A stretch of 64,000 nt of DNA, from assembly GCF_964188315.1 (NCBI RefSeq), contig NC_135662.1, forward strand, positions 7,626,001 through 7,690,000. The letters run 5' to 3'. The DNA is from Podarcis muralis (Eukaryota). Shown in pieces: positions 1-64,000 of the stretch. Under the pieces are notes generated by a model. The model worked only from the letters and a program-made list of their open reading frames with translations. It had not been told where the DNA came from and ran no database searches. The position numbers and the translations under genes are program-made. The number at the start of each line of letters is the position of its first letter. The first letter of the stretch is position 1.

Positions 1-1665
1 TTTCTTTAAGAACTTGCCATAGTTTGCTGTGGTCGACACAGTCAAAGGCTTTTGCATAGTCAATGAAGCAGAAGTAGATGTCTTTCTGGAACTCTCTAGC
101 TTTCTCCATAATCCAGCGGATGTTTGCAATTTGGTCTCTGGTTCCTCTGCCTCTTCTAAATCCAGCTTGCACTTCTGGGAGTTCTCGATCCACATACTGC
201 TTGAGCCTTCCTTGTAGAATTTTAAGCATAACCTTGCTAGCGTGTGAAATGAGTGCAATTGTGCGGTAGTTGGAGCATTCTTTGGCACTGCCCTTCTTCG
301 GGATTGGGATGTAGACTGATCTTCTCCAATCTTCTGGCCACTGCTGAGTTTTCCAAATTTGCTGGCATATTGAGTGTAGCACCTTAACAGCATCATCTTT
401 TAAAATTTTAAATAGTTCAGCTGGAATACCATCACTTCCACTGGCCTTGTTATTTGCAGTGCTTTCTAAGGCCCATTTGACTTCACTTTCCAGGATGTCT
501 GGCTCAAGGTCAGCAACCACACTACCTGGGGTGTACGAGACATCCATATCCTTCTGGTATAATTCCTCTGTGTATTCTTGCCACCTCTTCTTGATGTCTT
601 CTGCTTCTGTTAGGTCCTTACCACTTTTGTCCTTTATTATGGTAATCTTTATACGAAATGTTCCTTTCATATCTCCAATTTTCTTGAACAGATCTCTGGT
701 TCTTCCCATTCTGTTGTTTTCCTCTATTTGTTTGCATTGCTCGTTTAAGAAGGCCTTCTTGTCTCTCCTTGCTATTCTTTGGAAATCTGCATTCAATTTC
801 CTGTATCTTTCACTATCTCCCTCGCATTTTGCTTGCCTTCTCTCCTCCGCTATTTGTAAGGCCTCGTTGGACAGCCACTTTGCTTTCTTGCATTTCCTTT
901 TCATTGGGATGGTTTTCGTTGCTGCCTCCTGTACAATGTTACGAGCCTCCATCCATAGTTCTTCAGGCACTCTGTCCACCAAATCTAAATCCTTAAACCT
1001 GTTCCTCACTTCCACTGTGTATTCATAAGGGATTTGACTTAGATTGTATCTTACTGGCCCAGTGGTTTTTCCTACTTTCTTCAGTTTAAGCTTGAATTTT
1101 GCTATAAGAAGCTGATGATCTGAGCCACAGTCAGCTCCAGGTCTTGTTTTTGCTGACTGTATAGAGCTTCTCCATCTTTGGCTGCAGAGAATATAATCAA
1201 TCTGATTTCGATGCTGCCCATCTGGTGATGTCCATGTGTAGAGTCGTCTCTTGTGTTGTTGGAAAAGAGTGTTTGTGATGACCAGCTTGTTCTCTTGGCA
1301 GAACTCTATTAGCCTTTGCCCTGCTTCGTTTTGAACTCCAAGGCCAAACTTGCCAGTTGTTCCTTTTGTCTCTTGACTCCCTACTTTAGCATTCCAATCC
1401 CCTATAATGAGAAGAACATCCTTCTTTGGTGTCACTTCTATAAGGTCTTGTAAGTCTTCATAGAATTGGTCAATTTCAGTTTCTTCAGCGCCAGTAGTTG
1501 GTGCATAAACTTGGATTACTGTGATGTTAAAAGGTCTGCCTTGGATTCGTATCGAGATCATTCTATCATTTTTGAGATTGCATCCCAGTACAGCTTTCGC
1601 CACTCTTTTGTTGACTATGAGGGCCACTCCATTTCTTTTACGGGTTTCTTGCCCACAGTAGTTTA
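1..1665 (-). mobile_element. RTE-BovB LINE, 5'-truncated; APE endonuclease plus start of RT, running off the window
   Basis: Manual minus-strand translation is open from about 1660 to base 1: YCGQETRKRNGVALIVN..IQVYAPT..IGDWNAKVG..RNQIDYILC..GSDHQLL..NYRTIALISHASKVMLKIL..FIDYAKAFDCVDH. The ORF track omits it because there is no stop codon in the window. Confidence 0.97.
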
Positions 1666-2501
1666 TATCATATACCCCCCCCCCCAAAAAAAAAACATTA
1701 ATAAGAAAACAATAAGAACATAGAGAAAAAGAGAGAAGAGGAAAAGCAGGAAATATAGAACAAGAGAGAGAGAGACAAATAAAGGAGAAACAGTCATATT
1801 TCTGATCACACCTTCCATAATCTGCATCTTCAGGAAAAACACTTAGAGCAAGAGGGAAGCTTGTCGTTACCTCAGATATGGACAGGCAAGACACACAGCC
1901 AAAATCTGTGAAACTTGAACCCAAAACTTGCGGTTCTTTTCCTCAGTTTATATTCTCTTAGAATTATAGATAACCACACAATCATGCACACAAAGCATAT
2001 AACAAAAGAGTCTGCTTTTATTACTTCGATTTTCCACAAAATTTACAGTATATACTACATGATTATAAGAAAAAACCCTCAAAGCAGTTTACAAAAAGAA
2101 TAAAGCAATAAAATTCACACACAAAACAATTTGATATGTCTATGATGCAGTAACAGAATCATAGATTTGTATAATTGGGAGGGATCTTGAGGATCATCTA
2201 ATCGAACCACCTGGTATGCAGGAATCTCAGCTAAATAATCCCTGACAGATGGCCATCCAACCTCTATTTAAAAACCTCTAAGGCAGTGTTTCCCAACCTT
2301 TTTTGGGCAAAGGCACACTTGTTTGATGAAAAAAATCTCGAGGCACACCACCATTACAGCCCCGTGACGTCAGCGCGCAGCGTCACGCCGGGAGGGACGC
2401 ACGAAAGTGTAACTTTCAATTTTTTCCCCTCCCCCTTGCCGGGGAACCTCCAAGCTTTGGGGGTGGGGGGGGAGGAGGCAGCAAAGCGAGGGACTGAGGG
2501 A

Positions 2502-2525
2502 CCCTAACCCTAACCCTAACCCTCA
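2502..2525 (+). repeat. Short telomere-like repeat (CCCTAA)3 CCCTCA inside the hAT element
   Basis: Read directly: ccctaa ccctaa ccctaa ccctca. Confidence 0.85.
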
Positions 2526-3247
2526 CCGATCACCCGGGAAAGCATGCGAACGAGGAGCCCCCGTGTCCTGCTCCCGGCAGCGGACGGCACAAAGCGAGGA
2601 GGCCTGGACAAGGCAGCACGCTCCCCGCTCTCACTGCATCGGGGCTTTTCTCCTCCAGGCCGCTTTCGAAGTCCCCTTCTCCGCTCCCAAGAGCCGGAGC
2701 CGCTGCTTCCAGGCCCTGTCCGAGCCCCGACTTGTGGCCTCACTTCGAGGAGCGCCTGTTGCTGGGGACGGGGCTGCATCCCCCTCAGCCGCCGCCTCGC
2801 TTCCTTCCAGGAGACCCGACGGCTCCCCCTCTCCCGCTCACCCTCCTGCGCCCACAGCAGACCGAGACCTCCCCGCCCCCGCCCGGCTCGGCCCTACCTG
2901 GGCGCCTCCAAGCCCGGCCGGCTCCGCGTCGCGCTCCACGCCGGGCAGCTGCAGCAGGGGCTGTGCGGGGGCGCACGGCGGCCCGGCTGAGCGCGGCCCG
3001 GAGCCGCCGCGCCGTCGCTCGCGAGTCCCTCCGAGAGCCCGCGGGACTGACTCCGGAGTCGCGAGGCGGCGCGTCGCCCAGGGAAGGGGCGGCTTCCCAC
3101 AAGCACGACGACCGAAAAGAGCCCAGCAGAGCGCGCGCCCCGGAGGACTTGGGGGGGGGTCTGTAGGGCATCAGTGGCCCTCAGAATTCTGCCCGCCCCT
3201 CGCCCCATTTGATCCAGATTTACCCTCTGGGGAGAGCGAGCCCCGGC

Positions 3248-3261
3248 CCAGCAGGGGGCGC
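3248..3261 (+). promoter_or_regulatory. Candidate CTCF binding motif
   Basis: CCAGCAGGGGGCGC matches the CTCF core consensus CCASYAGRKGGCRS at every position. Binding is not demonstrated. Confidence 0.55.
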
Positions 3262-3995
3262 CCTCGCTCCGTCCTCCGGGAAGCAAACGCCCTCGCCCGC
3301 CTCCCTCCAGGCAACATCTCGTGGCACACCAGGCAACATCTCACGGCACACTAGTGTGCCGCGGAACACCGGTTGGGAAACACTGCTCTAAGGAAGGAGA
3401 GCTCCACTGCTGAACAGCTCTTACCATCAGAAAGTTATTCCTGATGTTTAGCCTGAATCTCATTTCCTGTAATTTGAATCCATTGGTTCGGTTCCTACCT
3501 CCAGAGCAGGAGAAAACAAGCTTTGCTCCATTTCCCATGTGACAGCACTTGAGATATTTGAAGAAAGATATGCTATCTCCTCTCAGTATCCTATGACCCA
3601 GGCTAAACATGCCCAACTCCCTCAACCATTCCTCATAAGGCTTGGTTTCCAGACCCTTGATCATCTTGTTTGCCCTCCTCTGCACACATTCCAGCTTGTC
3701 AGCATCCTTCTTAAATGGTGGTGCCTAGAACTGGACACAGTATTTGAAGTCTGTTGGAGTGGCATCATCCTTTTTCTGAGGAAATAAGGTATTCTCTCTG
3801 TATCTTCTTGGATTGGAAGAAATGTTTCATAACTTTACGAGATTTTTACTTGTATTGCCTTAAACTATGAAAGACTTGATCCACTCGGTGCTCTCCATAT
3901 GATTTGAACTACAATGTCCACCACAGCTGATGGAGGGAACCAAGTGTGAGAAGGCTGAACTATATAAACTCAAAGTGGGGAGCTTAAACTTCTAT

Positions 3996-4958
3996 TTAGC
4001 CTATTGCATTTTGACTGGGGAACTCTGGTTCCTCTCTGCTTTCTTCCTCCTCCTTTAAGATATTCTCAAGGATACTTTTAATTAACTCCCGCAAACGACG
4101 GCCCTTCTGTCTTCCTACCAGGAAATAAATCACTGGGTTAACAGTACTGTTAAGAGAGGAACATATGAATGCATATTCTAGGACGTAGGGATTTTTATAA
4201 TGCAGGGCCTGAACAGCATCCATTGGGAAAGCAAGGAGGAGGAAAAGCAGGAGAGTAATCAAGATGGCTGTTAAAAGCTTCCTCTGCTTACACTGTTGTG
4301 GTCTGAAGTAGATCTTCCAGGACAGGGTTGGGGTGGAGAAGGACATTAACAGGGTGCAAAGCAGGGCATTGACAAGAAACTGGTAGGAGCTTAGATTACA
4401 ATATTTCCCAGTTAGCACGAGTGTGATGTGAATTCCAGAAGGTAGGAAGGCAAGGATCCATATTGCGGGGCACACGATGGCGGACAGGTGTTTGTGCTTA
4501 TGTAAGTGATACCAAATGGGGGGAAAGACACACACGCACCTGTCAATGCTGATGACCGTCAGTAGAAACTGGCTAGCACTGTATGTGAATAGGAAGCCAG
4601 TGTAAAACAATGACCTTAGAAGCTCAAAATGCAAGGGATATGACTTACATACAATCCAGTTCAAATCAATAGCAACTACAGCAGTGAGTAAGCCAAAGTC
4701 AGCAATGGCGAGGTTCAGGATGTAGGTGGTGAAGTGATTCCTCTTGATGCGGAATGCCAGGAGCCAGATGACTGTCCCATTTCCCACAAATCCAAAAAGG
4801 CAGATAAGCAAAGTGAAGGTGATCATGAAAAACATTGCTAAAGAACTAGTGGCACAGCTCATTGGATCACGGTTGTTATTCGTTGGGATGCTTTGTGTTC
4901 CATTGTGTTCTTTTCCAGCATCCAGCTGGGACAGAACTGACTGGCAGAAATTTGCCAT
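3996..4958 (-). CDS. MAS-related GPCR (MRGPR/MAS1-like), R1, 320 aa
   Basis: ATG to TAA; seven hydrophobic helices; GFVGNGTVIWLL, YILNLAIADF, ISIDRC, NSTVNPVIYFLVG. Splice acceptor ttttctcctAG at 4997-4998 lies just upstream of the ATG. Confidence 0.95.
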   Translation of the reverse strand: MANFCQSVLSQLDAGKEHNGTQSIPTNNNRDPMSCATSSLAMFFMITFTLLICLFGFVGNGTVIWLLAFRIKRNHFTTYILNLAIADFGLLTAVVAIDLNWIVCKSYPLHFELLRSLFYTGFLFTYSASQFLLTVISIDRCVCVFPPIWYHLHKHKHLSAIVCPAIWILAFLPSGIHITLVLTGKYCNLSSYQFLVNALLCTLLMSFSTPTLSWKIYFRPQQCKQRKLLTAILITLLLFLLLAFPMDAVQALHYKNPYVLEYAFICSSLNSTVNPVIYFLVGRQKGRRLRELIKSILENILKEEEESREEPEFPSQNAIG

Positions 4959-5259
4959 CCTGGTCAGTTTCTGCTTTTCTGATGGAGAGAGACTTGCTAG
5001 GAGAAAAGAAACATAATTTCAAAAGTATTGAAATATTTATTATAGTATTTGCGGTGCTCATTTCCTGCATGAAGAATTCTGCAATTACCTATTAACGGTC
5101 CGGAATCCCTTTACCTTTACCTTTACACATGTCAATAATCTTGTCTCTAAAACAGTCAACTTCTGCCATAAATTATTTGCAGAGGTCAACAAATTTTTTG
5201 GACATAATCACAGCATTGTTGATATACCAGTTCTTAGATATTAATGCAGAAAGCTACTA

Positions 5260-5506
5260 CAGTGGTACCTCGGGTTAAGTACCGTACTTAATTCGTTCCG
5301 GAGGTCTGTTCTTAACCTGAAACTGTTCGTAACCTGAAGCACCACTTTAGCTAATGGGGCCTCCTGCTGCCGCCGCACTGCCGGAGCACGATTTCTGTTC
5401 TCATCCTGAAGCAAAGTTCTTAACCCGAGGTACTATTTCTGGGTTAGCGGAGCCTGTAACCTGAAGCGTCTGTAACCTGAAGCGTCTGTAACCCGAGGTA
5501 CCACTG
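5260..5506. mobile_element. Tc1/mariner Tigger-like MITE
   Basis: TIRs CAGTGGTACCTCGGGTTA / TAACCCGAGGTACCACTG; TA flanks both ends. Confidence 0.9.
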
Positions 5507-6184
5507 TATTAGATATTTGGAGGCTCTGAGGCCAAGCTGAAAAACAAATAGAGTTCTTATGAAACAACAACAGTGTGAACAATTTAATTGCCTGAACAAT
5601 TTAATTTTGTCAGAAACTGAGGTTTTATTTTAGGGGGGAATCTACCAATTTCTTTGCCTTTATTGTTGCCAGAAAATATGAATTCCAGTTTAAAATTATA
5701 AAAGATAAAATTTCAGAAAATATGCAAACAGAAGGTCTGGACAGAGGCTCATCGCACCCAGAATCTTTTTATCAAAGTAGTCAGATAAGTACCTACGGAA
5801 GCCTTCAAGCAGAATCCAACTGCAATAGCTCTCTCCTCATATGAGATTTCTAGCAACTGGTATTCAGAGACATACTGCCTGCAACAATGAAGGGTGAAAC
5901 ACAGCCAGCATGGCTAGAAGCTTTTGAGGCAACCATTACAGAGTCATTAGCATTCATCTCTGAGTTGGGAGTCTAGAAAATTTATCCGGCAGGTTTTCAT
6001 ACCTGTGAGTAGGCACCAATCAGCAGTCTTCAGATGTGGTGTGGGAAAAGCAGCAACGGTGTTGTATCTTGAATGGGAGTGCTGTGGGGAGTCCTGAAGA
6101 GAAAATGCTGCAACCATCAAGGGAATATGAGGTGATTTCCACCAAATTCGTTGCAAGATGCACCATAGATTCTGCTTGCTTGCC

Positions 6185-6295
6185 AGCCTGGCTTTTTCAG
6201 CCTCATAGAAGGGAACTAATGTGTCGCTTTATTGCAGATCAAGATAGCAATCAGTGATTTTAGGGGGAGGAACCTCTTGACATATAAGTCTTTCT
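6185..6295 (-). promoter_or_regulatory. Conserved upstream block, copy 1 (upstream of R1)
   Basis: atcaagatagcaatcagtgattttagggggaggaacctcttgacatataagtcttt aligns by eye with copy 4, gtcaagatagccatcaatgagtttaggaggagattctagccatgaaagtcttt. Confidence 0.6.
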
Positions 6296-7088
6296 GTCCT
6301 AAAAAGGTCTAGTCCTTTCATTAGGCAGAGCGAGGTTGCCAGTTCAGGAAACAAGTCCCCCCCCCCCCATTTTCGTTCATCGGGTTCATGTGCTATCTTT
6401 TCATTATCAGTGTACACACCCATGATTACGCACGTAAACTGTAGGAAACAAGAGTGTCATCATTTGCCAGCACACCCTTAAAGAAGAACTAAGAAACCAT
6501 AACTGGTGTAAAACGATAAATTTATTCAAATATAATCTGATGGAGGGTCTGCAAAGCAACAAATAAATATAATTATCTAAATCAAAATATAAGCCAGGCA
6601 ACGATGTTTCCTAAAGCAGGAGCCATCGGCTTGCTCCTCAATTCCTAGACACATGTTCAGGTGCCACCTGTGACCCAATAGCAAAGGATGGGAAGGGATA
6701 CTGTGAGAACTGTGTGGATGTGAATCGTGACCACAGACTTTTTTGGGCAGTTGCATGGCTTCATTACCAACCTGGGAACATTCTGCTGAAATTCTGGAAA
6801 AAATTATGCCATGACATAAATGTTCCAGCTTATGTTTTTGTCCCACTTTTTTCAGCTCTAGCCCCTCCTTGCAGCAAGGATATGGTAGCACTAGGGAAGC
6901 ATCACAGAACAAAGTAAAGTAGAATAAACCCATCACTTATTTATTTAGATCTTTTGCAATCCGCCCAACACTCAGAGGTCTCAGGGTGACTGGGTGGGAA
7001 CATATGCATATTGGAGCAAAGTAGTGCACTAAAAGAGAATATTACACAGTCAATATAAGTCACCATAAAAATGACTTATATTGACAGA

Positions 7089-7445
7089 GGACGCGGGTGG
7101 CCCTGTGGGTTAAACCACAGAGCCTAGGACTTGCCGATCAGAAGGTCGGCGGTTTGAATCCCTGCGACGGGGTGAGCTCCCGTTGCTCAGTCCCAGCTCC
7201 TGCCAACCTAGCAGTTCAAAAGCACGTCAAAGTGCAAGTAGATAAATAGGTACCACTCTGGCAGGAAGGTAAACGGCGTTTCCATGCGCTGCTCTGGTTC
7301 GCCAGAAGTGGCTTAGTCATGCTGGCCACATGACCCGGAAGCTGTATGCTGGCTCCCTCAGCCAATAAAGCGAGATGAGCGCCACAACCCCAGAGTCAGC
7401 CACAACTGGACCTAATGGTCAGGGGTCCCTTTACCTTTACCTTTA
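7089..7445 (+). mobile_element. Sauria SINE, full length
   Basis: tRNA-like head GGACGCGGGTGGCCCTGTGGGTTAAACC, body CAAGTAGATAAATAGGTAC, (ACCTTT)n tail. Confidence 0.93.
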
Positions 7446-7527
7446 AAAATGACAGAACACTATTTACTGTGGGGGTGGGCTTGGAGGAGAGGGAAAGGTG
7501 GCAATGCATCAAAGGGATGTACCAGGT

Positions 7528-7957
7528 TGTAAAGGTGGTGTTTCCCCTTCGCATTAACACCCTGGCACAGTCAGCTTGATATTTACAGTCTTTATTACAA
7601 GAAACAGCTACAGGATTGTGCATCTGAACCCGTTGAGTCAGATTCGGGGAGTGGCTTTATTTGATTCCCGCAAAAAGTAGGCGGGGTAATCGTGTGAGAC
7701 ATATTTGACCCTTATGTTTTATTTCCCTCCTTGTCTGTGCTGATTTGAAAGCCCCCTCCCTTCCAGAGTCTGAGATCCCTTCCCGGGCCTCTGGGCGGTG
7801 GAAGGGCTCTGCAACATCCCTGAGCCCTTCCTCCTCATGGCTAATCTCCAACCTCTCTTCCACTTCCTCTGTCTCTGGCCGGTTGAAAGGTTCCACAGCA
7901 TCCCCACCCCCCTGCTCTGCCTCTTCTGTCACTTCCTCCTCCAAATTCTCACTGACA
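7528..7957 (-). mobile_element. Solo LTR of an LTR retrotransposon or ERV
   Basis: TG...CA termini (tgtaaagg...ctgaca); exact 5-bp TSD CAGGT (7523-7527 and 7958-7962); AATAAA near the 3' end on the minus strand. Confidence 0.75.
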
Positions 7958-7970
7958 CAGGTGTCCAGGC

Positions 7971-7972
<2 letters not shown>

Positions 7973-8017
<45 letters not shown>
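7973..8017. repeat. (GT)n microsatellite
   Basis: Direct read. Confidence 0.98.
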
Positions 8018-8020
<3 letters not shown>

Positions 8021-8058
8021 ACACAAGGTGTGACTGAACAATTCGGTGAATGGTCACA

Positions 8059-8282
8059 GAAATCATAGAATCATAGAATCATAGAGTTGGAAGAGACCAC
8101 ATGGGCCATCGAGTCCAACCCCCTGCCAAGCAGGAAACACCATCAGAGCACTCCTGACATATGGTTGTCAAGCCTCTGCTTAAAGACCTCCAAAGAAGGA
8201 GACTCCACCACACTCCTTGGCAGCAAATTCCACTGTCGAACAGCTCTTACTGTCAGGAAGTTCTTCCTAATGTTTAGGTGGA
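8059..8282 (-). mobile_element. CR1 LINE 3' end
   Basis: (ATCATAGA)3 tail; ORF 8143-8352 contains LNIRKNFLTVRAVRQWNLLPRSVVESPSLEVFKQRLD. Confidence 0.92.
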
Positions 8283-8299
8283 CAGGGAGAAATATTTGA

Positions 8300-8780
8300 A
8301 CATACAATTGGCATTGGAAACCCATGAAATGGTTACAATTACGCATTTCCATGAAGAGTGGAAAACCATCAAAGATGACCCTCGGTCTGGTAGCCTGTCA
8401 ACAAGCAGAACAATGGCAAATGTCGACAGAGTTCATGAGTTATTGATGCAGGATCGGTGTTTGTCCATCTGAATGGTGGTGGAAGAATTGTATATTCCAT
8501 GTGAAATTGTTACTGAGGTTACTGAGTTGTCCCACCCTCCATATTCTCCTGATCTGGCCCCAGATTTATTTTTCCAAATCTGAAATCTGCACTGAAAGGG
8601 CACAGATTTTCACATGTCCAAGCTGCTGTGACAAGGGAACTGAAAGCAGTACAAAAAGAGGAATTCTCCAGAAGATTCCAACAGTTCTACAAATGTTGTC
8701 AATGGTGCCTTGTATCAGAGGGGTCTACTTTGAAGGCCTGTAAGGTATGTATGTTTGAATATTTCTCGCTGTCTGATTTC
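8300..8780 (+). mobile_element. Degraded, internally deleted mariner transposase
   Basis: KDDPRSGSLSTSRT..NVDRVHELLMQDRCLSI (HTH/linker); ccaccctccatattctcctgatctggcccca translates to HPPYSPDLAP; C-terminal ..YFEG. Confidence 0.85.
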
Positions 8781-9426
8781 TGTGACCCTTCACTGAGCAC
8801 ACACACACACACAACGTTCCATAATCCACGTCCTCACCTCAAACACTCAATGCAAGGAGCAGCTTGTAGCTACCTCCAATACAGAAAAACAGACCAAGCA
8901 AAAGTCTGTGGAACATGCACACAAACATTGTGGTTCTTTCCTGAATTTCATGCAAAGCATCAGTTTATATGCTCTTAGCATCACATATAACTCCACAAGT
9001 GTGCATGCACACACAGCGTATAATATGAAAGGTGCTCGTGACCAGCCATACTTCCAGTTTGAGCCCATACCAGTATGGGCCCCTAGGGTATATTTTCAAT
9101 GTTGCAAGAAAGGAATGAACACCTACAGTGAGGTAACTCTTTGCTGCCGAGTTCAGAGTCTGTTGCATTAGAACCATCCCTTTTCAAAGCAAGCAGTATC
9201 TTATTAGATATGAATACATGTTTGGTAACATTAAATAATCTGTACAAGCATTTTTTTTTTAAGAAAACAACAACAACTAGGAAATTCTTCTGCCACTTAG
9301 ACTACAACTTCCATAACACCAGATAGAGGGCACAGACTGGTGAAAAGCTCAACTATACAGTAATAGCAAAAGGAGAGAGCTTAAGCTTCTATGGAGGCTT
9401 CAATATTTATTTTCACTGGGGAACTC

Positions 9427-10377
9427 CTATTCCCCTTTGCTGTCTCCCTCCTCCTTTAAAACATTCTCAAGTATACTCTTAATTCTCTCCCGGGAATGAT
9501 GACTCTTCTTCCTTCCTACCAGGAAATAAATCGCAGGATTAATGGTGCTGTTAAGAGAGGCACATATGAACGCATATTCCAGGAGGTAGGGATCTTTATG
9601 AAACAGGGCCAGGTACTGAACAGCATCCATTGGGATAGCAAGGAGGAGAAAGAAGAGGAGTGTAAGTAAAATGGCCATTATAAGCTTCCCCCGCTTACAC
9701 TCATGTGGTTTTAAGTAGACCTTCATGGACAGGGTTACGGTGGAGAGGGACATTAAAAGGGTGCAGAGCAGGGCAATGGCAAGAAACTGGTAGGAGCTTA
9801 GATTACAATATTCCCCAGTTAGCCAGAGCGTGATGTGAATTCCAGACGTCACAAAGGCAAGGATCCATATTGCGGTGCACACGATGACGGACAGGTGTTT
9901 GTGCTTATGGAAGCGATACCAAATGGGGAAAAAGATGCACACAAACCTGTCAATGCTGATAACCGTCAGGAGAAGCTGGCTAGCACTGTATGTGAATAGG
10001 AAGCCAGTGTAAAACAATGACCTTAGAAGCTCAAAATGCAAGTAATGTGACTTACATACAACCCAATTCAAATCAATAGCAACTACAGCAGTGAGTACGC
10101 CAAAGTCAGCAATGGCGAGGTTCAGGACGTAGGTGGTGAAGTGATTCCTCTTGATGCGGAATGCCAGGAGCCAGATGACTGTCCCATTTCCCACAAATCC
10201 AAAAAGGCAGAGAAGCAAAGTGAAGGTGATCATGAAAAACATTGCTAAAGAACTAGCGGCACAGCTGGCCCTTGGATCACAGCTGTTATTTGTTGAGGAC
10301 TCCGTGATACTTTGCATTCCATTGTGTTCTTTTCCAGCATCCATCTGGGACAGAACTGACTGGCAGAAATTTGCCAT
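9427..10377 (-). CDS. MAS-related GPCR, R2, 316 aa (close paralog of R1)
   Basis: ATG to TAG; 7TM; YVLNLAIADF, ISIDRF, NSTINPAIYFLVG. Acceptor AG at 10425-10426. Confidence 0.95.
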   Translation of the reverse strand: MANFCQSVLSQMDAGKEHNGMQSITESSTNNSCDPRASCAASSLAMFFMITFTLLLCLFGFVGNGTVIWLLAFRIKRNHFTTYVLNLAIADFGVLTAVVAIDLNWVVCKSHYLHFELLRSLFYTGFLFTYSASQLLLTVISIDRFVCIFFPIWYRFHKHKHLSVIVCTAIWILAFVTSGIHITLWLTGEYCNLSSYQFLAIALLCTLLMSLSTVTLSMKVYLKPHECKRGKLIMAILLTLLFFLLLAIPMDAVQYLALFHKDPYLLEYAFICASLNSTINPAIYFLVGRKKSHHSRERIKSILENVLKEEGDSKGE

Positions 10378-11883
10378 CCTGGTCAGTTTCTGCTTTGATA
10401 CTCCTTCTGCTGTGGAGATTCCTCCTAGAAGAAAAGAGAAGAGCTGGATTTGTTTCTTGCTTTGGGGATAAATGCATAATGATGCTGCTCAAGTTCTCAG
10501 CTGGGTCTTCTTTGATCCCCACTGTTGATCAAAGTTAAAAGCGATTTAGATTATTCCAGATCTGTGTTATTTTCAGATCAGTTCATATTCATACTACACT
10601 GCTCCAGAGAAAGTTTCTCAGGTGCAGAGCGATTGCAGAAGGAACCACAAAAAATTAAAACGATAGAAATGAAAATACAGCTCCTTTCATTTAGAGAGTA
10701 ATCCTACTCATAGGACAATTCAGGTGATGGAACTCAAAGAGTCATTTTCAATGCACCAGAAATTGTGTCCAAGCCCATCCAAATATGAAGGTGCATGCTG
10801 GACTTGCAACTTTCATGGGGTTGGAAACATACAAAGCTTTTATATTTGGAATATACCTTGTTTGTATTGTCTATACTAGGTTAAATCCATATTAAATGAG
10901 TTACAATAAGTTTCCATTGAAATCAGTGGGACTTAAGTCATGGTTTGGGTCAACTAACTTGGCTACTACTCCAATTACCTGGGAATAAACTTCTTTGAAT
11001 TCATTAGAACTTGAAGTAGTCATGGTGAGGATTGCATTGTGAGCAATTCCTTAACTCTAGCTTACTTCCAACCAACTACTTTTTGCACATACTTTTGACT
11101 AAAGCACACATTTCTGCATTTTATTTTCACTGACATCTTTATTTCATTCTACAATTTCACTTAAATATATATGTTAGTTTAAGCATTCTTTGGTTGAAAA
11201 ACTGCACCACAAAATTCAGATAAGTGTGAATTTTGAAGGACAGTTCTATTTCACTTCACTTATGGTTCCAGTAAGTGTGAATTTGACAGATTCAGCTTTA
11301 AATGCACATTGAATCAATTTCTCCCCCATTTCTAAGAATGAGGACTAAGAGGATGGGCCAAAGGCATTAGAGAAAATATTATCTTTGAATAGGAATCAAA
11401 GGAAGAGTAAATGAGAGAATGTTGGAACCACAGGAGAATTGACCATTAATAAAAGTTGTCATGCACAGAATATCCTACCTTTACAAATCACACCTGTTGG
11501 CTCACAACTGGGTATAGATGTTCCGATGTTCTCCTCCTTGATTTTCAGGACCTCAAGCCATACATTTCCTTTCTGCTTCAAAAAAGTACTTTGCCAACTA
11601 CAACATGCCCATGCACACTGAGCATACTACCTGGAGCCGGGAGGGTCAGGGATGGGCTTTATGTTCAGACAGGGTGGGGCACAATCTTCACATCATGATG
11701 AAACGTACAAGAAATCCATTTGTTGGTGCCTCAATAACCAAGGTCAGGGCTCTGCAACTTTCTGTGTGGGCAGGAAAAAAAATGCTTCTCAAATGTAAAG
11801 TCTCAAGGGAAGTTTGCACTTATCCTTGCAGGTGTTTCAAAGCATACTCCAACTCTCTAGGATGAGAATTGAGATCTTATTTA

Positions 11884-12109
11884 CAGTGGTACCTCGGGTT
11901 ACATACGTTTCAGGTTACAGACTCCGCTAACCCAGAAATATTACCTCAGGTTAAGAACTTTACCTCAGGATGAGAACAGAAATCGCGCAGTGGTGGCGAG
12001 GCAGCAGCAGGAGGCCCCATTAGCTAAAGTGGTGCTTCGGGTTAAGAACAGTTTCAGGTTAAGAACGGACCTCCAGAACGAATTAAGTACTTAACCCGAG
12101 GTACCACTG
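11884..12109. mobile_element. Tigger-like MITE
   Basis: CAGTGGTACCTCGGGTT...AACCCGAGGTACCACTG, TA flanks. Confidence 0.9.
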
Positions 12110-12359
12110 TATTACCCTGATTTTGACCACCATGTCCTAACAAAGAAATGAATTTTGCTTGATCATATTATTCAATCCTATTCAATCAAATTACACGTTC
12201 TAAAAATCTCAGAGTATACAAGACCCCCTAAGACCCCCCCACATGCACCTGATAAACTGGTGATGATTCCTTTCCCTGTACTTACTACCTGGGCATCTTT
12301 TATTCATGGACAAAGGGCCCTTTATGGGGTGCATCTGAAATTCTCCTTCTTCCAGAATA

Positions 12360-12585
12360 CAGTGGTACCTCAGGTTACATAAGCTTCAGGTTACAGACTC
12401 CGCTAACCCAGAAATAGTACCTCGGGTTAAGAACTTTGCTTCAGGATAAGAACAGAAATCGTGCTCCGGTGGCGTGGCAGCAGCAGGAGGCCCCATTAGC
12501 TAAAGTGGCGCTTCAGGTTACAAACAGTTTCAGGTTAAGAACAGACCTCCAGAACGAATTAAGTACTTAACCCGAGGTACCACTG
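12360..12585. mobile_element. Tigger-like MITE
   Basis: Same family TIRs, TA flanks. Confidence 0.9.
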
Positions 12586-13844
12586 TACTGGAGTTCTGAA
12601 TTGCCTTGTCTAGTTTCTTGTTTTTGATCTCTAAACTTACCCCACTATTTCCTGCACAGCTTGCAGCTCCTATCAGTTACTTCATTCCACCCTCTCTCTA
12701 TATCATCAAATCACGTAGGCCCATTAATTTTAAAAAAAATTGTTGTGTGGGGAGAAGACTTAATACGTGATCATATGAAGAAAATTGTGAGCATTTGAGA
12801 AGTATTGCTCTCAAAAGCAAACACCTATGCTTGAATGCTTGGAATAAGATAAGTACAGCCTTGACTCCCAACCGAAGCTGTGTTATCATGAGGCAAATTG
12901 CTGAATCATTCAGCCCAATATTGTCTTTTACGGGGCTGCTATCTAAGATCCTTTTAACTAGAGAGCGAACCCAGGAAATTATGCTTGCCACATTTTTGCT
13001 CTATCATTGGATTAAGATCATTTTACCCCCTTTGAACCACACAAATTTCGTTTAGAATACCATGTCCCCTTTAGCATGCTTTGCCTGGTATATTGTTCTG
13101 AGTTACTGATATTTTCCTTCATACATTATGGGAGGAAATGATTTTAATTCCACCATGTAAGTATTTCCTGACTTCTTTCTCCCATTAAATGTGCAGCGCA
13201 TAAATGAATTCCTCTCTCCCCCGCCCCATTGTACTTTTGCAGAAGCCAGTTGCAGCAAGTTCTGCTTATGACTTCTGCTAAAACCTTGTACGAGGCCACA
13301 GAAAGAACTCCTGTTTGCCTTCCCGACTTCTCTTCAAACCCCCCAAAACTCAACAAGCGAAGTTTTGCAGCAACATTAAATAATGGATAGACCATGAAGT
13401 CAGAACTAATTTCAGCACATAAAATCTTAGAGCTTCTCATCTTAATTATGTTTCGCTTTTAATAAACACTACTATTCTGAATTGTAGCAATCATAGAATC
13501 ACAGAATCATAGAATTGTACAGTTGTAATCCCAAAGGATCATCTTTTCCTCACTTGTTTCAAGTTCTCTGCACATTCGAGAGGAGAGAAGGTTATGTTGT
13601 TATCAAATAATGGATAGAACCAAACTTTGCAGATATAACCACTGACTAATCAATGGATACGAAAAATAAATAAATCACATCACCATCTTGGTTGAAGGCC
13701 ATCACTACCTCCGGTGGAACTTGGATGTGAGGCTGAGGAAGGGCGCAGCTCTCTCAGGTGAGAGGTAGAAGGATTCAAGCCTCCGTATATGGATTGGCGA
13801 TGAAGATAAAATGGTGATAAAGGCATACATATACTTAGATATGT

Positions 13845-13930
13845 GTTTTGTTTTGTTTTGTTTTGTTTTGTTTTGTTTTGTTTTGTTTTGTTTTGTTTTT
13901 CCTTTCCTTTCCTTTCCTTCCTTTCCTTTC
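13845..13930. repeat. (TTTTG)n followed by (CCTTT)n microsatellite
   Basis: Direct read; followed by an L1-like 3' UTR ending AATAAA...AAATAAATAAATAAAA at about 14023. Confidence 0.95.
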
Positions 13931-14025
13931 CATTTTTATTATTCTTTCCAGACTAGTTTGGTTCTTTATTGTATAATAAGTTGAAAATCTTCAATAAAAT
14001 TGATTTAAAATAAATAAATAAAATA

Positions 14026-14285
14026 CAGTGGTACCTCTGGATATGAACGGGATCCGTTCCGGAGCCCCGTTCGCATCCTGAAGTAAACGTAACACGTGAC
14101 TGCATGTCTGCGCATGTGCGGGTCAAGTTTCGCCACTTCCGCACATGCTCGTGACATCATTTTGAACGCCTGCGCATGCGCGAGTGGTGAAACCCGGAAG
14201 TAATGTGTTCTGTTACTTCCGGATCGCTGCAGAGTGTAACCCAAAAATACTTAACTTGAAGCTACTTTAACCTGAGGTATGACTG
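14026..14285. mobile_element. Tigger-like MITE, second family
   Basis: CAGTGGTACCTC...GAGGTATGACTG termini, TA flanks, different interior with TGCGCATGCGC palindromes. Confidence 0.8.
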
Positions 14286-14779
14286 TATGCCTCACAAAGA
14301 ATACCCTATCTTCTTCAGTAACCCTGTGTTTGCTGACAAGTGGGAGTAGACAAAAGTCTGATTTTCTCCTCCTAGAATGACAGGATCTTGAGTCCCAAGT
14401 CCCCTCTCTTTTTCCAAAAGCATTTGTCTATCCACCTCTTTCCATCCATAACTGAGCACACAAGCTTGGGCATAGGATTTCGGGAAGAGGCTTTATGCAT
14501 TTACATCATGATGAATGTGCAAATAATTGGTATATGTCCAATTAGCAAAGCCAGGGCTCTTCTACTTTTCTTGGGTGCTCCAGAAATTGCTTGTGCACAG
14601 GAGAAATTGCTGCCCAAAGTCTCAAGAGTGGTGTGTGCTTTATACATGCACTTCATTCAAAGTGCTTTCCAGTACTTTGTGCAATTTGAACATAGTGCTC
14701 TTAGCACATAGATCTGATCTCTGAGCTCTGCAAAACACAAATTTTAAGTAGAAAGCTCAATCATACAAATGTCCACTTT

Positions 14780-15250
14780 TAAACTCTGATGGCACGGAGG
14801 AGAAATGAACCACAAATTTGACCACCAAGAGATGGGCAGAACTGGAACATTCTTGGTTTAATAGTAGCATTAGGAATCTGCATCATTATATTAGGATTAT
14901 TATTAATTTCATTTCTATACTGCTTTATATTTTCAAAGAAAAAAATATCTAAATGGTTTCTAACCCACATTAAAACTGTCCAGCATAGATCCAGTGGGCG
15001 GGGGTCACTTTGATGGTGCACACCATCCCGGGTACCATTGAGGAACATTCCACGACTACAACTGTACAAAGTAAATTTATTCTTCATGCCCAAAGAGTGA
15101 TATTGATGCACTGGAAAGAGAAATCTACGCCCCTCTTTAGTGAATGGTTTGCATATATGACAACATTTGCAACTTATTGCTTACAGACATAAATTTTGTA
15201 TGGACAAGTATAATGTTATTTGGAATGCATTTATTAAAAATATAGTAGGT
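14780..15250 (+). mobile_element. Old, degraded L1 ORF2 C-terminal fragment
   Basis: Frame-shifted remnants: SKWFLTHIK (cf. HRWYLTP), AQRVILMHWKEKSTPLFSEW (cf. ARRLILLNWK..P.F..W), YNVIWNAFI. Confidence 0.45.
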
Positions 15251-15659
15251 TATAAATAACCACATGCATACTTGGATCATAATAATTTTCATTTCATTGA
15301 AATACTTTCCTTTTTAAGGGATACATTCAAAGCAACATAATTAGCAGAAAAGTAATATATTATCTTAAAGATTTCAAAATAAAACATTGCAAAGGAAGTC
15401 AGCTACAGAATGCACATTTAATGCCGCAATGAATTGAATTTATTTATTATGGTCGGAGACCAGCTTGTGAAACACAACATGTTTCACTTCCTGTTGAGTG
15501 TGTTCCATTTGTAAATTGAGTCCCCCACTGCTATGGGAAAGCATGCCTTGGTTTAAGAACCATTTGGTTTAAGAATGGACTTCCGGAATGGGTTAAGTTC
15601 ATAAACCAAGGTACCACTGTATAGCATTAAAGTTTGAAGTCGTATCTGTGAAGGGCATA

Positions 15660-16610
15660 AAAGGTGACATGGGGAATAATCCTTCCTCTCTACAGCACTC
15701 CTTTTCCTGGAAAAGTGTGCCATCATGCTTTCCCTAGAACAGCCACTCTTCTTTCTACAAGTTTGGTAATAAATCAATGGTTTAATGCTGGAGTTAATGC
15801 AAGCACACAGAGCCTAGGACTTGCCGATCAGAAGGTTGGCGGTTCAAATCCCCGTGACAGGGTGAGCTCCCATTGCTCGGTCCCTGTTCCTGCCAACCTA
15901 GCAGTTCTAAATCACGTCAAAGTGCAAGTAGATAAATAGGTACCGCTCTGGCGGGAAGGTAAACAGTGTTTCCGTGTGCTGCGTCTGGTTTCGCCAGAAG
16001 TGGCTTAGTCATGCTGGCCACATGACCCAGAAGATGTACGCTGGCTCCCTCAGCCAATAAAGCGAGATGAGCGCCGCAACCCCAGAGTCGGTCACGACTG
16101 GACCTAATGTTAGGGGTCCCTTTATCTTTACTAGGAAGCCAAACTCTATTACAGAGTAACAACTCATATAGACTTCTGCAAAGTGAAAGGGGATGACTGG
16201 AAACGTAAGGAGGAGATAAGAGAGTAGAGTGAACAAATAGGTTTTTAAGAGCAGCTGGTGTTGTGATTTAAAAGAGATTCTGAGGAAAAGTGTCACAGTG
16301 GAGACAATCATCAATTTTGTGGAAATTAACGTGTTGATCATGAAGCAGAGCGTTAGGGAAGAACTGGCAAAGGGATCCGTAATATCCAGAGCAACTTGGA
16401 TTCCAGAGAGTAGGAAAGCAAAGACCCATATTATGGCACATGCTTTGAAGGACGACTCTCAGGCCAGGCTGAGACTGTGCCTATTTGGAAATAGGACAGA
16501 CCCACAGAGGTGAATGCTGATGCCTGTCAGTACAAATTGATCAATGGTGCACAGAGACTGGAACAGCCCCCAAAACACCAAGAAAAGCAGAGATTGGACA
16601 ATATAACTTG
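15660..16610 (-). pseudogene. Decayed MRGPR pseudogene psi1 (TM3-TM7), split by a Sauria SINE
   Basis: Minus-strand translation: DQFVLTGISIHLCGSVLFP..* ..CAIIWVFAFL..LMIVSTVTLFLRISFKSQ..EFGFL[SINE]CACINSSIKPLIYYQTCRKKSG.SRES, with stops and frameshifts. TM1-TM2 were not found. Confidence 0.85.
15806..16131 (+). mobile_element. Sauria SINE, 5'-truncated, inserted in TM7 of psi1
   Basis: AGAGCCTAGGACTTGCCGATCAG...GTCCCTTTATCTTTAC; receptor reading (FGFL|CACINS) is contiguous across it. Confidence 0.9.
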
Positions 16611-17165
16611 TTTTGTAAATACTTAGTGCTATGTACTGACATTCTCGCCCTGGTCCAGCAGGGGAATACTGTAGATAACCACTTCATCAGCTCTGAATCT
16701 ACCTGTACTTGTCCTCCGCTCTTCCTGTAGATAGTTTTCACTCACCCACAATACTGAGGGCTAGATGTCACCCCTGCCCCTTAATGGGGGTGAGAGTAAC
16801 AGAGAATTTGGAGGGCAGGTTTGGGCAAAGCACTAATAAATAGATTGCTAGAGCCTTGTAGTGCATTACTTTGTTAGAGTGACAGCAGGAACTGAATTGA
16901 ACCATCTCTTTTTGCATTTCAGGACTATCTATAGTGGAAGAGGAATCAATGTGCCAAAAGAAAACATCTGAGGATAATGGCCCTTCATGGATCACTGCCT
17001 TGCCGTGGCGAAGGGGCTTGAATAACTCAGAGAAGCTACGAACTATGCCCAGCAGGGCACACAAGATGAACAGATCATAGTGGAGAGATTTGACCAAACG
17101 TGATCTACCTGGAGGAGGAACCGGCAAGCCACTCCAGTATCCCAGCCAAGAAAACTCCATGGACA

Positions 17166-19061
17166 GAGCTTCCGGGTTAGCGCCATCGGCTAATGGCGGA
17201 TTCCCTCCGAGCTCCGGAGGGAATCGGCTCCGCAGGATTTGGGTCTTGCCGCTGCGGCGACGCGGGGACCCTTAAAAATCACAGGCGGTGAAGCCTGTGA
17301 ACCTGGTGACTCGGCGGGCACCATTTGCGCCCCCCCGACCTGCGAAGGAGCCTTTTTAAAGGCTTCGGAACGGGGGACGGGGTGAGCGGCGCGGTGCTGA
17401 GAGTCGACTGCTTCTCCTGCGGAGTGAAGCCGCGCTGCCATGGACGGAGAATGCTGACTTCTTCTTGTGAATAATTGGACTTTAAAACAACAACCCGTGA
17501 GTAGTACGGAAATTGGATTTGTAAAGAAATTTTTTTTTTTGAATTAGGGACGATCGGGGAAGGCGCAAACAGGAAGTCCGTCTCCCCGTCTTGTAAATAA
17601 TCTAAAGCAAGGACCTGCTAACTAAGGTCGAGATAATTTTTTCTTTTTTATTGGGTAAAAGACATTAATTTCACGATTTGGCACTATAAGAAATTTTACT
17701 GGAGGATAAGAGCTAATTTTGGGAGCTGAAGTGCCACCCCCCCGGACCCGGGAGTGATCCGCGAGAGAGCCTGTTGAAAAGGTATTGAAGAGTTTGACAG
17801 CTGTCAAATTAGCTGTTGTCTCTGCTGGTTGTATTTGTTACAATTTGATTATATTTTGTTGAAAATAAGGAAGAACTGATACAAACTAACTTGATTTTTG
17901 GATTTGAACTGGAAGGAATACTAAGTAACCAAAATCCCTCTAGAGGGGGTTTTGGGACACTACAAGAATGGCTGAAGGAGGGAAAATTCAAGCTAAATTG
18001 GACAGAGTCTTTGTTCTCTTGGGAAAGTTACAAGGCCAAATTGATGTTTTTGCTACAAATGTTGCAACTCTGGACTTAACAGTAAACAAACTTATTGAAT
18101 TTTATAAGGATTTGACTCAGGAAGTTCATGCAGCTGGACAAGAAGAGAAACTTGAGAGTTTTGAGAGTGTGGAGAAAGAGATATATGTTGTTCCTGAGGA
18201 AAAGGAAGGAGGAGCTGTAATGTTGCAGATGACAAAGGAGGGCCAGAGGCCTGACATGATGGCTACAAAGGAAAATAAGAACTTGATGGCGAAAATTTGG
18301 TCTGAATTGGAGACTGAAGAATGGAGAGATCTCCTTATGTGGAGATCTGAAGACCCAAGGATTACAAATTTGATTAAGGTGGAAGTTGGAGCTTTGCGGA
18401 CATTTGGACTTGAAAGGAGTAAGAAACAAGATTCAGGCTCCACTTTTAAGTATGGAGGTCTGGTTGGAAGAAACATGGACCCCATTGGGCTAGAGCTTCT
18501 CCGAGATTTGGTGTTTAATACCAAGGACTATCAAAAAAACCAGCAGAGAGGAATTGAGAGAGAATTAAGAGCCTCGGACGTGAGATCTCCAGGCTGATAG
18601 TAGACTAAGACTGATGGACGTTTGTTGGGGATTGAAACCGGGAAAGGGGGGGGTGGAGTTTGGGAATCCAAAGGGTGCATAATTATAACCTGTTTTTGCT
18701 TTTATTTTGTTTTGTTATTTGTATGAAAATTGGGGAATTCGTGGAAGGGAATTTAGGCCGACTTTAGAAAAAGGTTTTAAGAATAAGCACTGATGTATAA
18801 ATATTGATGTCTATAAGGCAAGATTGGTTTTTTAAAATGAACTAAACATAAAAAGGTTAAAAATTAGGGATAAGAACTTGTCGAACCAACAATTTGAACT
18901 GGAATACAAGAAGGGGAGGTGTGGGGAAGTCAGGGAAATATGTTATAGAAAAGTAAGGATTGTGAACTCTATGTGTTTTTAAACTTTTTTGTTTTTTTTC
19001 CCTTTTTTGATTTTTTAATGTATTAAAGTGGAAAATTTCAATAAATATCTTTTTTTTTTTT
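17166..19061 (+). mobile_element. Non-autonomous L1-dependent retroelement (HAL1-like) with a single ORF
   Basis: Exact 18-bp TSD AAGAAAACTCCATGGACA (17148-17165 and 19062-19079); CpG-rich 5' end (CTTCCGGG..ATGGCGG); L1-like G-rich then T-rich 3' UTR; AATAAA at 19040-19045; no endonuclease or RT coding sequence. Confidence 0.85.
17968..18597 (+). CDS. 209-aa element-encoded protein with an N-terminal coiled coil (ORF1-like, function unknown)
   Basis: Strong Kozak context (aagaATGg); intact ORF; 4-3 hydrophobic spacing I7-L11-V14-L18-L21-I25-F28-V32-L35-V39-L42-Y46-L49-V53. Confidence 0.65.
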   Translation: MAEGGKIQAKLDRVFVLLGKLQGQIDVFATNVATLDLTVNKLIEFYKDLTQEVHAAGQEEKLESFESVEKEIYVVPEEKEGGAVMLQMTKEGQRPDMMATKENKNLMAKIWSELETEEWRDLLMWRSEDPRITNLIKVEVGALRTFGLERSKKQDSGSTFKYGGLVGRNMDPIGLELLRDLVFNTKDYQKNQQRGIERELRASDVRSPG

Positions 19062-19513
19062 AAGAAAACTCCATGGACAAAGACAACAGGCATATAAAAG
19101 TTATGACACTGGAAGATGAGCCCCTCAGGTCGGAAGGCTTCAAGGAAAATGTTTCAGATCCTTCTCTAAGTGATATTTTGCTTTCCCCATATTTATGTAC
19201 CTACTTATTATATAGTTACAAAGCTTGATTCCCTTCTGCCAGGTTTCCCACTCTGTTTGTCTTCAGTTTCCTGTGTTTCTCCCCCAGCCACTGTCTCTTG
19301 CAGTAATTTTACTGTGTATCCTCCACCTTTCTGTCTCCCTGGTCCCTGAAATTCTCATCTATACACCTGCTTGCTCATGTGTGCTCCCTCTTGACTCTCT
19401 CAAGAAATGCAGCCAACTGTCTTTTAATTCCTCAGCTGTGTGCGTTGCTCACTTCTGCATGCATTGGTAGGCAAGAAGGACGCCTGCTTTCTGCTAGGCT
19501 AATCAATCCTGCT

Positions 19514-19663
19514 NNNNNNNNNNNNNNNNNNNNNNNNNNNNNNNNNNNNNNNNNNNNNNNNNNNNNNNNNNNNNNNNNNNNNNNNNNNNNNNNNNNNNNN
19601 NNNNNNNNNNNNNNNNNNNNNNNNNNNNNNNNNNNNNNNNNNNNNNNNNNNNNNNNNNNNNNN
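19514..19663. other. Assembly gap (150 N)
   Basis: Direct read. Confidence 1.
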
Positions 19664-21173
19664 TACTTGAAATTCATTTACAGCTTTGTCTGTTCCTATT
19701 GACCAAGGAACCCACAATTCTCTGAGTTCACATTTTGGAATAAGATACATACAAGAGGCATTCTATGGATGGACCATTATCATTAGCCATGACGGGTGAG
19801 TGGTTTTTGCCTATATAATTTTACATTTGGATGATATCCAGATTTGTTATTTTTATTATGTAGTAATATTGTCTCATCTTTTTTTAAAAAAAAAATGCAA
19901 GTGTTGTTACTGCACATATTCTGCAATTTATCTTTCTACTGTTTATTGGTTTAGAAATTATCTTTTGATCTTTTAAACATAGGTTACACTGGGGATGTGT
20001 GTGTGGTCCTGACATGTAATCAAGACCACTGAAGAAGACTTGAAGGTCAAAACATGTTTGGCCATGTTTAGATGCTCCTTAGTTATTTAGGTCATTTTGG
20101 GGGGCAATCCTATTGCAAAGGTCTTCAGGGATAAGCAGCTGAGGAGACAATGGATCTCTGGCTCAGCTGGCTGATTCCTGGCTCAGCTGGCATTTAGTTC
20201 CCAACTCCAGGTCAGCTGAAGATATGCCAGTGTAACTTTTTTATTCTGGTTTTGCCAAGGCTCTGCCAATGGAGCAAAAGGTGGCTTAGCAGAGACCAGT
20301 ATAAGTTCCCCCAAGGGAGCATTCTGGGGGTTTGGTGAGGACAGGACCAGATTAGAAAGACATAGGATAGCTCCTAAGCCCATTCAGCTTGGTCACATGC
20401 CACAGAAACCCAGAATAGAACACAAAATCTAAATGTTCATTTTCCCTCTGCCAGACTTAATGCAGAGCTCCAGCAGCAGCCCCACAAATGAATGGGCTGC
20501 AGATCTCACATAATTTTATATTTCTTGGCATAGGATTTCTTCCTTCAAATTTAACTGTTAATTCATCTTTTTATTAGCATTTGTTATATACAATTATGTG
20601 TAATAGATTCTTGGCCAACTGTGCTTCCTATGCACCCTAGATTCGTAAAGCATGGCTTTCAAACTGTTTGGGTTTCTCTGCAAATACACAAATTGAGAAC
20701 AGCTGGAGAAAAAAAATGGCAGAGCACACATTCTGGCAGCAAATCACTGTCCCTGCATTAGATCTTCAGGGGGCTGTAACACTCATGTATGTTTTTAGCT
20801 TGCAACTCCAGGTTTAGCACTCTCTCTCTCTCTCCTCCAGCTTGTTTCTTACATTCTCCCAGCAAACAGCAGATCTTTACAAAAGCATCCTTTGCTTGAG
20901 ACAGGGGGAGGTATGTTCCCAACCTCAAGAAATATACAGCTGTTTCTTGGCTGCTGAAAATGTAACTGGCTTATTTAGAAGGATGCTTTTGTTCATTCTC
21001 CTAACCTCTGCTCTGCTGCTGCAACTGCAACCTCACTCTCTTATGTATTGACAGAATGTACCTGGATGTCTCACCCAGGGGACTACCATGGCACATTCAA
21101 CGTTTGCTTGGCATTTGAAAATGGTGCTGTCTCTGTACGTCTTTGAAAACTTGCTTCTTGTTTTCTTTCAGCA

Positions 21174-21218
<45 letters not shown>

Positions 21219-21580
21219 TTATTTATACCCCACCCATTTGGCTGGGTTTCCCCAGCCAGTCTGGGTGGCTTCCAACAAAATATTAAAATGCAATAGTCCT
21301 TCAGATATTAAAAGCATCCCTAAACAGGGCTGCATTCAGATGTCTCCTAAAAGTCTGGTAGTTGTTTTTTTCCTTTGACATCTGGTGGGAGGGTGTTCCA
21401 CAGGGTGGGTGTCACTACCGAGAAGGCCCTCTGCCTGGTTCCCTGTATTCCCTGGTTCCCCAGAAGGCCCTCAGAGCTGGACCTCAGTGTCTGGGCAGAA
21501 CAATGGGGGTGGAGATGTTCCTTCAGGTATACTGGACCGAGGCCATTAAGGGCTTTAAAGGTCAGCACCAAGGTCAGCGA
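21174..21580 (-). mobile_element. L2-clade LINE 3' end with (AAT)n tail
   Basis: VLTFKALNGLGPVYLKEHLHPHCSAQTLRSSSEGLL..GTRQRAFSVVTPTLWNTLP. Confidence 0.88.
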
Positions 21581-22059
21581 CTAGAATAAAGGCTGTTCCC
21601 ATCACAGGCTTCCATAAATCATCCTTCAGACATTAGCATATGAAGTTGGCTTCAGGAGGCTCCCCTTGTGATATAATCAAACTGTTAATCAGTCTAACCT
21701 TGCATCTGTCTCCTTTCTTCAGAGCAGCAGTGACTTGCAAGTGTCCCAGACATCCTTTTCAAGCTAATCCGCTCAATAACCAGCAACTTGGAATTAACCT
21801 GGGACATTCTCCATGCAAGGACTATATGCTCCCAATGAGTTATGGGATTTCCCCTCTTTTCATGTGCCTGAGATGAAGAACAGATCAACAATCCTCATAA
21901 AGGATGATAAGAAATCAAAAGTGTGGAACAATATCCTGTGATGAAAAGGGAGGACATACAGAAATATTTCTGTACACCTCAAGTCCCAAGCGGGAGAGGA
22001 AATTGTGTTGTTTTTGAAACTCACAGCAAGATGTAGAATGGAAAGTCCCACCCACCTTT

Positions 22060-22170
22060 CATCATGACTTTATCAGTTGCCAGATTCATACCACAAGAGG
22101 AAAATGCTCATTTTCTGGTCAACAAGATAACCATCTATGAATCGAGGAGGAAGAGACCCTTCTTGTGCAA
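22060..22170 (-). promoter_or_regulatory. Conserved upstream block, copy 2 (upstream of psi1)
   Basis: ctttatcagttgccag..acaagaggaaaatgc..ctggtcaacaagataaccatctatgaatcgaggaggaagagac aligns with copies 3 and 4. Confidence 0.6.
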
Positions 22171-22309
22171 GGCTAGATATAATCTTCAGAAAGGTGCAGA
22201 GTCTCAACCTATTAGATTAACCTCAGTAAAAACTCAACTATGTCCTAGTTGTTGAGAAAAAAAGGCTCCTGGACTTTCTCGGCAAAGAAATTCCTGGCAG
22301 ATATGAATA

Positions 22310-22672
22310 GGTAAAGGTAAAGGTACCCCTGCCCGTACGGGCCAGTCTTGACAGACTCTAGGGTTGTGCACTCATCTCACTCTATAGGCCGGGAGCCAGC
22401 CTATATAGGCCGGGAGCCAGACACTTCCGGGTCACGTGGCCAGCGTGACAAGCTGCATCTGGCGAGCCAGCGCAGCACACGGAACGCCGTTTACCTTCCC
22501 GCTAGTAAGCGGTCCCTATTTATCTACTTGCACCCAGGGGTGCTTTCGAACTGCTAGGTTGGCAGGCGCTGGGACCGAACGACGGGAGCGCACCCCGCCG
22601 CGGGGATTCGAACCGCCGACCTTTCGATCGGCAAGTCCTAGGCACTGAGGCTTTAACCCACAGCACCACCCT
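22310..22672 (-). mobile_element. Sauria SINE, full length
   Basis: Reverse-complement head and tail; TSD TGGCAGATATG(A/G)ATA at 22295-22309 and 22673-22687; small internal duplication CTATAGGCCGGGAGCCAG. Confidence 0.95.
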
Positions 22673-23368
22673 TGGCAGATATGGATACTATTGTCCAAAA
22701 AGTTTTCACCACGTTACAAGTTGATTCCCTCTGCCCATTTTCTTTTGCACAAGTATTTAAAAGATTTTTAAAGGCGACTTAATATTACCATCTTGTCTGA
22801 TCCATCCTAGCACAGTTTGACCCTGAGCAGCATAGCTTTTCTGTTTTCTGGAGTTCTCTAATGTATGGTATTAGTAATTATCCATCAGTAAACAGAGAGC
22901 AGGAAAGGAAGGTGCAAGTCTAGCCATGGTGCTGGGTAAACTTCAGCAAAATGAGATGAAGCAGGAAGGATACTCCATTCAAATAACAGCATATAAAATA
23001 GAACCAAGAAAACAGCTTTGCATTAAAATGAGTTCTTCTCTCTATATTAATTTACTCCAGTAAGTATGTGCATATGTAGCAAAGAACCAGCACCACCCAC
23101 AAAGAAAACTCAAGTTAAAGTTTAATAAAAACAACTCAAAAGTTGTGAAATATTGTAACTACTCATTTAAAATGGTGAAAGTGTGATACAAAATAGTAAA
23201 TCATATGAAAATGATTACAGTATAACAAATGAAACATTTTTGGGGAGCTACTACAGACATCAAATAAATGAAATATAGGGCTATTTGCATCTATTGCTTA
23301 AGCAAGAAGTCAAAGGTGAAACCTGAAATATAAGAAGGCGAGTGTGGAAACCCAGTCAAATGGGTATA

Positions 23369-23410
<42 letters not shown>

Positions 23411-23860
23411 TATTATATCCTTTTAATACCTTCCATCCAGTTCATGTACCTGAAGAGTAAAAGCAGTAAGAATGTCCTACTACATTGTAAAGTCATATAT
23501 GCAATGTATTAAGCAACATAGGAATATTTATGTAAGATTTAAAAAAGTAAATAATATGTAGAATGCATACATGTGAAAGAGAGCCCATGAAACATCTCAC
23601 CCATATAAACATTGTCCTGGAAGGATATAATATGTTAACTACACTATGGATCTCCTTTTCCCTTTTTGGGGAACGGGAGTTGAAGGGAGTTGAAGGGAAG
23701 ACCTGAATTTTGAAATGATTCTGGTGGTCTGCTTCTTCTCTACAGCACCACAGGGCCCAGGAAATAAGTCCCAAAGGGAAATAACTAATGTCTGAAAGGC
23801 TCACACCCCAAAAAGGGATGAACAGTTCCAAACTAGCCAGTTGAGTTGAAAGGTATAATA

Positions 23861-24322
23861 CAGTGGTGTCCCACAAGACGAATGCCTCGCAAGACGGAAA
23901 ACCCGCTAGACGAAAGGGTTTTCCGTTTTGGAGGTGCTTCGCAAAACGAATTTCCTATGGGCTTGCTTCGCAAGACGAAAATGTCTTGCAAGTTCCTGCA
24001 GGGTTTTTTCCCTCCCCCCCCCTTTTCCCAAGCCGCTAAGCTGCTTATCAGCTGATCCGCTGAGCCGCTTAACAGCTGATCCGCTAAGCCGCTAAGCCGC
24101 TTAACAGCTGATCTCTAAGCTTCTTATCAGCTGATCCGCTAAGCCGCTTAACAGCTGATCCACTAAGTAGCTAAACCGCTTATCAGCTGATCCGCTAATC
24201 CCGCTAAGCCGCTAATAGCGGTAATCCGCTAAACCGCTAATGGGCTTGCTTCGCAAGACGAAAAAACCGCTAGATGAAGAGAATCGCGGAACGGATTCTT
24301 TTCGTCTTGCGAGGCATCACTG
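23861..24322. mobile_element. Tigger-like MITE with an internal minisatellite
   Basis: TIRs CAGTGGTGTCCCACAAGACGAA / TTCGTCTTGCGAGGCATCACTG; TA flanks; tandem CCGCTAAGCCGCTTA(A/T)CAGCTGAT units at about 24030-24240. Confidence 0.85.
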
Positions 24323-24544
24323 TATAGAGTAATGTAGGTATGCTTTAAGTTAGGAAAATAAGGTATTGTGTTGTGTATATGTACTGAGTAAATGTAAACG
24401 TATGTGTTCTATATGGCAATAAAATATTTTAATTAGGAAAAAAATGAAAGCCAAAATGAAGAGATGGCTTAAAATCTCTCTGAGAAGTTGGTTCTAATGC
24501 CACAGAGCAATTTACATAAAGGCATGATTCTCATTGTACACATT

Positions 24545-24694
24545 TTCATCTGTAGGTTCTGCTTCTTAGAAGACCCTCTGGAGAGCAACCTTCATGCTTC
24601 CCCAAGAACAATCCATTTTTTGTCTCCCAACTAGGTAATAAAGTAATGGCCTAGTACTGCAGTTGCAGGTAGCAGATAGGAAGTAAAGCAATCC
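24545..24694 (-). pseudogene. MRGPR relic psi2 (TM7 and C-tail only)
   Basis: LLYFLSATCNCSTRPLLYYLVGRQKMDCSWGSMKVALQRVF* aligns with CASLNSSVNPLLYFLVGRKK..SRESL.VILQRVL. Confidence 0.8.
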
Positions 24695-24855
24695 TGACAA
24701 GACAGAAGTACTGTTTTGGGGGGACAGGGGGCAGGCTGGTGTGCAGGACTCCCTGGTCCTGAATCGGGTAACTGTGCCCCCGAAGGACCAGGTGTGCAGC
24801 CTGGGAGTCATTTTGGACTCACAACTGTCCATGGAGGCACAGGTCAATTCTGTAT
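24695..24855 (+). mobile_element. L2 LINE internal fragment
   Basis: LVLNRVTVPPKDQVCSLGVILDSQLSMEAQV, the post-RT region of L2. Confidence 0.75.
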
Positions 24856-24960
24856 CTTTATCAGTTGCCAGCTTCTTATCACAAGAAGAAAATGCTATTT
24901 TTTGGTCATCAAGATAATTTTCTGTGAAGTTAAGAGGAGGAGACTATTCTTGTGTAAGAC
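24856..24960 (-). promoter_or_regulatory. Conserved upstream block, copy 3 (upstream of psi2)
   Basis: ctttatcagttgccag..acaagaagaaaatgct..ttggtcatcaagataattttctgtgaagttaagaggaggagactatt matches copies 2 and 7. Confidence 0.6.
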
Positions 24961-25111
24961 TCTATATTCTAAGATATAATATTCAGATGAGCAGCTATGC
25001 ATTGGGTGAGAAAAAGGAAGTCAACTGGACCAATCACTTCATGATTAGATACACAGATAGGCTTCTCTTTCTCAAAACAGTTACAAATATCTATAAAAGA
25101 TTATTTGAAGC

Positions 25112-25114
<3 letters not shown>

Positions 25115-25160
<46 letters not shown>
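25115..25160. repeat. (AC)n microsatellite
   Basis: Direct read. Confidence 0.98.
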
Positions 25161-25162
<2 letters not shown>

Positions 25163-26803
25163 CTCTTGGCTCTATTTCCTCTCAGCTCTATTTCTTAACC
25201 AGTTCCTGAATAAAAGAGAGCCTCTCCTTTTATTTTATGGCTGCTAATCAAACACAGTAGGCTTTATTGAGATACTTTGCCTCTTCTTCTCTCCCACTCC
25301 TTGACAGCTCCAGGTTGTTCTGGATAGCCCAACCTGGTTCCTCCCAATTTAACCTGGTACAGTTCAGGATTTCGGCTTCAGCCAAATCCAGTGCACAACC
25401 GTAATATGCATTGAAAGATGAAACAAAATCCTGTGCTTCAGAGCTCAGATTTCAAGATGTATATTATTGCAAGACAATAGCTTGGAGGCTATTGCATTTA
25501 TGAAGGGCAAAATTTCTCCTGATAATGCATGAGAGGAAAGTTCTTCTGCACTTAAGGGGATACCGAAGCACCTTTCTAGAATACCAACAAACTTACCCAT
25601 GGGTAATGGAGTGCCACTCAATGGAATGGTAAATTTTGTCCTGAGGTGGTGTCTGTGCCCCACCCTTGATGTCCGAAACATGTCTGAAACATTCTCTCTC
25701 CAGGTTGGGGAGCTCAGAGCTGGATAATGTCTTTTTCATCCAGATAAGAGATATTGCAGCCATGATCCAGTTGCAAATGTCTAGATTGGAAGAAGGAAGG
25801 GCATACTCTGTCACGATACTTTAAAAGGGTAATTCTCCTGATTTGTGACGCTCTCTCTCCTCCTGCTTAGGCAATCTTTTATTTCCAAGACATAACGTTT
25901 CCATAAAAGCAACATGTTTCCTGATTAGACATCATAGTTCCAGTAAAGCTGATAGTTTTATGCTCATTACTCAAATATATTAGAACAACCAGCTTTTGCT
26001 TTACGGTCTACAGGGTTGCTCCATAGCTAGGAGGGTGCAGGGGTGACAACTCAATCCTCTTGAACAGGTCCAACCCACCCATGAGATGAGGTGAGGTGAG
26101 GTACGGCAGTAGCCTCACAGGGAGGTAGGCCTTGGTCAGCCATGAGAGGCAGCAGATCTGGCTTCCACGGAGCATGCCACTTTCTGCCTCCTGCACTCTT
26201 CAACCAACTAGTACTCCTCCACTGCATGCCCACCATCCACTCCATGCCCACCTGTCTATTGCCATGAATCTTCAACACACTCATTGCTTCCATGCGTACA
26301 GAGGAGAAAGAGGAGGAGGAGGGAGACAGAGCAGTGGCTCTGCAGCTTTAAGAAGTGTTGTGCTGTTTTTCACCACAGATGCTTCAATAATCCATATTTA
26401 AATGAGAAAAAGAGGACAGCCCAAGTGTCCTGTTTAGCCGAGGGTTAAATATAATTGTTTAATTCACACTGAAGAGAATGCCTGTGTGTGTTGCTGAAGG
26501 CTTTAACATGGGGATTTTCCATGGGGCTATATTAAGTTCTCTGAGCTTCTAGACGGGTTGATAATTAGCTCTTCATTTCCTTTTTTGTGATACACATTTT
26601 TCAATATACCAGATTTGAAGAAAGCAGAATGTTTTTTTTTTTTTTTTTTTAAAAGTGCGTTGTGCCCAACCAGAAGAGTGCCTCACTTATGGAAGCAGAA
26701 AGTGGTGGAAATCATGACCAAACACACTGGGGGAAAAAAATCTCACTACAGCCATTCAAAGACAATCAACCACACCCTAGGCCACCCCAACCTCTCTCAC
26801 CAC

Positions 26804-27411
26804 CAGTGGTGCAGCAAGCTGGTAGGGTGCCTGGGGCGGCATGCGTGCCCTGTGCCCAGTGGCAGAATACTCCGCTTGGCCTCCGAGGTGTCTGCCTGCC
26901 TCTTCTCACTCTTTTCACTCTGAGAACACTGCCTCTTCTCACTCTGAGAGCCAGTGTGGTGTAGTGGTTAAGAGCGGTTGCCTCGTAATCTGGGGAACCG
27001 GGTTCGCGTCTCCGCTCCTCCACATGCAGCTGCTGGGTGACCTTGGGCTAGTCACACTTCTCTGAAGTCTCTCAGCCCCACTCACCTCACAGAGTGTTTG
27101 TTGTGGGGGAGGAAGGGAAAGAAGAATGTTAGCCACTTTGAGACTCCTTCAGGTAGTGATAAAGCGGGATATCAAATCCAAATCCAAACTCCTCACTAGG
27201 CCACCCTACAGCTGAGGGGGAGGTGATGGGTGAACCATTTGGGGCAGCATGGAGCCTGCGGGCACGGAAGCCACTGTGTCACTTCCAGGAGAGACACATG
27301 GCTCAGGTGTGCTGCAGGCCTCGCGGTGAGTAATGCCCGCCATTTTGTCACTCCCCTCAGTAGTGACACCTGGGGTGATCCACCCCCACCATCCCCCTTC
27401 CTCCGCCCCTG
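26804..27411. mobile_element. hAT-type MITE containing a nested SINE
   Basis: 8-bp TSD CTCACCAC (26796-26803 and 27412-27419); imperfect termini CAGTGGTGCAG / CTCCGCCCCTG. Confidence 0.7.
26948..27192 (+). mobile_element. tRNA-derived SINE (MIR/Squam3-like)
   Basis: A-box-like GTGGTGTAGTGGTTAAGAGC, B-box-like GGTTCGCGTC, core GGGTGACCTTGGGCTAGTCAC. A second copy lies at 43137. Confidence 0.8.
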
Positions 27412-27514
27412 CTCACCACCAAGGAAATATAAAGAGAAAGAGAACCCACACAAGTGATGCTGACACAAAACTCCACACATACATACACTAAGTAATAATA
27501 CATAATAATAAATT

Positions 27515-28090
27515 TTTAATTATACGCCACCCTTCCCGGATCAGAAAACTGGGCTCAGGGCAGCTAACAAATTTAAACACTTAATTGATGCAACAAAAAA
27601 CAGCATAAAATACAGTATAGAACATGAATAACAAATTCAGAATTCAAAAATAAATTTAGGGGGGAAATCCATCCAATAAACATTAGATGATCACCAGAGC
27701 TAGCTGGCTAAATTAGTCCTATTTGGGCCAGCGAGGAGACCAGGGGAGAATTAGCTGTGGGATCCCAGAGTGGGTAATCTTCATAAAAAGGGGAGAGGGA
27801 GGGAAGGAAGGGGAATAAAAGATCAGGCCAGGTTCAAATTGAAAGCCAGGCAGAATAGCTTTGTCTTACAGGCCCTGCGGAAGGAAGTTAAATCCTGCAG
27901 GGCCCTGGTCTCATGGGATAGAGCATTCCACCAGGTCAGAGCCATCACTGAGAAGGCACTGACTCTGGTGGAGGATAATCTGACTTCCTTAGGGCCCGGG
28001 ACCTCTAAACTATGATTATTCATGGACCATAAGGTGCTCTGTGGGGCATACCAGGAGAGGCGGTCCCGTAAGTACGAGGGCCCTAAGCCA
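27515..28090 (-). mobile_element. L2 LINE 3' fragment
   Basis: LGPSYLRDRLSWYAPQSTL..EVPGPKEVRLSSTRVSAFSVMALTWWNAL. Confidence 0.85.
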
Positions 28091-29447
28091 CAAAGAAAAA
28101 TAGAAGCATTGCCACCCCACCCCTCTTTTCTTCCCAACCTAATACTGCATGCAACACTAATGTCTCGAAACAAATGTAACTGATCTGTAGAAAACACCAG
28201 TTGAAAAAAGAGACAATGCACACATTTTTGTAAACTAAGAAATCTTTAATAAACATTATTAAAAACAACAACACCTACCCACACTATGGACTTCAGTGCA
28301 TCCACAGCTGGGAAGCATGCACTGGAAAAATCAGAATTAAATTGAAGCAAGCATAGTCTGCCACTTGGGTGGGGAAAACATCATGTGGACAGTACAGTGC
28401 AAATAATATGAACAACTGTACTGTATACACATCCATCCATAGTCTAGCAACAGCTAGTATTCTCCCAGGACATACTTCACAGGGGCTAGACTTTTCATTC
28501 AGTTCTTTTCCTTTATTTTTAAATTTTCTTAATACCCGTCATAGAACATCAATCATACACATAACTCTCCAAGCTGGAACAGCAGACCTAACAAGAAATT
28601 TGGTAGATAAGGAAGGTTTTGAACATTTCATGGAAGCAATGGGAGGAAAGAAGATTTTGGTTTTGTTTTTCCCCATGATTGGTTGTTTTGGCAGGGACTT
28701 ACTATTTTCTTTGAGATTTTTCTTCTGCAGCTTTATATGGTTAATATTTAAAATTTGCAATCAACTGTCCTCATTATTCCTCAAATCCATTAAATCTATC
28801 TCAATATTAGGAGAAAATAAACATTATACATATTATGCATTCTCTTTAAAATCTTATGTAACTTTTCCTCTGTTGTTTAACATATTGCATAGATGACTTT
28901 ACAATGTAGTAAAACAGTCTTCATGCTTTTGATCCGAAGATACATGTACGAACTGCAGAGAAGGTATTAGAAAGACAGTTGCTTTCTTCTATATCAGGTT
29001 TCAGCTATGATTTTTTTGTTATAATTGAAGCAATAGATTCAAATGGTCTTATGTTTCTTTCTTCATTCTTCCTAGTAGCTCAGTTGTAAATGCTCATCTA
29101 TTATACTGCAATCCTTTTCATGCCATTTACTATTTTGTATCATACTTTTGAATACTTACATTTTTTTCAGTTCTTTTTACTAAACTTTTGCTTAACTTTG
29201 TGAGGTGGATCTGGATTTTTGGTCAATATCTATACGCTCACTGTATCAAACAGAACTGAGAACTCTCACTAACTTTCTTAAGAAATGCCTTCATTATTGT
29301 TTCTAAGTGATGCCCACTGTAGTCTTGGATGGCAATTATAACAAAGTCCTGTATGCAGACTGACTTTGTATTTGTGGTCAAACTCAGGGAGAAGACATAA
29401 TTCATTATCTGTTAGCCTGCCAGGAGCTTTCCATACTTATGGAAGCA

Positions 29448-30419
29448 TCACAACTGTTCTTGAACTGGAAGTTCCAGTTCCTCTCTACAGACCTCTTCTT
29501 CCTTAAAAACATTTTGGAGAATGACCTTTATGCCCTCCCTACATAGATCTACCTTCTGTTTCCCAACCTGGAAATAAATCAGTGGCTTAACACTGCTGTA
29601 GATGGAGGCAGAAAATAAACGCAACTCCATGTGATGAGCATGTGGAACAGGGAAATATGTGATGTATAAGGCATTCAGAGGCAAATCAAAGAAGAGAGAG
29701 AAAAGGAGGATAAATAAGATGGCTGTCAAAAGTTTCCGTGGCTCTTGCTGCTGTGATTTCAGGTAGACTTTGTTGAAGAGGCTGAGAGCAGAGATAATCG
29801 TGACCGGGGTGCAAACCAAGACACTCACAATAAACTGGTAGTACATTTGGGGATAAAATTCAGTATGGAGAGTAAGGACAATTGCACAAATCAGGAAGGA
29901 GAAGATCCATATTACACCACACACACCAGTGGACCACTGTAGAGGGCGGTGATAATGATGCCAAGTTGGGTAATAGACTGACACACACCCGTCAATGCTG
30001 ACGGCCATCATTAGAAGCTGACTGACACTGTACATCAACAGGAAAAGCTCTAGAGCTATTGGGAAAATAACTGAAAGAACGAAGGTGCCTTCATTAAAAA
30101 ATCCTACAGCAAGAAATGTGATAAGACATACCAGGACCCCAAAGTCAGCAGCAGCCACGTTCAGGATGTAGGTGCTGAAAGGATTCTTTGCAATGCGGAA
30201 GCTAAGAAACCAAAAGACAGTTCCATTGCCCAGAAGTCCAAAAATGCAGATTAAAAAGATGAAGACAGAAAAAACAATCCTTCCTAAATTGTCGTAGAAG
30301 ATCCCCTCTGTCCTATTATCAGAGGGGTTCTTGGCTGGAATTGCAGTGGTATATATTCCGTAATAACCCAGTTCCACATCCATTGGGAACATAAGCACAT
30401 GGCTGATATTGGTTACCAT
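29448..30419 (-). CDS. MAS-related GPCR, R3, 323 aa, with atypical motifs (SIDGC, SVKPLIY)
   Basis: First ATG is at 30419 (the track start 30437 is TTG); acceptor AG at 30460-30461; 7TM; GLLGNGTVFW, YILNVAAADF; intact to TGA. Confidence 0.9.
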   Translation of the reverse strand: MVTNISHVLMFPMDVELGYYGIYTTAIPAKNPSDNRTEGIFYDNLGRIVFSVFIFLICIFGLLGNGTVFWFLSFRIAKNPFSTYILNVAAADFGVLVCLITFLAVGFFNEGTFVLSVIFPIALELFLLMYSVSQLLMMAVSIDGCVSVYYPTWHHYHRPLQWSTGVCGVIWIFSFLICAIVLTLHTEFYPQMYYQFIVSVLVCTPVTIISALSLFNKVYLKSQQQEPRKLLTAILFILLFSLFFDLPLNALYITYFPVPHAHHMELRLFSASIYSSVKPLIYFQVGKQKVDLCREGIKVILQNVFKEEEVCREELELPVQEQL

Positions 30420-31009
30420 GTTCAATATCTGCTTCAATTGTTTTCCCCAAGTACTGGTTCTAAGGTAAAAGAAGAGAGAGAATTATTAATTTCCTGGCAT
30501 GGTGCTTAATAAGCAATGATGTGGCTAAAATGTCCAGGCTGGTATAAGTGACCTCATGCACTGAGACCATCTGAAAAATGCATTATTAATGCATTTTACT
30601 TAAGATGAAATGTTTGATTGTGTGTGTTTTTAGCCCTATATGCTCACTGCATTTCCTTCCCCCTCCAACCATGCTGCAGAGAGCAGGAGTTGTTCAATGT
30701 TGCCTTGCCCGAACATACCCTATGAAGGACAAGCTAGAAAAGCATTTCCCTATACCCAGCAGTGCTGCGCTGCTTGAAAGAGGGCTTTCAAAAGGCCCTA
30801 TACTGCATTTTGGCTGTGTGTGCCTGTTCGCAGCAAGGGAACACATTTGCATAGTCAAACTGAGGAACATTGAACATTCTGCTCACCACTTGCAATCTCA
30901 GTATTTTTGTTTGTTCCTTAGAATCGCTGAGCAGCACTGGGTGCCTTTGGGGGTCATCAGTTCAGTGCTTACTTTAGAGGTGGAGTGTGCAGATTTTTCA
31001 TTTCTCTTC

Positions 31010-31338
31010 TAGGACTTGCCAATTGGAAGGTCGGCAGTTCGAATCCCCGTAATGGGGTGAGCTTCCATTGTTCGGTCCCAGCTCCTGCCCACCTAGCAGT
31101 TCAAAAGCACGCCAAGTGCAAGTAGATAAATAGGTACTGCTCTGGCAGGAAGGTAAACGGTGTTTCCATGCACTGCTCTGGTTCACTAGAAGCGGCTTAA
31201 TCACGATGGCCACATGACCTGGAAGCTGTTTGCGGACAAACACCGGCTCCCTCAGCCTATAGAGCGAGATGAGCGCGCATCCCCAGAGTCGTCCGCAGCT
31301 GGACCTAACGGTCAGGAGTACCTTTACCTTTACCTTTA
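31010..31338 (+). mobile_element. Sauria SINE, 5'-truncated
   Basis: TAGGACTTGCC..CAAGTAGATAAATAGGTAC..(ACCTTT)n tail. Confidence 0.9.
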
Positions 31339-32008
31339 CTCCTGAAAAATGCTACTTCCCACTCCTGATGGCTGTTTGTCTGTGCCATCAGGGGTGGCAC
31401 AGGAGTCGCAACCAGCTCTTTATTTCCCTTTCCAAACTGTCTATAATTTTAAACCCCAGAGTCTGTCTGCCTGTGCAGGTGACCATTGCTATATATCCCC
31501 TCCCAATGCCTCTGGATAGTGCTAGCATTATGATGGGCATCACAGTACATCATGGGTGGGGAACTGGTGGCCCTACAGATGTTGTTGGTCAGCAATCAGT
31601 GATGATGGGCGTTCTCCAACTGAAGTGCCACAGGTTATCTGCCTATGGAGCTTTATAGAGTAGCACAAGAAAAATAGACCATTTCCTGTTCCAAGGAACA
31701 CACAGTGTAACTGTTAAAAGTGGGTAGCAGAAGAAAAGGAATGGAAGAGGAGAGACTAGAGTAACAAACAACAAAACAGTAAGCAATAACATCGAACATA
31801 TAACTTTGGAAATAGCTGAGCTTCATTACGGTTAAGATGATTTCAAGCTAAAGGCCCCTCAGGATTTATGCCAGGAGTAGTCAACAATATACCCTCAAGT
31901 TGCTGCTTGACGACAACTCCCATAATCCCTGACAATTGGTGATGCTGGCTGGAGCTGATGTGAATTGAGGTCCATAACATCTGGAGGGCAGCACATTGGT
32001 TAGCCTAT

Positions 32009-32138
32009 NNNNNNNNNNNNNNNNNNNNNNNNNNNNNNNNNNNNNNNNNNNNNNNNNNNNNNNNNNNNNNNNNNNNNNNNNNNNNNNNNNNNNNNNNNNN
32101 NNNNNNNNNNNNNNNNNNNNNNNNNNNNNNNNNNNNNN
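32009..32138. other. Assembly gap (130 N)
   Basis: Direct read. Confidence 1.
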
Positions 32139-32992
32139 AGCAGAGAAGACATCCCAATAAAATATTTAATTTCCTACCTTCTACTTATACAAACTTTTCA
32201 AAACAAGGAGAAAACAGGTCTGAAATGCACTCCACAATTTCATAGTCCCAGTCTCCAAGATGTCCTCGGGCTTCAAAATGCTTTCCCCTCAATCAGCATA
32301 GAGCACGTCTCTGAAGAAAGTCAGCACGGCATCTGGTTCAGCCAGGGTGGAGCAGAGAACACACATCATAGTGCAATTACCAACCAGAGCATTAGTGGAT
32401 GCTCCATTAGCAATGGGCAGAGTTCTTTCACTCTTCCTGGATGATTTGGCAACCTTCTAAGTGTGGGGCAAATTGTCTCCTGAAATGTAGGTCTCGAGAG
32501 AAATTTGCACTTTGGATCTGAGAAAATTGTGCGTGCTTCCAAGGCATGATAAAACACTTATGCGAAGCTTGAAGTGGGAGCTCTGAGGACTTCTAGGTTG
32601 TTCCTCATAGTCTGAGAAGAACATTTCCCTGAATATTTCTTTAGCAAATATGCTAACTAGCAATGTGTGGAAAGACAATGTGTTTTGGTATGTATGAATA
32701 AATAAATAAATAGATGGAATGATTGATTGCAGCAGTTTAAAACCTCACTCTACTTATCAGTGATTTTGGGAAGCTTTCTACAAATACAACTCAAATTGTT
32801 TTGTTGTCTTTGCGAAAGTTTGTATCCAGCCTAGTTCAGGTGTAATAGAAGGAAGGTTAAGGAAAAGGGAAATTCTAAGCAGATCAAGAGATTCCTCCTT
32901 GGTGAAGGAATCTGAGGCATTTCAAGAGAAAACAGAATATGGTGAGGATGGAATGTCAGGAAATGTTTTGCATATTTATAAATAGTTGATTG

Positions 32993-33460
32993 CCAACAAA
33001 GGTTCGTATAGTTAAAGCCATGGTTTTCCCAGTAGTGATGTATGGAAGTGAGAGTTGGACCATAAAGAAGGCTGATCGCCAAACAATTGATGCTTTTGAA
33101 TTATGGTGCTGGAGGAGACTCTTGAGAGTCCCATGGACTGCAAGAAGATCAAACCTATCCCTTCTGAAGGAAATCAGCCCTGAGTGCTCACTGGAAGGAC
33201 AGATCCTGAAGCTGCGACTCCAATACTTTGGCCACCTCATGAGAAGAGAAGACTCCCTGGAAAAGACCTTGATGTTGGGAAAGATGGAGGGCACAAGGAG
33301 AAGGGGACGCCAGAGGACGAGATGGTTGGACAGTGTTCTCGAAGCTACAAACATGAGTCTGACCAAGCTGCGGGAGGCAGTGGAAGACAGGAGTGCCTGG
33401 CGTGCTCTGGTCCATGGGGTCACGAAGAGTCGGACATGACTAAATGACTAAACAACAACA
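32993..33460 (+). mobile_element. RTE-BovB 3' end, 5'-truncated copy
   Basis: TKVRIVKAMVFPVVMYGSESW..FELWCWRRLLRVPWT..YFGHLMRREDSLEKTLMLG..VHGVTKSRT; (CAA)n tail; 13-bp TSD AAATAGTTGATTG (32980-32992 and 33461-33473). Confidence 0.96.
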
Positions 33461-34951
33461 AAATAGTTGATTGGCACTACAAGTGCATCAAAGAGAAGAG
33501 TAATGAGTAGGGAATTGATGAATCTAGGGGTGCACTCTTATCACCTATCAGCTGATTGTCAGAAGGAGCACAACTTGCTCTAGAAGAGAGAAGCTGTTTC
33601 AGTTGAATGGAACCTGCTTCCCATTCCAAGAACTGCTCCTTGTACCTCTGAAAATTTGAGATTCAAAGTGCAGGACAGGGATGTTTGCAAAAGGCCCCGC
33701 CCACCCGCCAAATGTGACCTGCCATTGGTGGTAGAGAAGCATCTAGCCTGCCAGCCAGAAAAGGTTTCCTTCCCCTGGTATAGAGACAATCTTGCTATAA
33801 GAAACAAGGCAGATGTGGATTCAGTTCCTGCAAGGAGATCCTTTAGACACAATGTCCAACCTCTAGTACAAGGGTGTCTAACTTTTGACCCTTCCGATAT
33901 CAGATTCCAGCTCCCATCATCCCTGATTTTCTGTTACCTACAACAGGAAGGTGGGAGCGGGGGAGTGGTTTGCTCTGGATACCATCCCAGGTGGGGTGCC
34001 ATCATGGCCACCGCCCCTGACATGCACCACGCGCCACCCTGACGTGCACCGTGCACCCCCCACACCAGGCGCCACACAGGCGGCACACCACACCCCTGGG
34101 ACGCACACCAGCCATGGCCCCACCTGTTCTCTGCTCCTGCACAGCCTACAACCTACCCTGAGGGTGTCAACTGCCTTCAGAATTCTGGTCTGTTTCTTCT
34201 CTATCAGAAAGAACTGATAAGCCTCTTATGGTATTGAGTTCATACTTCGGTAACATATCTAAATGCTCCGTGTAATATCAGGGTTTCAGCCATACAGTTT
34301 CTTTGTCAGATCCAGGGGCCGCCTGTCCTAACACGTGCCTCTGTCTCTTTGACCCAACACTGAGAAAATGGCTCTATATACCTCCCCTTTGCCCTTAACC
34401 TCCTAGGCAGAACTTGCCAGCAGTTATTTCTCCACACTCCCTAGTAGACCGCAGTTTCTGTTCTACAACCCCTCGGCCATTTCCCTGAGCAGGATGTGCA
34501 GAAACCACACTTTTGACCATTGAACCTACTGTTGGTTTTGTGCACTCAATCTGCTAGAGCCTGTTTTTTCAGGGCAAAGGAAGTCCAATTCACTGAGGGT
34601 TTGAGACCCATTGGCTACCCTCACCTGGTTTAGCCAGCAAGTTGAAGCCATTTCCCAGGGTGTGGCTGTTTTCACATGCTGGCTGCTTCTAGCTGCCACA
34701 GGTGAGAGCTGACTGCAGGGTGGGGACCAAAGGTGGCCAAACTACCACAAAAGGAGCATGACTTGTCCCCCAACAGAGATACTACCCCGCCCCCAACATC
34801 CCATACAACACCCCATACAATTTGCCACTGTCAAATCACACATTCCTCAAGCTGTAACATTTGGAGTTTCTTACATACCTGTATGCAAGTTCTACTCAGC
34901 AGTACAGACCAGCAATCTTCCAAAAATTAAAATAAAAGTGAATTTCTAATA

Positions 34952-35176
34952 CAGTGGTATCTCTAGTTATGAACTTAATATTTTCCAGAGCTCCATTCTT
35001 AACCTGAAATTGTTCTTAACTAGAGGCATGCTTTCGCTAATGGGGCCTCTTGCTGCTGCTGCGCCACACGATTTCTGTTCTCATGCTGGGGCAAAGTTCT
35101 CAACTCGAGGTAACTCTTCCAGGTTAGCGGAGTTAACATTTGTAACCTGAGGCGTTTGTAATTTGAGGTATCACTG
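34952..35176. mobile_element. Tigger-like MITE, diverged
   Basis: CAGTGGTATCTC...GAGGTATCACTG, TA flanks. Confidence 0.8.
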
Positions 35177-35236
35177 TATCCCTAGTTGGAATGGCAGATG
35201 ATGGCAAGATTTATAGAGAAGCATTTGCACTTATTA

Positions 35237-35602
35237 GGGGACGCGGGTGGCGCTGTGGGTAAAAGCCTCAGCGCCTAGGGCTTGCCGATCAAAAGGTCGG
35301 TGGTTCGAATCCCTGCAGCGGGGTGCACTCCCGTTGCTCGGTCCCAGCGCCTGCCAACCTAGCAGTTCGAAAGCACCCCCGGCTGCAAGTAGATAAATAG
35401 GGACCGCTTACTAGCGGGAAGGTAAACGGCGTTTCCGTGTGCAGCTCTGGCTTGCCAGAGCAGCGATGTCATGCTGGCCACGTGACCCGGAAGTGTCTCC
35501 GGACAGCGCTGGCCCCCGGCCTCTTGAGTGAGATGGGCGCACAACCCCAGAGTCTGTCAAGACTGGCCTGTACAGGCAGGGGTACCTTTACCTTTACCTT
35601 TT
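35237..35602 (+). mobile_element. Sauria SINE, full length
   Basis: Head and tail present; 14-bp TSD ATTTGCACTTATTA (35223-35236 and 35603-35616). Confidence 0.95.
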
Positions 35603-35659
35603 ATTTGCACTTATTACTCCTGATATCTCATGAAAGGAGCTGAAAGATGTACGTTATGC

Positions 35660-35775
35660 TTTATGTCTTGGCTTAATCAGTTGGCCAACAACATGTGACA
35701 AGAAGACACCCTTTTACTGGCTGTCAAGATAGCCATCAATGAGTTTAGGAGGAGATTCTAGCCATGAAAGTCTTT
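35660..35775 (-). promoter_or_regulatory. Conserved upstream block, copy 4 (upstream of R3)
   Basis: Shares tgtcttggcttaatc exactly with copy 5; caagatagccatc..taggaggagattc is shared with copies 1 and 2. Confidence 0.62.
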
Positions 35776-36621
35776 GTGTTCTCTAACATTTAATTTCCAC
35801 AACCTAGCACCCTTACTAGCTGGAATAGAACCTAATAATTCAGTGCTATACTTCTCTTGGAACAAACACTTCATATAGCAGAGTTCAGCTGCTGGAATTA
35901 TGTTTAGTGTTACATAAAATGCAGTATTTAAAATAACATTATGTTTGAGTTGTAAAAATAATGATATATTTTTCTGTGATGTATTTCCACACAAGGGTGG
36001 GGCAAGCTAGGTCTTGTGACTTAGAGATCACAAGTGTTAGGGCTGTAACGAGTATTATACCAAAGTTTGCATGTGCTAATAGGGTTTGTCTCAGAGGAAA
36101 GATGATCAGAAACAGCACACAGGCAGTGTCTCTCCCTGGGCATCGGCTGAAGCACAGAGGTGAACAAGAGGGAGAGAATACTTTGGTTTCTAGCTGGGTA
36201 GCTATATTTTCTTCTGTAAATATGTTTAGAATAATCACACTAGGGCCAGTGTAGATAAAGTTTGTAAGACTGGAACAATTGCAAAAGACTTATTGTTTTT
36301 GTAACATTGGAACCAAGTTTCAGCAAGGAAAGCTTGAAAGCTTATTTTTTCTTGTGTTGAAGAATTTATTTCTGCACAAGAGTCAGATTAGAGAGAAATA
36401 TTCTGCTCACAATATATATCTGGCAACAACCACAAAGTTAATAATTCATAATAGTCATGCAAATCTTTGGCAGAGCAACCAATGCGACTTTGCAGAGGAG
36501 CCTACATTTCATCCATGGAAAAGTCAATGATTTCTGCATACACCTCTTTTCATGCCATATTGAGATAAGCAAGCTATATCATCGCAGCATAAAGAAATAT
36601 TACAGTCAGACAACAGCATTA

Positions 36622-37587
36622 TTATGTAAGGATCATAAGCGGATTTGAAATGGGACGGTCCATTTCCTGTCCGTTGTCTTCCTCCACATTCAAAGCCCTC
36701 TGGAGAATGACCTGCAGGCTCTCCTTGGATCGACCTCGCTTCTTCCTCCCAACCAGAAAATAGATCAAGGGGTTAGCACTGCTGTTTAAGGTGGCACACA
36801 GAAAGGCATAATGGTGTAGATCAGGAATGTCAAAAGCTAGAAAATGATTAAGGGCAATAAGGGCGTCAAGTGGAAAAGCAAGCATGAGGAAGAAGAGAAG
36901 AGTAAGTAAAATAACCATTAAAAGCCTTCCCCTCTTTCGCTGGCGTGATTTAAAGCAGACTTTGATGAATAAGATCACCGTTGAAATTGTCATCAGTGTG
37001 AGGCAAAGCAGGGCAGACAAGAGTAATTGGAAGCTTGCTGTGAAGTAATAGCTAAATATGCTAAATAACTGGAGTATGTAGAGAATTATGGTGAACAGAA
37101 AGCAGAGGACCCATATGAGGGAACACACAGTGGTGGACAGATGTGTCGGCCGGTGGCACCGATGCCAAATAGGGAAGAGGACAGACACACATCTGTCAAT
37201 GCTGATGGCTGTCAGGAGAAGTAGATCAGTGTTGTACGTGAACATTAAGAGATGAAGAGTTATTAAAGAAGCATCTTTGCCTAGACGAGTCAAAGCAATA
37301 CAATGATATATCTCTACAGTCATGAGGAAGGCAAAGTCAGCAACAGCCAAGTTCAGGATGTAGGTGGTGAACTGGTTCTTCTTAGTGCAGAAGCTAAGAA
37401 GCCAGATGGTGGTTCCATTTCCCAAAAATCCAGCACAACAGATAACCAAACTGAACATATAGAAAATAGCTTCTTTCAATGGATTATACCAGTCATTTTC
37501 TTGGCCAGTATATGAGCTATTATCATGCTCAGAACCTGTCCAAGCCTCCATATCGGAACTGGAAGTCCAGCTGCTATTTACCATCAT
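36622..37587 (-). CDS. MAS-related GPCR, R4, 321 aa
   Basis: First ATG is at 37587 (the track start 37593 is GTG); acceptor AG at 37642-37643; AGFLGNG, YILNLAVADF, ISIDRC, NSSANPLIYFLVG. Confidence 0.95.
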   Translation of the reverse strand: MMVNSSWTSSSDMEAWTGSEHDNSSYTGQENDWYNPLKEAIFYMFSLVICCAGFLGNGTTIWLLSFCTKKNQFTTYILNLAVADFAFLMTVEIYHCIALTRLGKDASLITLHLLMFTYNTDLLLLTAISIDRCVSVLFPIWHRCHRPTHLSTTVCSLIWVLCFLFTIILYILQLFSIFSYYFTASFQLLLSALLCLTLMTISTVILFIKVCFKSRQRKRGRLLMVILLTLLFFLMLAFPLDALIALNHFLAFDIPDLHHYAFLCATLNSSANPLIYFLVGRKKRGRSKESLQVILQRALNVEEDNGQEMDRPISNPLMILT

Positions 37588-38327
37588 GCTCACTTGCTCC
37601 TTGTGGGATCCTTATCTCTTCTTCTAGAGTATGAGTGACGGCTAAGAGAAATAAAATGTTACAGAGAACATTTCAAGTGGAAAAGTTCAAGTGGAATTCC
37701 ATACATGACCCAGAATGATGTGTTCTTCTCAGTTTGGCTTTGCTCAGAGACTTGAGGGCGGTGCTATTGCAAAGGAATCAGAAAAGGTCATTGTAGTCCA
37801 TGCTGTCTTACTTCGATCAAAATCCACTCCCGCCAGTAGATACTCTAGCACATCCCTTTCAATATCCTTCCAGAATAGATGCTGTATAGGGGCATTTCCC
37901 TCCAATAACCTATAAGAATAAGATTGGTGGAACATTTTGATTGCCAATGGACACAATGACCCATCACCAGTCCTCTGGGAGACAAATGTCAAAGTAGGTA
38001 TGGCTGAACCCAACCAATTCATTTCCATTTGCCTCAATAAATATAGCACCGTCTCCTTACAAGGTATTCATTATTTATTCCCCCTTTATTCATGTCCACC
38101 CCTTTTGAGATACCATATTGATTTCCACCCCATCCACCCACATCTGCTTTCCCCCTTTCTCTTCCACCCATATGAGAAGGTCTGAAGCTCATAGAGAACA
38201 TGTCTGCTTTGTATTCAGAAGGTACAAAAACTGACCCTCAGCATTTCCAGGTAGATATGGGAATGTCCTCCATGAACCATTGAGATTCACTACCAGCCAG
38301 GGAAGATAATAACAGTTATTCCGTACC

Positions 38328-38477
38328 TAGAGCATGAGACTGGTTGAGCAAGAGACTCTTAATCTCAGGGTTGTGAGTTTGAGCCCCATTTTGGCTGAAA
38401 GATTCCTGCATTGCAGAGGCTTGGAGTAGATGATTCTCATGTTCCTTTCCAACTCTAGAATTCTGTGATTTTATGAT
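38328..38477 (+). mobile_element. tRNA-Lys(CTT)-derived SINE with a CR1-type tail
   Basis: AGAGCATGAGACT..CTTAATCTCAGGGTTGTGAGTTTGAGCCCC follows the tRNA-Lys-CTT 3' half; tail CCTTTCCAACTCTAGAATTCTGTGATT. A partial duplicate lies at 41971-42073. Confidence 0.75.
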
Positions 38478-38959
38478 GTATTCTACAATACCTGCAAAAA
38501 CACACAATGTACTTATTGACTCTGGATCCCATGTTCTCTCTCTCCCCTAAGAATCTGCTTTAAACTGAGTCTGATCATTGGTCCATCTACGTAGTTCAGT
38601 ATTGGTCACATTGACTACCAGACACTCCTAGGGATTTCAAAGAAGGTTGTCTCTGATCCCAGCAGGAGACTCAAATAGAGACATTCCATATGCAAAGCAG
38701 CTGCTACGCACTGAGCTACTTGGCCATGTCTTCCTACGTCTTTTCCCATGCATGTTTCTAATTTGCTCTGTCACTAAGCTTCACCCAACCACCCAGAGGG
38801 TACTTATTTTACAACTTGCTGACAAAGTATGGATTGGGAGTCTTCAGATATGGTGATCAGAAGACAACAGGGACAAAGTATCCTGCAACAGAATGGGAGG
38901 TACTAAGGTCTTAGCAAGGCAATGGGGCACCAATCATTCCTCAAAGAAAAATGGGAAAT

Positions 38960-39250
38960 CTTACCAATTTCATGCCGATCCCACCTATTCTTTGTCTTGG
39001 CTTAATCTGTTTCCCTGCCTCATGTAGCAATATCATGTTCTTTAAGTGGTTGTGAGGATAAATGCCATCTGGCCTAGGAGGAGGAGACTCTTGTCATTTA
39101 AAGACCTATGTCCCCAAATGCCAGTTTGTAATGAGTACTGAAGGGGAAACTGAACACACGTCTCATGTGCTTCTTTATCTGTAACGGCCAAGTAAAACAT
39201 CTCAGGACCTGTCATGATAACAGATAAAACCATCCTTGCCCTTTAACGGC
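38960..39250 (-). promoter_or_regulatory. Conserved upstream block, copy 5 (predicted promoter and exon 1 of R4)
   Basis: Minus-strand donor TG|GTAAGA at 38964; core aggaggaggagactcttgtcat; TTATCT (GATA) 39175-39180; TCATGTG 39163-39169; TAACGG at 39182 and 39244. Confidence 0.65.
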
Positions 39251-39396
39251 ATATAACATTTGCCCAATATGCACATTTTGTAGGGAGGGGGTGAGCACAG
39301 AAGGGAAAATAAGATTTTCCAAAATGTCTTGCTGTTTCTTCCCTGTGTAAAACCATAGGTGAGAAGTGGAGTGGGATGCAAGAGCTGTCGGTTCTT

Positions 39397-39855
39397 AAGG
39401 ATGGTGACTGGGAGCAGCCTCCGAGACCATATAACACCGGTCTTGAAAGACCTACACTGGCTCCCAGGACTGTTCTGAGCACAATTCAAATTGTTGGTGC
39501 TGACCTTTAAAGCCCTAAATGGCCTCAGTCCTGTATACCCGAAGGAGCGTCTCCACCTTCGTCGTTCTGCCCGGACACTGAGGTCCAGCGCTGAGGGCCT
39601 TCTGGCGGTTCCCTTGCTGCAAGAAGCCAAGTTACAGGGAACCAGGCAGAGGGCCTTCTCAGTAGTGGCACCCGCCCTGTGGAACGCCCTCCCACCAGAT
39701 GTCAAAGAGACAAACAACTAACAAATTTCAGAAGACATCTGAAGGCAGCCCGGTTTAGGGAAGCTTTTAATGTTTAATAGGTTGTTGTATTTTAGTGTTC
39801 TGTTGAAAGCCCACCACCGTGGCTGGGGAAACCCAGCCAGATGGGCGGGGTATAA

Positions 39856-39903
<48 letters not shown>
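39397..39903 (+). mobile_element. L2 LINE 3' end with (TTA)n tail; present in unit A only
   Basis: HITPVLKDLHWLP..LVLTFKALNGL..RAFSVVAPALWNALP. Absent at the equivalent position in unit B (about 42990). Confidence 0.9.
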
Positions 39904-40295
39904 TCTTTCTACAGATGAACAGGCAATGAGAGTGACAGTTCTTTTCTAGCTACATGTCACTGAAGCCTACCTTAACTTAAGCCAGCTGTCCTCCTTAACA
40001 GGAGATTGGGTAAGGCAGACACCCAAGATATATGCCAATACCATGTGTTCTTTTTAAAACTGAAATTTTATTAAGAAATTTTGTAATACAATGAAAAACA
40101 AACTACATACAATAGGTGAGTGGGGCAAAGAAGAAAAATTGAGATAACAAAAGACATGACTTCTACCTTTGTAAAGTAGGATACATTTCAGCTATACAAA
40201 CCTCAAAATTTTCAACAAAACCCCAGCCTCTTTTTCTGGTGAGCAATAGTCATCAGTGCAGTCCAAGGACACATTACAGCCAGACCAAAGAACTC

Positions 40296-41264
40296 TTATG
40301 AAAGGTTCCTCAGTGGGTTCGAACAAGGAGGGTCCATTTCCTGTCTGCCATTCTCCTCCTCATTCAAAACCCGCTGGAGGATGGCCAGAAGACTCTCCCT
40401 AGACTGACCTCCCTTCCTCCTCCCAACCAGAAAATAGAGGAAGGGGTTCACGCAGCTGTTGAGGGAGGCACACAAAATGGCATAATGGAATAGACCAGAA
40501 ATATTCAAGCCCACAAAGGATAAAACAAGAAGAAGGGCATTGAGGGGGAAAGCAAGCATGAGGAAAAAGAGGAGTGTAAGTAAAATAACCGTTAAAAGCC
40601 TTCCCCGCTTTCGTGGGTGTGATTTAAAACAGACTTTGACGAAAAGGATCACAGTTGAAATTGTCATCAGTGGGAGGCAAAGCAGTCCAGTCAAGATATA
40701 TTGGCCTGTTTCTGATAACCAATATGGAAAGGTGTAATAGTTTTCAAGAATGTAGAGCATTACCCAGAGCAGACAGGAGAGGACCCATATGAGGGCACAC
40801 ACAGTGGTGGACAAATGGGTCGGCCGGACACACCGATGCCAAATAGGGAAGAGGACAGACAAACATCTGTCAATGCTGATGGCTGTCAGAAGAAGTTGGC
40901 CAGTGTTGTATGTGAAGGATAAGAGACAAAAAGCAATACTATGAAGAACATAATAAGGAAACGGAGTAAAAGAATAGATCTCTAAGCTCAGGAGGAATGC
41001 AAAGTCAGCAACAGCCAAATTAAGGATGTAGGTGGTGAACGGTTTCCTCCTAATGTGGAAAACAAGAAGCCAGATGACAGTTCCATTCCCCAAAAATCCC
41101 ACACAGCAGGTAACTAAAATGAAGACATTTAGTATAAATATTTTAAATGGGTAATAAGGGGAATCTCCTTGGTCATTAGATGAGCTATTGTAAGTGTCAT
41201 TATACTCTTTATATGTCACAGCAACCGCAGCAGATTGCAAAGTCCCATTCGTATTTATTTCCAT
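40296..41264 (-). CDS. MAS-related GPCR, R5, 322 aa
   Basis: Intact 7TM ORF; the paralogous first ATG is ACG here, so the second ATG is used; acceptor AG at 41319-41320. Confidence 0.95.
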   Translation of the reverse strand: MEINTNGTLQSAAVAVTYKEYNDTYNSSSNDQGDSPYYPFKIFILNVFILVTCCVGFLGNGTVIWLLVFHIRRKPFTTYILNLAVADFAFLLSLEIYSFTPFPYYVLHSIAFCLLSFTYNTGQLLLTAISIDRCLSVLFPIWHRCVRPTHLSTTVCALIWVLSCLLWVMLYILENYYTFPYWLSETGQYILTGLLCLPLMTISTVILFVKVCFKSHPRKRGRLLTVILLTLLFFLMLAFPLNALLLVLSFVGLNISGLFHYAILCASLNSCVNPFLYFLVGRRKGGQSRESLLAILQRVLNEEENGRQEMDPPCSNPLRNLS

Positions 41265-41802
41265 GTTGAATGACGGCGTGTGGAATCCTTGTCACCTCTT
41301 CTGGAGCATAAGTTTCCTCTAGGAAAATATCACAAAGATGTTTGACTCAGCTGGAATTCTGTGCAAAACTCAGAATTGTGAGAGCGAAGAGCCCATTGAA
41401 CAACATATAAACCCACCTCATCTGTCTATCAAGTCAAAAGTCATATATGTGCAGTTCTCTGCAATATAACTGAATCCCCCACATAGGCCACACCCCTCTG
41501 GATTTTTTCTCATTGAGGTTTTTTTGGACTTTAGTGAGTTAGTTTACCTGGAAACTTGGTTTGATTAGTGACAAGAGAAGAAGTCAGTACAGCATTTCCT
41601 GGTCTTCTGGCATTATTGTCTGATACGTAATGTCTCTCCAAAATTGAGGTTCAGTCATATTTCTTTTGCTATGGCCAAGCTCATCATTCCTGCTTAGGAA
41701 GAGATATCAGTAAGGATGAAGGAGATGGACTGAGACAGAATGAGAAGGATGCCACCTTGTTTAGCGAAGATTGATATAAAGTTTTATAGCAGTGAATTTT
41801 AT

Positions 41803-41922
41803 AGCCGTGGCGTGGCGGCAGTGGGAGGCCCCATTAGCGAAAGTACACCTAAGGTTAAGAACCCTTTCGGATTAAGAAAGGACCTCCGGAATGAATTAAG
41901 TTCGTAACCCGAGATACTACTG
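41803..41922. mobile_element. Half Tigger-like MITE at the unit A/B junction
   Basis: Only the right half and right TIR (AACCCGAGATACTACTG-TA) are present. Confidence 0.75.
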
Positions 41923-42548
41923 TATCCTAATTTACTAACTAGTTGCAGGAAACAAAATTACTGCTTCAGAAGGGTTGTGAGTTTGAGCCCCACTTTGGTT
42001 GAAAGATTCCTGCATTGCAGGAGCTTGGGCAAGATGGTCCTCATGGTCCCTTCCAACTCTACAATTTTATGATGTATTCTACAATACTTGCAACACACCA
42101 TGCACTTATTGACTCTGGATCCCATGTTCTCTCTCTCCCCTAAGAATCTGCCTTAAACTGAGTCTGATCATTGGTCCATCTAGCTCAGTATTGGTCACAT
42201 TGACAACCAGACACGCCTAGGGATTTCAAAGAAGGTTGTCTCTGATCCCAGCAGGAGACTAAAATGGAGACATTCCATATGCAAAGCAGCTGCTACGCAC
42301 TGAGCTACTTGGCCATGTCTTCCCATGTCTTTTCCCATGCATGCTTCTAATTTGCTCTGTCACTAAGCTTCAGCCAACCACCCAGAGGGCAGTTATTTTA
42401 CAACTTGCTGACAAAGTATGGATTGGGAGTCTTCAGATATGGTGATCAGAAGACAACAGAGCCAAAGTATCCTGCAACAGAATGGTAGGTACTAGGGTCT
42501 TAGCAAGGCAAAGGGGCGCCAATCATTCCTCAAAGAAAAATGGGAAAT

Positions 42549-42840
42549 CTTACCGATCTCATGCCGATCCCACCTATTCTTTGTCTTGGCTTAATCTGTT
42601 TCCCTGCCTCATGTAGCAAGATCATGTTCTTTAAGTGGTTGTGAGGATAAATGCCATCTGGCCCAGGAGGAGGAGACTCTTGTCATTTAAAGACCTATGT
42701 CCCCAAATGCCAGTTTGTAATGCGTACTGAAGGGGAAACTGAACACACGTCTCATGTGCTTCTTTATCTGTAACGGCCAAGTAAAACATCTCAGGACCTG
42801 TCATGATAACAGATAAAACCATCCTTGCCCTTTAACGGCA
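42549..42840 (-). promoter_or_regulatory. Conserved upstream block, copy 6 (upstream of R5; near-identical to copy 5)
   Basis: Donor at 42553; TCATGTG 42752-42758; TTATCT 42764-42769; TAACGG at 42771 and 42833. Confidence 0.65.
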
Positions 42841-43136
42841 AAAAACATTTGCCCAATATGCACATTTTGTAAGGAGGGGGTGAGCACAGAAGAGAAAATA
42901 AGATTTTCTGAAATGTCTTGCTGTTTCTTCCCTGTGTAAAATCATAGGTCAGAAGGTGAGTGGGATGCAAGAGCTGTCAGTTCTTAAGGATGTCAAAATG
43001 AGTTTTTTAAAATTGTAAAACAGAAAATTTAATAGAAATTATAAAAAGACTCCTTTATTTTTTTCTACAGGTGAATGTGCAGTGAGAGTGACAGTTCTTT
43101 GCTAGCTACATGTCGCTGAAGCCCACCTTAACTTAA

Positions 43137-43385
43137 GCCAGTGTGGTGTAGTGGTTAAGCGCGGTAAACTCGTAATCTGGTGAACTGGGTTCGCTTCCCC
43201 GCTCCTCCACATGCAGCTGCTGGGTGACCTTGGGCTAGTCACACTTCTTTGAAGTCTCTCAGCCTCACTCACCTCACAGAGTATTTGTTGTGAGGGAGGA
43301 AGGGAAAGGAGAATGTTAGCCGCTTTGAGACTCCTGAAGGGGAGTGATAAAGCGGGATATCAAATACAAACTCTTCTTCTTCCTC
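43137..43385 (+). mobile_element. tRNA-derived SINE (MIR/Squam3-like); present in unit B only
   Basis: Same family as 26948; the empty site (cttaagccagctgtcctcc) is in unit A at about 39980. Confidence 0.85.
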
Positions 43386-44456
43386 CTCCTCCTTAAAAGG
43401 AGATTGGGTAAGGTAGACACCCAAGATATATGCCAATACCATGTGTTCTTTTTAAAAGTTTTATTAAGAAATTTCATAATACAAGAAAAAACAAACTATT
43501 CTAATCAAAAAGAAAAGAAACAAGGAGAGAGAAAGGGATAGTACCATGCAAAGCCCTGTCTCACAAATATATCTTAACTTTTATACCAGACAGAAAAAGG
43601 TGTGCCCCCCCCCAGCTTTTACCCTCACCCTGGGAGATCTCCCCTTCCCTGTTTTTCACTCAGAGTCCTTCACTAGCTGTTCATCACCCTCATCTGCATG
43701 CAATTATTTCCTTAAGCCAGGACTCAGCCATGAAGTTGCAAATAAAGCATTTTAAGTGAGTTTTAAGTGCAATATACAAAGTGACAATAGATGCTGATGA
43801 TGAGCCTTATGGGAAATTCAATGTATTTTTAGAAACGCTTCTACAAAAGCATTTCCAGAATGGTTTTTATTTATGTGTAGAGTAAAGGACAGCAACAAGA
43901 GAAAGCAGATCTAAACAGACACAAAAGCAGGGGGGAAAAGAAAATACCATGCATCGAATGTATATGTCAGCAGTTAATACAAGTGCTTGCCTCAATATGG
44001 TATCATTCCTTGCTTGTTTATTGAACACAAATATAGACTGATTTTCAGGAAGCCAACTCTTCAGATAGCATTGTACAAGTACAAAATGACAACCATCAAA
44101 AATACAAAACGGGTGGGGTTTTTATATTAAAAAATAGGCACCCAAAATTCCTACTATTCACTAAAAATATATGTCTAAAGAGTGATAGATGAAGCTGAAC
44201 ACACTACGAAGTGTGTGCGTGTGCGTGTGTGGTCTTCAGGAAAGGCCTAAATCTCTAAAAGAATGGACCTTGCCTGTTCTTGCAGAGAATTGAATTCAGG
44301 AACTCCTGGAATCATACACTCAAAGAATTGTGGGGTTGGACGGGGCATCCAGGGACATCTGGTCCAACCTCCTGAAATCCAGGAATCTCAAATAAAGCAC
44401 CACGAGGTTGTTTAATCAGACATGGAATTAAATTCTGCAAATGTGGCCTATTTGTC

Positions 44457-44526
<70 letters not shown>

Positions 44527-45019
44527 TTTATTTATATCCCGCCCATCTGGCTGGGCTTCCCCTGCCTGGTTCTGCCTATGATTGCTGACAGGCACCTAAG
44601 TAGAGTCTCTGAATTAAATCATACGGTGCAGGTGGTCTCACAGGAGTGAAGGCAGTCCTTGAAATACCCAAGTTCCAAATCGGCAAGATTTAAAGGTCGC
44701 CATCATAACTTCCAAGTAGACTTTGGTTTGCTGTAGAAAGTGGTGCAGCTGATACAGTACAACTAAATGGAGTGAAGCCTCTTTCAGCCAAAGGGCTTCA
44801 CATCTTCGTAGCCAACATTTCAGGGGCCGTATACAATAGGTGAGTGGGGCACAGGAGAAAGATTGATATAACAAAAGACATGACTCCTCCCTTTGTAAAG
44901 TAGGATACATTTCAGCTATACAAACCTCAAAATTTTCAACAAAACCCCAGCCTCTTTTTCTGGTGAGCAATAGTCATCAATGCAGTCCAAGGACATATTA
45001 CAGCCAATCCAAAGAACTC

Positions 45020-46003
45020 TTATGAAAGTTTCCCAAGTGGGTTTGAACAAGGAGGGTCCATTTCCTGTCTGTCATTCTCCTCCTCATTCAAAACCCGCTG
45101 GAGGATGGCCAGAAGACTCTCCCTAGACTGACCTCCCTTCTTCCTCCCAACCAGAAAATAGAGAAAGGGGTTCACGCAGCTGTTGAGGGAGGCACACAAA
45201 ATGGCATACTGGAATAGACCAGAAATATTCAAGCCCACGAAGGATAAAGCAAGAAGAAGGGCATTGAGTGGGAAAGCAAGCACGAGGAAAAAGAGGAGTG
45301 TAAGTAAAATAACCGTTAAAAGCCTTCCCCGCTTTCGTGGGTGTGATTTAAAACAGACTTTGATGAAAAGGATCACAGTTGAAATTGTCATAAGTGGGAG
45401 GCAAAGCAGTCCAGTCAAGACATATTGGCCTGTTTCTGATAACCAATATGGAAAGGTGTAATATTTTTCAAAAATGTAGAGCATTACGCCGAGCAGACAG
45501 GAGAGGACCCATATGAGGGCACACACAGTGGTGGACAAATGTGTCGGCCGGACACACCGATGCCAAATAGGGAAGAGGACAGACACACATCTGTCAATGC
45601 TGATGGCTGTCAGAAGAAGTTGGCCAGTGTTGTATGTGAAGGATAAGAGACATTCATCAATACTATTAAGAACATCATCAGGAAACCAAATAAAGGTATG
45701 GAACTGTAGGCTCAGGAGGAATGCAAAGTCAGTAACAGCCAAATTAAGGATGTAGGTGGTGAACGGTTTCCTCCTAATGCGGAAACCAAGAAGCCAGATG
45801 ACAGTTCCATTCCCCAAAAATCCCACACAGCAGATAACTAAAACGAAGCAATATATTATAGATAATTCATATTGCTTATATTGCGAATCTTCTTGGTCAT
45901 TAGATGAGCTATTATAAGTGTCATTATACTCTTTATATGTCACAGAAACGGCAGCAGATTGCAAAGTCCCATTGATATGTCTCTCCACGCTGAATGACTG
46001 CAT
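45020..46003 (-). CDS. MAS-related GPCR, R6, 327 aa
   Basis: Intact 7TM ORF, ATG to TAA; acceptor AG at 46043-46044. Confidence 0.96.
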   Translation of the reverse strand: MQSFSVERHINGTLQSAAVSVTYKEYNDTYNSSSNDQEDSQYKQYELSIIYCFVLVICCVGFLGNGTVIWLLGFRIRRKPFTTYILNLAVTDFAFLLSLQFHTFIWFPDDVLNSIDECLLSFTYNTGQLLLTAISIDRCVSVLFPIWHRCVRPTHLSTTVCALIWVLSCLLGVMLYIFEKYYTFPYWLSETGQYVLTGLLCLPLMTISTVILFIKVCFKSHPRKRGRLLTVILLTLLFFLVLAFPLNALLLALSFVGLNISGLFQYAILCASLNSCVNPFLYFLVGRKKGGQSRESLLAILQRVLNEEENDRQEMDPPCSNPLGKLS

Positions 46004-46531
46004 GTGAAAATCTTGCCTCCTCTTCTGGAGCAGAAGTTTCCTCTAGGAAATGGAAAATATCACAAAGATGTCTGACTCAGCTGGAATTCTGTGCAAAACC
46101 CAGAATTGTGGGATCCAGGAACCCACTGAACAACACATAAACCTACAACATCTGTCTATCAAGCCAAAAGTCATATACGTGCAGTTCTTTGCAATATAAC
46201 TGAATCCCCCACATGGGCCACACCCCTCTGGATTTTTTCTCATTGAGCTTTTTTTTGGACTTTAGTGAGTTAGTTTACCTGGTAACTGGTTTTATTGGTG
46301 TGAAGAGAAGAAGTCAGTACAGCATTCCCAGGTCTTCTGGCACTACTGATATGTAATGTATCTCCAAAATTGGGGTTCAGTCATATTTCCTTTGCTATGG
46401 CCAAGCTCATCATTCCTGCTTAGGAAGAGATATCAGTAAGGATGAAGGAGATGGACAGACAGAATGAGAAAGATGCCACCTTGTTTAGGGAAAGATTGAT
46501 ATAAAGTTTTATAGCAGTGAATTTCACTTAC

Positions 46532-46616
46532 CTACTGCACATTCATCCAGGTGGGTGGGACTATCTTCCAATGCAATAAGAGCAGGCTAGGAATGAATGA
46601 GGGTGTGCAGCAGGTT
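46532..46616 (-). other. Predicted 85-nt non-coding internal 5' UTR exon of R6
   Basis: Acceptor cctctctttcAG (46617-46618) and consensus donor AG|GTAAGT (46531). Confidence 0.6.
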
Positions 46617-47863
46617 CTGAAAGAGAGGTCAGGCAGTAATGTCACATTGTTTCTTATTACGTATAACTCAGTTTTCTTTTTCTTGTGCAGTTCCTAGGAT
46701 TCTGCCCAAAATAGAGCAAGCTTTCTGATATTGGCTCCCTCCTAACCAAGGAGGCTGCTTTTGATGGATGGGAAGCAAACACATGGGGGGCGCAGGGGTT
46801 TACCCAAGTAGTAGTAGCACTTTTAAGAAGCAAACATACTTGATAAACAAATGAATAGATACTCCTGGTGGTGGTGGTTCAGAAGATTTATAACACTCTC
46901 TCCTCCAAATGCCCCAGCCATTTTCCTAGCGCAAGGAAACTGTAGCCTCATACACAGCATGCTCGGAAGACTTAGCAGTCCTCCTTGCCTACCAGGTTCA
47001 TTTCTTCTGTAGTCCTGAGGCTGACAGGAAAATTTCCAAGAGCTGGCAAGAAACCCAAGTAGCTAATGTGAAGAGATCTGGTAATGGGGTAGGGGTGTAA
47101 ATAGTCTTCACTTGTAAGGACCAAGAGTAAGTAAAGTGCTCCACTGACATTCTGAGTGCTGACTCATTGAGTGTCTTATAGAAAGGGGAGAAACGAACTC
47201 TTCAGGGGGATAACTATTGTTCTGTAGTTTCACGCTAAGGGTTTAGTCACTCACCTAACAGAGAAAGGAATTCAAGAATTCAAGAGAGTGTATATGTTTA
47301 TATATTAAGCAGAATCCCCTCGTTGTGTTTGCTTCTAGGAACATGGATATCTGCTCCCTTCGTATTGCCTTAATAAGACCAACTTTCCCAAGGCTTCACT
47401 GATCAATCAGAGGTGAATTCCCCGTGCTGGACTTGGATCACTTGAAATGACCCAGTATATTCTACATACCTCTTAAAATACATTAATTTCATTGTGTCTG
47501 GATACAATGTTTGTTCTCTCCATTGGCAACACCTCAGGAAGTCACCTTCCTGAGTCTGAGTCAGACTATTGGTCTATCAAGATCAGGACTTGTCAAACAG
47601 ACTCTCAGTGCTGCTCTGTAGCATTTTAAAAAGTGGTCTTTCCAACCCTACCTGGAATTAACCTTCTGCAAGCATCACAGCTCTGGCCTCTCCTGTAAAT
47701 GTTTCACCCAACCTTGTGACTAACTGCAGATCAGCAGTCTTCAGAAATGGTGAGTGCAAGAGAACAAGTACACAGCATCTTGCACTGGAATGGCAGGTCC
47801 TAAGGACTTAAGAGAGAGAAAAAAATGTGTCCCCACTCATGCCCCATGGAGAAAATGTAAAAT

Positions 47864-48195
47864 CTTACCAGTCTCACTCAAAGGTGCAAAATGGTCCCTC
47901 CTGTTCTTCATCTGGGTTTAATTTGATTCTCTGCCTCATAGGGCAAGAAGATGCTCTTTAATTGGATATGAAGATCATTATCAGTTCACCAAGGAGGAGG
48001 AGACTATTGTCATATATGTCCCAAAAGGCTACAGTCATGAAGACTAGGTTTGTAATTGGTTCTGGAGGAAGCAGCTCATGTCTCACATACTTTTTTATCT
48101 GTACCAGACAAATGGAATAAATGTAGACCTCAACCCCAGATTTCTAATCAAGGCTGTCTAAGCAAGATAACAACTTCCTGGCCTTTTAACGGCCA
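47864..48195 (-). promoter_or_regulatory. Conserved upstream block, copy 7 (upstream of R6)
   Basis: Donor TG|GTAAGA at 47868; core aaggaggaggagactattgtcat; TTATCT 48095-48100; TAACGG 48187-48192. Confidence 0.65.
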
Positions 48196-48630
48196 AAAGC
48201 ATTTGTCCCTATGTGCCTTTTAATGGGTTGGGGGAGTTGACTATTGGTGGGGAGACATGACTACCTAGGGTGGGAGGGAAGGTTGCTCTTGAGTAGGCCA
48301 ACTAGGTGGAGGGGGGCAAGGAGTCAGAGCCATTTGCTGTGTCCCATGGAAGGGCCCTGATCCACCAGGTCATTCGTCATGCCCCCCTTCATTAGCAGGC
48401 AATTCCATGGTAACCAATGTAATGTTTATTTCTTTTCACTTATTTCATAAAATTTATATACTGCTTGATTGTAAAAAAAGAATAAACAGAAACATCAAGA
48501 AAAATCACAACCATACTTTGAAACATGCAAAAGTTAAAATACTGAAGCAGGTTGAATAGATGCTAAGCTTTGCCATGATATATTGTGTGTAAGGTAATAT
48601 TATTTGAACTCCAGTTAACATTAATATCTA

Positions 48631-48872
48631 AAGTAGTACCTTGGGTTAAGAACTTAATTCGTTCTGGAGGTCCATTCTTAATCTGAAACTTTTCTTAACC
48701 TGAGGTACAACTTTAGCTAATGGGGCCTCCTCCTGCCACTGTGCCGTCGCTGCGCGGTTTCTGTTCTCGTCCTGAGGCAAAGTTCTTAACGTGAGGTACT
48801 ATTTCTGGGTTAGCGGAGTATGTAACCTGACGCGTCTGCAACCTGAAGGGCCTGTAACCCGTGGTACCACTG
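48631..48872. mobile_element. Tigger-like MITE
   Basis: Family TIRs (first base mutated), TA flanks. Confidence 0.85.
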
Positions 48873-49300
48873 TATTTAATATCTATATGAAGCCATTGCA
48901 TGTGTTCGTTAGGAGTTTTGGATCAAGGTGTCAGCACTGTGATGATGTTGACACACAGCTCTCCTTTTCCCTAATGTATGAATTGGGAAAGACTGAAAAC
49001 TTTGAACCAGTGTCTTGATGCAGTAGTGCTCTGGATAAGGGCTGATCAACTGTGTTTGAATTCGAGGACAATGGGGGCTCTTTGGGTGGGGAGGGGTTCC
49101 CCATGTTTTGGAAATTGGCAAGTTCCATGTTCTGAGTGGGATTGCGATCCCCTTTGAAGGAGCCAGTGTGAAGTTTGGGGTAGTTCTGGATTCATCTGTG
49201 TCACTAGATACTCAGATGACCCCTGTCTCCTCCATTCAGAACGCTGGATTGTATTTTGGTTGACACTTGCACAAGGATATTTGCAAGTGATGAGATGTGA
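48873..49300 (+). mobile_element. Degraded L2 RT fragment
   Basis: VFNIYMKPL..VRSFG..CQHCDDVDTQLSFS corresponds to LFNIYMKPL..HQYADDTQLY. Confidence 0.75.
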
Positions 49301-49838
49301 AAGCAAAGTTTGGATTTAAAATGTGCTTTGTTTATTTAACACAGTTAAAGGTCTGCAAATGGGTAACAGTTACTATATAAAGGAATTCCCAACAGCATGA
49401 GCTCCTATACACCTGAGGCATAATGCTGTTGTACCTATCACTTCAAAGTGTTGGGCAAGCTCATTGACTCAGGGACACAGATGAGTTAATTCCCTGCCCG
49501 TAGTCATTTCTTGCAGGTACTTTAACAATGCAGTCCAAACCTAAGATCTGCTGAGATTACGGTCTAAAATTACATTTCATTCATTTTATTCCCCCCCCCC
49601 CACCTGCATATTCCTATACGAAAACCCATGCCCAAAGTGGCTTACAACATCAACAAAACAGGGATGCATTTGAAACAAACCATACAAAAACAATTTCATA
49701 GAACAAAAAACAACAATGTGGTGATAATATCATGATAACATGGGAAACCATATATATAATAACATAAAATAAACCACATGTCAATAGTATAACAAGGTCA
49801 CCAAAACTGCATGTAGCCTCCAACATCATTAATATCTA

Positions 49839-50544
49839 CAGTAGTAACTTGGGTTAAGAACTTAATTCATTCTGGAGGTCCATTCTTTTTTTAAATATTT
49901 TTTTTTATTCAAAATTATAACAAGACATATTATCCAAAAACAGTTCCCTCAGTTCCAGTCTTTGGCTTCTCTAAGAATGCTGTTTTCTGCATGTTACAAA
50001 GTTGTATAGATCCTCAAACAATTTAGCTGATTATTATCAATAAAAGGTTTGTGAATGTTTATTCAAAACCTGCCAAGGAGTCCAGTTCGCTTTCTTGCAT
50101 CTTCAGATACTTTGTAAAGGGTTCCCATTTATCCTTAAAGTCACAGTTATCCTTGTCCCATAGCTTATATGTCAGTTTTGCCAGTTCTGCATAGTCCATT
50201 AATTTTACTTGCCATTATTCTTTAGTTGGGGTTTCTTCAGTCTTCCATCCTTGTGCTACCAGAACTTTTGCAGCCGTTGTCGCATACATGAAGATGTTTT
50301 TCAACTCTTTTGGTAGGTCTTTCCCTATGATCCCCCTGGAGGTCCATTCTTAACCTGAAACTTTTCTTAACCTGAGGTACCACTTTAGCTAATGGGGCCT
50401 CCCGCTGCTGTTGTGCTGCCGGAGCAAGATTTCTGTTGTCGTCCTGAAGCAAAGTTCTTAACGTGAGGTACTATTTGTGGGTTAGCAGAGTATGTAAGCT
50501 GAAGGGTCTGCAACCTGAAGCGTCTGTAACCCGTGATACCACTG
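49839..50544. mobile_element. Tigger-like MITE interrupted by an L1 insertion
   Basis: TIRs at 49839 and 50544; interior split at the duplicated CTGGAGGTCCATTC. Confidence 0.85.
49886..50335 (-). mobile_element. 5'-truncated L1 (ORF2 C-terminus and 3' UTR)
   Basis: GIIGKDLPKELKNIFMYATTAAKVLVAQGWKTEETPTKE*WQVKLMDYAELAKLTY..KDKWEPFTKYL; A-rich tail; 14-bp TSD (49872-49885 and 50336-50349). Confidence 0.92.
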
Positions 50545-50990
50545 TATTTAATATCTGTATGAAGCCATTGGATGTGTTCATTAGGAGTTTTAGATCAAGG
50601 GGTCAGCACTGTGATGATGTTGACACACAGCTCTCCTTTTCCCTAACATATGAATTGGGAAAGACTGTGAAAGCTTTGAACCAATGTCTTGATGCAGTAG
50701 TGGTCTGGATGAGGGCTGATCAACTGTGTTTGAATTCGAGGACAATGGGGGCTCTTTGGGTGGGGAGGGGTTCCCCATGTTTTGGAAACTGGCAAGTTCC
50801 CTATTCTGAGTGGGATTGCGATCCCCTTTGAAGGAGCCAGTGTGAAGTTTGGGGATTCTTCTGGATTCCTCTGTGTCACTAGATGCTCAGATGTCCTCTG
50901 TCTCCCCCATTCAGAACCCTGGATCATATTTTGGTTGACACATGTGCCGGGACATTTGCAAGTGATGAGACGTGAAGGCAATGTTTGGAC
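50545..50990 (+). mobile_element. Degraded L2 RT fragment (duplicate)
   Basis: Paralogous to 48873-49300. Confidence 0.75.
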
Positions 50991-52019
50991 TTGAAATGTG
51001 CTTTGTTTATTTAACACAGTTAAAGATCTACAAATTGGTAATAGATACTATATAAAGGTATTTCCAATGGCATGGTCTCCTATACATCTGAGGCATAATG
51101 TTCTTGTACCTATCACTTTAAAGTGTTTGGCAAGCTCCATTGACGCAGGGACACAGATTAGTTAATTCCCTGCCCGTAGTCATTTCTTGCAGGTACATTA
51201 GCAATGCAATCCAAACCTAAGATCTGCCAAGATTACGGACTAAAATTACATTTAATTCATTTTATCCTCTCTCCCCCCCCCCCATATTCCCATACGAAAA
51301 CCCTTGCCCAAAGTGGCTTACAACAACAACAAAACAGGGATGCATTTCAAACAAGACATACAAAAACAATTTTATAATAACAAAACAACAACATAGTGAT
51401 AATATCATGATAACATGGGGAAACAGATATGTAATAAAATAAAATAAATGACATGTCAATACTATAACAAGGTCACCTAAACAGCGTGTAGCCTCCAACA
51501 TCAAAAATAACAAGGGAGCTTCCCAGTAACTCTCTCATTCAACGGTATATTTTTTTACAACCTAGAGACTAAGGTTGGATGAGCAATCTTCAGATTTTTT
51601 GAACACAAGACAAGAGAAAGCTGCTAGGATGGCAGGTGCGAAGGACTTGTGGTGAAAAATGCGGTACCAGTTGTGTCCCAAAGAAGAATGTAAAATTTTT
51701 CTATTCTCAGTTCAAGTTGTACAGATGATTCCAGCCAATCTTTGTCTTGTCTATTTCAGCTTGTGCACTACAGGTGCACAGCGTGGAGCATTTTGAGCTG
51801 TAGGGCTTTATATCTCCATGGCCAACATTTCAGGTGCTGTATACCATGCGTGGGGAGGACACAGAAGAAAAAATGGGAGAAGAAAAAGCATGACTCCTGC
51901 CTTTGTAGAGTAGGATACATTTCAACTGCACAAACCTCAAAATTGTCAACAAAATCCAATCCTCTTTTTCTGGTGAGCAATAGTCATCAATGCACTCCAA
52001 GGACAAAGACAAAGAACTC

Positions 52020-53021
52020 TTACGAAAGGTTCCTAAGTGGGATCGAACAAGGAGGGTCCATTTCTTGTCTGTCATTCTCCTCCTCATTCAAAACCCGCTG
52101 GAGGATGACCAGTAGACCCTCCCTAGATTGACCACCCTTCCTCCTCCCAACCAAAAAATAAAGCAAGGGGTTCACACTGCTGTTGAGGGAGGCACACAAA
52201 TAGGCATAATGGAATGGAACGGGAATTTTCAGGCGTAAAATTAATCCAAAGAAAAGAATGACATTGAGTGGAAAAGCAAACATGAGGAAGAAGAGGAGTG
52301 TAAGTAAAATAACTATTAAAAGCCTTCCCTGCTTTCGTGGGTGTGATTTAAAACAGACTTTGATGAAAAGGATCACAGTTGAAATTGTCATGAGTGGGAG
52401 GCAAAGCAGTCCAGTCAAGAGAAATTGAATATATATTGTGAGGATACAATGATAGATGTTATCTGGTATAAGGGGAAATATTTCTCTGATAATGTAGAGG
52501 ACTATGGAGAGCAGAAAGGAGAGGACCCATATGAGGGCACACACAGTGGTGGACAAATGGGTCGGCCGGACACACCGATGCCAAATTGGGAAGAGGACAG
52601 ACACACATCTGTCAATGCTGATGGCTGTCAGAAGAAGTTGCCCAGTGTTGTATGTGAAAGATAAGAGACAAAAAGCAATACTATCAAGAAAATAATCAGG
52701 AAACCTAATAAAAGCACAGAACTGTAGGCTCAGGAGGAATGCAAAGTCAGCAACCGCCAAATTAAGGATGTAGGTGGTGAATGGTTTCCTTCTAATGCGG
52801 AAACCAAGAAGCCAGATCACAGTTCCATTCCCCAAAAATCCCACACAGCAGATAACTAAAATGAAGACATTTATTATAGATTCTTCATATTCCTCATATT
52901 GGAAATTTCCTTGGTCATTATATGAGCTATTATAAGTGTCATTATACTATTTATATGTCACAGAAACGGCAGCAGATTGCAAAGTCCCATTGATATGTGT
53001 CTCCATGCTGAATGACGGCAT
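52020..53021 (-). pseudogene. MAS-related GPCR R7: full-length 333-codon frame with a premature TAG at codon 25
   Basis: ATG at 53021, MPSFSMETHINGTLQSAAVSVTYK*YNDT; TAG at 52947-52949 where R5, R6 and R8 have GAG. The rest of the frame is open. The track start 52844 is a GTG in TM1. Confidence 0.9.
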
Positions 53022-53569
53022 GTGAAAATCTTGCCTCCTCTTCTGGAGCAGAAGTTTCCTCTAGGAAATGGAAAATATCACAAAGATGTCTGACTCAGCT
53101 GGAATTCTGTGCAAAACCCATAATTGTGAGAGCCAGGAGCCCATTGAACAACACATAAACCCACAACATCTGTCTATCAAGCCAAAAGTCATATATGTGC
53201 AGTTCTTTGCAATATAAATGAATCCCCCACATGGGCCACACCCCTCTGGATTTTTTCTCATTGAGCTTTTTTTGGACTTTAGTGAATTACTTTACCTGGA
53301 AACTGGGTTTGATTGGTGCCAAGAGAAGAAGTCAGTAGAGCATTCCCTCGTCATCTGGCATTATTGTCTGATATGTAATGTCTCTCCAGAATTGGGGTTC
53401 AATCATATTTCTTTTGCTATTGCCAAGCTCATCTTTCCTGCTTAGGAAGAGATATCAGTAAGGATGAAGGAGATGAGCTGAGACAGAATGAGAAAGAGAC
53501 CACCTTGTTTAGCGAAAGATTGATATAAAGTTGTATAGCAGTGAATTTCACTTACCTACTGCACATTCA

Positions 53570-53924
53570 GGGACGCAGGTGGCGCTGTGGGTTAAAGCCT
53601 CAGCACCTAGGACTTGCCGATCGAAAGGTCGGCGGTTCGAATCCCTGCGGCGGGGTGCGCTCCTGTCGTTCGGTCCCAGTGCCTGCCAACCTAGCAGTTC
53701 GAAAGCACCTTCGGGTGCAAGTAGATAAATAGGGACCGCTTACTAGCGGGAAGGTAAACGGTGTTCTGTGTGCTGCGCTGGCTTGCCAGAGCAGCGATGT
53801 CACGCTGGCCATGTGACCCGGAAGTGTCTGCGGACAGCACTGGCTCCCGGCCTATAGAGTGAGATGAGCGCACAACCCTAGAGTCTGGCAAGACTGGCCC
53901 GTACGGGCAGGGGTACCTTTACCT
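53570..53924 (+). mobile_element. Sauria SINE inserted in the predicted 5' UTR exon of R7
   Basis: 13-bp TSD TACTGCACATTCA (53557-53569 and 53925-53937); empty sites at about 46533, 61331 and 61706. Confidence 0.96.
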
Positions 53925-55195
53925 TACTGCACATTCATCCAGGTGGGTGAGGCTATCTTCCAATGCAATAAGAGCAGGCTAGGAATGAATGAGTGTGTGC
54001 AGCAGGTTCTGAAAGAGAGGTCAGGCAGTAATGGCATATTGTTTCTTATTACATATAATTCAGTTCTCTTTTTGTAGTTCAGTTCCTAGGATTCTCCCCA
54101 AAATAGAGCAAGCTTTCTGATATGTCTATATTGGCTCCCCCCTAACCAAGGAGGCTGTTTTTGACAGATGGGAAGCAAACATGTGGGGGAGGGGCAGCTG
54201 TTTACCCAAGTAGTAGTAGCACCTTTAAGAAGCAAACATACTTGATAGATAAACAAATGAACAGATACCCCTGGTGGTGCTGATTCAGGAGATTTATATT
54301 ACTCTCCCTTCCACATGTCCCACCCATTTTCCTAGTGCAAGGAAACTGAGCATTAGCACTCGGGCTGTTGCTTTAGCTGCAGTTGAGAGCTGGTGGCATC
54401 ACACCTTCCTGGCTTTCAGCTTGGCCTTAATCCAGGCAGCTGTTTACATCTACATACGCAATGTATGTAGACTCATACACAACATGCTGGGAAGACTCAG
54501 CAGTCCTCCTTGCCTACCAGATTCTCCTCTCCTGTAGTCCTGGGGTGATGGGGAAATTTCCAAGAACTTGAGAGCTGGTGGCATCACACCTTCGTGGCTT
54601 TCAGCTTGGCCCTACTCCAGGCACCTGTTTACGTCTACATCCCCTTCCTCCACAGTAGCCTCACACAATATGCTGGGAAGACTTCGCAGTCCTCCTTGCC
54701 TGCCAGATTCTCCTCTCCTGTAGTCCTGGGGTGATGGGGAAATTTCCAAGAACTGGCAAGAAACCCAAGTAAATAGTGTGGAGAATTCTGATGATGGGGT
54801 AGGGATGTAACTAATCTTCACTTGTAAGGACCAAGAGTAAGGAAAGTGCTCTACTGGCATTCTGAGTGTTGACTCAATGAGTGTCTTATAGAAAAGGGAG
54901 AAACGAACTCTTCAGGGGGATAACTATTGTTCTGTGGCTTCACACTAAGGATTTAGTCACTCACAGAACAGAGGAAGGAATTCAAGAATTAAAGAGAGTG
55001 TATATGTTTATATATTAAGCGGAATCCCCTCATTGTATGTGCTTCTAGGAACATGGATATCTGCTCCCTTCATATTGCTTTAATAAGACCAACTTTCCCA
55101 AGAATTCCATGATCAATCAGAGGTGAATTGCCTGCACTGGACTTGGATCACTTGAAATTACCCAGTCTATTCTGTGTACTTGTTAAAATACATTA

Positions 55196-55431
55196 CAGTA
55201 CAGATTAAGTACTTAATTTGTTCCCGAGGTCCATTCTTAACCTGAAACTGTTCTTAACCTGAAACACCACTTTAGCTAATGGGGCCCCCTGCTGCTGCCG
55301 CCCCACTGGCGCACGATTTCTGTTCTCATCCTGAAGCAAAGTTCTGAACCCAAGGTACTATTTTTGGGTTAGCGGAGTCTGTACCCTAAAGAATATGTAA
55401 CCAGAAGCGTAAGTAACCCAAGGTACCACTG
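55196..55431. mobile_element. Tigger-like MITE shared by units D and E
   Basis: TA-flanked; empty site (aatacattaatttcattgtg) in unit C at about 47480-47495. Confidence 0.88.
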
Positions 55432-55814
55432 TAATCTCATTGTGTCTGGATATCATATTTGCTCTCTCCCTTGGCAAAACCTCAGGAAGTCACCTTCCTG
55501 AGTCTGAGTTAGACTATTGGTTTATCAAGATCAGGACTTGTCAAACAGACTCTCAGTGCCACTCTGTAGCATTTTTAAAAGTGGTCTTTTCAACCCTACC
55601 TGGAGGTGCCGGGAATCAACCTTCTGCAAGCACCACAGCTATGGCCTTTCCTGTGAATGTTTCACCCAACCTTCTGACTAACTGCAGATCAGCAGTCTTC
55701 AGAGATGGTGAGTGCAAGAGAACAAGGACACAACAACTATGACTGGAATGGCAGGTCCATGCACTTAAGAGAGAAAATATGGTCCCACTCATGCCCCAGG
55801 GGAAAATGATAAAT

Positions 55815-56145
55815 CTTACCAGTTTCACTCAGAGGTGCAAAACGGTCCGTCCTGTTCTTCATCTGGGTTTAATTTGATTCTTTGCCTCATAGGGCAAGAA
55901 GATGCTCTTTAATTGGATATGAGATAATTATCAGTTCACCAAGGAGGAGGAGACTATTGTCATATATCTCCCAAAAGGCTACTGTCATGAAGACTAGGTT
56001 TGTAATTGGTTCTGGACGAAGCAGCTCATGTCTCACATACTTCTTTATCTGTACCAGACAAATGGAATAAATCAAGACCTCATCTCCAGATTTCTAATCA
56101 AGGCTGTCTAAGCAAGATAACAACTTCCTGGCCCTTTAACGGCCA
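55815..56145 (-). promoter_or_regulatory. Conserved upstream block, copy 8 (upstream of R7)
   Basis: Donor at 55819; AGATAA 55922-55927; TTATCT 56045-56050; TAACGG 56137-56142. Confidence 0.65.
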
Positions 56146-56576
56146 AAAGCATTTGTCCCTATGTGCCTTTTATTGGTTGGGGGAGTTGACTATTGGTGGG
56201 GAGACATGACTACCTAGGGTGGGATAGAAGGTTGCTTTTGAGTAGGCCAACTAGGTGGAGGGGGGCAAGGAGTCAGAGCCATTTGCTGTGACCCATGGAA
56301 GGGCCCTGATCCACCAGGTCATCCATCATTAGCAGGCAATTCCATAGTAACCAATGTAATGTTTATTTCTTTTCACTTATTTCATAAAATTTCAATTAAA
56401 AAACACACACACCCCAAAGCAGCTTACAAAAGAATGAACAGAAAAATCACGAAAAATCACAACCATACTTTAAAACATGCAAAAGTTAAAATACTGAAAC
56501 AGATTTAATAGATGCTAAGCTATGATATATTGTGTTTGCGGTAATATTATTTGAACTCCAATTATATTAATATCTA

Positions 56577-56785
56577 CAGTAGTACCTCGGGTTAAGAACT
56601 TAATTCATTCCGGACGGCCATTCTTAACCTGAAACTGTTCTTAACCTGACGTACCACTTTAGCTAATGCGATTTCTGTTCTCATCCTGAAGCAAAGTTCT
56701 TAACTGAGGTACTATTTCTGGGTTACCGGAGTCTGTAACCTGAAGTGTCTGTAACCTGAAGCATCTTTAATCCAAGGTACCACTG
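56577..56785. mobile_element. Tigger-like MITE
   Basis: Same insertion site as the 48631 copy. Confidence 0.85.
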
Positions 56786-57235
56786 CATTTAACATATATA
56801 TGAAGCCATTGGATGTGGTCATTATGAGTTTTGGAGCAAGGTGTCAGCACTATGATGATGTTGACATATAGCTCTACTTTCCCATAACATATGAATTGGG
56901 AAGGACTCTGAAAACTTTGAACCAGCTTCTTGATGCAGTAGTGGTCTGGATGAGGGCTGATCAACTGTGTTTGAATTCGAGGACAATGAGGGCTCTTTGG
57001 GTGGGGAGGGGTTCCCCATGTTTTGGAAACTGGCAAGTTCCCTGTTCTGAGTGGAATCGTGATCCCCTTTGAAGGAGCCAGTGTGAAGTTTGGGGGTAGT
57101 TCTGGATTCATCTGTGCCATTGGATGCTCAGATGTCCCCTGTCTCCTCCATTCAGAACGCTGGATTGTATTTTGGTTAACTCTTGCACCAGGACATTCGC
57201 AAGTGATGAGATGTGAAAGCAGTGTTTGGATTTAA
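56786..57235 (+). mobile_element. Degraded L2 RT fragment (duplicate)
   Basis: Paralogous to 48873-49300. Confidence 0.72.
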
Positions 57236-57565
57236 AATGTGTCAGGCTTATTTAACACTGTTAAAGTTCTGCAAATGGGTAACAGTTACTATATAAAGGA
57301 ATTCCCAACAGCATGATCTCCTATACATCTGAGGCATAATGTAGCTGTACCTATCACTTCAAAGTGTTGGTCAAGCTCCAGAGTAGTTTATTCCCTGCTC
57401 ATAGTCATTCCTTGGAGGTACATTTACAGTACAATCCAAACCCAAAGTCTGCCAGGATTAATGAGTTTAAAATTTCTTTCCATTCATTTTGTTTTTCCCC
57501 ATTTTCAGACACAAAAACCCAAGCCCAAAATGTCTTACAAAAAAAGACAGAAACAGGGATACAGT

Positions 57566-57568
<3 letters not shown>

Positions 57569-57620
<52 letters not shown>
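57569..57620. repeat. (AC)n microsatellite at an internal duplication junction
   Basis: Direct read; the sequence after it restarts as a copy of about 56145-56330. Confidence 0.95.
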
Positions 57621-57621
<1 letters not shown>

Positions 57622-57806
57622 AAAAAGCATTTGTCTTTTATTGGGTGGGGAAGGTGACTATTGGTGGGGAGACATGATTGCCTACGGCAGAGTGGGGGTT
57701 GCTCTTGAGTACCCAAGTATGTGGAGGTTCCAAGGAGTCAGAGCCATTTGCTGTGATCCGTGGAAGGGAGCTGATCCACCCGGTCACCCATCTCTCCTCT
57801 TTAATG

Positions 57807-57852
<46 letters not shown>

Positions 57853-57887
57853 CCCAGCCACTCTGGGTGGCACCCAGCAGAATACTG

Positions 57888-57932
<45 letters not shown>

Positions 57933-58190
57933 AAATGACAAGATATCGAACATTAAAAAATCCCTGAACAGGACTGGATTCAGATGTCTTCTAAAAGTCA
58001 GATACTCATATATTTCCTTGACACATGTTCGGAGGTTGTTCCATAGGGCAGGCGCCACTACAGAGAAGGCCCTCTGCCTGGTTCCCTGTAACCTCACTTC
58101 TGGCAGTGAGGGAATTCCCAGATGACCCTCGGAGTAGAACCTCAGTGTCTGGGCAGAACGATGGGGATGGAGACGCTCTTTCAGGTAATC
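57807..58190 (-). mobile_element. L2 3' end with (AAT)n and (TAC)n tracts
   Basis: YLKERLHPHRSAQTLRFYSEGHLGIPSLPEVRLQGTRQRAFSVVAPALWN. Confidence 0.88.
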
Positions 58191-58304
58191 AGCAGGCAAT
58201 TCAATGGTTAGAATACTGAAGCAGATCAAATATATGCTAAGCTTCTTCACATGATATATTGTCCTTACGATCATATTATTTGAACTCCAGTTAACATTAA
58301 TATC

Positions 58305-58740
58305 TATTTAATATCTATATGGAGCCATTGGATGAGGTCATTAGGAGTTTTGGAGCAAGGTATCCACAGTGCGATATGATGTTAACACAGAACTCTCCTT
58401 TTCCATAACATATGAATCGGGAAAGGCTATGAAAGCTTTGAACCAGTGTATAGATGGAGTCATGGACTGGATGAGGGTTGATCAACTGTCTTTGAATTCC
58501 AGGAAGATTGGGCTCTTTGGGTGGGTGGTCCCCATTTTTTGGAAATTGGCAAGCTCCCTTTTCTGAGTGTTGTTGCACTCAGTTTGAGGGAGCGAGTGTA
58601 AAGTTTTGGGGTACTTTGGGTACAACTCTGTCACTAGATGCTCAGATGTCCTCTGTGTCCACCGTTCACAACCCTGCATGATATCTTGGTTGACTCTTGC
58701 GCCAGGACATTTGCAAGTCATGAGACGTGAAAACAATGCT
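58305..58740 (+). mobile_element. Degraded L2 RT fragment (duplicate lacking the MITE)
   Basis: Paralogous to 48873-49300; empty MITE site aatatctatttaatatc. Confidence 0.72.
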
Positions 58741-59793
58741 TGGATTAAAATGAGAAGTGTTTACTTAACACAACTACTGTAAAGGTCTGCAAATGGGTAA
58801 CAGTTACTATATAAAGGAATTTCCAATGGCATGAGCTCCTATACATCTGACGCATAATGTTCTTGTACCTGTCACTTCAAAATGTTGGCCAAGCTCCATT
58901 GACTCAGGGGAACAGATTAGTTAATTCCCTTCCCGTAGTCATTTCTTGCAGGTACGTTAACAATGCAATCCAAACCCAAGATTTGCCGAGATTACGGAGT
59001 AAAAAAAATCATTTCATTCACTTTATCCCCACCGCCATATTCCCATATGAAAACCCATGCTCAAAGTGGCTTACAACAACAAAACAGGGATGCATTTCAA
59101 ACAAACCATACAAAAACAATTTATTAATAATAAAAAACAACAACATAGCGATAATACTATGATAACATCGGAAAACAAATATATAATTGCATAAAATAAA
59201 CCACATGTCAATAGTATAACAAAGTCATCTAAACAGCATGTAGCCTCCAACATCAAAAAGAACAAGGGAGTTTCCCAATAACTCTCTCATTCAAAGGTAT
59301 ATTTTTTTTACACCCTTGAGACTAAGGTTGGATGAGCAATCTTCAGATTTCTTGAGCACAAAACAAGAGCAGCCTGCTGGGATGGCAGGTGTGAAGGACA
59401 TATGGAAAAAATGTGGTACCAGTTGTGTCCCAAAGAAGTATGTACAATTTACAATTTACAATTTTTCTATTCTCATTCCAAGTTGTACAGATGATTCCAG
59501 CCGATCTTTGTCTTGACTATTTCAGCTTGTGAAATATAGGTGCACAATGTGGAGCATTTTGAGCTATAGGGCTTTATATCTCCATGGTCAACATTTCAGG
59601 GGCTGCATACCATTGGGGGGGGGGACACAGAAGAAGAAAGATTGAGATAATAAAAGACATGATTCCTCCCTTTGTAAAGTAGGATACATTTCAGCTACAC
59701 AAACCTCAAAATTGTCAACAAAACCCAATCCTCTTTTTCTGGTGAGCAATAGTCATCAATGCAGTCCAAGGACAAAATACAGCCAAAGAACTC

Positions 59794-60795
59794 TTACGAA
59801 AGGTTCCGAAGTGGGATCGAACAAGGAGGGTTCATTTCCTGTCTGTCATTCTCCTCTTCATTCAAAACCCGCTGGAGGATGACCAGTAGGCTCTCCCTAG
59901 ATTGACCTCCCTTCTTCCTCCCAACCAGAAAATAAAGCAACGGGTTCACACTGCTGTTGAGGGAGGCACACAAAAAGCCATAACGGACTGGAATGGGAAT
60001 TTTCAGGAGTAAAATTAATCTACAGAAAAGAATGGCATTGAGTGGGAAAGCAAGCATGAGGAAGAAGAGGAGTGTAAGTAAAATAACTATTAAAAGCCTT
60101 CCCCGCTTTTGCGGGTGGGATTTAAAACAGACTTTGATGAAAAGAATCACAGTTGAAATTGTCATGAGTGGGAGGCAAAGCAGTCCAGTCAAGAAAAATT
60201 GAAAATATGCTGTGACGATATAAAGACCGATGTTATATGATATAAAGGGAAATGTTTCTGAGAGAATGGAGAGGATTATGGAGAGAAGACAGGAGAGGAC
60301 CCATATGAGGGCACACACAGTGGTGGACAAATGGGTTGGCCGGACACACCGATGCCAAATAGGGAAGAGGACAGACACACATCTGTCAATGCTGATGGCT
60401 GTCAGAAGAAGTTGGCCAGTGTTGTATGTGAAGGATAAGAGACCAAAAGCAATACTATAAAGAAGATAATCAGGAAGCCTAATAAAAGTACGGAACTGTA
60501 GGCTCAGGAGGAATGCAAAGTCAGCAACAGCCAAATTAAGGATGTAGGTGGTGAACGGTTTCCTCCTAATGCGGAAACCAAGAAGCCAGATGACTGTTCC
60601 ATTCCCCAAAAATCCCACACAGCAGATAACTAAAATGAAGACATTTATTATAGTTTCTTCATATTGCTCATATTGGAAATCTTCTTGGTCATTATATGAG
60701 CTATTATAAGTTTCGTTGTACTCCTTATATGTCACAGCAACCGCAGCAGATTGCAAAGTCCCATTGATTTGTCTTTCCATGCTGAATGACTGCAT
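59794..60795 (-). CDS. MAS-related GPCR, R8, 333 aa
   Basis: Intact 7TM ORF, ATG to TAA; acceptor AG at 60835-60836. Confidence 0.96.
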   Translation of the reverse strand: MQSFSMERQINGTLQSAAVAVTYKEYNETYNSSYNDQEDFQYEQYEETIINVFILVICCVGFLGNGTVIWLLGFRIRRKPFTTYILNLAVADFAFLLSLQFRTFIRLPDYLLYSIAFGLLSFTYNTGQLLLTAISIDRCVSVLFPIWHRCVRPTHLSTTVCALIWVLSCLLSIILSILSETFPFISYNIGLYIVTAYFQFFLTGLLCLPLMTISTVILFIKVCFKSHPQKRGRLLIVILLTLLFFLMLAFPLNAILFCRLILLLKIPIPVRYGFLCASLNSSVNPLLYFLVGRKKGGQSRESLLVILQRVLNEEENDRQEMNPPCSIPLRNLS

Positions 60796-61329
60796 GTGGA
60801 AATGTTGTCTCCTCTTCTAGAACAGAAGTTTCTTCTAGGGAATGGAAAAGATCACAAAGATGTTTGACTCAGCTGGAACTCTGTGCAAAACCCAGAATTG
60901 TGAGAGCCAGGAACCCACTGAACCCACAAATTTTGTCTATCAAGCCAAAAATCATATATGTGCAATTCTTTGCCATCTAACTGAATCCCCCACATGGGCC
61001 ACACCCCTCTGGATTTTTTCTCATTGAGGGGTTGTTGTTTTTTTGGACTTTAGTGAGTTAGTTTACCTTGAAACTGGGTTTGATTGGTGCCAAGAGAAGA
61101 AATCAGTACAGCATTGCCTCGTCATCTGGCATTTACTGTCTGATATATAATGTCTCTCCAAAATTGGGGTTCAATCATTTTTCTTTTGCCATGGCCAAGC
61201 TCATCATTCTTGGCTTAGGAAAGAGACATCAGTAAGAATGAAGGAGATGGGCTGAGACAGAATGAGAAAGATGCCACCTTGTTTAGGGAAAGATTGCTAT
61301 AAAGTTTTATAGCAGTGAATTTCACTTAC

Positions 61330-61414
61330 CTACTGCACATTCATCTAGGTTGGTGGCACTACCTTCCAATGCAATAGGATCAGGCTGGGAACGAATGAGG
61401 ATGTGCAGGAGGTT
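61330..61414 (-). other. Predicted 85-nt 5' UTR exon of R8, proximal copy
   Basis: Acceptor ctctttcAG (61415-61416); donor AG|GTAAGT (61329). Confidence 0.55.
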
Positions 61415-61704
61415 CTGAAAGAGAGGTCAGGCAGTAATGTCACATTTTTTCTTATTTTTTCTCATTGAGTTTTGATTGGTGCTAAGAGAAGAAGTCAGTA
61501 CAGCATTCCCTGGCATTATTGTCTGGTATGTAATGTCTCTCCAAAATTGGGGTTCAGTCATATTTCTTTTGCTATGGCCAAGCTCATCATGCCTGCTTAG
61601 GAGGAGATATCAGTAAGCATGATGAACTGGAACAGGATGAGAAAGACACACCCTTCTTTAGGGAAAGATTGATATAAAGTTTTATAGCAGTGAATTTCCC
61701 TTAC

Positions 61705-61789
61705 CTACTGCACATTCATCCAGCTGGGTGAGGCTATCTTCCAATGCAATAAGAGCAGGCTAGGAATTAATGAGGATGTGCAGGAGGTT
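61705..61789 (-). other. Predicted 85-nt 5' UTR exon of R8, distal copy
   Basis: Acceptor at 61790-61791; donor AG|GTAAGG (61704); part of a local duplication of about 375 bp. Confidence 0.55.
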
Positions 61790-62774
61790 CTGAAAGAGAG
61801 GTCAGGCAGTAATGTCACATTTTTTCTTATTACGTATAACTCTTTTTGTACTTCAGTTCCTAGGATCTCCCCAAAATAGAGCAAGCTTTCTGATATGTCT
61901 ATATTGGCTCCCCCCTAACCAAGGAGGCTGTTTTTGACGGATGGGAAGCAAACACATGGTGGAGGGGCAGGGGTTTACCCAAGTAGTAGTAGCACCTTTA
62001 AGAAGCAAACATAATTGATAGATAAACAAATGAACAGATACCCCTGGTGGTGGTGATTCAGAAAATTTATAATACTCTCCCCTCCAAATTCCCCAGTCAT
62101 TTTGCTAGTGCAAGGAAACTGAGCATTAGCATTTGGGCTGTTACTTTAGGTGCAATTGAGAGCTGGTGGCATCACACCTTCGTGGCTTTCAGCTTGGCCC
62201 TACTCCAGGCACCTGTTTACGTCTACATCCCCTTCCTCCACAGTAGCCTCACACACAATATGCTGGGAAGACTTCGCAGTCCTCCTTGCCTACCAGATTC
62301 TCCTCTGGGGTGATGGGGAAATTTCCAAGAACTGGCAAGCAACCCAAGTAAATAGTGTGGAGAATTCTGATGATGGGGTAGGGATGTAACTAATCTTCAC
62401 TTGTAAGGACCAAGAATAAGGAAAGTGCTCTACTGGCATTCTGAGAGTTGACTCAATGAGTGTCTTATAGAAAAGGGAGAAACGAACTCTTCAGGGGGAT
62501 AACTATTGTTCTGTAGCTTCACACTAAGGATTTAGTCACTCACAGAACAGAGGAAGGAATTCAAGAATTAAAGAGAGTGTATATGTTTATATATTAAGCG
62601 GAATCCCCTCATTGTATGTGCTTCCAGGAACATGGATATCTGCTCCCTTCGTATTGCTTTAATAAGACCAACTTTCCCAAGAATTCCCTGATCAATCAGA
62701 GGTGAATTGCCTGCACTGGACTTGGATCACTTGAAATTACCCAGTCTATTCTGTGTACTTGTTAAAATACATTA

Positions 62775-63010
62775 CAGTACAGATTAAGTACTTAATTTGT
62801 TCCCGAGGTCCATTCTTAACCTGAAACTGTTCTTAACCTGAAACACCACTTTAGCTAATGGGGCCCCCTGCTGCTGCCGCCCCACTGGCGCACGATTTCT
62901 GTTCTCATCCTGAAGCAAAGTTCTGAACCCAAGGTACTATTTTTGGGTTAGCGGAGTCTGTACCCTAAAGAATATGTAACCAGAAGCGTAAGTAACCCAA
63001 GGTACCACTG
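62775..63010. mobile_element. Tigger-like MITE (duplicate of 55196)
   Basis: Same sequence and same insertion site as the 55196 copy. Confidence 0.88.
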
Positions 63011-63389
63011 TAATCTCATTGTGTCTGGATATCATGTTTGTTCTCTCCCTTGGCAAAACCTCAGGAAGTCACCTTCCTGAGTCTGAGTTAGACTATTGGT
63101 CTATCAAGATCAGGACTTGTCAAACAGACTCTCAGTGCCACTCTGTAGTATTTTTAAAAGTGGTCTTTTCAACCCTACCTGGAGGTGCCGGGAATCAACC
63201 TTCTGCAAGCACCACAGCTTGCATCCTGTGAATGTTTCACCCAACCTTCTGACTAACCGCAGATCAGCAGTCTTCAGAGATGGTGAGTGCAAGAGAACAA
63301 GGACACAACAACTATGACTGGAATGGCAGGTCCATGCACTTAAGAGAAAAAATATGGTCCCACTCATGCCCCAGGGGAAAATGATAAAT

Positions 63390-63720
63390 CTTACCAGTTT
63401 CACTCAAAGGTGCAAAACGGTCCGTCCTGTTCTTCATCTGGGTTTAATTTGATTCTTTGCCTCATAGGGCAAGAAGATGCTCTTTAATTGGATATGAGAT
63501 AATTATCAGTTCACCAAGGAGGAGGAGACTATTGTCATATATCTCCCAAAAGGCTACTGTCATGAAGACTAGGTTTGTAATTGGTTCTGGACGAAGCAGC
63601 TCATGTCTCACATACTTCTTTATCTGTACCAGACAAATGGAATAAATCAAGACCTCATCTCCAGATTTCTAATCAAGGCTGTCTAAGCAAGATAACAACT
63701 TCCTGGCCTTTTAACGGCCA
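63390..63720 (-). promoter_or_regulatory. Conserved upstream block, copy 9 (upstream of R8)
   Basis: Donor at 63394; TTATCT 63620-63625; TAACGG 63712-63717. Confidence 0.65.
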
Positions 63721-64000
63721 AAAGCATTTGTCCCTATGTGCCTTTTATTGGTTGGGGGAGTTGACTATTGGTGGGGAGACATGACTACCTAGGGTGGGAT
63801 AGAAGGTTGCTTTTGAGTAGGCCAACTAGGTGGAGGGGGGCAAGGAGTCAGAGCCATTTGCTGTGACCCATGGAAGGGCCCTGATCCACCAGGTCATCTA
63901 TCATTAGCAGGCAATTCCATAGTAACCAATGTAATGTTTATTTCTTTTCACTTATTTCATAAAATTTCAATTAAAAAACACACACACCCCAAAGCAGCTT

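What the first reader, a model, noticed from the sequence alone, without database searches (positions are those of the whole stretch)
6185..63720. One diverged non-coding element recurs upstream of almost every receptor (9 copies): a cluster-specific promoter and exon 1
Seen: a core of about 110 bp with + strand pattern ct(t/a)aatc..caaga..atgct..tgg..caagata..catc..aggaggaga(c)t..cat occurs at about 6185, 22060, 24856, 35660, 38990, 42580, 47905, 55858 and 63433. It is always in the same orientation, with one copy upstream of each of R1, psi1, psi2 and R3-R8; none was found for R2. It stays alignable between subgroups whose other flanks are not. AGATA(A/G) occupies the same position in 6 of 9 copies. 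A minus-strand donor TG|GTAAGA follows in the five right-hand copies, and a GT seems to be kept at roughly that position in copies 1, 2 and 4. Inference: a shared cis-element defining the transcription start of each gene, conceptually like the protocadherin CSE or olfactory-receptor promoter motifs. It would not appear in an ORF- or repeat-based annotation.
Basis: partly seen in the sequence, partly recalled or inferred. Interest (0 to 1): 0.75.

Follow-up and report, generated by a model that had tools for sequence, protein, structure and literature searches.

The report
Shared first exon of lizard MRGPRs
A non-coding block of about 125 bases kept upstream of nine tandem Mas-related receptor genes of the common wall lizard is their untranslated first exon, with the likely promoter beside it; RNA shows it spliced at the predicted sites in two genes, and this is the ordinary way duplicated receptor genes carry their control region along.

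Summary
Each of the five lineages is recovered at E <= 2.5e-9 when left out of the model. R2 has no copy.

RNA contigs of one public run of the same species are spliced GT..AG on the gene strand from 38964 and 42553. So the block is a transcribed, non-coding exon 1.

Three things were new:
- Exon 1 joins a small second non-coding exon, not the coding exon.
- The core itself is mostly 5'UTR rather than upstream DNA.
- The transcription start is not mapped.

Within young pairs, a 95-98% identity plateau runs from about 350 bp upstream to the donor. This is the pattern described for mouse V1R "promoter homology islands". Deep pairs are only 52-60% identical, close to fourfold coding sites, so constraint is modest.

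Copies 2 and 3 belong to dead genes, and copies 1 and 4 lack a convincing donor. No CTCF-like or O/E motif was found. GATA-type sites are about 3-fold enriched, which is a lead only.

The scan has noted comparable promoter blocks upstream of V2R and OR genes in this genome, but not this one. Verdict: real, mostly as read, a new member of a known kind.

The parts
6168..6287 (-). core copy c1, 1.2 kb upstream of R1 (3996-4958)
   Evidence: nhmmer E 1e-23. Found at E 2.5e-9 when left out of the model. TTATAT at its 5' edge and AGATAG at the aligned position. No good donor: best scores 3.2 and 0.9.
22045..22169 (-). core copy c2, 5.4 kb upstream of the pseudogene remnant psi1 (15670-16635), across the gap at 19514-19663
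   Evidence: The TATA-like box is lost at the aligned place.
24847..24957 (-). core copy c3, 147 bp upstream of psi2, a fragment holding only TM7 (24557-24700)
   Evidence: 80.5% identical to c2 over 113 bp.
35649..35769 (-). core copy c4, 5.2 kb upstream of R3 (29448-30437), across the gap at 32009-32138 and several repeat insertions
   Evidence: E 1.2e-15 when left out. No TATA-like box and no donor at the aligned place.
38965..39101 (-). core copy c5 = exon 1 of R4. RNA covers at least 38965-39074. The 5' end is not mapped.
   Evidence: X1 contig piece 38964-39074 and joint 37907/38963 (cut +2) with CT..AC on the + strand. Donor TTG|GTAAGA.
37910..38964 (-). intron 1 of R4 (1055 nt, GT..AG). 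Exon 2 starts at 37909.
   Evidence: Spliced X1 contig, depth 7.8, 56 letters on the shorter side. Sequence read.
42554..42690 (-). core copy c6 = exon 1 of R5
   Evidence: X1 joint 41688/42553 (cut +1) with CT..AC on the + strand. X1 depth 8.9 in bin 42550-42749. A few X19 raw reads with the first mate on +. Donor TCG|GTAAGA.
41690..42553 (-). intron 1 of R5 (864 nt, GT..AG)
   Evidence: Spliced X1 contig, depth 12.7.
41548..41689 (-). non-coding exon 2 of R5 (142 nt)
   Evidence: The acceptor is used in RNA. Donor CAG|GTAAAC is conserved in R5-R8.
41359..41547 (-). intron 2 of R5 (189 nt). Exon 3 starts at 41358, 94 nt before the ATG at 41264.
   Evidence: X1 contig with joint 41361/41579 and 25 letters between. 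Those letters are the tail of exon 2, with 2 changed letters and a 3-nt gap, so the real junction is 41548 to 41358.
47869..48016 (-). core copy c7 = predicted exon 1 of R6, donor CTG|GTAAGA at 47868
   Evidence: Homology only; no RNA was laid here. Predicted exon 2 is 46279-46415.
55820..55966 (-). core copy c8 = predicted exon 1 of R7, donor at 55819
   Evidence: Predicted exon 2 is 53296-53437. The R7 coding exon has an in-frame TAG at 52947-52949.
63395..63541 (-). core copy c9 = predicted exon 1 of R8, donor at 63394
   Evidence: Predicted exon 2 is 61067-61209, with its acceptor shifted (CCAAG|AA).
47870..48370 (-). identity plateau of about 500 bp (95-98%) between the R6, R7 and R8 units, running from about 350 bp upstream of exon 1 to its donor: the candidate promoter region
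   Evidence: Sliding identity. Intron 1 just below it is 79-88% and the CDS is 86-88%.
39102..39300 (-). candidate promoter of R4, 97-99% identical to the R5 copy at 42691-42889. It shares AGATAAAGAAG and ATTACAAAC with the R6-8 type.
   Evidence: D-type and E-type align from -90/-190 to +289 at 75%.

Best explanation
The block is the non-coding first exon, with its splice donor and the adjoining proximal promoter, of the ancestral duplication unit of this Mas-related (MRGPRH-like / MAS-like) receptor array in Podarcis muralis. Each tandem duplication copied the coding exon together with its 5' exon or exons, so every unit has one copy, in the gene's orientation, 1.2-5.4 kb upstream.

**Shown.** In R4 and R5 the block is transcribed and spliced from GTAAGA donors at 38964 and 42553. 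It joins a small second non-coding exon, and in R5 that exon joins the coding exon 94 nt before the ATG.

**Inferred.**
- The same holds for R6-R8, which have the same donor and conserved exon-2 splice sites.
- Transcription starts at or a little upstream of the 5' edge of the core. A TATA-like box is kept there in the six copies upstream of R1 and R4-R8 (R7's coding exon carries a stop).
- Sequence there, and GATA-type sites around it, drive expression.

The core outlasts the rest of the flank because it carries the start region, the exon and the donor. Gene conversion probably also homogenises about 500 bp around it within young subfamilies. Copies 2 and 3 are relics upstream of dead genes. 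Whether copies 1 and 4 still work as exons is open.
For: - **Nine copies only.** All share one orientation and lie one per unit. Leave-one-lineage-out recovery is E <= 2.5e-9.
- **Spliced RNA.** Contigs carry GT..AG on the gene strand at two paralogous loci, exactly at the predicted donors. A third junction joins exon 2 to exon 3.
- **X1 depth behaves like RNA.** It is zero in intron bins (37950-38149, 38750-38949, 39150-39349, 42350-42549) and positive in exon bins. Raw stranded reads of X19 lie with the first mate on +, as expected for minus-strand RNA.
- **Splice sites kept.** The exon-2 acceptor and donor are conserved in R5-R8.
- **The core is the only shared flank.** In +-400 nt contexts, the best local alignment between lineages falls inside the core in 18 of 20 pairs. 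Apart from repeats, blastn finds no other shared non-coding DNA across subgroups.
- **Young pairs.** A 95-98% plateau runs from about -350 to the donor, against 79-88% in the intron and 88% at fourfold sites.
- **TATA-like box.** It sits at the 5' edge in c1 and c5-c9.
- **Low copy number.** RNA depth over the core is about 13, against more than 10,000 over neighbouring SINE-like repeats, so it is not a high-copy repeat at 95% likeness.
- **Known parallel.** The same architecture is described for mouse V1R genes (PMC1955453).
Against: - **Start not mapped.** Contigs cannot show starts. One contig has 28 unaligned letters on an unknown side of 38964-39074.
- **RNA evidence is thin.** It comes from one study, at low depth (8-13), for two of nine copies. 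Run X1 is only guessed to be RNA by its record. The splicing is what shows it.
- **Deep conservation is modest.** Core identity is 0.52-0.60, against 0.38-0.58 at fourfold sites. At D-versus-E depth the core (0.75) equals fourfold sites (0.74-0.81).
- **Pseudogene copies score as well as live ones.** Copies 2 and 3 score about as well as copies 1 and 4, so retention by descent alone explains much.
- **Weak parts in some copies.** c1 and c4 lack good donors, and c4 lacks the TATA-like box.
- **No broader test.** No cross-species or genome-wide test was possible.
Confidence: 0.72

Rival explanations
1. Passive relic. The block is exon 1, but it carries no family-specific regulatory information. 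It stays alignable only because of common descent, a short length with few indels, the need for a donor, and gene conversion between neighbours. The control elements lie elsewhere.
For: - Deep-pair identity is about that of fourfold sites.
- The pseudogene copies c2 and c3 are kept as well as c1 and c4.
- Tracts of 1-2 kb at 94-98% identity (38367-39403 vs 41971-42992; 54568-56425 vs 62156-64000) look like recent duplication or conversion.
- Stewart and Lane raise conversion for V1R promoter islands.
Against: - It is the only non-repeat flank that aligns across all five lineages.
- The young-pair plateau stops at the donor.
- The TATA-like box is kept in the six copies upstream of R1 and R4-R8 and is lost in both pseudogene copies.
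- GATA-type sites are 3.3-fold enriched, with at least one in every lineage.
Confidence: 0.2
2. Internal exon. Transcription starts further upstream, and the block is entered through an acceptor after its pyrimidine tract. The real promoter is then not adjacent.
For: - c5 reads CCTCCTCCTAG|G at 39075/39074, exactly where the listed X1 contig piece stops aligning. That contig has 28 letters that fit nothing on the stretch.
- c2 and c3 have an AG a few bases further on.
Against: - The AG is absent at that place in c6 (TGG), c7-c9, c1 and c4, although the pyrimidine tract is kept.
- X1 depth is zero in the next upstream bin, 39150-39349.
- No joint into the block from upstream was reported.
Confidence: 0.06
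3. Fragment of an old dispersed transposable element that happens to lie in the duplicated unit.
For: - The window is full of SINE-like repeats.
- No repeat library or genome-wide search was available, so an ancient TE origin of the ancestral promoter cannot be excluded.
Against: - There are only nine copies in 64 kb, all in one orientation and at the same place in each unit. None lies elsewhere on either strand.
- Summed contig depth is about 13, against more than 10,000 for the real repeats next to it.
- No Rfam match was found.
Confidence: 0.02

Closest known systems
V1R 'promoter homology islands' with non-coding 5' exons (mouse; Lane et al. 2002; Stewart and Lane 2007, PMC1955453)
   Same: - Both are tandem arrays of single-coding-exon GPCR genes.
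- An island of non-coding homology lies kilobases upstream, separated from the coding exon by a low-homology intron.
- Non-coding exons are spliced to the coding exon.
- Identity within young subfamilies is as high as or higher than in the coding region, with gene conversion a possible cause.
   Different: - Here the family is Mas-related receptors in a lizard.
- The piece shared across all lineages is short (about 125 bp, against 500-1000 bp) and is mostly transcribed.
- Homology crosses subfamilies directly, without motif-finding tools.
- Start sites are not mapped here.
Protocadherin conserved sequence element (CSE) upstream of each variable exon
   Same: One conserved non-coding element per unit of a tandem array, close to a first exon.
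   Different: - The CSE is about 22 bp, lies upstream of a coding variable exon, binds CTCF and serves stochastic promoter choice.
- Here no CTCF-like core was found by pattern.
- The element is a 5'UTR exon.
- Nothing is known about choice.
Olfactory-receptor promoters (O/E plus homeodomain sites)
   Same: AT-rich promoters without CpG islands, with non-coding 5' exons. TAAT-containing stretches occur in the core.
   Different: No O/E consensus lies within -100..+155 of any copy. OR promoters share motifs, not an alignable block.
Mammalian MRGPR gene structure (non-coding 5' exon or exons plus one coding exon; from general knowledge, not checked here)
   Same: The same general layout of untranslated 5' exons and an intronless coding region.
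   Different: I found no paper describing a shared promoter or first-exon block for MRGPR clusters. Homology of this lizard block to mammalian 5' exons was not tested.

Membership tests
Mas-related / MAS-like GPCR gene array | Rhodopsin-type 7TM coding exon whose nearest relatives are named Mas-related or MAS-like | tested here: met
   7tm_1 hits for all eight ORFs, with R3 just under Pfam's cut-off. The best database hits are 'mas-related G-protein coupled receptor member H-like' and 'proto-oncogene Mas-like' of Podarcis muralis and other lacertids.
Promoter / 5'-exon homology island of a tandem receptor family (V1R type) | Island of non-coding homology upstream of each paralogue, separated from the coding exon by poorly conserved intron | tested here: met
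Promoter / 5'-exon homology island of a tandem receptor family (V1R type) | Island contains a non-coding exon spliced towards the coding exon | tested here: met
   GT..AG joints 38964>37910 and 42553>41690, and 41547>41359. Shown for two of nine copies.
Promoter / 5'-exon homology island of a tandem receptor family (V1R type) | Transcription start sites map inside the island | tested here: inconclusive
   RNA contigs reach at least 39074 and the next bin upstream is empty. Contigs cannot show starts, and raw reads were too few.
Promoter / 5'-exon homology island of a tandem receptor family (V1R type) | Promoter activity of the island | not testable with these tools
   Needs reporter assays, ATAC-seq or CAGE.
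Protocadherin-type CSE | CTCF-type core motif in each copy | tested here: not met
   Pattern CCASYAGRKGGC is absent on both strands from -100 to +155 of all nine copies.
Olfactory-receptor-type promoter | O/E (EBF) site near the start | tested here: not met
   TCCCNNGGGA is absent from all nine regions.
Dispersed transposable element | Many copies in both orientations and in unrelated contexts | tested here: not met
   Within the window there are nine copies, in one orientation and one per gene unit. Contig depth is low. A genome-wide count was not testable.
Structured RNA element | Conserved secondary structure or an Rfam family | tested here: not met
   RNAalifold predicts 0 pairs. No Rfam match at gathering score.

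The most novel reading that the evidence does not exclude
The block and its about 100-350 bp upstream flank form a family-specific control module of squamate Mas-related receptor arrays. It would be built around GATA-type sites and a pyrimidine tract at the start site. It would set the cell type of the whole expanded cluster (mast-cell-like or sensory-neuron-like), or take part in choosing one receptor per cell, and would be conserved in other lizards and snakes.
Probability: 0.15. Interest if true: 0.5.

Novelty: new member of a known kind. Interest (0 to 1): 0.3.

Why it matters
The result gives gene models with two untranslated 5' exons, and candidate promoters, for a large and little-studied lizard-specific expansion of Mas-related receptors. 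It also names a short set of kept motifs to test: a TATA-like box, a pyrimidine tract and GATA-type sites. If the block proved conserved across squamates and drove cell-type-specific expression, it would be a handle on where these receptors act. As it stands, it shows the ordinary rule that tandem duplication carries the promoter and first exon along, as already described for vomeronasal receptor genes.

Tried and rejected
- **Cross-species test.** The other collections hold no reptile genomes.
- **Structured-RNA reading.** RNAalifold gave no pairs and Rfam gave nothing. Rejected.
- **Conserved uORF or peptide in exon 1.** An ATG is kept in 8 of 9 copies. The frames and lengths differ (an 8-nt gap in c1; stops after 5 to 21 codons), as read from alignments A1 and A3. 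Not pursued.
- **My first guess for the acceptor.** I took the pyrimidine-AG 40-55 nt before each ATG. For R5 the RNA uses 41359/41358 instead.
- **TATA box placing the start at 39074.** This rested on where one contig piece stops. That stop may be a graph break or a junction, so I keep the box only as a candidate.
- **Depth arithmetic for the 5' end.** It proved unreliable because most contig pieces are not listed.
- **GATA2 link to MRGPRX2 promoters.** The papers found do not show it.
- **Findings look-up by sequence.** Blank, which means nothing.
- **Left undone on purpose.** The N gaps were left as they are.
Full report
**What the window is**

Eight open reading frames of 274-333 codons lie on the minus strand. 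They are R1 3996-4958, R2 9427-10377, R3 29448-30437, R4 36622-37593, R5 40296-41264, R6 45020-46003, R7 52020-52844 and R8 59794-60795. All match Pfam 7tm_1, with R3 just under the curated cut-off. The nearest database proteins are 'mas-related G-protein coupled receptor member H-like' and 'proto-oncogene Mas-like' of Podarcis muralis. R5 is 95% identical to its best hit, and other lacertids follow. That confirms an earlier scan note naming the common wall lizard.

Two dead remnants also lie on the minus strand. psi1 is at 15670-16635 and is split by a repeat. psi2 is at 24557-24700 and holds only the last helix. R7 has an in-frame TAG at 52947-52949.

**The gaps**

The gaps at 19514-19663 and 32009-32138 lie between psi1 and copy 2, and between R3 and copy 4. 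No copy of the element is within 2.3 kb of a gap. Those two gene-element pairings do cross unread sequence, though, and I could not test continuity.

Yes.
- MAFFT aligns the nine stretches in gene orientation, with 27 invariant columns over a core of about 125 nt.
- A profile of the core finds those nine places and nothing else. All are on the minus strand, at E 1e-20 to 1e-34, and the next hit is at E 0.24.
- Such E-values are circular, so I left out each of the five lineages in turn. The lineages are A = c1, B = c2 and c3, C = c4, D = c5 and c6, and E = c7 to c9. The omitted copies came back at E 2.5e-9 to 8e-22, while the best non-member stayed at E >= 0.003.
- R2 has no copy.
- The 'kept GT' in copies 1, 2 and 4 is weak.

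**Is it more than the rest of the flank?**

Apart from SINE-like repeats, blastn finds no other non-coding similarity across subgroups. I took 400 nt on each side of each copy and compared lineages. The best local alignment fell inside the core in 18 of 20 pairs. The D and E types align further, from about -90 or -190 to +289 at 75%.

Pairwise identity of the core in deep pairs is only 0.52-0.60. Fourfold coding sites give 0.38-0.58, and random or flanking DNA gives about 0.49. At D-versus-E depth the core (0.75) equals fourfold sites (0.74-0.81). So constraint on the letters is modest. What stands out is that the block stays gap-poor and in place.

Within young pairs the picture is sharper. 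R6 compared with R7 or R8 shows a plateau of 95-98% from about 48370 down to about 47870. That is about 350 bp upstream of the core through to the donor. Identity then drops to 79-88% in the intron. Their coding exons are 86-88% identical. R4 and R5 show 97-99% over 39300-38950.

**RNA**

It did list small contig sets guessed to be RNA, and unindexed raw RNA runs of the same species label. I laid X1, X5, X19 and X20 on 36750-42749.

X1 has three informative joints.

1. From 37907 to 38963, with the cut 2 further right and CT..AC on the + strand. On the gene strand this is a GT..AG intron at 38964-37910. The donor is TTG|GTAAGA and the acceptor is TTCTTATAG|G.
2. From 41688 to 42553, with the cut 1 further right and CT..AC. 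This is intron 42553-41690, with donor TCG|GTAAGA and acceptor CTAAGCAG|G.
3. From 41361 to 41579, with 25 letters between. Read on the gene strand, those letters are the tail of exon 2 with two changed letters and a 3-nt gap. They are followed by CAG and then the sequence from 41358 downwards. The true junction is therefore exon 2 ending at 41548 (CAG|GTAAAC) joined to 41358 after TTTTGCACAG. That makes a 189-nt GT..AG intron.

Other features of the data agree that X1 holds RNA.
- X1 depth is zero in the intron bins and positive in the exon bins.
- The few X19 raw reads on 42550-42749 and on the coding exon have the first mate on +. That is the usual sign of minus-strand RNA.

So exon 1 is real for R4 and R5, and X1 holds RNA whatever its record says.

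**Gene structure**

R5 has three exons.

| Part | Coordinates |
|---|---|
| Exon 1 | 42554 to at least about 42615-42663 |
| Intron 1 | 864 nt |
| Exon 2 | 41689-41548 |
| Intron 2 | 189 nt |
| Exon 3 | from 41358, with the ATG at 41264 |

The exon-2 acceptor, its donor and the exon-3 acceptor are conserved in R6, R7 and R8, although R8's first acceptor is shifted. With the GTAAGA donors at 47868, 55819 and 63394, the same three-exon model is predicted for them. Their predicted exon 2 lies at 46415-46279, 53437-53296 and 61209-61067.

R4's exon 2 starts at 37909. Its end is only predicted (GAA|GTAAGA at 37811). Exon 2 of R4 and exon 2 of R5 are not alike. Exon 1 is the only 5' exon shared across subfamilies.

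R5 has a D-type upstream unit, 94-98% identical to R4's. Its body is E-type, 92-93% identical to R6. This agrees with another note on this window.

**Where transcription starts**

This is not shown. One listed X1 contig piece aligns to 38964-39074 with five other letters. It has 28 more letters that fit nothing on the stretch, and I cannot tell on which side they lie. In c5 the sequence reads CCTCCTCCTAG|G at 39075/39074, which looks like an acceptor. That AG is missing in c6, c7-c9, c1 and c4, while the pyrimidine tract is kept. I therefore read the tract as part of the start region rather than a splice signal. The internal-exon reading remains a minor rival.

The bin 39150-39349 is empty in all four runs.

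A TATA-like box (TTTAAA, ATATAT or TTATAT) sits at the 5' edge of the core in c1 and c5-c9. It is lost at that place in c2, c3 and c4. In c5 it lies 28 nt upstream of 39074.

The core is thus mostly or wholly 5'UTR. The promoter proper is inferred to be the next 100-350 bp. That stretch is conserved within subfamilies, and D and E types share short pieces of it, such as AGATAAAGAAG and ATTACAAAC.

**Motifs**

WGATAR occurs 17 times in the nine regions from -100 to +155. That is 7.5 per kb, against 2.24 per kb in the whole window. Every lineage has at least one, while only 40% of random 255-nt windows do. This is a lead, not a finding. The papers I found do not show GATA factors on MRGPR promoters.

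No CTCF-like core and no O/E site occur in any copy. The regions are AT-rich with 0-5 CpG, so they are not CpG islands.

No consensus RNA structure was predicted and there was no Rfam match. An upstream ATG is kept in eight copies, but the short frames behind it differ.

**Comparison with what is known**

The closest description is the mouse V1R work of Lane and colleagues. Islands of non-coding homology lie kilobases upstream of single-coding-exon receptor genes. Start sites and non-coding exons map inside them. Substitution in some of them is as low as in coding sequence, and gene conversion is a possible cause (PMC1955453).

The present block fits that kind. It differs in family and host. 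The shared piece is shorter and mostly transcribed. Direct alignment works across subfamilies.

The protocadherin CSE and olfactory-receptor promoter comparisons hold only as loose analogies.

The scan has noted similar promoter blocks upstream of V2R and OR genes in this same genome. It has not noted this one. The array itself extends well beyond the window.

**Limits**

- RNA support comes from one study, at low depth, for two copies.
- No start-site data were available.
- The TE rival is excluded only within the window and by contig depth.

**Verdict**

The feature is real. The exon-1 reading is confirmed for two genes and very likely for three more. The promoter reading is plausible but untested. 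Copies 2 and 3 are relics, and copies 1 and 4 are uncertain. It is a new member of a known kind and of modest interest.

Noticed in passing
window 52947-52949 (minus strand): R7 has an in-frame TAG at codon 25 of an otherwise R8-like coding exon (86% identical). It is a young pseudogene, a polymorphism or an assembly error. Its upstream exon-1 copy c8 is 100% identical to c9 over 163 bp.
   Followed up: partly
window 38367-39403 vs 41971-42992, and 40107-41799 vs 44831-46524: R5 is a mosaic. Its exon 1 and promoter unit is 94-98% identical to R4's. Its exon 2, intron 2 and coding exon are 92-93% identical to R6's. RNA shows that the hybrid is spliced correctly (intron 42553-41690).
   Followed up: partly
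window 24557-24957: Core copy c3 lies only 147 bp upstream of a fragment that encodes just the last transmembrane helix. A deletion has removed intron 1 and most of the coding exon.
   Followed up: no
window 40228-40262, 44952-44986, 51959-51996, 59728-59765 (minus strand): Weak matches (E 0.003-0.5) of core-model positions 28-67 lie just past the stop codons of R5, R6, R7 and R8. They may be chance similarity of AT-rich sequence.
   Followed up: no
window 39350-39949 and 41750-42149: SINE-like repeats have summed contig depth of 1,000 to 45,000 in the RNA-like runs and many reads in raw RNA runs. The 5243-5510 and 7086-7444 families recur more than ten times in the window, in both orientations.
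   Followed up: no
window 41551-41578: The X1 contig across exon 2 of R5 differs from the reference by two letters and a 3-nt gap within 28 nt. It comes from a divergent allele or an unseen close paralogue.
   Followed up: no
window 39074-39087: In c5 only, the kept pyrimidine tract ends in TAG|G, an acceptor-like site. One RNA contig piece stops aligning exactly there, with 28 unplaced letters.
   Followed up: partly
window 10378-15669: R2 is intact and 85% identical to R1, with a good acceptor about 65 nt before its ATG. It has no copy of the element and no recognisable first exon. The R1-R2 homology stops about 50-60 bp upstream of the ATG.
   Followed up: partly

Follow-up and report, generated by a model that had tools for sequence, protein, structure and literature searches.

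Non-autonomous L1 derivatives that retain only ORF1 have been described in mammals under the name HAL1, for half-L1 (Smit 1999; Bao and Jurka 2010, both as cited in PMC5753468 and PMC5786205). A passage of PMC5753468 defines HAL1 as a non-autonomous derivative of L1 encoding only ORF1p and attributes several independent origins to these elements, and a figure legend of PMC7586669 draws the HAL1b ORF1p with CC, RRM and CTD. Two other bipartite non-autonomous LINEs with an ORF1, HeT-A from the Jockey clade and Ag-Sponge from the CR1 clade, are presented in a passage of PMC5786205, where multimerization with the protein of the helper is the role proposed for the HAL1 and HeT-A proteins. Why ORF1-only elements keep their gene, and how any RNA overcomes the cis preference of L1, are open questions in the field. 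Here we analyzed a 64-kb stretch of Podarcis muralis DNA (the window) carrying an insertion with a single ORF, which we interpret as a half-L1 of lizard origin.

Structure of the insertion

Direct reading of the window located a full-length family copy of 1.9 kb at 17166-19061 (+ strand, as are all features of the insertion and its site). It is bounded by an exact 18-bp target-site duplication (TSD), AAGAAAACTCCATGGACA, at 17148-17165 on the 5' side and at 19062-19079 on the 3' side. The insertion splits the 5' fragment of an RTE/BovB-type LINE (16981-19138, i.e. 16981-17165 plus 19080-19138), which we take to be BovB, and the empty site rebuilt around it was 93-95% identical to RTE copies in loci L004-L009.

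The L1-derived 5' head (17166-17610) is a CpG island and is presumed to serve as an internal Pol II promoter. Its leader (17166-17450) has a GC content of 65% and a CpG observed/expected ratio of 1.02, compared to 0.32 for the window. A 32-codon upstream ORF (17193-17291) starts at the head motif AATGGCGG. The remainder of the 5' UTR (17611-17967) carries a weak collinear trace of the region preceding ORF1 in a lizard L1 lineage that we call L1-B (z about 1.4-1.9, which alone is not significant). The 5' UTR, 802 nt in total, is followed by an ORF of 209 aa (17968-18597), hereafter mini-ORF1; none of 20,000 base shuffles of this ORF was free of stops (mean, 15.7 stops). Downstream lie an L1-derived 3' UTR (18722-19024), which is 72% identical to the 3' UTR of L1-B and begins at about the position of the ORF2 stop, and a terminal segment (19040-19061) composed of an AATAAA signal (19040-19045) and a T12 run (19050-19061). 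The open-frame listing of 17166-19061 contained no frame of EN/RT size, and ORF2 is absent. This is in good agreement with the first-pass annotation, which had described a complete insertion with an exact 18-bp TSD, a CpG-rich 5' leader, a 5' UTR of 800 nt with a single intact ORF, an L1-like 3' UTR and no endonuclease or RT.

Elsewhere in the window, eight single-exon GPCR-like ORFs, by their look presumably Mas-related receptors, form a tandem cluster on the - strand (3999-5018, 9430-10488, 29451-30482, 36625-37611, 40299-41291, 45023-46042, 52023-52946 and 59797-60816). A 647-codon LINE frame with an endonuclease domain, which we take to be of RTE/BovB type, runs off the window edge at 2-1942 (- strand).

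Copies in the genome and marks of retrotransposition

A genome-wide copy search, proposed in the first-pass annotation, revealed a multi-copy family. Searching the own genome with the DNA sequence gave 4764 candidates, and all 40 that were scored matched at 87-100%, mostly over the full length; the protein search gave 1516 candidates, with matches at 69-100% for 150/150 scored. These copy numbers are lower bounds, and the family comprises at least 150 ORF-bearing copies. The copies have both ends in common, and their flanks are unrelated. A TSD of 9-20 bp (median, 17 bp) abutted the 5' end in 31 of the 42 full-length copies with both ends located, compared to 7 of 1892 mismatched flank pairs analyzed as a control. 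The base preceding the TSD was a pyrimidine in 28/31 cases and the first two TSD bases were mostly A, i.e. the targets are biased toward Y/AA. Furthermore, 5' truncation was found at 20 of the 29 loci recovered by their 3' end. Target-specific insertion of the Tx1 type and specificity for BovB were both considered and rejected, as the flanks of the other copies are unrelated and there is no fixed target sequence.

A T-run of 0-12 followed by an A-run of at least 5 was present in 24/36 parsable tails, and autonomous copies of a second lizard L1 lineage, L1-A, likewise finish in AATAAA..T(n)A(n). The earlier description of an AATAAA followed by a T-run rather than poly(A) is thus accurate for the copy at 17166-19061 but does not extend to the family: the absence of poly(A) is a local feature of this copy.

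The first-pass annotation had weighed its reading against a one-off internally deleted L1 or a processed pseudogene of a host gene, and a single ORF with UTRs, a polyadenylation signal and a TSD does fit the form of a retrocopy. However, the copies, at least 150 in number, are dispersed and agree in their ends but not in their TSDs, and the ORF and both ends trace to L1 (see below). A high-copy family of this kind leaves the one-off or pseudogene origin with practically no probability. The claim of an RT-less, L1-related family still keeping a coding gene is, on the contrary, supported by the copies, the L1 ends and the homology to ORF1p.

Of the 150 copies scored in the protein search, 28 (hand count) lie on contig C20, as do many L1 matches. 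With 30.4 Mb, this contig makes up 2% of the genome, and it looks like a repeat-accumulating, possibly W, chromosome. At L058, a more divergent family member lies in tandem directly behind a 3'-truncated copy, and L061, located inside an L1-B ORF2, has an internal duplication with two intact mini-ORFs.

A search of sequencing runs for the element listed no RNA run among those on record. Four RNA runs were aligned at 88% identity, which yielded 850-1023 reads per run including reads of the host repeat, 12-24 of them at 99% or more. The reads span the element, with a strand bias in two runs. Since 85 and 79 reads carry one and the same upstream loose end, most of the RNA assigned to the family has the appearance of read-through into other copies. 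Read joints of the "skips 1914" kind were considered as an empty allele and set aside; they are most simply reads of other BovB copies.

Relationship to lizard L1 lineages

Twenty intact L1s of other families, recovered by an RT search, matched neither the ORF nor the head among the matches listed, and what they share with the element within these matches is limited to its GGACTTCCGG start and one short 3' motif. On this ground the ORF was at first read as unrelated to ORF1, a reading that was dropped once L1-B had been found. An L1 fragment flanking copy L061 scored 151 against the last 300 nt of the element (shuffles, 35.6 ± 4.9), and following this fragment led to two lizard L1 lineages. 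L1-A (L211-L220) is young and intact, with copies 97-99.5% alike and an ORF2 of 1250 aa, and it represents a candidate helper in the own genome; it has the first ~330 nt in common with the element at about 75% (75.5% for the 5' head in the window). L1-B is older and mostly decayed, four of the 20 copies fetched being full length (L221, L225, L234 and L238). The 5' ~440 nt of the element are 72-75% identical to these four copies, and part of its 3' UTR is present in all 20 (~72%). An older relative of the element, L261, is nearer to L1-B (80% over 474 nt), and in the old copy L262 no more than a trace of the 3' end of ORF2 is left. The comparison of the ends with autonomous L1s, which had also been proposed earlier, thus gave matches of both the 5' head and the 3' UTR to L1-B and L1-A. 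Taken together, these sequence comparisons indicate that the element family arose by internal deletion from the L1-B lineage.

Origin and domain losses of the mini-ORF1 protein

No Pfam family was matched above cut-off by the 209-aa ORF and 12 relatives, except for an env domain in the chimeric protein P0012. Similarly, a word-indexed search of 5.8 billion proteins gave no match among 229 candidates (lengths 114-366 only), and a search of the own genome with PF02994 gave none among 24. The ORF1p of lizard L1s (L131-L150 and L211-L240) is recognized by no Pfam L1 ORF1 model either, despite its human-ORF1p-like fold, and the silence of Pfam on mini-ORF1 is therefore uninformative. When 1.84 billion representatives were searched with a profile, 12 of them matched, namely 11 unnamed proteins (129-215 aa) and one chimeric gene model, and the only named relatives of the mini-protein are Podarcis gene models. 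P0012 (XP_077778988.1), with its cluster, is a Podarcis gene model of env-like type that matches mini-ORF1 over its final ~60 residues; it is probably a chimera, the predicted gene extending into a copy of the element.

Direct comparison with lizard ORF1p was informative. An HMM of the family matched all four L1-B ORF1p at 18-27 bits, while 200/200 block shuffles of each scored lower (maximum, 8-14) and reversed sequences reached up to 8; L1-A ORF1p scored 3-5 bits, and 12/12 ORF1p of other families scored below 0. Aligning the mini-ORF1 family with L1-B ORF1p by hhalign gave 93.2% (E 3e-7) over 177 collinear columns. L1-B ORF1p is itself a true ORF1p, as it matches human ORF1p 2ykp both by profile (E 4e-9) and, through its model, by Foldseek (E 1.6e-10). 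By this remote homology, the product of the ORF is a collinear, eroded remnant of L1-B ORF1p and not a normal ORF1p, which is a correction to the first-pass annotation.

Mapped on the L1-B ORF1p model, the mini-protein keeps a shortened coiled coil, beta1-alpha1-beta2 of the RRM, two scraps of the CTD and part of the tail. Missing are about 48 residues at the N-terminus, ~41 residues corresponding to RRM beta3-alpha2-beta4 and the first CTD helix, ~17 further CTD residues and the distal tail, and the mini-protein does not contain the complete RRM and CTD of a canonical CC-RRM-CTD protein. Two blocks are conserved: a helical N-terminal block (aa 1-25, 17968-18042), which corresponds to the start of the ORF1p coiled coil, and a C-terminal block (aa 185-209, 18520-18597), which ends in RASDVRSPG-stop and corresponds, by sequence comparison, to the last CTD helix plus tail of L1-B ORF1p. 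The AlphaFold model of the mini-protein has low confidence (pLDDT 39.7), with no folded domain predicted, and when aa 1-110 of mini-ORF1 were modeled in a complex with a pair of L1-B coiled coils, the score was 0.39 (control, 0.47), which speaks neither for nor against an interaction.

According to a passage of PMC5381506, RRM and CTD show the highest conservation within L1 ORF1p across vertebrates. Since this core is partly deleted, a normal RNA-chaperone function is unlikely, and from its sequence the mini-protein probably cannot act as an RNA chaperone. This bears on the mode proposed for canonical HAL1, in which a self-sufficient ORF1p would trimerize, bind its own RNA via a remodeled basic region and need only the ORF2p of a helper. 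Collinear homology through all three ORF1p regions and a frame length near 190-225 aa in every family seen speak for such a mode. We nevertheless find it improbable: besides the deletions in the RRM and CTD, sister families (see below) have lost a further 25-33 residues, including RRM beta1-alpha1, and the RRM-derived region evolves neutrally here, whereas it is conserved in L1 ORF1p (same passage of PMC5381506).

Sister families

When the query was the most distant relative, which is 29% identical to mini-ORF1, 151 matches in distinct identity tiers were obtained from 954 candidates, and a second relative gave 152 matches from 1876 candidates, largely overlapping the original protein search. 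The sister families keep their frame open in the same genome, and their representatives are 1.8-2.1 kb long, share the L1 head and are flanked by TSDs of 12-20 bp. One of them has eleven copies that are 95.1-99.8% alike, among the copies listed. The earlier description of the element as young thus applies better to the sister families, with pairs up to 99.8%, than to the present copy, for which the closest relatives among the available sequences reach 93% (full length) to 95.5% (3' part) identity.

The frame finishes in x-x-P-G-stop in 41 of the 44 sister-family loci fetched, with R at -4 in 39, the search pattern itself having required such a P-G end; the stop that follows is TAG in 20 loci, TAA in 11 and TGA in 10. 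A resemblance of DVRNPG to 2A/StopGo was considered and discarded. Indeed, the 2A consensus is one residue longer and has a final proline, and the motif descends from the tail of the parent.

When 3' UTRs were scored (L244 and L269-L283), seven of ten representatives of the sister clade scored higher with the L1-A tail than with both L1-B tails, compared to 0/13 nearer to the young L1-A tail in the main and old families. Judged from these alignment scores, a replacement of the tail that tracks the active helper is possible in the sister clade.

Selection on the reading frame

Among 30 copies picked by DNA alone, four segmental duplicates included, 21 had the full 209 codons and nine were broken. 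The net length change of the ORF was a multiple of 3 in 56/63 copies (37 or so of them picked by protein match), compared to 13/57 in the 5' UTR and 16/57 in the 3' UTR. Within the family (55 intact of 70 copies, 11 broken copies, three duplicates and one with a late stop having been dropped), the pairwise dN/dS of distant pairs was 0.75 (0.58-0.97; this interval and that of the whole ORF between families are too narrow, as the pairs are not independent and the bootstrap was over codons only), compared to 0.87-1.12 in the five other frames. By region, the two ends gave 0.54 and 0.52, and the parts between them 0.84-1.22. Between families, pairwise comparison of 23 of the 25 representatives (two had no recognized start) gave 0.88 (0.77-1.00) for the whole ORF. 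The value was 0.58 in the N-terminal block (aa 1-25), 0.38 in the C-terminal block (aa 185-209) and 0.95-1.29 in the other parts, with 1.29 at aa 26-50 and an uncertain alignment of the ORF middle. The internal branches total 2.2 substitutions per site (22 sequences), for which neutrality predicts about 60 stops; copies for the dN/dS, internal-branch and stop-codon counts were picked for protein match or intactness. The dN/dS analysis among copies that had been proposed earlier thus gave values below 1 at both ends and about 1 in the middle, with the frame kept. We conclude that the two ends of the ORF, of about 25 residues each, are the only parts under purifying selection and that the middle is about neutral. 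In addition, the GCC-TCG codons of the C-terminal block are nearly invariant, and part of the C-terminal constraint may act on the RNA.

Could the ORF be a neutral relic, kept open by ancestry, young age and the choice of intact copies, in an element that moves like a SINE-type bipartite L1 fragment? A whole-ORF dN/dS of 0.75-0.88, the nine broken copies and the picking of representatives for intact frames are compatible with this. However, about 60 stops would be expected on the internal branches, in-frame indels are found inside the ORF only, the stop codon changes in identity while keeping its position, and more than two-thirds (21/30) of the copies picked by DNA alone are full length. The neutral relic is therefore largely refuted and retains very little probability, and we are confident that selection acts on a translated product.

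Proposed mechanism

We regard the identity of the element and its dependence on L1 as very likely, and the same applies to its presumed transcription from the L1 head and its copying by the ORF2p of L1-A or L1-B. Mobilization in trans by L1 ORF2p is suggested by the shared ends, the Y/AA-biased targets and the intact L1-A; since the closest parent, L1-B, is mostly decayed, the present helper is a putative one. The best explanation overall, with a probability of roughly 0.6, is that of an L1-derived half-L1 copied in trans by the ORF2p of a related L1, with the mini-protein as an adaptor.

According to this model, transcription would start from the L1-derived head, and the RNA of the element would be reverse-transcribed in trans by a related L1-A or L1-B ORF2p. 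The conserved N-terminal helix of the mini-protein would join the coiled coils of helper ORF1p, the middle would be a free linker that need only stay in frame, and the C-terminal basic helix with the R-x-P-G end would contact RNA or the helper, or set protein turnover. We tentatively propose, at slightly less than even odds, that the mini-protein is such a two-ended adaptor, by which its RNA would be hitched to L1 particles of the helper. A linker that is neutral and yet in frame is most easily understood if both ends must sit on one chain, which favors an adaptor, as does the multimerization with helper protein proposed for HAL1 and HeT-A (PMC5786205). Against it, constraint on the coiled coil does not extend beyond its first 25 residues, with aa 26-50 at 1.29, which is thin for a stable trimer, and the model of the mini-protein is of low confidence.

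Alternatively, translation itself may be selected. With an open frame, the RNA would stay occupied by ribosomes and its 3' UTR would remain short, with a gain in RNA stability and in access to nascent helper ORF2p, and the peptide would be useless, being destroyed via a C-terminal degron (-PG, RxxG) or slowing termination. The middle 160 codons, at dN/dS about 1 and with many in-frame indels, argue for this possibility, as does the recurrent end of the sister-family frames (R-x-P-G in 39 of the 41 loci with x-x-P-G-stop, under a pattern that required such an end). Furthermore, the RSP of the parent is internal, and the terminal G-stop thus arose with the truncation and was then fixed. C-degron motifs include -PG for KLHDC10 and Rx[2-4]Gx[0-3] for APPBP2 (a passage of PMC7458402), although the degron here is a motif match only, to human data. 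Selection on translation leaves unexplained both the conserved N-terminal heptad block (dN/dS 0.58) and the KDYQ..R helix, likewise conserved, which lies upstream of the final four residues. We consider it the main rival, although less likely than the adaptor.

To return to the adaptor, a bolder version of it would be a radiation of L1 parasites in which all that is left of ORF1 is a pair of short functional peptides joined by a neutral linker whose frame has to be kept, with the N-terminal helix slipping into helper ORF1p assemblies and the R-x-P-G end acting as a degron or a termination brake. This is speculative and, in our view, somewhat unlikely. If true, a retrotransposon protein would have been kept as a short-lived cis-acting hitch and not as an RNA chaperone, and the element would be a natural minimal probe of the RNA capture of L1 ORF2p in trans. 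The deletion of the RNA-binding core, with the frame and two 25-residue ends kept across many families, points to the minimal parts that matter, and L1-A offers a living helper of the same genome with which these can be tested directly.

Comparison with known systems

With the lizard lineages L1-B and L1-A the element has in common the 5' head (72-80%), the 3' UTR (about 70-75%), the GGACTTCCGG start, the AATAAA-T(n)-A(n) end and a collinear ORF1. Unlike the element, from which about 4.2 kb with ORF2 are missing, they carry ORF2 as well as a full ORF1p of 336-382 aa with the human-ORF1p fold. HeT-A and Ag-Sponge are similar in having one ORF1-type protein thought to multimerize with the protein of the helper (a passage of PMC5786205), but they belong to other LINE clades and hosts, and they are likened here by description, not by sequence.

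The described system that is most similar in design is HAL1, with its single ORF1 product, L1 ends, TSDs and A tails. In the lizard family we found 5' and 3' ends derived from L1, no ORF2, the marks of TPRT (variable TSD, A tail and 5' truncation), a product that is homologous to L1 ORF1p by remote homology, and purifying selection on the ORF, for the frame and both ends only. However, the lizard element differs from HAL1 in its host, its descent from L1-B and its size of 1.8-2.1 kb. Its protein lacks half of the RRM and much of the CTD, whereas that of HAL1b has CC, RRM and CTD; selection acts at the two ends only; and it has radiated into many coexisting families, some of them very young. 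The origin would be independent of mammalian HAL1, since the parent is a lizard L1. In the literature searched we found no report of a lizard HAL1, and the earlier suggestion of a possibly undescribed family stands against this literature only. The main texts of PMC5381506 and PMC5872511 contain neither "HAL" nor "non-autonomous"; the consensus set in the supplement of PMC5381506, as well as Repbase and Dfam, may hold related entries.

Such elements form a class that is missed by gene and repeat annotation, as they have no Pfam match and leak into gene models, and the failure of Pfam to recognize lizard L1 ORF1p constitutes an annotation blind spot. The parent lineage, the domain-level deletion map, the radiation within one genome and the end-only pattern of selection are new here. 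Overall, the element represents a variant of the HAL1 design, which fits the definition by homology, falls short of a complete ORF1p and is not a member of the mammalian families, and it extends HAL1-type parasites to squamates.
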